This document shows, in pieces, positions 1 through 64,000 of a DNA stretch of 64,000 bases. A program made the position numbers and the translations under genes. Numbering within the stretch: position 1 is the first letter of the stretch; every line of letters starts with the position of its first letter. Source of the DNA: Ginglymostoma cirratum (taxonomy: Eukaryota); the NCBI GenBank assembly GCA_024137785.1, contig JAHRHZ010000076.1:15141873-15205872 (forward strand), in the 5' to 3' direction. The notes beneath the pieces were generated by a model. It was not told the origin of the DNA. It saw nothing but the letters and a program-made list of their open reading frames with translations, and ran no database searches.

Positions 1-250
1 TCCCTACCCCCCTACCTACACTCACCTTTACTGGCTCCATCCCCGCCTCTTCGACTTGTCTGCCTCCTCTCCACCTATCCTCTCCTCTATCCATCCTCTA
101 TCCGCCTCCCCCTCTCTCCCTATTTATTTCAGAACCCTCTTCCCCTCCCCCATTTCTGATGAAGGGTTTAGGCCCGAAACGTCAAGTTTTCCTGCTCCTA
201 TGATGCTGCTTGACCTGCTGTGTTCATCCAGCCCCACGCCTTGTTATCCT
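1..250 (+). mobile_element. Penelope-like element terminal (pLTR) fragment with hammerhead core
   Basis: Near-identical to 13985-14232; CTGATGA-AGGGTTTAGGCCC-GAAACGTC at 156-183. Confidence 0.75.
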
Positions 251-304
251 GGAGTGGAATTACACGCTGGAGGAATGAGAAAACCTCCCGCACCGACCCT
301 GATA

Positions 305-360
305 TAACTCCGCCCCGTCCACCCGCTGGGCGGGGCTTCATCTGGTCACGTGTGTGTTCT
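305..360 (+). promoter_or_regulatory. STARD3NL TATA-less GC-rich promoter (GC boxes plus E-box/CLEAR-like site)
   Basis: CCGCCCC at 310-316, GGGCGGGG at 328-335 and GTCACGTG at 345-352. It lies at the start of a CpG-rich stretch (about 290-630) that contains a strong splice donor at 428. Confidence 0.7.
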
Positions 361-427
361 CCGCTAACTTGCCCCCGGAGCTGCGGGTCCTGGGCGCTCG
401 TTCCGGTCCCGAGCGGTGGACTCTCAG
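360..427 (+). other. STARD3NL: STARD3NL non-coding exon 1 (start approximate)
   Basis: CpG-rich segment ending in CAG|GTAAGT (donor at 428). The next exon has an acceptor at 2687 and 41 nt of UTR before the ATG. Confidence 0.7.
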
Positions 428-1082
428 GTAAGTCCGGGCACTTGCCGGCTGCCTGTGGGTGACTGTGTTTCCCGGAGAGCTGGCGGACGGAAGGCCTGGG
501 CCGCAGTCACGGGGCTGCGTTTTCGGGCCGTCCCGGGATCTGGGCCGTCCCGCGCTGGTTTTCTGTGGCGGCTGCGGGAGGTGGGGATTGAGTGAAATGT
601 CATCCCGATCTGGAGCGGCTCTGAGGTTGCCACCCCCACCCTCAGCCCCACCTCAACTCCGACCCTCTTCCCCCCGAACCCTCACCCCCAACCTCCATTC
701 CAACGCCCCTCCCCCACCCCCTGGGGAGCTCACCTCCTGGTCATTTCTTGCTGCCCTCCACTCCCCTGGGGAGCACCCAACCCTCTGGGCTCCCGTCCTC
801 CCAGGCTCACCCCTTGTTTACAGTTAGCTTTGGAATAGGCATTCAGATACTTACCTTTTGATATTATGATCTTCTGAGTCTGACAGTGTCTCGGAGCAGT
901 TGTTTAAATGCTCTGAAAGGCTTATAAATTGATTCTGCTGCTGTAGCATCTTGCTTGAACTTGTCACCAGTCTACTTGCAAGATCAGATAGGGCAAGTTT
1001 ACTTTTCTCTTGTTGCCCCAATTCATATTGGAACAGTTTTAGTAATAGGTGACACGGACAAAATGAATGTAATGTTTTATAA

Positions 1083-1323
1083 GAGATAGTAGGAACTGCA
1101 GATGCTGGAGAATCTGAGATAACCAGGTGTAGAGCTGGATGAACACAGCAGGCCAAGCAGCATCAGAGGAGCAGGAAAGCTGATGTTTTGGGCCTAGACC
1201 CTTCGTCAGAAAATCTTTTCAGAAACCTTTTCTGAAGAAGGGTCTAGGCCCGAAACGTTAGCTTTCCTGCTCCTCTGATGCGGCTTGGCCTGCTGTGTTC
1301 ATCCAGCTCTACACCTTGTTATC
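1083..1323. mobile_element. Fold-back (inverted dimer) Penelope-derived short element, family 1
   Basis: Arms about 1118-1213 and 1228-1323 are reverse complements; hammerhead-like core at 1232-1259. Confidence 0.75.
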
Positions 1324-2728
1324 CCTAACCAAGTGTGTCAGGAGTCTCAAAGGGCAGGGCAGCTATTGAGCTGAGACTTTTAGATAAAGAGTCCCCTCAC
1401 TTTATTCTCAGCCAGTGTAAGGCACAAAGATGACCATTTGATTCTACTGGTCTGTGCAATTGTTTTTAAAGTATAAAATGAGAATCCTCTTGCCTGACAA
1501 TCTCAACCTATCACATATTCTTCTTTTCCTTTTTTCCATGCATATGTCTAGTTTTCACTTAAATGCATCTTCTATATACTATTCACCTCAACTACTATTG
1601 ATGGGAAGAATGAGTGGCAATACAACTAAATGATACTAAAAGAGATGGAAGAAGACAGAAGTGGGGTTGTTTGTGCACAAGTCTTTGAAGTCATGCCTGA
1701 TTAACAAAGCAGTTATTACAGTATTATGTGTAACGGGCTTCATAAAGTCCATTGAAGGACTATGAATACAAAAGTCAAGAAAGTGTACTGAATCTATAAA
1801 GAACACTAGTTTGACTCCAATAGGTGGTAATACATCCAAAACCAATTTACGAGGGACATGAATACTTTGGAGAGGATATAGAGAAATTGTTACGATCTTC
1901 CTCATCCCTGAGAGTTACACATATCTTGAAAGACTGAAGAAGCTCACCTTCTTCTCCTTTGAGTTGAGAAGACATGCTGCGATTACTGGAATTGTGAAAT
2001 AAAAGCAGAGTGTTGGACATCTGGCAGCATTTGTGTAGAGAAAGAGAACAGTTAACAGCAAAGAGTAGATTTGATAATGTTCAAAATCTTTGGTTTAATT
2101 ATTCTAAATATAGAAACTCTTTTGTAATGGCTGAAAAGACAAAATCCTAAGGATAGGAAGTGAAAAGATTGGTAAAAGAGCCAGAGGTGACATTAGAAGG
2201 AACAAACTTAATATGCAGTCAGCAGTTCGAATTTAGAAAGGTTGGTAGAAGCAAAGACTTCAAATGGAAACTGGATAAATATTTTCAAAAGAAAGTTATA
2301 TCAAAAAAGTAGGGCTAACGGTTTGTTCCTTGAAAGAGCCAACACAGACTCGATAGTCAGAATCAAAATACACAGAAGGAAGTTTATTCAGTGTTTCATA
2401 CCATGGTTTAGTGCATCTATCCATTGACAACCTGGGAGCTTGCAGGAGCAGCTGTCATGCCCATGAACCGAGTAACTCTTCCCCCTTCTGGGCATCTGAG
2501 ATTCTGGTGGTGGGGGCTTAACGCGGTGAGAGTTTGACAGGGGCAGTTGTAGTTAAATTGGGAGTGGTAGTTGTATTAATATAAGTTTCCTGGTCCTTAT
2601 TTGAGGAAAGCAAATCATGTGCTTACTATTTTTATGTTCTCCCCCTACACTTCTCTGCTGAACTGTCATGTTTCTGTTCTTCTACAGCTGCTTCTGGTGA
2701 TGCTGAAGCTACAGTAGAGCCGTGCAGG

Positions 2729-2947
2729 ATGAGCAGATTGCCGAATGACCAGGAGGAAGCTCAAGCTGATCGTTTCAATTCCAGTACTTCCCTTAATACC
2801 ACACATTCCGTTCACACATCCCAACTTGCAGCTAGATTAGAGCCATACAGTGACAGGAAACCTATTTCTGACGTTAGGAGGACTTTCTGCTTATTTGTTA
2901 CTTTTGACCTTTTGTTTGTTGGTTTGCTGTGGATAATAGAATTAAAT
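2729..2947 (+). CDS. STARD3NL: STARD3NL coding exon (exon 2; exon begins 2688)
   Basis: Translates MSRLPND...ISDVRRTFCLFVTFDLLFVGLLWIIELN, the start of the MENTAL domain. Acceptor TCTACAG|2688; donor AAT|GTAAGT, phase 0. Confidence 0.97.
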
Positions 2948-4009
2948 GTAAGTATTAAAAACTCCTTTTTAATGTAGGCTTCTGCAGTCAAGTGATAGGG
3001 ATGTATACAAAGCAGTGTATATTCTGCAAATGACTTGTTGCCACGGATACCTTTGACAAACGTGCAGACTGGGTCAAGTTGATCAAATTGTTGGAGATGG
3101 AAGAAGTGAGAGGAGAGGCTCAGATAGAGAATTGGGATGAAGTGGTGAGACAAACTTGCTGGGAATGGACAGAGAGAGGACAGAGCTCTGATAAAATATG
3201 GATAGCATGTGGCCAGTAATAATAATCCCCCATCCAATGAGACTGACTTTTTTTGGAGATCGAAGGACCAAATATTATTTTTTGAATTTAAAATAGATTA
3301 TTTTTATTGCCATTGTGAGAGTCTCTCTTCTTAAATCACTAAATTTAAAGTTTGGCTGGTATCTCTGCTCATTGTGGGTGATAAGTTTAAGAACTTAGCT
3401 ATGTTTAGGCAAAGTGTCACCTCACTTTACACACACCCTCAACCAGTGTAAGGCACAAAAGTTACTATTTGACTCTGCTGGTCTATGCAAGAAGACAGAG
3501 CTGTGGTTATTTGTGCACAATTTTTTTGAAGGAAACATGACATTTTAACAAAACAGTTAATACAATAGTTTGTGTAATGGGCTTTATAAAGCCCAATCAA
3601 GGACTACGAGTACAAAAGTCAGGAAATTTGTACTGGATCTATATCAAATACTAGTTTGATGCCAATCGGTGCATTCAATTCAAATCTAATTTTGGAGAGT
3701 GTCTCAGAGATTTATTACAGTGGTTTCAGGGATAAGGAATTACAGGTATGTGTAAACAGTGACGATGTTCATCTTGTTCTCCTGCGAGCAGAGAATTGCT
3801 GATTTGTTTCTTTCTTGCACTTTGTCCAGTTTTCCTCACATTTTAAGTTGTGTTTACCACTCTTAATTTTCACGTTCCTTCCTTTTACGGCATCAGCAAC
3901 CTTTGATTGGTTGGGTGACCAGGCTGCATGCACTGCTGTCTTGAAGAGATCCGACTATATCTCCTACAATAGTTGGAGGACGTTCTATATATTCTTTAAA
4001 CATTTGTGG

Positions 4010-4350
4010 AATCTGAGTGCCTCTGGTTAAGACAGCATTTATTGCCCAGAGGGTAATTAATGGGCAAACAGCTCTGGAGTCACATGTACACCAGGCCAGG
4101 TAAGGATGATAGATTTCCTTCCCTAAAGGACATTAATGAACCAGATGGGTTTTGTGGCAGTTGGCAGTGGTTACATTGTTGCCAATAGATAAGCTTTCTA
4201 TTCCAGAATTTTGTTGAGTTTTAGAGAGTTGAGGTATTTCAACATACTCCGTAGCAGGATTTGAACCAATTCCGCACCTCCCCCCCTTGAACGTTAGCCT
4301 GGAGGTCTGGATTATTAGTCCAGTGACATTATCGCTATGCCACTCTGTCT
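4010..4350 (-). mobile_element. Shark SINE (tRNA-like head, LINE-related tail)
   Basis: Similar copies at 22955-23250 and 29030-29385; related + strand copies at 4480-4870 and 19110-19400. Confidence 0.65.
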
Positions 4351-5295
4351 CCTTTCTTGATAATGCGGGTACAATCCTATTTGCCTCTCTTCTTGACTCA
4401 CAGTTGGAATTGTTTGCTTGCACTGTAATAAGTTTATTTGCTATACCTTCTCTCCTCTTGAGAATACAGGCATATTTGTAATACCACTGGGCTAATAATT
4501 CAAAGGACCACGCTAATGTTCTGGAGACACTGGTTTAAATCCTACCTTGGTAGCTATGGAGTTTCAATTTAACTAAGTTAGTAACATTCTGGAGTTGATG
4601 GTTAGCCTCAATAATGGTGACTATGAAACCATCATTGATTGTTGTAAAGAGCAATCATCTGGTTCGCTAATGTTCTTTAGGGAAGGGAGTATGCCTGGTC
4701 TGGCATACATGACTCCAGTTCCCCAGCAATGTGGTTGACCCTTGACTACCTTCTGAAATAGCAGAGCAATTCACTCCGTTCAAGAGGGTCTCCCATTACC
4801 ACTAACTCAAGGGAAATTCAGATGGGCCAAAATACTTTGACCTTGCCACTGTCATGCATATCATGTTTTGAAAAACCCTCTGATAGAGAGCTTTCCTTGT
4901 GTCAACTTCATTTAAGCAACACAGTATTGCTGTACAGCAACTTTAACTTAAATGTAATCCTTTAGTCATTAACTGTCATCACCTTGTGAAGGCCTGCCTA
5001 AACTCTACTCAGCAACTGCAATATTACAGGCCCCTAGAAGCTTTAAGTTTCTCATTTCTTGAACTTTCAGCTGAGAACTAGTTTTCAAAATGACTGACTG
5101 CAGTGTTGATTCTTGCCAAAATAGCCACTGTTAATCTGTAATTTCTTCCACACTCCCAGTTTGCAGATGTTACATTTGAGTTTACCCCAGAAAGGATTGC
5201 CCCAATATTGTGATCCACTACCACTTCCTCTTCACACTTTGCAGCAACCTATATCAAGAGAATGGGTTTCCGGGGACCATTTGTTGGGCTAGTGG

Positions 5296-5977
5296 GTGAA
5301 AAGGTCAGGACATTCAAGGAGAGACATTCTGTCTCCTGTTTCCCTAGTTTTTTTTAAAAAGGCTCCAGGATTTGCAGAACTGAAACTGATCGTTTTGGTT
5401 TAATGTAAGGTCAATTTAATGGATTGTTGACATTCATTCAGACTTAAGCTGACCACCCTGTTTGAGGCCTTTGAATCATTCAGATCTGTTTTAATTATTC
5501 TGATACACTGTTTATGGACTCATCGAATTTTGCAACGTGGTAAGAGTCCATTTAGCCTAATATGTTCCACTCTCTGAGAGTTCTGCACCCTGTCTATTTC
5601 CTGCTCTTCCTGTATATGCCCTTTTATTTATTTTTCATAATATTAGCTCACTCCATACCAATTCACCTGGAGTAACAGCAGGCCATTTCTTCTGGATATT
5701 TATTGTGAATTATTAGTTATATAGATTTTCATGGTAAATCAGTATTTTGAGTTTTGGAAATGAAAATCCACGCTTACGCTGGCAATGATCTCATGGAAAA
5801 TGTGATTAATAACTGCAATGTATCAGCATATCACAAACTGAATAGTTTATTTTTGAATAGCTTGATAATTCTTTGTTCTTCCATTCCGTGAAAACAAACA
5901 TTTGTTGGAGCCTTTTTAAAAAAAACTAGGGAAACAGGAGACAGAATGTCTCTCCTTGAATGTCCTGACCTTTTCAC
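5296..5977. repeat. Perfect 72-bp inverted repeat (5296-5367 / 5906-5977)
   Basis: GTGAAAAGGTCAGG...AAAAAGGCTCCA is the exact reverse complement of TGGAGCCTTTTT...CCTGACCTTTTCAC. Confidence 0.95.
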
Positions 5978-6156
5978 TAATTGGTGATGATAATTAGGAC
6001 ATTTCTTAGTGCTTACAAATTGGTAATGTTTGGTATATCTGATTCATGTTTAAAATCTGATAACTGCCAATATGTATCTGGAAGTTTGATTATTTAATCC
6101 CCAGTTTCAGTAACCATTGCTGGCAAAATAATTCCACCTGTCTTTTTGTTTTCTAG

Positions 6157-6234
6157 GTAGATGGTGGCATAATTCATAGTTTAGAAAGGGAGGTCATTCA
6201 CTATGACTTCCATAAATCTTACTTTGATATCTTC
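6157..6234 (+). CDS. STARD3NL: STARD3NL exon 3
   Basis: TTCTAG|VDGGIIHSLEREVIHYDFHKSYFDIF|GTGAGT, 78 nt; matches the STARD3NL segment VNGGI...YFDIF. Confidence 0.96.
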
Positions 6235-6319
6235 GTGAGTAGATTTTCTCTTGAAATACTTATTTAATGTGGCTTCAAATACTTTACAGTTTTTATCTAA
6301 TCCTCTTTGTCCTTCCCAG

Positions 6320-6397
6320 TTACTGGCAGTGTTCCGATTCCTTATGCTGGTTGTTGCGTACGCTGTGTTTAAGTTAAACCACTGGTGGATGATTGCG
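6320..6397 (+). CDS. STARD3NL: STARD3NL exon 4
   Basis: CCCAG|LLAVFRFLMLVVAYAVFKLNHWWMIA|GTGAGT, 78 nt, following an 85-nt intron. Confidence 0.96.
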
Positions 6398-6651
6398 GTG
6401 AGTGGGGTGACAATATTGCTGTTGTTCCGTGTCTTAAGACATTGAAAATCTACCAACTGTCAGCCAGAAACTGCCCTCTTCTTGAATCCCTTCCTCAAAA
6501 CAGATGAGAGGCTTATATTAAAATTGTCTATATATGGTGACATGGACTATCAATGCAGTGAAAAGAAGCTATTATCGTGTTCATTTGGGAAATGTGTAGA
6601 ATCAAACTCTTTGTAAACTGGCCAGCAGTTTGTTCTAACTGAAGTCTTAAG

Positions 6652-6723
6652 TTAATGGTGGTCTAGCGGTTAGGATTTGGCCCTGTCAGCCCAGCGGCCC
6701 AGGTTCGATTCCAGATCAGGGAG
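6652..6723 (+). pseudogene. tRNA-Glu-derived pseudogene (anticodon position reads GTC)
   Basis: TGGTGGTCTAGCGGTTAGGATT...GCGGCCCAGGTTCGATTCCAGATCAGGGA follows the vertebrate tRNA-Glu body; the 5' acceptor strand is lost and the anticodon stem is disrupted. Confidence 0.8.
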
Positions 6724-6735
6724 TAGGAGTTCTCT

Positions 6736-7013
6736 CAGTACTGCTGCCTCACAGCACCAGGGACCCGGGTTTGATTCCACCCTTGGGCGACTGTGTGGAG
6801 TTTGCACATTGTCCCTGTGTCTGTGTGGGTTTCCTCCGGGTGCTCAGGTTTCCTCCCACAGTCCAAAGATGTGCAGGCTAGGCGGATTGGCCATGCTAAA
6901 TTGCCCATGGTGTTCAAGGATGTGTAGATTAGGTGGGTTATAGGGGTACGGGTCTGGGTGGGATGCTCTGAGGGTCGGTGTGGACTTGTTGGGCCGAAGG
7001 GCCTGTTTCCACA
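6736..7013 (+). mobile_element. HE1-type V-SINE
   Basis: V-domain TGTGTGGAGTTTGCACATT...GGGTTTCCTCCGGGTGCTC.GGTTTCCTCCCACAGTCCAAAGATGTG and CR1-like tail GGGCCGAAGGGCCTGTTTCC. Confidence 0.85.
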
Positions 7014-7433
7014 TTAAGAAGAGGTGCCCTTTCATAGAATCCCTACAGTCGGGTGATGTAGCAATTTACATTTCAACGACCTGTGAGCTTTTGATTTGAG
7101 TAACTAATCTGGTGCACTCAATTATTTCTTCCTTCAAATGTTATTTCACTGTTCCACACACTCCTGAATGATGCAGAGAGCATGACCCCTGTCAGGGCTG
7201 GACATTACAAATAGAGGGTTCGGTCGTGATTACCTGATTTCTGTTAGGTGTGTCTGATCGAATGAATAACTTTGGATAAAGTGTGATCATTTTCATGAGT
7301 GGGGTCCCAGTTCTAATGTTTAAATAAAGTTAGATTAATCTTTCGTCAGTACTGAGCACTGAATTACTGAATCTGTCATTTCTCCTCTTATGACTGTAAA
7401 TGCTTCTTCTCTTCATTATTCTTCTCTTCACAG

Positions 7434-7487
7434 ATTACAACAGCTGTCACCAGTGCCTTTCTAATTGTAAAAGTAATTGTTTCCAAG
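7434..7487 (+). CDS. STARD3NL: STARD3NL exon 5
   Basis: Long polypyrimidine tract, then CACAG|ITTAVTSAFLIVKVIVSK|GTATGT, 54 nt. Confidence 0.96.
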
Positions 7488-7559
7488 GTATGTACTGACT
7501 GTGCTTCAAAATGCTGAATAAAATGTTCATTAGGATGGGACTGACTGCCCTTGAAAGCA

Positions 7560-9990
7560 AAGCAGCATTTGACAGAGTATGATATCAAGGAAAAGTAGCA
7601 AACGTGAAGTCAGTGGGAATCAGGTGCAAAACTCTTCACAGGATGGAATTACACATAGTACAAAGGAAGATGTTTGTGATTTTTAGTGACCGGTCATCAC
7701 AGCCCCAGTTCACCACTGCCAAGGTTAATCTAGGTAGTGTCCTAAACTCACCCATCTTCAGCTGTCTCATCAATGACCCATCCTGCAGTCAGAAGTGGGT
7801 ATGCTCGTTGATGATTGTACAGTGTTCAACACCAGATATCAGATACCAAAGCAGTCTGTCTTTCAGCAAGAACCAGGTAACATTCAGGGTTGATGTGTGA
7901 CTAATCACTTAAGTGCCAGACAGTGGTAGTCTCAAACTTGGAAGGATCTGAGTCTCTCCCCTTGATTCAACTCATGTTACCATCATGAATTTCTCACTAT
8001 GAACAAACTGGGGCTAACCATTGACCAGAAACTGAACTTGACCAGTTCAGTCGGTTGTTGTGGCTGCAACATCAGGCTAGAGGCTAGGAATTCTGCAGTA
8101 AGCAGCTCACAGTTTGACTCCTGAAGTCTCTCCGCTATCTAAAAGGCAGAATTCAAGAGTGCAGTGGACTATTTTCCTCTTTCCTGGATGAGTGCAGCCT
8201 CCAACAGTACTCTGGCTCAACACCACCAATACACAATGCAAGCAATGTATACCATCTACAAAACACACTGCATTAATTCACCAAGATTCCTTTGACAGTA
8301 CCTTCCAAACTCACAAGGACAGGGCCTTAGATTTTGTTCTGTTATTCATCAGGGATTGTGGGCTTCGCTGACCGGGCCAGCATTTATTGCCCATCCCCCT
8401 TGTGAGGTGATGGTGAGCTGCTTTCATGAAACGTTATGGTCCATTTGCTGTAGGTACACCCACAGTGCTATCAGGGAGGAGTTTCAGGATTTTGACCCAG
8501 TGACAGTGAAAGAGTGGTGATTATAGCCCAAGTTAGAGTGGTTATTGGTTTGGAGCAGAACTTGCAAACGTTGGTATTCCCATGCATGATGCCTATGTCC
8601 TTCTGGATGGTAGTGGTCAGAGGTTTGGCAGGTGCTGTCTGAGGAGCTTTAGTGAATTTCTATAATACGTTTTACAGATGGCACACAGCTGTTAGTGTGT
8701 GTTGGTGATGGAGGAATTGAATATTTATGTTGCTTTGATATGGATATTGTCAAGTTTTGTTGGACATTATTGCAACTGCACACATTCAGACATTAAGGAA
8801 GTATTACATCACATTCCTGACTTGTGCCTTGTAGACGATGGACAGGCTTTGTGTGATAAGTGACTTGTTGCAGGATTTCTAGCTTCTAACCTGCTCGTGG
8901 CTAGTACCCTTCAGTTTCTTGTGAATTATAACCACCAGGATGTCAACAGTGGGGGAATTCAGCGGTGGTAATGCCATCAAATGTCATGGTGCAATGGATA
9001 GATTCTGTCTTGAAGGATGTGGTTATTGCCTGGCACTTGTGTGGAGCAAATGTTAGTTGTTACTTCTCAGTCCAAGGCTGGAGTCGCCCAGGTCTCACTG
9101 CATTTAGACATAGACTGCATCGGTATCTGAATGGTCACAGATGCTACTGAATATTGTGCAATCATCAGCTAATGTTCCCGTTTCTGACTCTTTATGATTT
9201 AAGGAAGGTCATTAATGGAGATGGTTTGAGTGTTGGACACTATTCTGAGAAATTTCAGCATTGATGTCCTGGAACCGAAATGTCTAAACTTAACAACTGC
9301 AGCCATCTCCCTCTGTGCTATCTGTGCTTCCAACCAGCACAGAGTTTTGCCACAGGTTCCCATTGACTCTAGTTTTGCTAGACCTCCTTGATGGGACACT
9401 GTCAAATACAGTCTTGATGTCAGAGGTGTAACTCTTACTTCACCACTGGAGTTCAGCTCTTTTGTCCACGTTTAAATCAAAGCTGTAATGAAGTCAGGAG
9501 CTAAGCAACCTTAGAGGAACTTAACTTACTCACTGACATTCAATTTATTGCCAAGTGCAGATTAATAGTACTGTGAAAGATCCCTTACATAGCTTTACAG
9601 ATAAGCGAGCGTAGACTGGCAGGACGTACCTGATTGATTTTTCACATTGTAGTGTGGATGCTAGTGTTGTAACTGTACTGGAACAGTATGGCACAATCTG
9701 GAGCACAGGTCTTCAGTACTATTTCTGTAATATTGACAGGGTACTTAGAACACCATTATCTAGAGGCTCCTCTCCAAGCCACCCACTATCCTGATTTTGG
9801 AACTATATTGCTGTTCATTCACTGTCACTGGATCAGAATCTTGGAACTCACTTCCTCATCGTACTAGGTGTACCTACACCCCAAGGATTGTAGCAGTTCA
9901 AGAAGATAGCTCATAATTAGTTTCTCAAGGGCAGTGTGGGATGGCAATAAATTCAGTCTAGCCAGCAACATCCATATCCTGTGAAAGAAT
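7560..9990. mobile_element. Old CR1-group LINE fragments in both orientations
   Basis: Degenerate RT-like translations (GSVLNSPIFSCLIND); same family as 19410-22610. Confidence 0.6.
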
Positions 9991-10061
9991 AAATTCTTTA
10001 AAAACTGTGATTTTGTTCCATCATGATCTTTAATTTGTCAATGGTTTTCATTTTAATTTAG

Positions 10062-10182
10062 CTCCTGGTCCAAGGTACTGCCTTTGCTTACTTACTGCCA
10101 ATCATCTCCTTCATACTAGCCTGGATTGAGACTTGGTTCCTGGATTTTAAAGTGTTGCCACAAGAGGCTAAGGATGAAAACA
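10062..10182 (+). CDS. STARD3NL: STARD3NL exon 6
   Basis: TTTAG|LLVQGTAFAYLLPIISFILAWIETWFLDFKVLPQEAKDEN+1 nt|GTAAGT, 121 nt; contains the MENTAL signature WIETWFLDFKVLPQE. Confidence 0.97.
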
Positions 10183-10339
10183 GTAAGTGCAGTTACTGCT
10201 TTTTGTGCTGTCTATTCCCCACAGGCTGCACTCGGATAATCAGAGGCAGGTGATATAGATGGTACACAATAATTTGATTTGTAACACTGAATTTTGCATT
10301 GAAATCAGTTCAAGTTATAATTTTATCCACAAGACAGAG

Positions 10340-11740
10340 TACATATGGACAATTTAATGAGATCATGGCTGATCCGAAAATCCTTAACTCCACTTTCCTG
10401 CCTTTAATCCATTACTCTTGATTCTGTTACTGTTTTAAAATTCTGTCTGTCTCAGCTTTGAACATAGTTGACAACTGAGCTTTAATAACCCTCTTTGGTA
10501 AAGAATTCCACAGATTTGCTATCCTCTGAGAGAAGAAATTCCTCCCCATCTATATCTTAATGTGTGAATCCTTATTCTGAGATTATGCTGTCTTGTTCTG
10601 GATAGGGGAAACAACCTTTCCACATCTACCCTGTAAAAATCCCTAAGAGTGCTGTACGTTTCAACAAAGTTGCCTCTCATTCTTCTAAAGTCCAATGAGT
10701 AGAAACCTAACCTACTCAATCTCTCCTCCTAAGACAGTCCCTGTATACCTGGTTTCAGCTTTGTGAACCTTTTCTGCACTGCCAGAGTATCTTAACTTAG
10801 ATGAGAGAACCAAAACTGTTCACAGTATTACAGCTGAGATCAGATTAGTATTTTGTATAGTTTTAGCAAAATCTCCCTCTTTTTACACTCAATTCCCTTT
10901 TGTAATTAAGGTTAACTCTCCGTTTGTCTTCCCTGTTACCTGCTGAACTTGGATGCTAGCTTTTTGTGATTTGTGGATGAAGGCTCCCAATTCCTTTGTT
11001 TCATAGCTTTCTGTAGTCATTCTCCGTTTTAAATAATTATTCAGCTCTTCTTCCTGTCAAAGTACATTGCTTCACACTTTACCATATTGTATTCCATCTA
11101 CCAAGTTTTGCCTAATCATTAATACGCCAGGCAACATCAGAGGAGCAGGAAAGCTGATGTTTCGGGTCAGGATCCTTCTTCAGAATATTTCTGGAGAAGG
11201 GTCCCAATCCGAAACATCAGTTTTCCTGTTCCTCTGATGCTGCATGGCCTGCTGTGTTCATCCAGCTCCACACTGTTATCTCTGACACCAGCATAGGCAG
11301 TTCTTGCTGTCTCTTGCCTATTCATTTAACGTGTCCGTGTTCCACAGACACCTTCACCACTTGCCTTCCCACTTACTTTTGTGTCATCTGCAGTATAGTC
11401 ACCATTCTTGTCGTGTAATCAATATATGTTGTAATAATTGTGGCCCCACCACTGATCTCTGTGGCACACCAGTAATTAGACTGCCATCCTGAAAATGGCC
11501 TCCTTATCCCAACTCTGTCTTCTATTAGTTAGCCAATTCCCTACCCAGGCTAATTATACTACCTCCAACACTCTGAGCTCTTATTAGATAGCTTAATGTA
11601 TGGTGCCTTATCAAAGCCTTCTGAAAATCCAAACCTATTACATCTACTGCATTCCTTCTATCTATCCTGCTGTTCCCCCCTCAAAGAATTCTAGTAAATT
11701 TGTCAGGCCTGATTTCCCCTTCGTGAATCCATGGGATTCT
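10340..11740 (-). mobile_element. Degenerate CR1 LINE 3' part with nested fold-back element (11127-11312)
   Basis: RLGFYSLDFRRMRGNFVETY motif. The nested element is flanked by an imperfect TTGCCTA(A/T)TCATT(T)AA duplication. Confidence 0.75.
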
Positions 11741-11917
11741 ACTCTTGTTGTAAGAGCATTTAAATCAGTAGCACGTTGGTTTATACATTTGGATGGTATG
11801 ATGCATGTCAGGTCAGTAAACTTCTAACTTGTTGTCTTAGGGATATAAACTGTAATAAATCTTGTACAATTTGTTCTGCCTGTGTCTGTATTACAAGTAT
11901 CATTCTTCCTGTTCTAG

Positions 11918-12016
11918 GATTCTTTGTAGTGTCTGATGTATCAGAGCATGCACCTCTTATTCTTCCTGGCCCCCTGTCTGATGGACAGTTTTATTCACCT
12001 CCCGAATCTGTTGCTG
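11918..12016 (+). CDS. STARD3NL: STARD3NL exon 7 (phospho-FFAT motif)
   Basis: TTCTAG|(R)FFVVSDVSEHAPLILPGPLSDGQFYSPPESVA|GTGAGT, 99 nt, phase 1-1. QFYSPPE is the VAP-binding FFAT-like motif of STARD3/STARD3NL. Confidence 0.96.
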
Positions 12017-13209
12017 GTGAGTATCGTAGGTATACAATGGAAATTGTGGGGAAGTTTCAACCTCTATAGGCTCATGGCTGTCAATAATCATTAATCGAAT
12101 GGATTGATAGGCAGTTAATTTACCACAGATATGTGTTCATTGGTGTGAAATGTACAATCGTGTTTAGGATATTGATGGTCTGATTAATTTCCACTTAGAT
12201 ATCCTGCATGCAAATCAACATTAATTGGTCATTCGTCAAAGTTTTTGCATAAATGACACCCACGATTCGATCAGGAAACATCAGTTGCCCAAGACACTGC
12301 AGAAACTGGGGATGTTATTCTGTCCCAAGTACTCTGATTTATATCATATTTTTAAAATAAATTCTCCAGAACCTGGACTCCCAACTTCTCCTCTTCCCCG
12401 CACAATTTATTTCCACCCACAAACTGACTCTGTATGTTGTAATACATGCTACAGTCTGTGGAACAAGTGAGAATGGCTCTGAATCCAGTGCCTAATGTAG
12501 TGCATTCCCTCCCTAAGCACCTGTTACATTAGACAGTTTAATCCTGCCTTAACATTTAGTGCAAGCCACTGAAACTCACCATCTAGAACCAAATTCCTCC
12601 CAAAGTCTTCCACCACTGACTAACTCAACTGTTAGAATTCAACTTCACGCCTCCAGATCTGCAAACTCCTAACCATCTTCCACTTGCTGCATCCACATTG
12701 GTAGAAGAAAGTTCCCCTTCCGTGTAAAGTTCTGTTGTTCCTGCATCACCAATAAAACCCTTGATCCCTGGCCTCCAGGAAATAATAATTTCTGAATTTT
12801 TTTTTCCAAGATTATGACCATCTTTACTTCTGCTTCTGACCCCACTCCCTGCTTTCCATCTGTCTTCTTTTAACCCATCTATTTCACGGAGCATTTTGAC
12901 CACTCATCAAGCAGTTCTCTTTGTTGTGGTTGGCTTGGCGAGCGAATCAACAACAGCATCCTCACCCCAAGCTACAAATCTACTTGAGAACCTTAGTTCA
13001 TTTTGTGTTTTCACTGATCATGTTTCTGTATAAATGATGACAGTTTTTATGTTAAAGATGCAAATTAAATAGAGGTTTTATCTGTTTTCCTAACGTATTA
13101 TATATCATATTCCTAAGTGCTTCTGAAATTGAAGCATTCTTGCATGGAATGGGGACCAGTCCTTCTGTAAGCCAGTCCTAAACAATTGAGCATTAGTGGT
13201 GCTGCAAGG

Positions 13210-13750
13210 TACAAAGAACAAAGAAAATTACAGTACAGGAACAGGCCCTTCGTCCCTCCAAGCCTGCACCGACACGCTGCCCGTCACAACTAAAATCCCC
13301 TACCCGACCGTATCTGTCTCTTCCCATCCTATTCATGTATTTGTCAAGATGCCCTTTAAAAGTCACTATAGTATCTGCTTCCACTCCCTCCGCTGGCAGC
13401 GAGTTCCAGGCACCCACCACCCTCTCTGCTTTTTAAAAAAAAAACTTGCCTTGTACATTACCTTTTAAACCTTGCCCCTCACACTACAAAACAATGGCCC
13501 CTGGTGACTGACCCTTCTACTCTGGGAAAAAGCTTTTGACTGTCCACTCTGCCCATGCTCTTCATAATCTTGTAGACCTCTATCAGGTCACCCCTCAACC
13601 TCTGTCATTGCAGTGAGAACAACCCACGTTTCTCCAACCTCCCCTTATAGCCAATGCCCTCCATGCCAAGTCACATCCTGGTAAATCTTTTCTGTACCCT
13701 CCCAAAGCCACCACATCCTTCTGGTAATGTGACAACCAGAACTAAACACA
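13210..13750 (-). mobile_element. CR1 LINE 3' end
   Basis: VVGAWNSLP...FKGHLDKYMN C-terminus and CR1 3' UTR. Confidence 0.8.
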
Positions 13751-13889
13751 GTTGCCCTTGTACTTGTCCTTCAGTGGCACAGGTGTCATCACTTTATCTT
13801 TGAACCAAGAGCCATGTTGGCTGGAAGCACGTGTAGAAAATCCAACCGTTATCATGCTTGTAAGAATTGTATTGGTTCACATGTTGAAA

Positions 13890-14266
13890 AAAAATTTCTC
13901 ACCTCAAGCCACACCCCCATCTCCTATCTACTAACATCATCCCGCCCCCTTGACCTGTCCGTCCTCCCTGAACTGACCTATCTCCTCCCTACCCCCCTAC
14001 CTACACTCACCTTTACTGGCTCCATCCCCGCCTCTTCGACTTGTCTGCCTCCTCTCCACCTATCCTCTCCTCTCTCTCCATCCTCTGTCTGCCTCCCCCT
14101 CTCCCTATTTATTTCAGAACCCTCTTCCCCTCCCCCATTTCTGATGAAGGGTTTAGGCCCGAAACGTCAAGTTTTCCTGCTCCTATGATGTTGCTTGACC
14201 TGCTGTGTTCATCCAGCCCCATGCTTGTTATCTCGGATTCTCCAGCATCTGCAGTACCTTTTATCT
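13890..14266 (+). mobile_element. Penelope-like terminal fragment with hammerhead core
   Basis: Near-identical to 1-250; core at 14141-14168. Confidence 0.75.
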
Positions 14267-15599
14267 TTGTGCCAAAGAATGTTGGTGAAGTTTTGCACCT
14301 TTTTTTTCACGAGCACTGCATCTTTTTTTCTAGTTTGACTAACGTCTGTATTTGTGCATGTTGCAGTAAATATCAACTACAACCTATTCATATTCCTGAG
14401 TAATGCTTACTAAATAGTATTTGTTACTCTGCTCAGAATATGCCTTCAAGTGCCATAATGTGATTCAAAAATTGAGTTTTGTCCTATATTGTGAGCAATT
14501 GCTGAGTTTTTCTCAAACGTGGACTTCTGCTTTCTGAACAGCCTTTTGGAGTGTGAATTCAGTTCTAACCAGTACGGAAGAGGTTGAAGTGACGTTGATT
14601 CTCAGAAGTACGTTTTGCTGAAGCGCAGAGCAGCTGTTAACCAGTGACTACCCTTCAGTATAGCCATGCTGATTGATATCTGTAGGTCGGCTGATCAGGG
14701 TTGATGTGACCATTTTATATTGAGGCTGTCGTGAATGCTGATGTGGTTTTTGTTTTTGGAAATAATACAATTTTGTCCCTAAACTAGACTGATGGTGTTA
14801 GGATGCATAAGTTATTGTGTGGCACATAGGTTAATGAGCTCATGGTTCAATAGAAGACCCCCTGTCTGGGGTCTGTGCCTGTTTCAGTTGCCAGTTCTTT
14901 GAACATGGTGCTCCTATTGTAGTGCACAGTCTCTCCACCACATCCTGTCCTGTTCAGTTATTTTCGTAGAGATGGGTTGAAACTTTTTTCTTTTGAGGGA
15001 TTGATTCTCTGCCACGGGAACATATTTCCCGAATCTCTAGAGCCAAGCCATGATCTTAAACCACAGTGAGTATTTCCTGCATAGTGTTAGTTTCGGCTGA
15101 GCTGTCTGGGTTAAGTTGTTGCAGGTGTTATATGTGGGAGTTTAACTGTTTTCAGCCACAGAACAACCACCACTTCACATATCTTGGGCTGTCTCCTTCA
15201 GAATCTGCTATATAAACTTAAACTTTTTCTAAAAAAGTTTAGCTTTGAGGAACCAAAAGATCTAATTGCATAGGCTAGCTGTAACTGAAAGGTTGGCCAC
15301 TGCAACACTTAAATACTCTGTGTAAATATTTGAATGTTTTAATTTTTCTGCTGTGCTGTGCAACAAAATAAGTTAATCTCTTGAAGACTTGCCAGGGGAC
15401 AGTAAGACAACAGTTGATGCAACCTATACAATTATGGTGTGTCCACATTCTCAGGAAAGATGTTGAGACAATGGATGGCTGCAGGACAGATTCACTAGAG
15501 ACTACTGCAAACTGCAAGGTGTTAGAAATATGAAAAAAGATCTAAATTCAAACTGTTTTTGTTGAACCTAAGATTGATGTAGCTGGTAGCATATGATGC

Positions 15600-16690
15600 A
15601 GCACAAAAGGAAGCTATATGGCTAATTGAGCCTGTGCCAGCCCCTTGAAAGAGCTATCCAAATAGTGCTCCCACTTTACCCTTTCCATTACAGCCCTAAA
15701 TATATATATTTTTCAAATGTTTTTTCTAATTTCTTCTTGAATATTACAGTTAAATCTGCATCCACCACCTTTTCAGGCAGTTCATTCTAGATCGCAGCAA
15801 CTTGCTGTGTTTTAAGTTTTAAAAATTCCCCATCTTACTTTTAAGACTATGTCCTATTTCCTGTATCAATTGGAAGCATCTCGTCTGGCCTCTCTCTAAA
15901 ATTGTATAACTTAGTGTGCATAATTTCTTGTTCTTCATACTGAAATATATCACTGCACATTAAATTTTACCTGTTATACATCTACCCATTTCACCAGTCT
16001 GAGTCATGAAATCTGTTTCCAACTTCCCTAATGTTTGCTACATTTCCAAGTTTCACATCATCAGCAAAACTTGAAGTTGTACTCTATATACGTGGGTCTA
16101 GGTCATCCTTGTATATTAACAAAAAAATCATTCTAATATTAGTCCCTTTGGGGATGCATATGTAATTCCTTGCCTCTAACAAACCACCATTCCTTGTTTT
16201 TGGTTGTTTTTTTTGTCTGTTAGCCAACTTTGTATCTATGGCTTCAGTATCAGTTTAAGCCTATGGACTTCAATTAGACTCATGGGATCATTGAGATGTA
16301 CAGGATGGAAGCAGACCCTTGGTCCAACTTGTCCATTCTGACCAGATATCCTAAATTAATCTACTCCCATTTGCCAGCATTTGGACCACATCCCTCTAAA
16401 CCTTTCCTATTCCTGTACCATCTAGATGCCTTTTAATTGTTTAATTGTACCAGCCTTCTCCACTTCCTCTGGCAGCTAATTCCATGCATGCATCGCCCGC
16501 TGCATGAAAAATTTGCCTCTGAGATCCCTTTTAAATCTTTCCCCTACTTTGGGGGGGAAAAGACCCTGGCTATTCACTCTGTCCATTGCCCCTCATGATT
16601 GTATTAACTTCTATAAAGTCACTCCTCAAACTCTGATGCTCCAGGGAAAATATCCCCAACCTATTCAGCCTCTCCCTATAGCTTTTTCTA
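15600..16690 (-). mobile_element. CR1 LINE 3' fragments
   Basis: Same 3' sequence as 36200-36460 and 48420-48900. Confidence 0.65.
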
Positions 16691-17546
16691 ATAACTCTCT
16701 TATTATCTATTTAGTTACCTCTGAAAGTCCATACACTCAATATAAATTGCACCATCCTCATCAACCCTGTCTAGTTCAAAAATCTTGATTAAATTGAGTT
16801 GCTAAAAGACATTAATTTCATTTGATTTCTGCTGTAGTTTCATTTTGTATATCTGTGGCTCTTTTCATTTAATTTTATATTAGCCTGTGTTTTCCAAATG
16901 GCACTTCATTTTTCTTTGACTAATGTCTTTCAGCACAGTTGCTGTTAATTTGACTGTCCTGGAGGTACCAGTTTATCTGTCTCCTTCCCAGAATTGAGGG
17001 TTAATTTTTTTTGAAACTTCTGGTGCTCTTTCACTGTTCCCGTATTCAAGGATATTTGGGAGATTATGCGTAGTGCCCCCACAATTTCCACCTCTGGTAA
17101 CCTAGGATTTGTTCTATATGTACCAGTTAAGTGTTGTCAAACTTTTTAACAACCTCATTATTGTACCCAATCCAACATTGCTACTACTGTCCCCACTGTT
17201 ACAACACTACAGCCATCGCCACTAGAGTAGAGGATGCAGCCAATGTACTCACCTCAACAATATCATTCACCCCCTACAAACTATCTTTTTGGTCCCAAAC
17301 TAAGTCATGTCCCTTTTGATTGCCCTTTTAAATTTTTTTTTTAGTTCCCTTGTTGCATTATCTGCAAATCTATTCACATACTTTTTGTCCCATCATTTCT
17401 TTCAGTTTTCCTCTGTACTTCCCATATTCACCTCGGTGCTGTGTTGAATTATGAACTGACATCCATCAAGTTTGTTTCTTTTGTTTTATTTAAATTTCTT
17501 AAAGTTGTATTTCTTTACCTAAAGAAGGGAGCTCTAACTCTGAGTG

Positions 17547-17758
17547 ACAAAAACAAAGATGCTGGAAAAGCTCAGCAGGTCTGGCAGCATCTGTGAAGGA
17601 GAAAACAGAGTTAATGTTTCGGGTCCGGTGACCCTTCCTCACTGGACCTGAAACGTTAACTCTGTTTTCTCCTTCACATGCTGCCAAATTTGCTGAGCTT
17701 TTTTTGTTTTTTAACTGATTTACAGCATCCACAGTTCTTTTTTGGTTTTTATTTAGTA
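17547..17758. mobile_element. Fold-back Penelope-derived short element, family 2
   Basis: Internal inverted repeat centred near 17635; 14-bp TSD TCTAACTC(T/C)GAGTG at 17533-17546 / 17759-17772. Confidence 0.75.
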
Positions 17759-18306
17759 TCTAACTCCGAGTGCCCTTTAATGGGAGCCTGTCCATGCTTA
17801 ACACAAAAGCAAAATTCTGCAGATGCTGGAAATCTGAAATAATAATGAAATGCTCTGCACATTAGGCGATATCATGAAGAGAAAGAGTATGATGATAAGG
17901 GCAAACTTGATAGCAGTAGATTGTTTCCAATTGTGAAGCATGTGAACAAGAGTCCATTGATAAAAGATTAAAGTAAGACATTTGGAAGGAGGAGAAATCC
18001 CTTAAGATTGTAAGACTGTGAAATCACTTTTGATTGAAACACAACCATGCCAACTTTTTAAAGCTTGAAAGAAAATAGGAGCAAGGCAAATATGGCGGAT
18101 TTGAATGTAAACACCTACAGAACTGGTTAAACAGAATGACGTGTTTCTGTGTTACAATGCTGTGTTTCATTCACTAATCACTTTCTATCCAGAAAAATAG
18201 TGAGTAGCACTGCCTGAAAATATACCTGCCTGCTTGTTGATATAGTTCACTTCCATTGTCTCTGAGGCACGGAAGTTGACTTTTATTGCTTCTGTTTAAT
18301 TTGTAG

Positions 18307-18347
18307 ATTCTGACGAGGAACACGATGCTGAGAATCCAAAACGTTAA
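18307..18347 (+). CDS. STARD3NL: STARD3NL last coding exon (exon 8)
   Basis: TTGTAG|(D)SDEEHDAENPKR*, phase-compatible with exon 7. Total CDS is 690 nt = 229 aa. There is no START domain, hence STARD3NL rather than STARD3. Confidence 0.85.
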
Positions 18348-19109
18348 CAGGTGTGGAAAATGGCAGAACTGTTGATTCCTGTTTGCTCATCAAGTCCAAG
18401 TTCTTTGAGTGAAATACTGACAGCTGCACAATTTCAAAAGACAGAAGCTAATGATAAGTGCGCTTTAGTTTGTTCTCTTTCCCTGGCACGTGCCTGCTCT
18501 GTTTGTTCTCCACAGAACAAACAGCGTTCTCCCTGACCTCTTCTAAGTGTTATACTTAGAAGCACGACCTCAGGGTTCCTGATACGGAACTTCATATTGC
18601 GTTTAAATGCAGATGGATTTTCCAGAACCAGCCTGTACCATTGGAATGGACTCCACCCAAACGAGGCTGGAACCTAGCAGACAATGAGTTTAAACTAGTA
18701 ATGAAGGGGAGGGGCTGAATGGAAATATGAGTAGAGATATATGGTTTGTAAATAAACAAAGGTGATGAGTGTAGAGGAGTAATCAAAAATTCTGCTTTAA
18801 ACACCACCTGTAAATGAAGAACTAAGATGTAAAATAGTTAAGGCAGAAGAGAAAAACAGAACATGAAAGCAGAAGGGCAGCTAGGCTGTGAAGTCTAATA
18901 AGTTCATAAAAACCTGTATAGTATAGTAAACAAATTGAGTGAATTGCAGGCACAAGTTTAACTTGAAGAGTCTGACGTGGTAGCGTAGTATTACAGAAAC
19001 ATGACTGCAAGACATAGGGGAGATAATAAGACCATAAGACATAGGAGCAGAAATTAGGCCATTCGGCCCATTGAGTCTGCTGTGCCATTCAATCATGGCT
19101 GATAAGATG

Positions 19110-22100
19110 GTAGAGATAATGTAAGTGGACCAGTAATCCAGACTTGGTTCAGCCAGTACGTAGTTCAGATTTAACTACAACAGCTGCTAGAATTTAAATT
19201 CATTTAATAAATCTGGAATTACAAACCTGTTGCATAATGATGACCATGAAAATATAGCCAATTATTGTAAAAGCCCATCCGGTTCACAAGTCCTTTTACA
19301 AAAATAAACCTGCCGTTGCCTGGTCTAGTCTGCATTTGACTCCAGACACACTGCAATATAGTTGAATCTTAAATGCATTTGAAATGGGCTAGCAGACCAG
19401 TGAGTTCTGCAAAGTCTGCCTTACTAATATCTGGGGACTTGTGCCAAAACTGGGAGATCTGCCCTACATACTAGTCAAACAACAACCTGACATTACAGAG
19501 TATGATTCAGCATGTACGACTCTCTCCCAGCCATGACCACGATAATCCCTGGGTATGTTCTGTCAGACAGACGCACCAGAGGTCGCGGCATAGTGGTATA
19601 TAATCAGGAGAGAGTCACCCTGACAGTCCTCAACATTGACTGTAGATCCTTCCCTGACATATCGTGGTACCAAGACAAACTTGGGTAAGGAATCTCCTGT
19701 TTTCCATCAATAACCATGTTGAACTCTGCTTAAAGGAAGCACTGAGGGTGGCAAAGGCAATGTAGTCTGGATGGAGATTTCGATGTCCATTACCAAGAGT
19801 GGTTGAGCAGCAGTGAGCTGGTTGAGTTGTAAATGACTGGGGCTAGTGGTAGGTGGTGAAGGAACCAACAAGTTGGGGAAAAAAAATACCTTATGTCACT
19901 CATACCAATCTGCCTACCACAGATGTAACTGTCTGTGATGGTATTGGTAAGAGAAACAATCTTTGTGAGGACGAAGCCCCATCTTCATGTTTGAGGACGC
20001 TCTCTGTCATGTGTGGCACTAGCACTATGCTAAATGGGATAGATTTCAAACAGATTTAGCAACTCAGGTTGCACATCCAGGAGATGATGTGGGCCATCAG
20101 AGGCAGCAGAAGTGTACAATAACATAGTCTGCCTGGCATATACTCCACTTTAGCATTACTGACAAACTAGTGGATCAATGCTGACAGAAAAAAGTGCTGG
20201 TGGGGAATGCCAGGCCCAAGACCGTGCATACCTAAACTTTCACTCTGATGACACTGCAACACATGCCATATTCAAGTGCCAAACAAGTGATGATTGAGGC
20301 TGAGTGATTTAACCAGCAACATTTCAGATCTAAGCTTTGCAGCCCTGCTATCTCTCCAGTCATCACGCTTGTGATGCTAAGGCATGCAAGGCCATTGGTC
20401 AAGTGCTGGAAAATGGAATTAGAATACTTAGGTGGTTGTTTTTGACTGGCACGAACACAATAGGCCAAAGGGCCTTTTCCCATGTGGTAGATCTCTATGA
20501 ATGGTAGTGAGCAATCAAGCAACTTGTTGGAGGAGGCATCACAAATGTTCCCATCCTCAATGACTGGTAACACTGTTGTTTGGAGTCATGTTCGGTACAA
20601 AGGCTGATGGATGTGGTTGTTGAAGGCCAATCGTGTCACCTCCAGGATATCATTACAAGTGTTTCTCTGGATAATGTGCTTTGCCCAACCATCTTCAGCT
20701 GCTTTATCAATCACCTTCCCACCATCATATGGTTTGAGTCAGATGCCCATGATAACTGCATAATTTTCAACACCCTTTGTGACAACCAAGGTACTGAACC
20801 AATCTATGTCCAAATGCAGCAAGACCTGGACAGTATCCAAGCTTGGGCTGATAAGTGACCAGTAACTTTTGCTTCTCCATGCTAGGCAATTACCATCTCC
20901 AAGATGAAAGGATCTAACCATTGCTACTTGACATTCAATAGTGTTACCATCACTGAATCCTCCACTATCATCATCCTAAGGTTACCATTGACCAGGATCC
21001 AAACTGGATGAGCAGTGTAGATCCTGTGGCTACAAGAGAAGGAAAGATGTTAAGAATCCTGGTGCTTGAATGGCATCACATCCACAAATATTCAATCCCT
21101 CCATCACTGATGCATAGCAGTAGAAGTGTGTATCATTTACAAGCTGCACTGCAGAAATTCACCAAGGTTTCTTAGACAGCTCCTTTCAAACCTATGATCA
21201 CTACCAAAGCAAAGGCCTAGGAAAACGGATGTATGAAAGCGCACAAGTTCTACAAATTCCTCCTCCAGCCACTCATCGTCTTGATTTGAAAATATTATCA
21301 ATGTTCCTTCACTGTCACTGGGTCAAGATTCTGGAATTCCCTCCCTAACAGCATTATAGATGTCAAATGGATTTCAGAGGTTTGAGAAGACAGTTCACTA
21401 CCAACACCATCTCAAATTCAGTTAAGTCGCACCAGCAAAACCCACAGAACATGAATGTTTTTTTTTTAAGAAAAACATCCTCCCTCGAGACTGACCTATA
21501 CCACACTCCCATGACCATCACACAGGATAATCTGGTTCATTGAAAAGTGCAGGAGGGCATGCTGAGAACAGCACAACTAATACTGAGGTGTCAATCTGTT
21601 AGAACTACAATGCAGAACTACTTTCATGCCAAAAAGTAGAAGCAGCATGCAAAACGAGGCCTAAGTGATCCCACAACCAGGGAGTTGGATCTAAACTCCT
21701 GCCAAGCCCAGCAAATCAGCTGAGAAGTGAAAACTGAAAGAACTGCGGATGCTGTAAATCAGGAACAAAAACAGAAGTTGCTGGAAAAGCTCAGCAGGTC
21801 TTGCAGCAGAGTTAACGTTTCGAGTCCGGTAACCCTCAGAACTGCAGTTCTGAGGAAGGGTCACCAGGCCTAAAACATTAACTCTGATTTTTTCCTCTCA
21901 GTTGCTGCTAGACCTGCTGAGCTTTTCCAGCAACTGGTGAGAAGTAACTTGCCCCTGACTCCCCAAAACCTATTCACCATCTACAAGGCACAAGTTTAGG
22001 AATGTGATGGAATAGCATTGGCCATGAGGAGAGAATTTCAAGACAAAACTCGATTGTTAACCCATCTACGACCTTAATCATTTTGCTCCCTCCACCACAG

Positions 22101-22610
22101 ATACAGTGACAGCAGTGTGTACTATCTACAACATGCACTGTAATAAGTCACTGTAGTAACATTTTCAATAGTGCCTGCAACCTCTTCCAGCTGGAGGTAC
22201 AAAGACAACATTTATTGGAATACTGCCACCCACAAGTTCCCGTCTAAACTTTGCAGCAGCCTGACTTGGAACTATATCTCTGCCTTTATTTTTTTCTTTT
22301 GCTGTGTCAAAATTCTGGAACTCCTTTCCTAACAGCACTGTGGATCAACGTTTCCCCCAATTACATCTTCTGCTACACAGATCTGTGAGGTCCGTGTGTG
22401 CCTCGGAAGCAAATGCATCACACTCCAATCTATTGCTCTGAGCATCAGTGCAGCCATGCAATTTAGAGGGATCACTGCTGTTGATGCATCTGCAACATGT
22501 GGACTGCAGTAGCTCAAAGTGACAAATCACCACCTTCTTCTCAGGAGCAGTCAGGGATGGGCAACAAAATGCCAGTGACAGCTGCAACCCATCAGTGAAT
22601 ATATTTCAAA
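19110..22610 (+). mobile_element. Degenerate CR1-group LINE pieces with nested family-2 fold-back element (21730-21935)
   Basis: RT-like remnants NVLCPTIFSCFINHLP and QMQQDLDSIQAWADK; repeated 3' UTR blocks. Confidence 0.65.
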
Positions 22611-24129
22611 GCAATGTCGCAACTGGATCTATATATACCAGGTTATCAGATCAACAGGAAAGGCAGAGAGAAGGAGAAGTCTTACTGATTAAGGATGAAA
22701 TCATTTTAGTAATGGGGGAGGATGTAACAAGAGGCAAATGGTGAAAATTTTACAGTGCAAACTAAAAATTAAGATTTATGACTATAGTGAGTGTTGTGCA
22801 TCAGCCCCCCAGCAGTATCTGTTCAGTAATTTGTATAAATGCTGGAATTAGACAAGATTTAACAAAGGCATATCAATTTTAATGTGGGGGCTAAAAATGA
22901 GTTTTCAAACATTGGCATAAGCAGTCTAACACATGTCAGAAGGGACAAAAGATTCAGTCATGGGATGACGGTGTCACTGACTAGGTCAGCATTTATTGCC
23001 CATCCCTAATGGCCTAGAAGGCAGTTAAGAGTCAACCATATTGCTGTCATTCTAGAGTCACGTATAGGCCAGACCAAGTAAGGATGGCAGTTTCCTTCCC
23101 TAAAGGATATTAGTGAACCAGATGGGTTTTTCCAACAATTGACAACGACATTAGACTGTCAATTCCAGATATTTATTGAATGTTCGAACCTGGGTGCCTA
23201 GAACTTTAGCTAGGTCTCTGGGTTAACAGTCCAGCAATAATGGTACTAGGCCAGCACATTAATAACCAAAGAGGTAAGCCACAATAAAACTAAAAGAAAA
23301 AGCATATAAACATTCAAAAGAGATCTGTTAGTTTTGTTTTATTCTCTCTGTTCCTGTGGAGAATCAGCCCATGATGCTGGGATCATCTCTTCAAATCAGC
23401 CTAGCTGCTGCACACCCATTACAATTATGTAATCTCTTGAAACTTCAGAACTATCTCCTAAACACAATAATTGTGTTGTACTCTTGTAGCTCTTGATAAA
23501 GAACAATGAATTTCCACGTGACAGTTTCACACTTGGTGATTAAACTGTTATACCAGTTTAATCTATCATAAAAGCTCCTGGCATTAATCCCTGACACTAA
23601 GGCAACCCTATATTCGGGTTGTACAAACTGCCATTACTTTTGTGGTCTACAACTGACTGGAAATATGTTTATCATATCCGTCAGGTTCAAATGAAAACCA
23701 AACAGAACTTCACACGATCTTAATTTTAAACAAATGTTGCAATAGTTTGTGTTTTTAAATTGACTCAACAACTACGATAAGTTGAAACCTTTTGTGAATT
23801 GAAGAGCTGTGTACCTTAAAAGCAGGAGCAAGCTGCTCAGCTCCTTATGCTTGTTCTGTCATTCAGCTAAATTACGATTTATTTGTTGACAAACTCGATA
23901 TATTCTGAATAAGTCTATTTCATTAATTTGAAATGATCCCAAATCCAGGCAGCAATGCTGGTGGACCGACAGGTTTAGTAAGTGGTTACCTGCATTCATT
24001 GAGAAACATTCCTGAGGCAGAACAGTGAACAGGATGACATGGACTACTTTTCAGCTGTCTTCCAAAACATGGGGTGATTTTCCCTTTGTTTGAAATTACA
24101 ACTCATACCAATTTACTTTTTATCAGAAT

Positions 24130-25520
24130 AAAGTAACTTTTATACTTTGATATTCATTAGAAGCGCTGTTAGTTACTTCTGAGGGTTCTTCCATTTATCG
24201 TGTACTCCATTGTCTTTAGTCCTCCCAAAATGCATTTTTCAGGATTAAGTTCAATTTGCCGTTGTTCTACCAATTTGACTAGCCGGTTTATACCGTACTG
24301 AGATCTAAGGCTTTCCTCCTCACTGTTTACCACATGATCATTTTTTGTGTCATCTGTGAACTATCTGAAGAGATCTCCCACATTCTAGATCATTAATGTA
24401 CACTACTAACAGCAGGAGACCGAGCACCAAACCCTGCGCTGCACCACTTTACACAAACTCCCAATCACAAAAATGACTTTTAACCATCCTGTACCTCCTT
24501 CCATTAATCTAGTTTTGGATCCAATTTGCCAAATTGCTGTGGATCTCATAGGCTGTTAATTTCTTTACAGTCTCCCATGCAAGATCTTGTCAGAAGCCTT
24601 ACCAAAGTCCAAGCAGTCAATATCCAGGCATTGCCCTCATCTATATTTATAGTTACTTCTCTCAAACATCAATCAAACCTGTCAGCCATGATATTCTCAT
24701 CACAAAGCCATGCTGATAGCCCTTGACTCTCCAACTGGAGATTAATTCTGGTCCTCAGAATTTTTTTCCAGAAGTTCTCCTATCACTGATGTTTGGACTC
24801 ACTGGCCTATAGATCCATTATTTAGCCCTACCTCTTCCCCTGACTGTTGGTACCATATTAGTCGTCTTTCAGTCCTCTGGGACTCTCCTGTCTCCAGAGA
24901 GGATTCAAAAATTCATGTCAGAGCCCCAGCAATTTACTTCCTTACTTCCCACAGCAGCCAGAAATTCATCTCATCCAGGCTTGGGGGCTTTTCCAATTTA
25001 AGATCACTGATGCTTCCCCTCCCAATTGTGATTTGCTCAAGTACTTCACTGTACTCTTCCAATATTTCTATATCTTCATCTTCCTTCTCTATTGTAAATA
25101 CAGTAAAGTGCTCATTTAAAACCTCACCTATAAATTCTGGCTGCTCCCACAGTTTACCACTTAAATCCCTAGTGGGTCCCATTCTTTGCTGGTTATTTTC
25201 TTGCCATAATGTACTCGTAAAATGCATTGGATTTTCCTATGTTTTATTTGCTTTATCATGCTCTTTCTTTGGTTTCTTAATAACCCCTTGCACGTCCTGT
25301 ACTGCTCTAGGGCATCTGCTGTTTTAAGCTTTCTTTATTTCCTTATCCAATCCTTTCCATTCCTCAATATCCAGGGTTCTTGAGACTGTTACCTTCCACT
25401 CCTCACCTTTTCCAGAAATGTATTGGCCCTGCACTTTCATTATTTCCTTTTTGAACAAGTCCTACTGCTCTGATGTAGATTTTGTTACTAATAGCTGGTT
25501 CCTGCCCATTTTGGCTAGAT
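24130..25520 (-). mobile_element. Old CR1 LINE
   Basis: IGEVLNEHFTVFTIEKE and SPG.D-like motifs of CR1 ORF2. Confidence 0.7.
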
Positions 25521-25969
25521 TCATGTTCTTCCTGAAGGCAACTCTCTTCCCACACACCACCCCCCCTCCCCCATCCAAAATAAAAGACTTCTGCAATCTT
25601 AATATCTATTGTATTTCTATCTTTCTTCAGTTCTTATGAAAGGTCATAAACCTGAAATGTTAACTCCACAAATGCTGCCTAATCTACTGAGTATTTCTGT
25701 TTTTATTTCACATTTCCGTTCTTCAAACTAGTTTGCTTTCTATTATGTTGCTATTACTTCTAACTATATTGTAATCTTGTCAGTACAAATTTTCAAGCAG
25801 TCCAATGACAACTAAAATTGTCTTATGCTTTGAGTTTATGTCCACATTTAAGCACAAACATCACCCATGTGCTTCTGACTGAATAGATGAGTGGTTGTTC
25901 ATCTGTGTTTTCAGCTGTTTGGATATTAGTTACAATTAATTTGACTTTTTTTCTCCACTTCACCCTTAG

Positions 25970-28810
25970 CATTCAATAAGTGGACAGCTCAGATTGAAAG
26001 GGATAATGGAAAAGTTTCTGAGTGTCTGACCTGCAGAATTTCCCCAGTACTTGGATTCCTTTTGGGGAAGAACATGATGTAACTGGCAGTGGGAAATCTG
26101 TGATTCACTTTATGCTCCAGAGCCCTCAGCTGTTGGAAGTTTATCACTTTACTGCCTTATGCCAACTCTGAAATGGCTTCAGGATCCTGCCATCGCTGAA
26201 CTAATTTCAATTCCAGAATCAGCTGCTGCACATTTTTCAAAATAGCTCATTTTAGGCTTCAACCTAATCATTTTCAGCAATTGATAATTCTACTGAAATA
26301 ACATTCAAGGATCACCAGTATGTGTGATCAAGTTACCTGACTGATGTGATCAGTACTATTCACTGTAAGCATTATGTTGCACTAAAATTCTATATTATTT
26401 TGGTTTGGTCTTTCATTATTTTGAATGAAATAGGCCAAATACAACAAACCATCATAAATTATGAAGTGTTCCTGAACATTCGATTTTTATAGATTGCCTT
26501 ATTTGTAAAGGTATGTATTTGAGATGCATAGAGGGAGAATTGCACAATTGTGCAGATTACTGACAGTGTTGTGTTTATATTCCTGAGTATTGATGCACAT
26601 CACAGCTTGCAGTTGTTACTTTCTGTGACACAAGTTTATTGCAGGAAATTTTTAAAAATCATTTTTATTTAGCTGAAACTAAGAACCGATTAGGCAAAAT
26701 TGTTCATTTCATTCTTGACAATAAAACCAAACAAAATGTTTTGTAAGGAGTTAAGGGATGGTTTTCTTTTGCCGTTAACTACTTTGGGAATGCAGAAAGT
26801 CCCAAAGTTCAGTGCAGGTAGCAGGATGCAATTTCTGCTGCCGATGACAATTGGAATATGTTAAACGACAGTGTTCCAATGATAACACGCCCTTAACACT
26901 GCAAGCTCTTGTGACCTGGCACTTGCTATTAGATGAGAAGCATGAATGCAGATATGCCAATCTTTTGATATGTGTAACCCTTAAGTTTTAAATACATTTC
27001 TTTCCAATAATGACAGTAGATTTATAAGTTAATGCAATGAGTCATTATAATCAATTTTAATTATCTGAAGAATTGTGTAAATATTAAATATGTACGATAA
27101 GGTATTAATCCATTTGCTTAAAAAACCTCCTGGCGTGCTGCAGCTGTGGATGACCGTCTCACCAGCTCATGCATAAATGACATTGTTGTATTTTCAGATT
27201 TTTTTGCAACAAAGTGGCTTATTTGATTTTGAACTAAGATTAAACTGACCTTGAAGGCAGATTGCTTCTGCCTCATGTTTCCCATCCCTTAAGAACACCC
27301 TGTATTGACAGATGTCTTCACCTGTTCATTAACCCTTCCTAAGCCTCTCACCTATTGGGTGGGCTGCAGACAGACCTAAGAATTAATGACTAATACTTCT
27401 TGAGCCACTAGGTTGGTTGTGGGTGAATTTTTGATCCAGAATAAATTGGATTCACCTCTTCAGCCCATTGAAGGAAGGTGGATCTCACTTAGGACAAGGA
27501 TGTTCTAAGGGTCTGTATCATTTTCCTTTGGTTATAAGTGTCAGTGATATTTCATTGATTACACCCCTATCAAATAGACAATCATGGCTTCTTCTTTAAG
27601 TTGCACATAGTTTATAGCCATTTCTTCCCAGCCCCCCTCACCCTCCAAGACTAAATATCCAGGCATGAGGATACCCAAATATGAATATATAATGTGCTAT
27701 AGAAGATCATAGAATCCCTACAGCGTGGGAGCAGGCCATTCAGCCCATTGAGACTACACCGACCTTCCGAAGAGCATCTCACCCATCCGAAGACCCATCC
27801 TCCTACCATTTGAGAAAATATTTTAATAGCTTAAATGGGCTTGAAATGGATATGTCAATAATTTGGTTTAATCAACTGCTATAATGCGTTTGGTGGAAGA
27901 TCTCCAATTTAATTATATACAAATAGATATGTAATATCCCAGGGAGCTATGAAAATGTCTAATTTTCAGTAAAAATGGTTAATGTGTGATAAAAAGAGCT
28001 ATTGTTACACTGAGATTATTATAATTGCTAACGGTATGAGCCAGAGACTTGTAACCTACATTTTGTTCAGCTCAGTTTTGTCTCAAAGTCGGGTTGCTTC
28101 TGAATGCAACTCACAGCAGGTGATAAACTTCATCCAGAACTTGTGCAAATCAAGTGTGCTCTTAATTAAAATTACAATAACTGTTTTAGTTTTCTGTTTA
28201 CACTGCTTACTTCAAATTATTGCGAAAAAATGCTTTTGCATACAAAGCAACTCTGAATTATTAAGAGCAGACTCTATGTACAAATTTATTAAATAATTTG
28301 ATGTTCATTATATTAGCACTATGTTTCCCTTTTATATCTGCGGCCTTGGATTGTTTTGTATTCAATTTTTACCTAAGATTCGAGTTCCATCTCAGGACTG
28401 ATATTTGAAATTTTGCCCTTCATTCTACTTCACTTCTGTCTCTTCCATCCTTAGTGATTCTTCTGAAGTTTCCTGTAACTTGGCTTTACAAGGTCCTAAC
28501 ACAACTCACTGTGGGAGCAAGACTGTGTTGCTGAAATAGACTGTTGCAACATTGCATTCACATCAACCTCCCGGGCCAAACTTTACACAAGGCAATTTGG
28601 GCTCTAAATGATCAAACTACTAATATTAAACATAGGAGCTCATTAAGAGATGAAAACAATCAACAAATGCAAATTGAGGTAGCAGAATCAGTTCAGCTAC
28701 TGACTGTATGCTGGTGCATGTTATATAATGTCTGTAACTTTCAAGTCATGACTTGTCTTACTAGACTGAAATAAATGGATCAATTTATACATTAAATCAT
28801 TTGCAATAAA
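25970..28810 (+). other. Candidate non-coding terminal exon / 3'UTR of STARD3NL
   Basis: Polypyrimidine tract with CCCTTAG| at 25969. The stretch is repeat-poor and AT-rich, with AATAAA at 26720, 28770 and 28805. A possible donor CAG|GTGTGG lies at 18351, just after the stop. The connection is inferred. Confidence 0.4.
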
Positions 28811-29497
28811 AGTAAATGGATCAATGAAATTTGAGGAAAGGTGTTTATTTGAGAAATTGTATTTTGTTGCTTATGATTTGTGATCATTTCTCTGCCTTTT
28901 TATCACCTAGTCTATTGATTTTTACTGCCCCGACAAAGTCACATGTTTTAAACCCATCAAATAATTTTATTCCAAAATAATTTTATTGAGGTGTCTAATC
29001 ATCTAAATATTTTGAACTTTTTTTAATATATTCGTTCACTGAATGAGGGCATTTCTGGCTAGGCCAGCATTTATTGCCCATCACTAGCTGCCCAGAGAGC
29101 AGTTAAGAGTCACTCACATTGCTGTGGGTCTGGAGTCACATGTAGGCCAGATCAGGGTAAGGATGGCAGTTTCCTTCCCTAAAGGGCATTAGTGAGCCAG
29201 GTAGGTTTTTCCAACAATCAACAATGGATTCATGGTCATCATTCAACTCCTAATTTCAGCTGTTCTGAAATGTTAAATTCAAATTCCATCATCTTCTGTG
29301 GCATGATTCAAACCCAGGTCTCAGAATATTACCTGGGTCTCTAGATTAACAATTCCACAACAATATCCCTAGGCCATTGCCTCCCTGCTTATGTTTGTGG
29401 AATTGCTACAAGCATTGTTAATACATTTTTTCATTAATTTCATAAGAGGCCTAGTGGCCAGGAGAAGTCAAATGGCCCAGAGACAGGATTGCCGGTT

Positions 29498-30922
29498 CTA
29501 AAGAAAACAGGGAACTATAGACCGTTTAGCCTGACGTCAGTGGTGGGAAAGATGCTGGAGTCAATTATAAAAGATGAAATTACAACTCATTTGGATAGCA
29601 GTAATAGGATAGGTCAGAGTCAGCATGGATTTACGAAGGGGAAATCGTGCTTGACTAATCTTCTGGAATTTTTTGAGGATGTAACTATGAAGATAGACAA
29701 GGGAGAGCCAGTGGATGTAGTGTACCTGGACTTTCAGAAAGCCTTTGATAAAGTCCCACGTAGGAGATTAGTGAGCAAAATTAAGGCACATGGTATTGGG
29801 GGCAAGATACTGACTTGGATTGAAAATTGGCTGGCTGACAGGAAGCAAAGAGTAGTGATAAACGGGTCCCTTTTGGAATGGCAGGCGGTGACCAGTGGGG
29901 TACTGCAAGGTTCAGTGCTGGGACCGCAGCTGTTTACAATATAGTTTAATGATATAGATGAAGGCATTAAAAGTAATATTAGCAAATTTGCTGATGACAC
30001 AAAGCTGGGTGGCAGTGTGAAATGTGAGGAGGATGTTATGAGAATACAGGGTGACTTGGACAGGCTAGGTGAGTGGGTGGATGCATGGCAGATGCAGTTT
30101 AATGTGGACAAATGTGAGGTTATCCACTTTGGTGGCAAGAACAGGAAGGCAGATTACTACCGAAATGGAGTCAAGTTAGGTAAAGGGGAAGTACAGCGAG
30201 ATCTAGGTGTTCTTGTACATCAGTCTATGAAAGCAAGCATGCAGGAACAGCAGGCAGTGAAGAAAGCTAATGGCATGCTGGCCTTCATAACAAGAGGAAT
30301 TGAGTATAGGAGCAAAGAGGTCCTTCTGCAGCTGTACAGGGCCCTGGTGAGACCGCACCTGGAGTATTATGTGCAGTTTTGGTCTCCAAATTTGAGGAAG
30401 GACATTCTTGCTATTGAGGGAGTGCAGCGTAGGTTCACGAGGTTAATTCCCGGAATGGCAGGACTATCGTATGTTGAAAGATTGGAGCGACTGGGCTTGT
30501 ATACACTTGAGTTTAGAAGGATGAGAGGGGATCTGATTGAGACGTATAAGATTATTAAGGGATTGGACACTCTGAAGGCAGGGAGCATGTTCCCGCTGAT
30601 GGGTGAGTCCAGAACCAGAGGACACAGTTTACAAATAAGGGGTAGGCCATTTAGAACAGAGTTGAGGAAAAACTTCTTCACCCAGAGAGTGGTGGATATA
30701 TGGAATGCTCTGCCCCAGAAGGCAGTGGAGGCCAAGTCTCTGGATACTTTCAAGAAAGGGATGGATAGAGTTCTTATAGATAATGGAATCAAGGATTATG
30801 GGGATAAGGCAGGAACAGGATACTGATTGTGGATGATCAGCCATGATCATAATGAATGGTGGTGCTGTCTCGAAGGGCCAAATGGCCTACTCCTGCATCT
30901 ATTGTCTATTGTCTATTGTCTA
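29498..30922 (+). mobile_element. Young 5'-truncated CR1 LINE (RT to C-terminus, one in-frame stop)
   Basis: GNYRPFSLTSVVGK, QHGF.KGKSCLTNL, YLDFQKAFDKV, QGSVLGP, KFADDTK and LVRPHLEY in one frame with a single TAG at 29942; (ATTGTCT)n tail. Confidence 0.95.
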
Positions 30923-31169
30923 AATGATGTATTAGAAACATTTAAGATCTGCTTCTGCAACGCATCTAACAAACGTAGATTCAGTTTTAATGCAGGGTTC
31001 TAAATTTCAGATTTCAACGTTAATCAAATCAGTGTTCTTATACAAAATAATATTTGAATCAAAATAGTGGGTTTTTTTAACAATTCGAATTTATTATGAA
31101 GGTTCATATTATTGCTATTTGGAAATGAGTTCTAAAGTGGAAATGTATAATTAATCTGCACTTTTATAT

Positions 31170-34100
31170 TGTGTGGGTTAATAAGGGAGGACTTGGTTTC
31201 ATTTTTGAGTCCTTTGAGTGGCTTTGAGGTATCTGAAGATCTGTTTACATACTTTTAAGCAAGCAATTAAAAAAATCCCTTGAGGTGAATAGTTCAGTGC
31301 TTTAGAAAAATAGGGGTAGATAAAAGGGGGAAAACAAGACTGTTACCTAGCAATAATCCCCTAGGACACAAGGAGTTAGAAACAGTTTTGATTTTGGAAA
31401 TTAGACTAACCAGAAGTTCAGTAAGTGTGCAAGTTTCTGTTAGCTGAATCAGATCTGTGAAGCAAGGGGACTATTATCAATTTACAAAGCAATTTCACAG
31501 AAAAAAATCCTGATTAATGTTTGTAAAAGAAAGCTCAAGAAGCAGAAGGCAGTAAAAGAGGAATTTAAAGAACTTGTGTTAAAAAAAAAGTTGCATTAGT
31601 TTGTTTAAGGGTCGCCTGAAGAGACATTAAGATACCACCAAATAAATGTAGACATCTGCCAGAAAGAAACCAACTACAGCCATGTTCTCCGAACAATAAT
31701 CTTTAAAGTGAAAGCAATGAGACTTCAATGCAGATAATGTATCTGTAATGTTGAGGGCTGAAGAGTTGAGTCTTTATTTTTAACATTTGTAATAAAACTT
31801 TTTTCATCTAAATGCTTGTGTAGTGAAAAAAATAAACATTTTGTTGTTCTGTTAAAAGTATATTAACAACGCTCTTGTGAATATGTTCAGTGACTGACCA
31901 TCATGGTAAACAAATTGAAAATATAAATTTATAGAGTGGTATCTTCCCAGCCTTTGAAAGACATGGCAATGACAAGTCAGTTGGGAAAATATGGTGAGAC
32001 TCACAACATCAAAGGAGAAATAACCTGATCTGCAACTAAGTTTTGGATGGCACGATGAGAATCTTGCGAGTGAGAAGTGAGAGTCCTATTTGCATGCCAT
32101 TAGTAATCTTGCCTCATTGATTTCACTTTCCTATTCTTCCAATTGTCAGATAGAAATCAGGCAGCAATAATTTGTGGCATGGAAAAGCAGGTACTTAGAG
32201 GATCCAAGATAACAAGGTGTGGAGCTGGATGAACACAGCAGGCAAAGCAGCATCATAGGAGCAGGATTTGCCTGCTGTGTTCATCCAGCTCCACACCTTG
32301 TTATTTCGGATTCTCCAGCATCTGCAGTACCTATTATCTCTGATACAACTTAGAGGATCCAACTCTGCTTACTCTTCTGGGCCTCCATCTTGATAAAAGA
32401 TACTGACATCACAGGTTAAAATCCATGGGCATTAAGTGCCCAATAGCTTCTCCCAGTCCATGAAGATTGGCATCAGAACATAGCAGCCTTATTATGTTAT
32501 GGCAAACCTACGATCCACCTACAATGCAATTTTCCACTTCAGTGTTGTGCTTTGAAGTGCACTGACACCTTTCATTGTATTGCTGCTACCAGGACACTTT
32601 GTGCGCAAGAACAAGCATTTACATCATGCATTGGACCAGAGTAGAATTTCTCTTCACCCCTGAAACATGGCAGTCTTCTGAGTCCCAGTAATATGGGGTG
32701 TTTCTTTCTTATTCATCTGCAGAGATATGGCAATGATGTGCTCACCAGCATATGCTCCTGCTTCCAATCTAGCTATAACAACCACCAAGGTGTCAGCCTG
32801 AGCTGGTGGAGCGTGTGGGAGCCGCCTTGCCAATACATGGGATCTGTGGCTTCTTCCTCAGAGGTAGAGGAGGAGATGATGATTTGCAGGGCTACTTTCT
32901 TGAGGGCAAGAGATTCTACAGATGCCACTGGAACCTGCAGGAAACAAAAGAGGAAATCAGTTGCAACGTAAGGGTAGAGATTCAGGCATCTTAAGAATAT
33001 GTGGGATGAATATAAAAGGAAAACAGCATAGCAATTGACAGTGATTCCCATTTGGTTGCTGGGACATGAGACCACAAGAGTCGTCTTTTGCTAAAACTGG
33101 GGTTCTCTCCTCATAGCGGGTGAGGAGATGAAAGTCAGGTATCCCATCACCTGTAAAAACAAAACAACTGCAGATGCTGGAAAAATAACAAAATGAAGAA
33201 GGGTGACTGGTCCCAAAATGTCAACTCTGTTTTCTCTCCACAGATGCTACCAGATCTGCTGAGTTTCTCTTGTAATTCTATTTTGTACCCCATCACCTGT
33301 CGTGGCTCTTTCTGCCCTATTGTGGGTCATTTTTACCTGGAATGAGGCAAAAGGAGGGATCGTGTGAGTGGCAAGTAGCTGGCACTGCTGTTAGTAACGG
33401 TGTGTGGGGTAAAAGTAGTAAGGTATCCTGAGAGTTAATAGGCAGTACGGAGGTCATCCAGAGTTTTATGCATGTGCGTATGTATGTGTAGTAGGTGAGG
33501 GGCAAGGAGGATGTTGGGGGTGGGGTGGGGGGGTGGTAGGATGATTGAGGTGGTTCTGGGGGAATGAAGGAAGATATTACATGCAATATGAGAGGGCCAG
33601 GAGTGTGTGCAGTAGCAGAGTTAAATTTAGTGGAAAGTAGCAGAGAGAAGATAGTGGCACATGTACTCATGGAGCCCAGAAGGTCTTTAGCCTTCTTGCA
33701 GCACTGCTGAACAATTCTCCAGACCACAGACTCTACACTGACCCAGCTGGTGGTTTCAGATCAGACTGGTAGAGCTGGTGCTGTGGTATTCTCAGTAAGT
33801 CCCCGGCAAAGGAGATGGCCATCTTCTCTAACACCCTGTCCACCAGATACATCAGGTTCCTGTTGATCAGCAGAGAGCTAACTCCCCCATCTCAACTATT
33901 TCGGGGGGACATATAGGAATCATGAAGGGCAATTCCTAACAGTTTTTGACCTGGTGCACAGCTATGTTTTCAATATAGTGCTTGGACTAGGAATCCCGGG
34001 AAGTCGCTGCAGTGGTGACTACTTACAACACTGGTGAGCAGAGGATAACATGAGCTGGTGCAATAATGGCGTGGTGTGTAACCGTGGAATATAGCATAAC

Positions 34101-34250
34101 AACACTCACTAGAACTCATGGAAAGAAAACCTCCATGAAACTATCTGAAATTAATACTTAGCTGTTTTCCCGTAAAATTCAACCTGTGGTTTATCACGCA
34201 AAGTTTCATTCTGGGTTCCAGTATTCTTTTTAATCTGGGATCATAAAACA
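31170..34250 (+). mobile_element. Probable solo LTR interrupted by a Harbinger fossil
   Basis: Begins TGT and ends GATCATAAAACA; AATAAA at about 31791 and 31831; no TSD recognised. Confidence 0.35.
32040..34185 (-). mobile_element. PIF/Harbinger fossil (Myb/SANT-like gene remnant at about 33670-33890)
   Basis: Minus-strand remnants LMYLVDRVLEK and WRIVQQCCKKAKDLL resemble the Harbinger Myb-like protein; TIR-like GGTTGAATTTTACGG at 34170-34184. Nested fold-back elements at 32208-32347 and 33155-33288. Confidence 0.5.
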
Positions 34251-34799
34251 GTAACAACTCAACAAAAATAAAATGAGCAAGATTTTTGATTTTTTAACTG
34301 ATCTGACTATTTCTAATAGCTTGGAAATTGAGTCCGTTTTATTGACTGTGGGAGTAATGACAGTTCATTTATTACTCTCAGTTGCTATTTCAAGGCAGCA
34401 GACTGGGGTTTGCAGCAGTTACTGAGACTTTGGAAAATCTGCTGTGTGGCTACAACTGATGAATAGCAAGTAAACAAACAACCAACATCCCAGATCTGAA
34501 GAGTTTGTTGCAAAACTTATTATTTTTCCGACTTACTAAATGTATCCATTCTGTAGTGAATAAAGAAGTGACGAGGAGGTCATATATATTTTTGTAAATG
34601 GACAATTAACTCATATACTCCTCAGTGACATCAGCTGAAAACACAAAATCAGTTTGTATAAGCTACAACTTCACACCCTAGTATGTCATCACATATTGAG
34701 ATTCCTCCACTGTCACTAAATTGCCACTCTGCTTCTCCAACAGTCAATGCCGGATTAACAAAAAAAATTCCTCCAATTTAATTTTTGCTAGACTGAACC

Positions 34800-35410
34800 C
34801 ATTGTTATTAGTCTCTGCCACAAACTATCTTCTCTCCTCAGATTCCATGCCTCCCCTTGGCAAGTATCTGAGGCTGTGCAAGCCTCAAACCTTATCCTGA
34901 CATGAGCTCTTCATATTCACAGCATCATCCAAATTGAATATTACCACCACTGTTAAATTGTCCAACTATGGCCCTGCATTAGCTCATTTGCTACTGGAAT
35001 CCTCATCCATGCCTTTCTTACCTCCAGATATGATTTCTTTAATACATTCCTGGCCACATTCCATGGCTTTCCCTCTGTAAACTTGAAATAATTCAAATGC
35101 CTGCAGCCTATGTCCTAACTAGCAGCTAGTTCCATTCTTCCGCCAGCCCATGTGCTTACTGGCTTGCATTAATTCTTGATTAAACAATACTTTGATTTAA
35201 ATTCTCACCCTTGTTTTGAAATCCCTCTATTACCATATCCATCTGTGACTGTGTGATGTCCTATGATCCTCCAAGTTATTTCTACTCTAATTTTGGCATC
35301 TTGAGCATCTTCAAGTTTATTCTCTTCACTTCACCATCAGTGGTTGTACCTTTAGATTCTTGAATCCTAATTTTTAGAATTGTCCCCTAGACCTCTTCAA
35401 GATTCTCCTG
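34800..35410 (+). mobile_element. L2 LINE ORF2 C-terminal remnant
   Basis: LIHAFLTSRYD.FNTFLA...KLEIIQ resembles the L2 motif HAFVTSRLDY.N.LL.G..KLQ..QN. Confidence 0.65.
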
Positions 35411-35419
35411 TAAATCTAG

Positions 35420-35790
35420 TGTCAGACGTGGTTCAGTTGGTAGTACTCTCGCTTTTGCAGATTGTGGGATTCAGGAGTTGAGCACAAAAGTGTAGACTGA
35501 TATTTCCAGTGTTATGCTAAGGAAATCCTGCTCTGCTGGAGGCGCTGTCTTGTGAAAATGAAGGTCTGTCTGCCTATTCCAGTGGATGTATGGGATTCAT
35601 AGAATAATTTCAATAGAACACTTTTCCTGGACAATATTTATCCCTTAGCCAACATTATCTGGATTATCTGGTTGTTGAGATATTGCTATTTGAACAGTTG
35701 GTGTGGTTTATCAATTTAGCTGTCACATATCCTTAATTACAACACGTTTCAAAAATTATTTCATTAACTGTGATATGCGATGAGCTGAAT
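35420..35790 (+). mobile_element. DeuSINE (SacSINE1/AmnSINE-like)
   Basis: tRNA-like head GTGGTTCAGTTGGTAGTACTCTCGC and Deu-like CTGCTGGAGGCGCTGTCTT...GGTCTGTCTGCC. Confidence 0.55.
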
Positions 35791-36199
35791 GCAGTTCTTC
35801 TCTGTTACATTGCTCCGTGGTTGTTCTGAGATTTTGACTTGCCCTGAAAGATGCCATATTAAGCCTTCTGATCAAAAAAGACTCTTAAAGCTCTTGGTCA
35901 TTTGTCTCGAATATCTCTTAATTTGACGTAGTATCTTTTTTTAAATAAACTACTGTGACTGCCTTGGGACTCTTATTGCATTAAAATTGCCAAAAGATTT
36001 CGAGATGTTTTTATTGTTGTCTAGAACCGTGTGGCAGTATTTACCAGATTTAAGCTCACACCTATTTCGTTGGTGGGAAATGCAACATGTACTGTCAATG
36101 TTCCATCACCAGAGGGAACCATTCATCGCTTGCTGTGATTTTGGAATGAGGTCATTCCATACATTATCAGGTTCTGCAAAATGATAGTACCTTTTCCAT

Positions 36200-38700
36200 C
36201 ATAGAGTGATAGAGTCATAGAGACATACAGCACAGAAACAGACACTTCGGCCCAACTTGTCCATGGCGGCCAGATATCCTAAAGAAATCTAGTCCCATAT
36301 GTCAGCATTTGGCCCATATCCCTCTAAACCCTTCCTCTTCATGTACCTATCCAAATGCCTTTTAAATGTCATAATTGTACCAGCCTCCACCACCTCCTAT
36401 GGCAACTCATTCTATACACCCACCACCCTCTGCGTGAAAAAGTTGCCCTTTATTTCCCTTTTAAATGGAGTTGTTGATTGGTTCGCCAAGTTTACTGGTT
36501 TTTGTACAAACGTTTCGTCCCCCTTCTAGGTGAGATTCTCAGTGCTGTCTAGCCTCTGTTGAAGCGCTGTTGTTCTGTTCCATTCTGAATTTATATGGTT
36601 CAGTCTGTCATGGTGGGTAGTTCTGTTTCAGGTGGTATGTAGATGGGGTCTATTTCAACATGTTTGTTTTTGGCACCAGTGGTTGAAAACCAGGCCTCCA
36701 GGAATTCTGGTGCTTGTCTTTGTTTTGCTTGTCCAAGTACTGTTACTGTGTCCCAGTTAAACTGATGTCCTTCTTTGTTGGTATGAATAGAAATGAGGGA
36801 AAGTTGGTTGCGCCATTTTCTTTAAATCTTTCCCCTCTCATCTTAAACCTATGCCCTCTAGTTTTGGATTCCCCTACTCTGCGGAAAATACCTTGCATGT
36901 TCACCCTATCTACGCCCCTCATGATTTTATAAACCTCTATAAGGCCCACCTCAGTCTCCGGCACTTCAGGAGAAATAACCCCAGCCTATTCCACCTCTCC
37001 CTATAGCTCAAAACCTCTAACCCTGGCAACATTCTTGTAAATCTTATCTGAATCCTTTCAAGTTTCACAACATCTTTCCTATAGGAGGAAGACCAGAACT
37101 GAATACAGTATTCCAAAAGTGGCCTAACCAGTGTCCTGTATAACTGCAACATGACCCCCAATTCCAATACTCAATGCACCAACCAATAAAGGCAAGTGTA
37201 CCAAATGCCTTCTTCTCAACCCTGTGATTCCACTTTCAAGGAGCTATGAACTTCCACCCCAAGCTCTCTTTGTTCAGCAACACTCTGCAGGACAAAACTA
37301 TTAAGTGTATATGTCCTGTCCTGATTTGTCTTACCAAAATGCAGCACCTCACATTTATCTAAATTAAACTCCATCTGACACTCCTTGGCCCAATTGCCCA
37401 TCTTGTCAAGGTCCCGTTGCACTCTGAGGTAACCTGCTTCGCTGTCTACTACACCACCAATTTTGATGTCATCTGCAAACTTACTAATCATGCCTCCTAT
37501 ATTCACATTCAAATCATTGTTATAAATGACAAAAAACAGTGAACCCAGCATGAATCCTTGCAGCATACTCCTAGTCACAGGCCTCTAGTCCAAAAAGCTA
37601 CCATCCACAACCACGGTCTGACTCCTATCATCAAGCCAGTTTTGCATCCAAATGGCTAACTCACCCTGTGTTCCATGTGTTCTAACCTTGCTAATCAGTC
37701 TACCCGCACAACCATGTCAAATGCCTTACTGAAGTCCATATAGAGAAACGTCCACCACTCTGCCTTCATCAGTCTTCTTTGTCACTTCTTCAAAAATCTC
37801 AATCAAGTTAGTGAGACACGATTTCCCATGCACAATGTCATGTTGACTATCCCTAATCAGACCTTGCCTTTGCAAATACATGTAAATCATTTCTCTTAGA
37901 ATCCCCTGCAACAACTTGCCCACCACTGATGTCAGGCTCGCCAGTCTATAGTTCTCTGGCTTTTCCTTATCACCTTAGTTAAATAATGGAACCACATTAG
38001 CCAACCTCCAGTCTTCAGGCACCTCATCCATGGCTACCGATGATACAAATATCTCAGCAAAGGGACCAGCAATCACTTCCCTAGCTTCCCACAAAAGTCA
38101 GGGTTACACCTGATCATGTCCCGGAGATGTATTCACTTTTCTGCATTTTAAGATGTCCAGCAGCTCCTTCTTTGTAATATGGACACTTGTCAAGATTTCG
38201 CTACTTATTTCCCCAGGTTCTCCAGCTTCCATATCCTTCTCCATGTAAACACCAATGTGAAATACTCGTTTAGTATCTCCCCCATATCCTGTGGTTCCAC
38301 ACACAGGCGGCCTTATTGATTTTTGAGGGAACCTATTCACTCCCTAGTTACTCTTTTCTCCTTAATATATTTGTAGAACATGTTAAGAATCTCTTTGGAT
38401 TCTCCTTAACCTTAATTGCCACCGCTACATCATGTTACCTTTTTGCTCTCCTAATTTCCCTGTTGAGTATACTTCTCCTGCCTTTATACCCCTTGAGGGA
38501 TTCACTTGATCCCTGTTGTCTATTTCTAACATTTGCCTCATTCTTTTTCTCAACAAGAGCCCCAATTTCTCTTATTATCCTGTATTCCCTACAACTACCA
38601 GCCCTGCCTTTCACACTAACAGGAACATAATGTCTCTGGACTCTTGTTATCTCATTTTTGAAGGCCTCCCACTTTTTAGCAGTCTCTTTATCTGAGAACC
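36200..38700 (-). mobile_element. Frameshifted CR1 LINE
   Basis: SQH...GKSCLTNLIE, SKFADDIKIGG and LVRPLLEYC spread over several frames. Confidence 0.9.
36467..36820 (-). mobile_element. Penelope-like element 3' fragment (GIY-YIG endonuclease C-terminus) nested in CR1
   Basis: Minus-strand RNQLSLISIHTNKEGHQFNWDTVTVLGQAKQRQAPEFLEAWFS...NKHVEIDPIY; degenerate hammerhead (CTGAGAA...CGAAACGTT) at about 36509-36542; TTTAAAT duplicated at 36460-36466 / 36821-36827. Confidence 0.8.
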
Positions 38701-38849
38701 AATAACAGTTCATCTCTTTGGACCATTTTCTTACCTGAAGATAGGCTTGAAAACAACGCCTGTGTGGTACCTCTTTACAATATTGTATGATAATCGGTAT
38801 GAGGAAAGGTATTTGACACATTTTAATGTAATAATTTTGAATCCCCATT

Positions 38850-40304
38850 ATTGTAGCATCAAGTTAGCAGGTTTAGGTGATGACAGTAATGTTGATTAGA
38901 ATGAGATGGATTGGGGTAAAAAAGCAGTCAGAAAGCTGGTATAATGTCACATGAAGAAGCAAAAACCATTTCAGCTCATTTTGCAAATTAAATTCTGCAA
39001 CTGAGAAATCTATATCAAAACATCTCTCTGTTGCTAGATGAGGAACAAATGCAAAGCCTCCTCCATCGATAGCTGAGAGTTTTGGTTCAATTATTGATGA
39101 TCTTACTCCTCTTCATACTGATGATTGTGAAAAACATGATACAAGAAGAGTAGTTAATATTCTGGGGGAGAAATGGAGGACTTAGGGTTTCTGTCCATGT
39201 CAGAAACTTGGAATCATTTGTTAGATCACTTCCACAAATCCAACAATGCGTTACAGGATGCAAGAATAACTCTTAGCACATGTGCAAATCTTTACATGTC
39301 ACTGTCTCACTTCTTGAAAGAAACTCACAAAAGATTTGATGAATTTTAACTCAAAACTAAAGAAGGCCTGTTTGGTGTAAACTACATGTGTGATTAAAAG
39401 GAGAAGAAAGGGCGAAATAATCCAATGATGGTGATGCACTCGATGTTGATGAAACGCTTTCACCAAGGGTCAAGTTTTGAGTTTAATCCTTTATGCCTAA
39501 GGATGGATTTACAAGAAACCAACTTGAACAAAATGACGGTCACACAAAAATGTTGCAAACAGTTTTTCAGAAGTACGAAATGTTTGGTGAAAAGTATCCT
39601 GATGATGTCCATGTTAATCTTCTTGGAGAAAGAGAAACACTTATAAGCTTCTTTCAAGGAAAGTTATTCAGATAAAGGACATATATACCACCAGGGCCTC
39701 TTTGAAGGCATCTTCTGAAATAGGATTCGGTTGATTTTCCCTGATAGAGAAGCAATTCTGTGGCTTTTTTTGAGTCTAACGGTAAGTAAATACTGAGGAG
39801 AAAGGTTATCGTCGCAGCTGAGAAGCAGATAACAAGCCTGAGTTGCAGATAACAATGGCACAGGAAAGCTGCCAGCACAAAGCACTACGTGCATAAAAAG
39901 AGATAAACTTCATAGATTATCAATTGAGGACATCATCAGTGAATTTCTAATCAAAAATCTAAAAGGAGAAATATTTTAACCCTTTTGCAGCTTGTATTGC
40001 TGCATCCATTTTGTAAGTGCTGATCTGTGTTATTGTTCTTGTGTTGCTGTAGGTTAAACAGATTAAATGAGCATATATGCTCATCAAGAAATTATAAAGT
40101 ACTTTTATTTGAAAGTATTTTGTAATGCCAATTGGCTTATTGCAAGACATATGTCTTAGGTAGGTTTTAGTTGTAATTGTATCTTCACCTATGTATATTG
40201 ATACTTCGATTTTCATTGTCCTTTCAGTGAGGATGATACATTTTTTTGGTAATGTTATAAGGCCTCTTAAAACTTGGCATAGTTCAGGCCCTTAATCCAA
40301 CCCT
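38850..40304 (+). mobile_element. hAT transposase fossil (ZMYM1-like group)
   Basis: KHLSVAR* (LS.TRW motif), LQDARITL, EKYPDDV, and the dimerisation domain IFPDREAILWLFLSLTVS..GERLSSQL...IEDIISEF; TIR-like CTTAATCCAACCCTA at 40291-40305. Confidence 0.75.
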
Positions 40305-40305
40305 A

Positions 40306-41790
40306 TTAGAACATAGAACATAGAAGAACATAGAACAATACAGCGCACAACAGGCCCTTCGGCCCTCAATGTTGCGCCGACCTGTGAACTAATCTAAGCC
40401 CATCCCCCTACACTATCCCATCATCATCCATATGCTTATCCAAGGACTGTTTAAATGCCCCTAATGTGGCTGAGTTAACTACATTGTCAGGCAGGCCATT
40501 CCACGCCCTTACCACTCTCTGAGTAAAGAACCTGCCTCTGACATCTGTCTTAAATCTATCACCCCTCAATTTGCAGCTATGCCCCCTCGTACTAGCCGAC
40601 GTCATCATCCTAGGAAAAAGACTCTCACTGTCCACCCTATCTAATCCTCTGATCATTTTGTAGGTCTCTATTAAATCCCCTCTTAGCCTTCTTCTCTCCA
40701 ATGAGAACAGACCCAAGTCCCTCAGTCTTTCCTCATAAGACCTTCGCTCCAGACCAGGCAACATCCTGGTAAATCTCCTCTGCACCTTTTCCAATGCTTC
40801 CACATCCTTCCTGTAATGGGGCGACCAGAACTGTACACAATATTCCAAGTGAGGCCGCACTAGCGTTTTGTACAGTTGCAGCATGACATCACGGCTCCGG
40901 AACTCAATCCCTCTACCAATGAAACCTAACACACCGTATGCCTTCTTAACAGCACTATCAACCTGGGTGGCAACTTTCAGGGATCTATGTACCTGGACAC
41001 CAAGATCCCTCTGCACATCCACACTACCAAGAATCTTTCCATTGACCCAGTATTCTGCCTTCCTATTATTCTTCCCAAAGTGCATCACCTCACATTTATC
41101 TGCATTGAACTCCATTTGCCACCTTTCAGCCCAATTCTGCAGTTTATCCAAGTCTCCCTGCAACCTGCAACATTCTTCCACACTGTCCACCACTCCACCG
41201 ACTTTAGTGTCATCTGCAAACTTACTAACCCATCCACCTATGCCTGCGTCCAAGTCATTTATAAAAATGACAAACAGCAGTGGTCCCAAAACAGATCCTT
41301 GTGGCACACCACTAGTAACCGGACTCCAGGCTGAATATTTTCCATCAACCACCACTCGTTGCCTTCTTTCAGAAAGCCAGTTTCTAATCCAAACTGCTAA
41401 ATCTCCCTCAATCCCATGCCTCCGCATTTTCTCCAATAGCCTACCATGTGGAACCTTATCAAAGGCTTTACTGAAGTCCATGTACACCACGTCAACTGCC
41501 CTACCCTCATCCACATGCTTGGTCACCTTCTCAAAAAACTCAATGAGGTTTGTGAGACACGACCTGCCCTTGACGAATCCATGTTGACTATCTCCAATCA
41601 AATTGTTGCTTGCTAGATGATTATAAATCCTATCTCTTATAATCCTTTCCAAAACTTTTCCTACAATAGATGTAAGGCTCACTGGTCTATAATTACCTGG
41701 GTCATCTCGACTGCCCTTCTTGAACAAGGGCACAACATTTGCAATCCTCCAGTCCTCTGGTACTAAACCTGTAGACAATGACGACTCAGA
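40306..41790 (-). mobile_element. Young 5'-truncated CR1 LINE with an uninterrupted ORF2 3' part
   Basis: Open frame 40408-41811 with VPEDWRIANVVPLFKKG, FSKAFDKV, PQGSVLGP and FADD; (TTCTATG)n-type tail at 40306-40337. Confidence 0.97.
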
Positions 41791-42050
41791 CAGAATGCTA
41801 GATTTGAACATACGTACGAATCAATTCAAAAACAGCTTCTTCCCTGCTGTTATCAGACTTTTCAATAGACCTCTTAAATGATAATGTTGATTTCTCTCTC
41901 TGCACCTTCTCTGCAGCTGTAACACTGTATTCTGCACTCTGTTCTGCTACCCTGGTGCACTTTGTATGATATGATTTGCCTGTAGAACACACAAAACAAC
42001 ACTTTTCACCAAATCTCAGTGTATTTGACAAAAAATAAAACAATAACTAA
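41791..42050 (+). mobile_element. Rex1/Babar-like LINE 3' end
   Basis: RTNQFKNSFFPAVIRLFN C-terminal motif followed by a 3' UTR with AATAAA. Confidence 0.65.
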
Positions 42051-42292
42051 GCAATAACTGTTGGAGATGGTTGTTGTCTGGTATGTGTGTAGTAAGCAAC
42101 CTAGATTTGCTGCGTCAGCCAAATGAGAAAAGGTCAATCAGTCAAGTGGTGATTTAATGCTTTCTGTGGTCTCTGAAGGGATAATATCCACTTATTAATT
42201 TGTTTACATGATATATTTCATCTTTTCTTTTCAAAAGCACTTATCCCATTATGATATAATCATAAATTATTAATAAAATTTAATTATTTAAT

Positions 42293-44186
42293 GTCATTGT
42301 TGATGCCTGTTTGTTATACCCTCGTGGTAAATACTGAAACAACATAACTAGGTAATATTTCTGGCCTCTGCCTTTGTAGGTTTCAGAAAAATACTTGCTG
42401 GCAGCCATTCTGTTTCCCAATGTTATATTAATAGTTTATCTTAAAATTTATCACTGCTTCCACCTTTATGTTCATACTATTTAAAAGATAATGTAAAAGA
42501 GTAAGGGAGGCATCAAGGGAGACTGAATTAAATGAGGTGCTGAGGTAAAATGTGTTACAATTTTGCAACGGACTGAACAGAACAAAGATGACCAGAACTT
42601 CAGTGGCTTCTCCACACACCAGACTCAATGCTAGAGACTTAAGGTTCTGATTAAACAGTTAGTAAATATAACTTCCTGTTTTCTCAACTGCAGGAGATTT
42701 GTTTGAGAATAGGAAGTTGTGACCGTGCTCTGAACAGAACATAACCATAAAATAACCATGTAGAATATTTGAGTCTGATGTAAAACGTATTCACATTTTT
42801 GCTTACAACTCTTAACATTGTAACAAATGTTCCCTTTTGCCCCACCTCTCTTTTGAAAATGTACTTATCAAATTGATTTTTTGGAAATTTACTGTTCAGT
42901 CTGTTTCGACCACTTTCTCAGACAGCGCTTTCCAGTTCATAACAAGTCATCACGTAAAAGCAAAACTGTTCATCTCACCTTGTTATTTTGCCAATTATCT
43001 TAAATTTACTTTGTGGCCATATGACACTAAGCGGTTTCTCCTGATCTACTGTATCAAAACTGTTTGGACTTTTGCAATAAATCTCCCCTTTAAACGACGT
43101 TGCTGTAAGTAGAACAATTCCAGCGCTCCCGATCTCTCGGCATAAATGAAAACTTTCATTTCTCCGTTATAATCTTATCCGTACCCTTTCCTGAGTCTTG
43201 CCTATTTCCCAAATGTTAGTGCCCAAAATTGAACACAATGCACCAGCTGAGACCAACTGGTATTGTATAAATGTTTATCACGAATTCTATAATGTTATGC
43301 TCAATATTTATATTTCTGCAGGGGACATAACCCAGATCCGTCAATGTATACTTTTTACATCAGTACTCCAGGGCGCTTTAACATCAGTTCTGCCTCTCCT
43401 CGCCCGCGGCGCAATCAAGAAATAACCACATTTTCCGTGACCGTTGTAGTAATGGAAACCGCAACTGTCGCCTTAAGGCGCGGGATAACTCGGCAAGTTT
43501 ATTAAAGAAGTTATTTAATTTGTGTTAGAAATTGCGTAAAACTCATTCACACAATGTGTGTTATTTTGGAGTTTTGTTTTTGTTCTCGAAGCGAATGATT
43601 TGACGGCTTTGAACTGCATTCAAATTGGGCCGTTCGTCTCAGTTTACAAAGTCCAATCATTTCTCTTAAGATTCCGATCGTTTAAAAAAGAAACTGTATT
43701 TAGAGAAGGGGTAAAGAGATTAAATAGGCTTGCATATAGGGGAGGTGGGAAGAAAGTAATCCACCCTTACTTTACAAGAAAAGTTCCAGAATTACAGCTT
43801 GGAAACTGTCGAGTTTAAAACAAACCCTCCAAGCTCCAGACGTTAAGCATCTTTCGCCCTCTCTTCCAGATGTGGTTAATGTGGCCGAGATTCAGTCCGT
43901 TAGTTGTGCGGAGAAACAGAGTCAGCCCCTGCAGTTTGAACAAACCACCCGTTCAAATCCGTTCCCTCACCGCCGGCTGAGGTTTTTGGAAACGACAAAC
44001 CAGGGTATAATGGCGCTTTCCAGGCCTTTTCTGACATTAAGCTATTAACATAACAACATTAGGAAATAGAATGGCTGCCAGCAAATATTTTTCTGAAACC
44101 TGCAAAGGCAGAGAGAAGAAATATTAACTAATTTTGTTGCTTCAGTATTTACCATGAGGATATAAGAAATAGGCATTAACAATGAC
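42293..44186. repeat. Diverged ~130-bp inverted repeat (42293-42426 / 44055-44186)
   Basis: GTCATTGTTGATGCC...GGTTTCAGAAAAATACTTGCTGGCAGCCATTCT matches the reverse complement of AGAATGGCTGCCAGCAAATATTTTTCTGAAACC...GGCATTAACAATGAC, with scattered substitutions. Confidence 0.92.
43420..43970. promoter_or_regulatory. Candidate TCR gamma 3' enhancer
   Basis: RUNX AACCACA 43424, MYB CCGTTG 43441, overlapping RUNX AACCGCA/MYB CAACTG 43457-43467, GATAAC 43484, E-box CAGATG fused to RUNX TGTGGTT 43867-43877, MYB CCGTTA 43897. CpG-rich and about 6-6.7 kb 3' of the TRGC polyA. Confidence 0.5.
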
Positions 44187-44190
44187 TTTT

Positions 44191-44285
44191 GAGATAACAA
44201 GGTGTAGAGCTGGATGAACACAGCAGGCCAAGCAGCATCAGAGGAGCAGGAAGGCTGACGTTTCGGGCCTGGACCCTTCTTCAGA
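44191..44285 (-). mobile_element. Monomeric family-1 hammerhead element
   Basis: Core at 44257-44284; TSD AATGACTTTT at 44181-44190 / 44286-44295. Confidence 0.8.
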
Positions 44286-44559
44286 AATGACTTTTCTTTA
44301 TTTTAAAGGTGGAGGGGGGGAGCATTATGGAGGGTAGACTGACTGTGAGCTTTGAAAAGTGAGTGAAGTTTGATACTTTTTCACTGAGTCGGTTGCGAAG
44401 TCCCATAACCAGTCAGACATGGGTAATGCAGACAATGGGTATAATGTTGGAGTCAGGAGACAGTAATGTTATTGGGGTTGTAATTCTGGTGTCACGTCCG
44501 GACTGGGTAGAGGTGTTCCAGCCCAGCAAGTCATTAAAATTTTAATTCATCTGGAATTT

Positions 44560-45620
44560 TACTAAAGTGTGTGAGTGGCTATTTGGCCCTTCAAGTCTGC
44601 TATACCATTCCATAAGGTCATGGCTAGTGTGGCTGTGGTCTCGGATCCCACTGGTCGAACAAGAATCTAACTCAGCTTTGAACAAATTCACTGATCTAGC
44701 CCTCATTGCTATCCGGAGGTGAAAATTCCATAGATCAACAACAGTCTGATTTTAAAAAAAAACTGGCTCCTTATCTCTGTCTTAAAAGGAGGACCTCGTA
44801 TTAAACTGTGCTCCCTAGTTCTAGTTACTCGCACTAAAGGAGTTCTACTATCCAATTCCTCTCTGGATCTTATACGTTTCAATAAGACATTAATTATTCT
44901 AAACTCCAATGGGTAAAAGCTGAATATCTTCATCTTTTCTTCACTAAATATGCTCTTTACCTCAGGTATAAATCGAGTGAACCTTCTCTGAGTTCCTGCC
45001 AATGTGTATACGTACAAATTAAAGTAGAACCAAAACTTTGTACAGTACTCCAGATGTTGTCTTATCAAGGCCCTGCATAGCTGTAGTAAAACCTCCCCAC
45101 TTTATATTCAATTCTGTTTCCAAAAAAAACAGTTGGTTTTCCTAGTGACTTACTGTACCTGCAGCTAACGCTTGGTGATGCATAGACCAGGAGGCCCAGC
45201 TCCTTCTGTACTACAGAATCCTGCAATCTCTCTCCACGTAAATAATATGCTCCTTTTCTAATCTTCCTGCCAATGCGGACGAGATCACGTTTTCCCACTT
45301 TTTTGCTCCATCTGACAATTGTTTTAGCAAATTACTTAATGAATCTAAATACATTTGCGGACTCTTTATCTCCTCTTAATAATTTCGTTTCCTACTAATA
45401 TGGGGGCAATCAGCTAATTTAACTACCAGACATTTGATCCATTCATCCAGGTCATTAATATAGATTGGAAACAGTTGAAACCCCAGCTCTGATCCAGTCC
45501 TGTTTGCACGAGTTACAGCTCGTCAACCCAAAAATTCACCCATTTGTACCTAACCTCTGCTTTCAATCCTTTATCCAAAGACTCGCAACGCCTTGTTTCT
45601 CCCGAGATGTAACTGAACAT
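44560..45620 (-). mobile_element. Old CR1 LINE
   Basis: IRQHLEYC.KFW and QRRFTRFIP motifs. Confidence 0.7.
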
Positions 45621-46674
45621 TTGTTAAATAGTGAATTTAATCTAATGTCTAAACTTTTTATATAGAATCTGAGGGCAAAAAGAACGACAAAAAAAACCCT
45701 CAAAGAGGTGAAGTCTGTTGAACCTCGAGGCTTCATGTACGAAAATCAGACTCTGCTTGAATCAGCTGTCAATATATACCTGGGTTGAGGTAGAAGACAG
45801 ATTCTAAGAGTTTACATGTTTTATTTCAGTAATTTCGTAAATTGCAATTTTAGTGCTAATTAACGGAGTTTTGCTTCTAGGTTTTTTGCTATCGCTTATA
45901 GAAAAGGGCCTTTTTGTTTAATCTTTAATTCAACCCTTTAACTGTTTAAATATGAAACCTGACAAATATGCCCTTAGTTGTACCTGAATATGAGGAAATT
46001 AAAGTATATCGTCCCGATAGGTGCTGGATTAATGCAGTGTCTAAATTTGTATGATTTTATTTTTGAAGATAGAAAATCTGCAAGGTACAAAAACCGAATA
46101 ACTCACGAACATTGCTGGCGGATAACTCTGAGAAAGGTTTGTGAGGTTCAGTAAATTAAGCGGGTGTTGAAACTCGGGTATCGCTCACAGAAAAATCATT
46201 AAGAACGCGAGTCAGAAACGATTCGACTCACGTTAGCTGGTCTCCCCTTCATTCTCGTGGATTTTTCTGTATCGGTATTTCAGTACTTTTTATTTATACG
46301 AATGAATCACATTTGCCACAACATAATGGTCATATTTGACAAGTGTTCATTTATAAGGAAATCACAGCTGAAAAACTACGCTCACGGTGAACAATAAATG
46401 GATCCAAGTTCGATCGATTAAACAATTTTGACAGAGTGAAGGCCAACGTGACTGGTACTGAACTGACATTAAACTCTCTTACACAAAATCACCAAATGTA
46501 AAAAGTTCAACTTGTCTGAAGTGTTTAAAATAAGTACAGTTGCACTGAAATGCACTGAAAATCAACTCCAAACGTTTGCTTTTTCTTGGTGCGATTAATG
46601 TTTCTTTGCATTTCAACGTAAGGCGATGGTGGATCTCCTTGACGATTACGTAGTCCGATGCCCCTGTTCACTTA

Positions 46675-46920
46675 TCATAGAATCTCTACAGTGCCAAAAG
46701 AGGCCATTCGGCCCATCTAGTTCCTCCAAAGAGCGTCCCGCATTTCCTACGGCTAATCCGCCTACCCTGCACACTAGGGGCAATTTAATGTGGCCAAGCC
46801 ACCTAAACCACACATCTTTCGACTGCGGGAGGTAACGGGAGCACCCGGCGAAAATACATACCGTCAATGAAGATTAGAATCTGGAGCCGTGAGCCATCAA
46901 TGCTAACAACTGAGCCACCC
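46675..46920 (-). mobile_element. HE1-type V-SINE
   Basis: Reverse-complement similarity to 6736-7013. Confidence 0.75.
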
Positions 46921-47209
46921 CAACTTTAGGCCGCCAGAAGGACACAAACTCCGTCTCCCGGATTCTGGACAAAACCGTGGAGGCAGGCAGCCAGAGTGGA
47001 TATTTCCACCGGCCGATGGGAAGTGCCTTTGTCGAGCATGGATTTAGGATGTTACCGTCATGTTCATGATAGATGACAAAGGGACTGAGTTTACATGAGC
47101 AGTGCGAGTTACTGTCCCAAAGATATTTGCGGATCCAAACACTTGATCTTTTATTTCCCTTGAGAAGAGCGCGCTACTCGAACAATGTACATAACATTCC
47201 CCTTAATTT

Positions 47210-47350
47210 TGATGTTGATTTCTGATGAAGGGTCTAGGCCCGAAACGTCAAGTTTTCCTGCTCCTATGATGCTGCTTGGCCTGCTGTGTTCATCCAGCCC
47301 CACGCCTTGTTATCTCGGATTCTCCAGCATCTGCAGTACCTTTTATCTCT
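47210..47350 (+). mobile_element. Monomeric family-1 hammerhead element
   Basis: Core at 47222-47249; 15-bp TSD CATTCCCCTTAATTT at 47195-47209 / 47351-47365. Confidence 0.85.
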
Positions 47351-48059
47351 CATTCCCCTTAATTTACTGTCTTTCCCACTTTTAACGGTTCTGAACGTTA
47401 TGCCGCAGAGGAAAGATTTTGTCAACAAAATTCATTGTCTCGCGAGTCTCAGGGAAATATACAAACCGACGAAGTCAATAATTTCTAACATATATATTGC
47501 GCAGGGAATCACAGAGTTACGTGTGAAATAAAATTGAATACAGATTAGCTGGGTTACAGTATTTTGTATTTAACCCTGGCCATCTCTCACGGGTAGAGAG
47601 AAAAATCTGTTAGGTATTGCTTGAGGGCATTGTTCGGCAAAAGTGACAGGCAGGAAAGCCTCCACCTTCTGCTGCAGGTAAGAAAGAGATCGAAAATTCA
47701 TTGTCGGGGTCATTCTGCATCCCGTTCTCCCACTCAAATCCCTGACCACCCCGCTTTATCCTCTCCAAGATGTACTGCTGCAATTGTAAAACTGATGCCG
47801 TGCTACATCTGAAGTATGGTTATTATTAGTTTCAAAAAACTTCCCAGAATTTTTTTTTCGTTTCCGGGACGGGGACATCGTGGGGATTTATTAGCCAGCT
47901 CTGACTGCCCTTGAGAACGCTCGGTTTTCATTGTAGAATTGATAGACGGCGTCAGTGCTTCTGAATCTTGTCGGCAATTTCATTACAAGTCTGCACCTGC
48001 ACTATTAATTCTTGACTAAAGAGAGACCTAAAGAGATCTTAGTCGTTTAAACTGATCGT

Positions 48060-49730
48060 TGGTTATCGTGATTGTAAATAGAGGTACTTGATGCGTTGGT
48101 CTTTATTTTCGAGAACTCACTAGATTCTGGGAAGGTTCCTTTAAATTGGAAAGTAGCAATTGTAACTCCTTTATTCGAAGGGGGAGGGAGACAGAAAACA
48201 GCAAGCTACAGGCCAATTAGTTTAATATCTGTCATAGAAAAAACGTTAGAAGCCACCTTTAAAGATTTGGATATGTCCAAGAACCAACATGGTTTTGCAG
48301 AAAGGAGATCATGTTAAACTAATTTATTGGAATTTTTAAAAGAAGTTTCTTGTGCTATAGATAAAGGGGACCTCGTATTACACTTAATTTTCCAGAAGGA
48401 ATCCGATTAGGTGCCAGTTAGAGTCATAGTGTCATAGAGTTGTATAGCACGGTGACAGGCCTTTCGATCCAACCCGTCCATGTCGACCAGATATCCTAAA
48501 TAAATCGAGTCCCATTTGCCGGCATTTGGCCCATATCCTTCTAAACCCTTCCTATTCATATGCCTTTTAAATATTGTAATTGTATCAGCCTCCACCACTT
48601 CCGCTGACCCCTCATTCCACAGCACCACCCTCTGCGTGAAAATGTTTTCCCTTAGGGCCCTTTTAAATCTTTCCCTTCTCACCTTAAATCTATACCCTCT
48701 AGTTTTGTACTCCCTTATCCTCTGGAAAATACCTTATCTATTCACCTCATCTATTCACCCTATCCATGCCCCTTATGATTTTATAAACCTCGATAAGGGC
48801 ACCCCTCAGCCTCTGACGCTCCAGGAAAAATAGCCTCAGCCTATTTAGCCTCTCCCTACAGTTCAAACCCTCCAACCCTGGCAATATCCTTGGAAATCTT
48901 TTCTGAACCCTTTCAAGTTGCACATCTCTCCTATAGCAGAGTACTCCAAGCGAACGTAATAGTCCACAAGTGGCCTAACCAATGTCCTGTACAGCCACAA
49001 CATGACCTTCTAACTCCTATAGTCGATGCACTGACCAATAAAGGCAAGCTTACCAAACGCCTTCTTCTCTACCAGTTCTACTTGCAACTCCACTTTGTAG
49101 GAACTAAGAACATGCACTCCAAGGTCTCTGTGTTCGGCAACACTCTCCAGGGCCTTACCATTAAGTGTATAAGTTGGGGGTATGATATTTGCATGGACAT
49201 AAGATTTGTTAGCTAACAGGAAGCCGAAAGTAGGAATGAAGGAATCTTTTTTAAGCTGGCGAGTTGTCACGAATGGTACACCAGAGGGGTCGGAGTTGAG
49301 GTCTCAAATCTTTTAATCCGTATAAATAATTCAGATGAAGGAATTCAAGGTAAGGTAGTTAAATTTGATGACGACATGGCTCAGGGTTAGATATGGAAGT
49401 GAGTTATCAAGAAGACATAAGGAGCTACAAAAAGACGTGGATACATTAATGAGTGGACAAAGACCTGGCAATTTGAACATGATGTGAGAAAGTGTTAAAT
49501 TGATCATTTAAAAAGAAAGGCAAAATACGTACATTACCTAAATAGTGAGAGCTTGAAGGGCTCTGATAAGCAGGCAGATCTTGGTATCCTAGTGCATGAA
49601 TCACAAAAGGTTCATATGCAGGTATAACGATTAATCAGAAAAGCTAACAGAATGTTACGTTTGATTGTGAGGGAAAATGAATGCAAAATTAGGGAGGTTA
49701 TGCTTCACTTTTACAGGACATTAGTGAACC
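48060..49730. mobile_element. Old CR1 (+) interrupted by a CR1 3' end (-, 48420-49170)
   Basis: SLDSGKVPLNWKVAIVTPLF...YRPISL on +; IFTQRVV.WN on -. Confidence 0.75.
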
Positions 49731-50080
49731 ACTTTTTTTAAAAACAACAATCCCAAAGCTTCGTGATCTCTGTTGCTGATTTTATTACCATTTGCAATTT
49801 TAAATTAAACTACCCTAGATCCTTGGTCTAGGTCTCCGCATTGCTATACAGAACGCTAGTATCCATAACGGATTAACAAACTGATGTGGTTTCCTTCACA
49901 TCAGACATTAACGGTATGGATGAAGTCTTTGCAGGAGTCAACTGGGATATTTTGAGCAGTCTTTGGCATTTCTGCTGTATTTTCAAGTGGTGCTTGTTAG
50001 AACATAGACTACTAAATCGGTGATCCCTGCCTCCCTGAGAGGAAAACAGGGGAAAAGAATCAAATGAGTTTGAAATATAT

Positions 50081-50086
50081 TTTATT
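50081..50086 (-). terminator. TRGC polyadenylation signal
   Basis: AATAAA on the - strand about 350 nt after the stop, followed by T-rich downstream sequence. Confidence 0.7.
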
Positions 50087-50439
50087 GTCAAAGTTGCAAA
50101 ACTGTGAAGTAAAATTACAAGATGAACGTATAACGAAGACAGCAATTTAGCTATAGCGAAAAATTCGCAAAGTGCAACATTGGAAACATCAAACAGTACT
50201 TCTGCAAAAACATCATATTAACTTGATTAACAACAAGAGTGAATCATCCGAAAGCTCTGATCATTATCCACATACACAAGCTTGAAAATAAAACCCTGCC
50301 CGGATATATTTACATGACAGCTGTAAGCTGTTCACAAACTGATAGTGCAAACTAAAATCTCTGGGTATGAACAGGAAATCCAAGCAAAAGCCAAAGCCAA
50401 ATTATCAGAATTTTAAAATAGGAGGTTGTTGATACCAGT

Positions 50440-50570
50440 TTAAAGTGGTTTCTTCACGTCACGGTGCTCCAGCCTGAACAGGATGGAGATAATCCCACAA
50501 TAGACCACGCTCTTCACCAACAACAGTGTGTATGTAAAAGTCGCTAACTTCAGTGAACTCAGAGGCTGAC
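50440..50570 (-). CDS. TRGC: TRGC exon 3 (transmembrane and cytoplasmic tail)
   Basis: TTTCTTCATTTCTCAG|(G)QPLSSLKLATFTYTLLLVKSVVYCGIISILFRLEHRDVKKPL*. Contains the conserved antigen-receptor TM motif Y..LL.KS..Y with the CD3-binding Lys typical of TCR beta/gamma. Confidence 0.95.
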
Positions 50571-51099
50571 CTGAGAAATGAAGAAACACAAAATACGGCA
50601 TTCATGCACCATGCGGCTTTGTAATAACGGAGATCACGCTGAATGCGAAGTGAATCATTCGAAAAAAAAACTGAATAATGGGCAATGAACTCCGCCTGTA
50701 AACTACAGCGGGTGAAAAACTGATCTGGTAGATTTCACAAAGTACTTGTAGTGATTAAGTGAGCTATGGCTGTTCGTAATTCGATTGAGTATTGTCATAA
50801 AGCCATACGTAAAATGGACTGTCAGATTATAGCACTAGTCTTAATCATTTCGCTCATGAAATCATGGAAAGAAAGCTGCTTGCTGTTTATTTGGAATTAA
50901 TAAATTCCAGTTTTGGTAGATTTCTATAAACCAGAGAGCAATCTCACTTAAATAGGGATAAAACATTAGGTTGTACAGCCGGAAATTCTCACCCGAAAAG
51001 ACGAAGAGCTATTCAATATTTGGAGGAAGCCAAATTGCACCTCAAATACATGCAATAGGTAGAAAAATCCTGAGTTCCGCCAAGGTGGTGCTGGAGTTT

Positions 51100-53480
51100 A
51101 CTAAGTCTAAACTCAGATGAAGGCAATTCGGCCGAACAATTACATCCTCGTGTTTATGCTCCCAAACCCTATCTTCGACTCAGCTCAATATATCCCTCTT
51201 TTCTCGTTCACGCGCTTGTCTAGATTCCCCTTATCTGTATCGATACCAGTCCTCGAAATGATGCCATTCAATTTACTCCCTTTGCCTTCTAACCACCCTC
51301 TCGATAATTTAATTTTGAGATCCCTCCAAGAATTATTAGTGACAACCTCATCTTATCTTTTCTAGTTTTGTTTCTTTTAGCAAGTGGAAGCTTTTCATCT
51401 ACCCATAAAATAATTTTATAATTTTAAAGACATATATTTGTTTGTCCCTCAGCTCTCTCTTTCACCGGAAAGTTGATCAGCCTGTTTATTTTTCTTGGTT
51501 AGGTACAACTTCTCAGTTCTGGTAGCCTAGTAAATCATGTTTGCATCTTCTCCAGTGCCTCTTGGTAAACTGTAATTTAGAGAACAGCGCCATTCATAGC
51601 AAGTCCAAATGGAGTCAAATCAAGTTTCTCCACGTATTTACATAAAACTTTTCTCCTACTGAATCATATCCTACTGGAAGAGAGCTCCTTTTTATAAATA
51701 ACTTTTTTAATCTCCATAATTACATTTAGTGATTCGTGTATCTGCATCCAAGCTCAATCTGTTCCTCTAGATCATTTACAAATGTACTCTCCAAAGGTAA
51801 TGTTGCCTCATTATTCTTCCTATCAAACTGTACTATCCACACACCTATCGAGATGAAAAATTAATTATTAAAACCATGCTCATTTTAGGAATTTAAAGAC
51901 GTCTTCCTGTAATTTATTACTGGGTTCCTGTCTTTTAACTAAACTCCCCGACCCTCAATTTGCCATTTAAAAATGTTGAAATTATTCGTCCAATTCGTGA
52001 GTCCAAATCATTTGTGTAAATACTGAACAAAATGTCCCCAGCATAAACCCTTGCCCAACATCTTCTCAGCATTTCCCCCGTTTGATCAACCACTTTCAAG
52101 GCTTCCTTTTTTGTAGGGACCTAGCTCTGCACTGTCCCCAGATCCCGCACTTTCACCATTCATGAGTCCATTAGCCAGTGCCTTATCGAGGTCCTTTTGA
52201 AAATCTAAATGTAGCTTTCTACGTTATTACACTTGCCTACTCGTCCTGCTGCTTCTTCTTGAAGTAATTTAATAAGGTCGGTCACAACCCCTTTATTGAA
52301 ATCTGTACCGGCTAATCGTTTCCATTCTCTAGGTTTTTTTGATTGATATCTTTTGGAGAAGATGTTTGGATGTCCATTTGAAAGGTTATAACCAACAGAA
52401 CTATTGGCCAAGCCTGGAATTAAGTGGAATTAAATGGAAATGGGCTGATGCAGACGCAGCTGACTACACGTTTTCTATTTCCAGATTTAATGTATTTCCA
52501 TTATTTTTCTTACGATTGACATTGATCTTATATTTCCCAATAACCTGTTTGCTCTACTTTTTTTAATATATTTTCGAAAAGGCATTAATTGTCGACCTCT
52601 CCTCTTTCACACGAATTTTGCGATTTTCTAAAATTAAGTAAGAAGCCTCTCCCAGCTTTTCACTAACTTTTCATAAAAGACGCGGATGCAATCCATCCGG
52701 ATCCGAAACAATTTGAATTTGTATCGTGTTTTTTTTAATCTCAAGATGCTTCGTCTTGTCAAAGCTAATCGATCAAAATATGACATGGAGCCCCGTAAGG
52801 ATCTTTTAGGTAATGACCAAAATCTTGGACAAAAATAGTTTAACGCAAAAGCTAAAGGGGAAGGGAGAGGTAGAGCTGTAGAGACGATTAAGAAGGACAT
52901 ATCTGGGCATGTTCTCTATGTTTGATCGCTCCTTTGCTATTTTTAAATGCTTGTACATCTTTTTCGATCTCTCATTTTAATGGCATGTGTGTGCCATGTT
53001 ACTTTCTCTGGGCGAAGGAGTTATTTAATATTTCTGCCACTTTGGTGTAGTTATTGAAATATCTCTGTATCCCTTCGTGGTCCTGCAGCTATCCGAATTA
53101 TTTCCCTTTGCTATTTATATCTGTATAGAATTTTTTTAATATAAATAAGTATTCCTCTGTCAGTTAATTTCATATAATCTCTCTTTGCCTTCCTTTTTTG
53201 TGAAGACATTTCCTAACTTTTTTACATTTGTTATCCTTTCCTTTGTTGTATACATTTCTCATTAGTTTGATTTCTCTCCATATCTTCATGGTCTGTTATT
53301 ACTGTCTAGTTCGACTTTTGCTTTTCAGTGGAATCTATTTCTCTTGGGCTCTATTCATCAGTCTTTTGAAAGTTTCCCGTTGTTGTTCTAGTTCATCCTT
53401 AGTCAGTATTGTTCTTTTCCCCAGTTTACTTTCCTAGGTACCATTCTCATTGTTTTAAGAGACCAGCTTTCCCAATGTGT
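51100..53480 (-). mobile_element. Very old CR1-like LINE in TRGC intron 2
   Basis: Scattered CR1-like tracts, e.g. CCTTATCGAGGTCCTTTTGAAAATCTAA (LDFQKDLDK on -). Confidence 0.5.
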
Positions 53481-54613
53481 TACTTTGCTCAGTCTATTTG
53501 TTTTTCTAAACCTTTCTCTGGCCGAGCAATCCGTTAGTGAGAATGGTCTGGATTTGGTGTGGGTGAGACCCCGATAAGGACAGCAGACTGCCTTCCATGG
53601 AGAACAATACCGGATCAGTTATGGTTTTCTAACAATGTTAAGAGTGTTCCTGCCCGTTGTGCGGGTGTCGACCCAGCGAACACTAGCTACGCTGAGTCCA
53701 ACTTCACGACCTAAGCCCTGAATTAATTGTCTCTACAGTAGAAACCTCTCCTAGACTGGCAAACCGGATCATACAGCCGCAAGAATTACCTTCATTCACG
53801 ATTGTTGATATGTTCTGAACAGTGGGGCCACACGTCGGGACTGAAATACCATCAGGTGTTAGATTAGCTACAGCGAGGGAGAGAAAGACAGAACATAGAT
53901 TAGAAGCAGTCCGAACATTCAGCGGTGCGTTAAATGTTGATAGGGGATGGAAACTTGAATCAGGCAGTATGCCCATTTGGAAACTGCCGGTTATGGCCCT
54001 GAGTAAACGACGCGTGCTTGTGGAAGTTCGGAATCTCTTAGACTGAGGAGGTCGACTCCATAAGGAACTCGACACTACAACATCATAATTTTCCGAAGTT
54101 AAGACATTGGGTATAACGCTTTCGCTTTTTTCTTTCAATAAACTTTCAGTTCTCCGTCCTTACCGGAGGATCAGTATTTCACTATAATCTGAAATGGGCA
54201 ACTGTGAATTGAATAATGATCATGTTGCTCCGGTTTCACGCCATCAAACTTTTATAGGTTTGATGGACGGACCTTCATTCGTCTTTCGGTGTTGCATGAA
54301 ACAGTGCCGCCTTTGTGCTATTCCGCCCGGAGTTGCAGCGGATCTTCCAACGAAGTTCCGCCGTCGTTCGGGAGAACGCGCGAGATTTCAAAGGTTTATT
54401 CTTCCCCCTCATTCTAGTGACAATTTATCAAATTTACAGATTTCAGAACTGATCGTTATGAATCCGGCGTATTTCACAAGGGGGGCATTGGCACGGATGG
54501 AATGCCGCATTGAAATAAAAGTCACATTTGCAATATAAGTGCTGGGAAGATATTGCATTCCGTGTCAGAAATTGTCCTAAATAGGTCCCTGCTAGAACAA
54601 CATTTGTACTAAC

Positions 54614-54655
54614 CGATTTCAAGGGCAGAACCTGGTCTTGGTTCCCTAACAGAAG
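54614..54655 (-). CDS. TRGC: TRGC exon 2 (connecting peptide)
   Basis: TTTTCTATTCAG|(A)SVREPRPGSALEI|GTTAGT, 42 nt, phase 1-1; keeps the frame between exon 1 and exon 3. Confidence 0.8.
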
Positions 54656-54808
54656 CTGAATAGAAAATCCTTAGATTCGGTTTAGAATCGCTACTGTTTA
54701 ATTATTTCAGGAACTCTAAATCGCGGGCGAGTTAATAAGCGTCTGAGAAAACGCGTCTATAGGGCAGGGGGATCTTTAATCTGATTGAACCTGCTCTATA
54801 ATTTATCT

Positions 54809-55015
54809 ACAAGAACAACAAATACAAAGTTGCTGGAAAAGCTCAGCAGGTCTGGCAGCATCTGTGGAGGAGAAAACAGAGTGAACATTTCGGGACCGGA
54901 CGCGAAACGTGAACTCCGTTTTCTCCTCCTCAGACGCTGCCAGACCTGCTGAGCTTTTCCAGCAACTTTGTATTTGTTCCTGATTTACAGCATCCGCAAT
55001 CCTTTTGGTTTTTAT
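54809..55015. mobile_element. Fold-back family-2 element in TRGC intron 1
   Basis: Arms about 54818-54893 and 54903-54978 are inverted; 14-bp TSD TCTATAATTTATCT at 54795-54808 / 55016-55029. Confidence 0.85.
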
Positions 55016-55220
55016 TCTATAATTTATCTGTATGGTTATATGATGGATTATTGCGTCAGGCAAATACCGGACGCTGTTTCTACAACAAAATGCAGTAACT
55101 TAAAGTGAGTGTCAAAAAGAACATTTTAATGAGATGGAGATTGATGCAAAATGTTTCCTGAACCGCTTGTGCTAAGGAGTAGAAGATAAGAGAAGACAAT
55201 GGAGCCAATGGAAACAGTAC

Positions 55221-55541
55221 CTCCTGGGGATTCCTTCGGAATCGTGACTTTAGCTGGATTTGTTTCATGCTCCGCCCGGCAGGAAATGTTTTGGGAAGTC
55301 CATTCAAGCTTAGTGATTATCAGGCGACTGACCACTGAGTAGGCGTCGTTTTCCTGTTTCTCCACTGCGTCTGTTAACACCTGGTCACTGGGTGCGTTCT
55401 TATCCCCGATGATCCATTGGACCCTAATGACTTCGGGGAAGAAATCAGTCAGGAGACAGACGACGGCCGCTCTGTTATTCAAGTCCAGCTCAGTTTCGTT
55501 CGGACCGAACGTTTGAATTTTTGGTTCCCGAACATTGTAGC
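55221..55541 (-). CDS. TRGC: T-cell receptor gamma constant region exon 1 (Ig C1-set domain)
   Basis: Acceptor TTTTTTTTGTTAAAATCAG|; translation (G)YNVREPKIQTFGP...AVVCLLTDFFPEVIRVQW...YSVVSRL...ISCRAEHET...ESPG; donor G|GTACTG; 321 nt, phase 1-1. Gamma assignment rests on the CLL.DFFP.VI...W motif, 12-RSS J segments with no D seen, and adjacency to STARD3NL. Confidence 0.93.
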
Positions 55542-55689
55542 CTGATTTTAACAAAAAAAAAGGTCTGTAAACTTCTATGTTAAGGACAAGCAAATTTGCA
55601 ATACACAACTGTCTGCAGGTGGAGTAAATACGGGGAAATAGCTTCCAGTGTCAGGCAACCATGGGTTCATATGTCCAAACCGTAAGATC

Positions 55690-56080
55690 TTAAGATTTAA
55701 GAACAGGAGTTGGCCGTTCGGCCCCTCGAGTCTGCTCAGCATTCAATGGGACTATGGCTGTTCCGCTATTCCTCACGTCCGCTTTCCTGCTCTTTACCTG
55801 TAATCCTTGAGTCCCCTACTGATCAAGAATCTGTCTATTTTATATGTGGCTAGGAGTCCGAAAAACTCATAACTCTCTGACAGAAGAAATTCTTCCTCAT
55901 CTGAGTCTTAAATTGGGGCCCTTTCATTCTGAGACTATGCCCTCTGGTCCAAAAAACCTCCCATGAGGGGAAACATTCTCTCATATTGATCCTGTCAAGC
56001 CCCTTAAGAATCCTAACTTTTTCAATGAGATCACTTCTCGTTTTTTCTAAACTCCAGTGAGTAGAATCCCAACCTGGTTA
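55690..56080 (-). mobile_element. CR1 LINE 3' end
   Basis: Same family as 10340-10740. Confidence 0.7.
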
Positions 56081-56094
56081 GCTTTTGTTCAAAG

Positions 56095-56716
56095 ATAAAA
56101 GGTACTGCAGATGCTGGAGAATCCGAGATAACAAGCGTGGGGCTGGATGAACACAGCAGGTCAAGCAGCATCAGAGGAGCAGGAAAACTTGACGTTTCGG
56201 GCCTAGACCTTTCATCAGAAANNNNNNNNNNNNNNNNNNNNNNNNNNNNNNNNNNNNNNNNNNNNNNNNNNNNNNNNNNNNNNNNNNNNNNNNNNNNNNN
56301 NNNNNNNNNNNNNNNNNNNNNNNNNNNNNNNNNNNNNNNNNNNNNNNNNNNNNNNNNNNNNNNNNNNNNNNNNNNNNNNNNNNNNNNNNNNNNNNNNNNN
56401 NNNNNNNNNNNNNNNNNNNNNNNNNNNNNNNNNNNNNNNNNNNNNNNNNNNNNNNNNNNNNNNNNNNNNNNNNNNNNNNNNNNNNNNNNNNNNNNNNNNN
56501 NNNNNNNNNNNNNNNNNNNNNNNNNNNNNNNNNNNNNNNNNNNNNNNNNNNNNNNNNNNNNNNNNNNNNNNNNNNNNNNNNNNNNNNNNNNNNNNNNNNN
56601 NNNNNNNNNNNNNNNNNNNNNTTTCTGATGAAAGGTCTAGGCCCGAAACGTCAAGTTTTCCTGCTCCTCTGATGCTGCTTGACCTGCTGTGTTCATCCAG
56701 CCCCACGCTTGTTGTC
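56095..56716. mobile_element. Young inverted-arm Penelope-derived insertion spanning the assembly gap
   Basis: Arms on either side of the N-run are near-perfect reverse complements, with cores at 56191-56218 and 56625-56652; 17-bp TSD TTAGCTTTTGTTCAAAG at 56078-56094 / 56717-56733. Confidence 0.85.
56222..56621. other. Assembly gap (400 N)
   Basis: Run of N. Confidence 1.
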
Positions 56717-57820
56717 TTAGCTTTTGTTCAAAGTTGCGCAGCGAGTTGTGATCTGGAATGCACTGTCTGTAAAAGATGCGGAAACTAATTCAAATTTTGA
56801 AAAGTAGAAATACATAAAGCTGTGGCGGGAGAGCAGAGGAGAAGCGCCAACTGGAAAGACGTGGCCCTTCACGATAGACCTAATATCTTCCTTCTCTAAT
56901 GTATCTTTGTAAAATTTTACGCTGCCTTCCAAATCTCTTAACACTTTTGCTCCCCTGGCCACTTTCTTTGATTCTAAACTAATGAAAAGGAAGTCGCTCC
57001 TTTCCTTTCTTTAGGGATTCCTCTGGGACCAGAGTAATTGAGTTGAAATGATCAATGAATAATCAGGAACTTTTAATAGTACGTTGACCCGTGGTAATTT
57101 TGAAGCTGAACATGAACTAAATGCCGGTCTTTTCTCGTTCTGACTGAAATGTGATGAACGGACCATATTACCGGCCTTTTGGGGCTCCGATCCCACATGT
57201 CGCCTCAGTCCCCCTCACCGGCGCGGATAGTCCAGCACCGAACAGATCGCCTACCCTTCCCCCAGTCCTCCCGCGTCCAGACCTACTCAGTTACCCACGC
57301 TTTATCCCTACATCATCAACTGCCAAGATGTTATACACAGCCACTAGCTCCTAAAGTATAGATTTGTGGACAGTGTAAACAGCTTGGGACATCAATCATG
57401 TTCTTAACGCTGCTCCAAAATAACTAAAGTACTTTCACCCTGAAAGTCGAAATTTTATGTAAATCCATTATATATAAAGGCAAACTATTGTGAATGCTGG
57501 AATTTCAAACAAACACAGAGAATGCAGGAGGAACTCAGCTTGCCTTGTGTAGCATAAATTCACTGCTTATTCTGTTATGTTGGACATTGCCCAGAGCTGC
57601 AGCTATTGTGTGAGAGCAGTGAACGATTTCAACTGGAAACTAAATTCCTCGTTCATTTTGGGGTCCCACTGTAACTTCCCGGTTTCTACACGTTCCATTC
57701 CCAACAAATTAAAGCATCTGATCGCCCCTAAAGCGATGCTAAGCGTTGTTTTTCGTGTCTCCCTGAAGCAGAATGTGAACTGTTCCCGTGTATTGTTAAA
57801 TGCCGGATTTGAAGACTCGC

Positions 57821-57877
57821 AGGTGGTCTCCGGTTCAGTCCCAGCGCCGAAAGCGGAAGATTTTCTTTATCACTTTG
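57821..57877 (-). pseudogene. Degenerate TRG J segment
   Basis: *RKSSAFGAGTEPETT+T|GCGAGT (GC donor); heptamer-like CACTTTG at 57871-57877; no recognisable nonamer; in-frame TAA at the 5' end. Confidence 0.65.
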
Positions 57878-57943
57878 CATAAATTGAAGGGCATAAGGCT
57901 GCAGGGGAACATGACCCGGGATGAGCAACAAAATAAGACTCAC

Positions 57944-57992
57944 CTGTTACAACGAGCCTGGTCCCAGTGCCGAACTGCAAAAGTGCACCGAC
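57944..57992 (-). CDS. TRGJ: TCR gamma J segment (C-proximal intact J)
   Basis: VGALLQFGTGTRLVVT+G|GTGAGT. Confidence 0.9.
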
Positions 57993-58020
57993 CACAGCGG
58001 CAGAGGACTGTACAAAATCT
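57993..58020 (-). other. 12-bp-spacer RSS (variant)
   Basis: Read on +: CACAGCG-12 nt-ACAAAATCT. Confidence 0.88.
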
Positions 58021-58029
58021 TCAGCGGTG

Positions 58030-58150
58030 AGTATTACTGCCGCTTTTAAGGGTTACTATCTCAGTACACTTACTGTGTCTCTGTGCTATTACCATCTGCA
58101 TTAGTATTATTGACTCTATTAATTGTTACTGTTTCTACTCATTACCACTG
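58030..58150. repeat. Degenerate (ATTACT/TTACTG)n low-complexity tract
   Basis: Recurrent TATTAC/TTACTG units. Confidence 0.55.
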
Positions 58151-58571
58151 CTTAATCCAACTGAGCGTTAGATGTTTCCCTCGTTAAACATCACAGAATT
58201 TTCAGAGTTACTAGTAATGGGGAAATTCTGCAAACACAATTTAAGTGGTGGATCCAGATTATCGCGGTACTTGGATACCAACCTATCGTTACCCCCGACA
58301 GGCTGGGATCTTGCTGGTGATAGCCATCTTGGTCACGATACCGTATTGTACAGTCCCCGTGTTACGGGATGATCAGTTTTAACATTGGCAGCGTGAGGTA
58401 CCCGGGATCATGCACTCAGCGCCTCTGACTCCGTTAAAAAGCTCGAGTCGAGAACACGTCAAGCGGCCTTTGACCCAAGTTCCCGAGACTTTCCCGATAT
58501 GAACCCGGAGCGAGCCCCGCTGCGCTATGACTCTTTAACCGCTGCTGGAGTGACTAACACTATCCACTCAC

Positions 58572-58618
58572 CTGTAACTAGCAGTTTAGTTCCAGCTCCG
58601 AAGACCATTCCCTCTGAC
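58572..58618 (-). CDS. TRGJ: TCR gamma J segment
   Basis: SEGMVFGAGTKLLVT+G|GTGAGT. Confidence 0.93.
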
Positions 58619-58646
58619 CACTGTGACATACATCTGTACAAATACC
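58619..58646 (-). other. 12-bp-spacer RSS
   Basis: Read on +: CACTGTG-12 nt-ACAAATACC. Confidence 0.93.
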
Positions 58647-58874
58647 CCGCCACCGCCTGTATCGTGACACTGACTTATTTCAGCAAACACTGACTGGGAA
58701 CAAGGGATTTGATGCCAGTCTCCTCCATTAGGTTTGGAAACACGAGGACCTGACACCGTGGCCAGTCAAACTCCCTGCAAATATTGTACAGACTGACCGC
58801 CACACCAGACGTTATTTTTGTAAATAAATCTCTCCGAAACCTATTGAACACTTCACCGCGCTCAAACCTCTTAC

Positions 58875-58931
58875 CAGATACTATGAGCCGAGTCCCAGAG
58901 CCGAATATTTTTCTCCATGCACCAGAGATAG
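58875..58931 (-). CDS. TRGJ: TCR gamma J segment
   Basis: ISGAWRKIFGSGTRLIVS+G|GTAAGA; W.KIFG.GT is characteristic of TRGJ. Confidence 0.95.
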
Positions 58932-58959
58932 CACTGTGTTATATCACTTTACAATAACC
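58932..58959 (-). other. 12-bp-spacer RSS
   Basis: Read on +: CACTGTG-12 nt-ACAATAACC. Confidence 0.95.
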
Positions 58960-59172
58960 AATTCATTTGCACAGCCTCTCTCCCGAAGGAACTAAACCTG
59001 AAGAAATCAGAACATATCGGCCCGCTCCTCTGAAAGCCAGTCTAGTCCCGATGCCCAATTCTCCAGGCATTCACCCGGAGTTCCGGTCCTTACACCATCT
59101 CTAATAACCCGGTTACTCGGCATTTCTCCGCTGTTACTGCAAAAGGCATCGCTCTTTGCGCCGAATTCTCAC

Positions 59173-59227
59173 CTGTGACAAAGAGTTTAGTTCCAGCGCC
59201 GAAGATTTTCACGACAGCACCGCTGTC
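59173..59227 (-). CDS. TRGJ: TCR gamma J segment (most V-proximal intact J)
   Basis: DSGAVVKIFGAGTKLFVT+G|GTGAGA; FGXG motif; phase-1 donor. Confidence 0.95.
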
Positions 59228-59255
59228 CACTGTGTTACACCCCCTGACAATAACC
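59228..59255 (-). other. 12-bp-spacer recombination signal sequence
   Basis: Read on +: CACTGTG-12 nt-ACAATAACC. Confidence 0.95.
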
Positions 59256-59699
59256 TACCACTCTCGCTCTGCTTCGTCACCAGCGGCGTTTCCAGCTCTT
59301 AGTTGACTGCACCGTTTTACAGTAACCACACGACAATTACTGCCCAAGCGTGTCAACACAGTGCAAAACAGCTTGTCCACCTCAACTGATCTAGTTTCAG
59401 TGATACGGCCAATCCGGATTCAGAAAGACTGAATCTGACCTGGACTCCCCCAGACCCAGCTCTCACTGAAAGCATTTTCAGGGCTTGGAACCCCCCAGTC
59501 TCACACTTGCATCAATTCCAATGTCACACTAACTAACTGGCTGATGTTCCACCCATGTCCACATCTGGTACACAGAATTTCGGAGGTGAGGTGTGAGGGG
59601 TAGGGAAAGGGTGAGGTGAGGAGTGCAGGTTTTGTAATTGAGTGACCGTTAGTATTGGGGTCAAGTTGAGAATCAAGTTTAGAGTTAGTCTGATGAACA

Positions 59700-60550
59700 G
59701 GTTTCTTCTTTTATTGCAAAAATGTATTTTATTCACAAAAAAAACTTTATATATAACTATGTACAAAGTGTTCTCCATCCTTTCCATGGAGTCTTTGCAG
59801 AGAGAAAAAGGAAACACGGGGTCATATTGGAATTTGACATCCCACAGAGCTACCAGTTAGTCGCAAAAGCTAAGGCATTTTTACCTCATACAGGAAAAAA
59901 GATTTCCACATATTTTGAGGCAATGGGAGTCTGAGAACTGAACAGACCCTTGCTATATTTTGGCAGATAGACCTTAAACAGCAGTCTTTCCCCTTGGCAG
60001 TAGCTGTCCTAAGCTGTGGTGCTTCACCCTGCACATAGTCCTGGACCTTGGAACGCGCCAGTCTGCAGCACTCAGTCCAGGCCAATCCCTGCACTGGAAG
60101 ACCATCAAGTTTTGGGCAGACCAAAGAGCATCTTTCTCTGAGTTGATGGACCTCCAGGAGCAGCTAATGCTTGTCCTTGTGTGCATCCTGGGAAGCAGCC
60201 TGTCGAGCACAGAGTCCTTTGTCACGGATCTGTTCAGGACCAACCTCCACAAAAACTGTTGCATGTCTCTCCAGACCTTCTTTGCAAAGGCACATACCCA
60301 AAGGAGGTGTGTCACAGTCTTTATTCCCTCCCCCAGCCACTTTGAGGGCAGTGTGTGGTGGCAGAGAGAGTAATGAAGGATTTGACAGGCAGGGCCATTC
60401 TCACCACCAGCCAAGCGACATCGTGGTGCTTGTTGGAAAGTTCCGGTAACGAGTAATTCTGCCAAATAACTTTTACAGTCTGCTCAAGGTTAAGGCAAGA
60501 GCGAGGACATGTTCTTTGCAAGCTGGGTTGATCGATCCTTTATCCCTTCA
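59700..60550 (-). mobile_element. Tx1-like (L1 clade) LINE 3' end
   Basis: HDVAWLVVRMALPVKSF...CP...TVTHLLWVCAFAKKVW...INS.KDALWSAQN (zf-RVT-like C-terminus); AATAAA-rich 3' end at 59710-59735. Confidence 0.75.
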
Positions 60551-60829
60551 CGGTCGGAATAGATTACCAGAATAGAAGTCAGCTGCTTACCTAATAGGTC
60601 CGTGTCGGGTGAAGAAAAGTTGTGGGGAACACTGCTGTATCTCATATCCAATATCTGAGTAATGCAAGTCAATTAAGTTTCCTGAAAATAAATCACAATC
60701 ACAGAAGTGACCTTTCAGGCCTTTTGCTTGAAAGTATACAGCAATATTCTAAATGATCCAGAAGCGCAGATCCAGAGGTTGACCTGGTGTGACCAGTGGC
60801 AGAGTAGCATAATGAGCTAGAATGTGAAG

Positions 60830-62290
60830 CTATAATGACATGTGTTTAACATGGGCCATGTAAAAAGAAATGAAAATTTTTTTCTGTCTGGAATAGGAAG
60901 ATAACTTTCTGTTCACAGCTGATAAAAAGAGGAAAATTTGCTTTCTCAGTCACCAAAGGAAATCACTAAGTAAAAAGGATAATTTTGGAATGACACGCAA
61001 TAATGATGCACAGTGATTCATGGATACATGTCTGTTGAACAATATGCTTCAGACAAAGAAAGTTGATGAACTGAAGGTGATTCTGTAAGGTGAACTGTTT
61101 TTTTTCAAACCAGCCATAAAAGATAAGGCTAGCACTGAAGCACTGAGGCAACATTTTGTACTTCCTATTTTCTGGCAAAACAGAGGAAATCATTACAGAT
61201 GGTAGAGTAGCCAAAGAAACAATGACTGTGGGCAATAATTCTTTATTCAAGGACTTTAAGAACAAAGAAGAAATAATAATGGCACCAAAACTTGTCACCT
61301 GATGATTTCACAGTAGCAAGATGAGTGGAATCTTTGTCTGAAGACATCTTTCAGCAACAACAGCAGGACCTGAAGGACTGTGAACACTTCTCATTGCAGT
61401 TTGATGAATCCATCAACACAACAGCCCAGCTGATTGTTCTTATGTGCGTAGTTTTTAAGGACAGGACAACTAAAGAAGATCTTCTCAGTCTAGTGCCCCT
61501 TAAAGAGAGGTTAACTGTTCGGGTATATGGAATGAATTCAAAAAGTGTGTTCTTGAGAAAAAAATTCCAATCAAGAAATTGGTTTCTTTCACAACTGATG
61601 GTGCACCAGCCATGTTTGACACAAATTTGGACTTTGTTGCAAAACCAAAGTCGCTGGAAAAGCTCAGCAGGTCCAGCAGCATCCGTGGAGGAGAAAACAG
61701 AGTCAACATTTCGGGTCCGGAGACCCTTCCTCAGAATGGACTTTGTTGCATTTTGCAGAACTGGTTGTGATTACTCTTTTGTTATTTACCACAGTATAAC
61801 CCATCACAATATTAAAGAGTAGAGTTATGGACTTTTTGGGTATAATGAAATGTGTCGTGAAGATTGTAAACTGGATTTGAGCAAGACCCCTGCAGCACCT
61901 TTTGTTGATATTCCTACTCGACAAACTTGATGCGCCCTACTGTTAATCAATACTCCTTGCTGATCTGAACTGATCGAGTCGAACAAAGATCCTACAACGA
62001 TTTTTAGGTCTGATGCCTGAAATCATCATTTTTCTTAAATCAAGGAATGAAGAGCACAATGACCTGTGAGACAGTGCACAGTTGTTCAACATCAGGTTCC
62101 TTACAGAACATCTAAATATAACAAGCTGAGCTGTGAATGGCAGGGAAGGGATAGAAACTTAGCACATATGAGCAGTGCTGAACATGCATTCAAATTTAAA
62201 CTGGGTCTATGGTCCTCCCAACTGAAAAATAAAATGCTGCAACCTTTCCTCAGTCTGGAGAAGATGCTAGAAAAAAATCAAAGACTAAAA
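60830..62290 (+). mobile_element. hAT Charlie/Buster (GTF2IRD2-like) transposase fossil with nested family-2 element (61642-61736)
   Basis: FSLQFDES...AQL...KEDLLSLVPLKER and VSFTTDGAPAM catalytic motifs, frameshifted. Nested element TSD TGGACTTTGTTGCA at 61628-61641 / 61737-61750. Confidence 0.85.
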
Positions 62291-63084
62291 AATTACATCA
62301 ATAATAACAGCACAAAGCAGGTTTTGGGGTTTGAATTAAATTAATAATTTAATAATGTATCAACTAAATTCTAATAGAGAGAACTGAGATTTCTTACATC
62401 ATGAGTGTTCAGTTTAATCCAGTTGCTTATAATTCTTGTGATTGTGGGAACACCCAATTTTAGGATTGTAGACAAAGGTGTTTCCTAAGTTTCAGAGCTG
62501 CTGTTACTGCCTTTTTGATACCTCTCTAACGTGGAGATAGGAATACACAATAACTTATCAAAATTTGCCAATGATAGCATCTTTGGATATATGACAGAAA
62601 GGAGGTGGAATAATCAAAATATTGTGAGGTGGAATTTAATATGGTGAATGCAGAGAAGTGTGAATTTTGGCAGAGGGGTTAGCAAGAGGCCAATTAGACA
62701 TAAAGGCACCAGTTTAAAGGGTTTACAGAAACACAGGGGCTTGGCCTTTATGTACATAAATCTTTGAAGGTTTCAGGACATATTGACAGAATAATTAGCA
62801 AAGCAACAGTGGACTGGTTGAGTACAGTTGGTACTACGCCTGTTGTGAACAGCCAATGGAATATTTTGATTGATATGACCCACCAGTCTTTGAGATGTCT
62901 CGCGTAAATACCTTGAATCACACACAAATAGCTGTTTCCATTAGTTGATTGTGAAAGAACTTGGAGCCACAGATTTAGACAAGAAATGCAGGGTAGCTAT
63001 AAAGAAGAACCTTTTTATATGACAAATGACAAAACCTTAGGACACATCATAGAACTGTAGGTGATGAATATATCAAAATGGAAT

Positions 63085-63691
63085 TGTTATGAACCAGACC
63101 AGGCAGCCTTAAATTTTTTTAAGGATTTAGCCTCGACCCTAACTTTTTCTTATTCCGAAGGCAAATGTAAAGTGTCTTTTCCATGTGCAAGGCAACTGCT
63201 CAAACTACTTGACGTTATGCAAAACACAATTTATTTAATCACTGTGGTTAAAATATAACCAAAGAAAGAGGAATCTGGAATAACTTAACTTTATTAGAAA
63301 CTTAACAGAATAATAGACACAGTAACTATCACTAATCAACAGTTCAATATAGTAACATTCTATAAACACACTCCTTTGCAATAAAGGAAAATTCAGACTT
63401 AGATTCTCACATGCCGTTCTCCAGAAAGAAAAAAAACATCAAGAGAAAATTCAGAGAGAGTAGCAGCCAGGAGACATTCGCTGGAGCTTCCAGCTCTTTC
63501 GAGATCCCGATAGCTTCTGATGCTACTCAGAAATCCTGATCAGTGAGAGCTGGCCACACACATCCAGGTTCCCAAGGCCTCCTAATTTGTTTGCACAAGC
63601 GGTCTTGAGTAACCAGCTCATCACTTCTGCCTCACAACGTCTCTTCAAAACAAAAAACAAAATAACTTCTTAAAGTGACAGCATTGTCGGA
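63085..63691 (-). mobile_element. Solo LTR (Gypsy-like)
   Basis: Terminus TGTTATGAACC (…CATAACA on -); other end CTTAAAGTGACAGCATTGTC-like; imperfect 4-bp TSD GAAT/GAAC. Confidence 0.55.
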
Positions 63692-64000
63692 GAACTTAAT
63701 TTCAGCAAAGTAAATTTGTGAGATAGCTCTACATAGAATCCTAATGGAGTTGATATGCTGGATGGTCTCATCTTATCCCTTAATGGTTCTTTGACTATTG
63801 TAAATGAAACGTTTCCTTCGAATTACATTTACTTTCCCTGTTGATACTAAGCTTGATAATTTAATGATTGTTTTCCAAACTCAGGCCATTAAGCTGCTTC
63901 TCCTGACAATACCTGACACGTTAGAAAGCTTTGCTTGCCTTTTAATACAAATCCTACTATTTATATTTTGCAGCAACCTTCACCACGATTTCTCAATGAC

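Follow-up and report, generated by a model that had tools for sequence, protein, structure and literature searches.

Short hammerhead-bearing insertions in a shark genome as probable leader copies of Penelope-like retrotransposons

The window, a 64,000-nucleotide stretch of the Ginglymostoma cirratum genome, holds short repeats of two related families, 100 to 250 bp in length, for which a sequence-only reading had listed 11 insertion sites. The described repeats are present at 11/11 of them, and each of the five target site duplications (TSDs) quoted there occurs exactly twice, at the coordinates given. Copies are numbered here from the start base that many of them have in common (+1). Family 1 occurs as a minus-strand monomer (+1..+98) at 44191..44288, with a 10-bp TSD (44181/44286) that overlaps its 5' end, and as a plus-strand monomer at 47210..47350, in which an 8-nt filler precedes +1 (47218) and an intact minimal hammerhead (predicted cut after 47249) and tail are present within a 15-bp TSD (47195/47351). 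Its dimers, listed without strand, lie at 1082..1323 (head to head; left arm on the minus strand, +2..+132 with tail; right arm on the plus strand, about +2..+97; both motifs mutated), 11126..11314 (older; 13-bp TSD with 1 mismatch, 11108/11314), 32208..32347 (without any hammerhead; arm starts at +39 and +63; 15-bp TSD, 32193/32348), and 56095..56716 (central 400-N gap; both arms from +2, with a common G10.1>A; 17-bp TSD, 56078/56717). A TSD was sought at the 1083 insertion and not found.

Family-2 dimers are found at 17547..17753 (arm starts at +6 and +16; one short and one long 3' end; 14-bp TSD with 1 mismatch, 17533/17759), 21730..21936 (right arm from +1 at 21846; core G12>A; 8-bp repeat, 21721/21938), and 54809..55015 (joined at the helix II loop CCGG; arm starts at +18/+19; no CUGANGA; 14-bp TSD, 54795/55016). 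The same family contributes a decayed insertion at 33155..33288, made up of an inverted tail remnant and a plus-strand arm within an exact 12-bp TSD (33143/33289), and a minus-strand monomer of about +3..+97 at 61642..61736 (14-bp TSD, 61628/61737). Two plus-strand family-1 copies beyond the listed 11 run into the 3' untranslated region (UTR) of the parent element and have intact hammerheads. The first (1..248) reaches the window edge and has the short 3' end, with a TATA-like TATTTAT at 121-127, +1 at 152, and a predicted cut after 183; the second (13897..14268), a 5'-truncated long copy spanning -239..+133 with its tail, has a TATA-like site at 14106-14112, +1 at 14137, and a predicted cut after 14168.

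A descriptor search for the type I minimal core (CUGANGA-N-helix II-GAAA-palindrome-UH, with helix I) gave 32 matches in the window and 120 blind loci, versus 0 in each of 10 shuffles. Three full copies lie in the window (47210, 1-248, and 13897-14268). The hammerhead that had been recognized in the best copies is therefore a real motif, although among the 11 listed sites only 47210 passes the full descriptor; in the other 10, the core, a helix, or the triplet is altered or CUGANGA is absent. Likewise, the GUC cleavage triplet holds for family 1 only, family 2 having GUU. Between these two related families, the only ones available for comparison, helix I differs on both sides (AUUU/AAGU versus AGUU/AACU) and helix II differs by U-G versus U-A. 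The short helix I, the extra nucleotide after A9, the G10.1-C11.1 pair, and the palindromic 15.2-16.2 are shared with the minimal type I hammerheads of metazoan Penelope-like elements (PLEs) (PMC4209133), whereas helix II is shorter in the shark families (4 to 5 bp). That study ascribes its mostly single, dispersed motifs to truncated PLEs and includes some opposite-strand pairs; the ends of single motifs are not mapped in the portion of it drawn on here. An Rfam scan of the window returned no hammerhead family at E<=5, only weak miRNA matches, which are the hairpin-driven signal of the fold-back dimers. Minimum-energy folding of monomers did not recover the hammerhead (z, -0.7 to -1.2), which is uninformative because such a result is expected for a dimer-dependent motif. 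The predicted ribozyme cut, at +32/33, coincides with neither end of the unit.

Both families represent the end module of two endonuclease-bearing (EN+) PLEs of putative Neptune type; the module comprises a minimal hammerhead and a 35-bp tail. In longer copies, the units of both families run upstream into reverse transcriptase (RT) and GIY-YIG frames. The connection with PLEs and their minimal hammerheads that had been proposed from the window is upheld. Pfam detects GIY-YIG (E=1.9e-5) and RVT_1 (E=9e-6, which does not reach its curated cut-off), and the motifs YIDD and YIGETKR can be read directly in the parent frames; a DNA search of the RT region gave no match, and a protein search was used instead. 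Separating RT from EN is a linker that reads CNRRKCYTC in family 1 and CNRRRCNTC in family 2, in agreement with the CX2-5CxxC linker defined for the Neptune and Nematis clades (PMC8557442). The family-1 module stands at both ends of its parent, before the ORF and after the GIY-YIG domain, and forms partial tandems (pLTR); the first ATG of the long frame is at +171. No full-length 5' ends of family 2 were found, and no sequence is common downstream of 73 family-2 tails, hence no family-2 ORF start was found.

The expectation that such copies would be very abundant across the genome is confirmed by 65,401 and 7,163 exact core matches. Copy ends were taken from a blind sample of 120 loci (624,753 non-N bp); the end histogram leaves out 28 arms of <78% identity along with 13 arms of family 1 that meet N or the locus edge at the 5' end, and the first own-genome matches, which are biased by the 5' end of the query, were kept out of it. 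Leader-only insertions are the majority, at roughly 125 per Mb. Among uncensored arms, 20/66 in family 1 and 24/53 in family 2 (44/119) start at -5..+6, compared with only 2 and 1, respectively, in the 35 bases above (-40..-6; P = 6e-23). Starts peak at +1/+2 and not at +33, and there is no excess at the cut site (5 starts in +30..+36 versus 26 in +7..+29; P = 0.40). At loci found by the core pattern, copies scored as short all start at -2..+5 (25 in family 2 and 5 in family 1), one of the 25 (L277) being a diverged long copy. A further 24/66 family-1 arms start above -40 and form a continuous truncation series. Thus, the description of the insertions as extreme truncation products captures that series and misses the sharp additional peak where full-length copies have their 5' end.

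That end is visible in 36 ORF-leading family-1 copies, of which 7 start at -1..+2, 1 at +10, and 1 at +33; among the rest, 18 start at +104 to +505, 5 have an upstream pLTR, and 4 are cut by N. Of those reaching the first 40 nt or beyond, 5/14 continue upstream. The 3' ends of copies are bimodal, at about +98-103 and about +132-137, and the longer one carries the known PLE tail. TSDs of 10 to 17 bp flank 27/102 blind insertions (control, 0/100). A splice acceptor at the boundary was rejected, as family 1 lacks AG there and 12 of the 25 short copies in family 2 still contain +1 or more. In a check for a cap-derived G, the base before an intact +1..+4 (n = 31) was the native C in 19 copies, G in 8, and A in 4.

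The dimers are joined head to head and therefore cannot form a dimeric ribozyme; they are antisense fold-backs (-188 kcal/mol) in which the motif is buried. Their 3' ends pair long with short in 62/70 cases and short with short in 8/70, and never long with long (0/70; P = 3e-11). The arms are indeed unequal, as had been noticed, but the apparent truncation of one arm mostly reflects an arm that ends at the first of two fixed 3' positions (about +98) and not at the second (about +134). Junctions vary between loci, the commonest pair of arm starts accounting for only 4/70, and rare alleles are common to both arms in 54/346 cases (control, at most 5.1%). Classification as a MITE was rejected, since the junction is not fixed between loci and TSD length ranges over 10 to 17 bp. 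Head-to-tail tandem pairs number 0/132 arms.

In the 600 bp upstream of the module, the sole TATAWAW-like site (<=1 mismatch) lies at -31 in family 1 and at -31/-29 in family 2, which leaves roughly 30 bp between a TATA-like box and the common start point downstream of it in each family. In one deep run of unstranded poly(A) RNA-seq, there was no position where many molecules begin, and the RNA 5' end was not seen; the read data concern family 1 only, and a further run (X21) amounts to 17 placed reads. A TATA and an Inr-like motif also lie within the pLTR of Pen2a from Adineta (PMC3846280). The internal promoter of Penelope in D. virilis has no TATA, and the TATA reading is therefore not a general one.

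Because many short copies begin at the start base of full-length copies, they likely ran off the front of the RNA rather than arising from a self-cutting element, and we consider it probable that they are run-off cDNAs from inside the RNA leader to the RNA 5' end. Priming by the element RT would take place within the leader, at about +98 or +135, and synthesis would continue to the RNA 5' end; +1 would be the transcription start, positioned by an Inr-like sequence together with the TATA-like box at -31/-29. Staggered nicks in the target would be made by the endonuclease; a single primed strand would yield a monomer, and priming of both nicked strands, one per start site, would yield a dimer that is assembled anew at every insertion, with its arms meeting head to head at the cDNA ends. 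The ordinary long, variably 5'-truncated copies would arise when priming occurs at the 3' copy of the module. Integrated copies would come from uncut RNA, making self-cleavage unnecessary. In vitro work on the Poseidon element PAc of Anolis carolinensis offers a close parallel (PMC11167929): downstream of its hammerhead, close to the RNA 5' end, RT starts at two internal sites, and these set the tail; cleavage and extension involve both strands; and uncut RNA is the main template. PAc differs in belonging to the Penelope/Poseidon clade and in having an ORF that begins within the hammerhead rather than a long frame at +171, and genomic leader-only run-off insertions are not described for it in the portion of that report drawn on here.

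An identical boundary in short and full-length copies would also result if a longer RNA were cut at +1 or strongly stopped the RT there; as noted, 5/14 copies do continue upstream. Short copies could accordingly be 5'-truncated products primed at the 3' end of the element, with the RT stalling, or the endonuclease recutting, where the hammerhead's 5' edge adjoins the C-rich 3' UTR. The continuous series of long truncated copies is consistent with this, as are the coincidence of the boundary with the first base of helix I and the ATT at +1..+3 of family 1, a motif preferred for cutting by the anole enzyme (PMC11167929). However, family 2 has AGTT, the boundary is identical even though the adjacent upstream sequence differs between the families, and the TATA-like spacing is kept in both; moreover, RT would presumably halt at the 3' edge of a structure rather than at the 5' edge. 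We regard such a stop or trimming site as unlikely.

We likewise assign a low probability to nonautonomous source genes, that is, dead 3' ends that keep the TATA, or short copies themselves, being transcribed and moved in trans by the parent enzyme as SINE-like masters. The chemistry would be as in the run-off reading; only the source of the template differs. Family 2 is almost all short (51/53 arms) while copies of the TATA region number 3,811, and internal priming makes the RNA 3' end irrelevant. Family-1 short copies also cluster together somewhat (nearest neighbor, 0.67 versus 0.50; 0/500 permutations), with age as a confounder, whereas those of family 2 do not (P = 0.81). The family-1 clustering fits a separate lineage as well. 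Against source genes, long and short copies share 8 of the 14 commonest family-1 haplotypes, none of the 14 is restricted to short copies, and dimer junctions are not repeated as units.

The retrozyme-like class suggested by the sequence-only reading, in which tandem hammerheads would cut monomers from a multimer that then circularize and are retrotransposed, has a genuine minimal hammerhead with varying helices I and II in its favor, together with the reported pLTR origin of vertebrate retrozymes (10.64898/2026.07.22.740005), but it is contradicted by the lack of tandems, by unit ends away from the cut site, and by inverted dimers that bury the motif, several of them without the core, and is very improbable. 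Non-LTR retrozymes (PMC7229834; 10.64898/2026.07.22.740005) are also short, noncoding, and PLE related, with a type I hammerhead; as described in those sources, they are head-to-tail tandems processed by the ribozyme into circles, and the shark copies show neither tandems nor cut-site ends.

The inverted ends, tails, and dispersed minimal hammerheads of PLEs are already published. EN+ PLEs with an inverted 5'-truncated copy (PMC8557442; PMC3846280) resemble the shark parents in their RT and C-terminal GIY-YIG, pLTR, partial tandems, and TSDs and in a head-to-head inverted copy with a tail of 30 to 40 bp on one side only. They differ, in the parts of these reports cited here, in that the shark insertions are mostly leader only, with a fixed 5' start common to full-length copies. 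Solo pLTRs lacking TSDs in Adineta are attributed there to recombination or deletion (PMC3846280), whereas the shark short copies have TSDs of their own. We found no description of leader-only run-off insertions in the literature covered; Repbase, Dfam, most subscription papers, and supplements lay outside that scope and may hold entries.

This genome bears on how the pLTRs, inverted ends, and tails of PLEs arise: it preserves single insertion events in very large number, with ends that agree with the anole in vitro result and point to the RNA start. More tentatively, and with a good deal of doubt, PLEs might routinely integrate an equivalent of the strong-stop cDNA of retroviruses. Given internal priming, a dead 3' end that keeps the TATA could act as a Pol II-driven source gene, and such relics, in thousands, could feed a trans-mobilized SINE-like class in which copies of the leader number hundreds of thousands, with dimers recording one enzyme complex that copies the leader onto both nicked strands. 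The run-off reading itself would explain the tens of thousands of lone minimal hammerheads per genome as mostly inert by-products, and we propose that the short copies be annotated as PLE leaders rather than as SINEs, MITEs, miRNA hairpins, or retrozymes.

All 11 short insertions of the two families recognized in the sequence-only reading are present in the window, and the five TSDs quoted with them are exact. A TSD or short repeat was found at 5 further sites among the 11, and none was found at site 1083. With numbering from the A of ATTTCTGA (family 1) or AGTTCTGA (family 2) as +1, the hammerhead extends from about +1 to +36, and the predicted family-1 cut falls after +32. The full hammerhead motif, ascribed in that reading to the best copies, is kept at just 1 of the 11 listed sites; it also occurs in two longer copies that had been overlooked (1 to 248 and 13897 to 14268). 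The descriptor search that had been suggested returned 32 motifs in the window and 120 blind-sampled genome loci and 0 in 10 shuffles. Of these 32, 3 come from an unrelated, third hammerhead family (loci L078, L096, and L181) whose helix II is longer and whose helix I differs, and decayed remnants of further related hammerhead/tail families lie at 18308 to 18360, 25633 to 25720, 17805 to 17850, and 57476 to 57540.

In parent copies retrieved with sequence upstream of 14137 and assigned domains by Pfam, the family-1 unit has unbroken upstream continuity with RT (YIDD) and GIY-YIG coding sequence, followed by a C-rich 3' UTR. Family 2 shows equivalent continuity with a second element. Both parents carry a CX4CxxC linker, a type given as a mark of Neptune/Nematis in PMC8557442, and this motif suggests such an affinity for both. 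A walk upstream in family 1 finds the same module ahead of the ORF, and the long frame of that ORF begins at +171. Because the module occurs both before the ORF and after the coding region, the unit is the leader and 3' terminus of one Penelope-like element (PLE). Exact core patterns number 65,401 genome-wide for family 1 and 7,163 for family 2. Across the 624,753 bp of the blind sample there are 102 insertions; the 78 short ones amount to about 125 per Mb, which extrapolates to several hundred thousand copies in the assembly if density is uniform. A very young age is indicated for family 1: of 31,993 candidate RT matches in the genome, 150 were scored, and every one of these matches the 110-residue query at 100% identity.

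The 5' ends of arms (single unit copies) were counted in the blind sample for uncensored arms, excluding 28 arms of <78% identity and 13 censored arms. Among 66 family-1 arms, 24 begin above -40, 2 at -40 to -6, 20 at -5 to +6, 9 at +7 to +29, 2 at +30 to +36, and 9 beyond; the corresponding counts for 53 family-2 arms are 1, 1, 24, 17, 3, and 7. The start peak at -5 to +6 is highly significant against the 35 bases above it (P = 6e-23), and there is no cut-site peak in the blind arm starts (P = 0.40). These counts in both families bear on the alternative that the units are simple truncations: a continuous truncation series is indeed present, but a sharp start peak is superimposed on it. In agreement, all copies scored short at core-pattern loci begin at -2 to +5; they make up 25/30 for family 2 (1 really a diverged long copy) and 5/28 for young family 1. 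The 5' junctions of two query-biased loci (L008 and L002) have fillers of repeated ATTT/TTGA-like units ahead of +1, suggestive of reiterative copying at an RNA end.

The same start is found among copies leading into the ORF (36 of 40 listed, chosen by the ORF N-terminal region), of which 7 begin at -1 to +2, 1 at +10, 1 at +33, and 18 in +104 to +505; an upstream pLTR is present in 5, and 4 are cut by N. The single copy beginning exactly at +33 (L360) corresponds to the predicted cleavage product. TATA and Inr elements have a well-known consensus and spacing. The sole TATA-like site within 600 bp upstream lies at -31 (family 1) or -31/-29 (family 2), with +1 embedded in Inr-like CCATTTC or TCAGTT, and we infer that +1 is the start of the element RNA. 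At 110 to 239, at 14095 to 14224, and in family-1 long copies, folding predictions pair the stretch from the TATA-like box to +1 with the CUGAUGAAGGG core; such pairing could silence the 3' ribozyme copy, leaving a 5' copy without that stretch free to fold. In reads from a different sample labeled as this species, depth steps at the point before +2 where 1,391 loose ends fall, and no RNA start is visible in this unstranded library; the loose ends probably represent element copies within host transcripts.

Copies end at about +98 to +103 or +132 to +137, two 3' ends that match the PLE tail linked to two internal RT start sites in PMC11167929. Blind and targeted loci together give 70 short head-to-head dimers, with two loci counted twice; of these, 62 join one long and one short 3' end, 8 are short+short, and none is long+long (P = 3e-11). 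At least one arm begins at or above +6 in 54 of the 62 long+short dimers. Rare alleles are common to both arms in 54/346 cases versus 2.6% in shuffled pairs, a six-fold excess that shows a common subfamily or template and is not proof of a single molecule. Junctions vary between loci, with short fillers or overlaps, so the dimers look to have been built at insertion. N runs often occupy the centers of young fold-back dimers (window 56222 to 56621; L007, L023, L024, L028, L104, and L106), and young dimers are therefore probably under-counted in the assembly.

Beyond the observed anatomy, ends, TSDs, and parentage of the units, we propose that an RNA from +1 would bear a priming cassette at both its 5' and 3' ends. 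Priming at the 5' cassette would yield a run-off product of about 98 or 135 nt: a monomer if this happens on one nicked strand, or a head-to-head dimer carrying a tail on one side if it happens on both, whereas priming at the 3' cassette would give long truncated copies. The ribozyme would ride along in these copies as a passenger. Against run-off, the boundary would look alike if it arose from a stop or cut at +1, no RNA start was observed, and Penelope of D. virilis is TATA-less. Source genes are a further rival; family-1 short copies cluster above chance, which counts against run-off, while 8 of the 14 commonest family-1 haplotypes are common to long and short copies, none is short-only, and no short-copy clustering was found in family 2. 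The retrozyme-like reading fails, since retrozymes, as described in PMC7229834 and 10.64898/2026.07.22.740005, have tandem organization and cut-site ends and the units here have neither. Dimeric ribozymes require two same-sense motifs according to PMC4209133; with no head-to-tail tandems in 132 arms and a dimer transcript that folds as one long hairpin, head-to-head dimers cannot provide them.

Much of this anatomy has precedent in earlier work: PMC3846280 and PMC8557442 describe tails, solo pLTRs, TSDs, and inverted copies; PMC4209133 reports dispersed single minimal hammerheads and attributes them to truncated PLEs; and PMC11167929 describes internal priming. The fixed-start, run-off reading was not found in the published literature searched. 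The observation is real and offers a useful mechanistic signature.

About 110 bp from the insertion at 54809, a minus-strand open frame (55129 to 55608) matches the immunoglobulin C1-set domain in Pfam (E = 9.6e-16) and looks like a constant exon of an antigen-receptor gene. Three LINE RT frames, which we take to be CR1-like, are also found in the window, at 40408 to 41811 on the minus strand (40411 to 41808 matching RVT_1, E = 3e-37) and at 29489 to 30826 and 37216 to 37578 on the plus strand.
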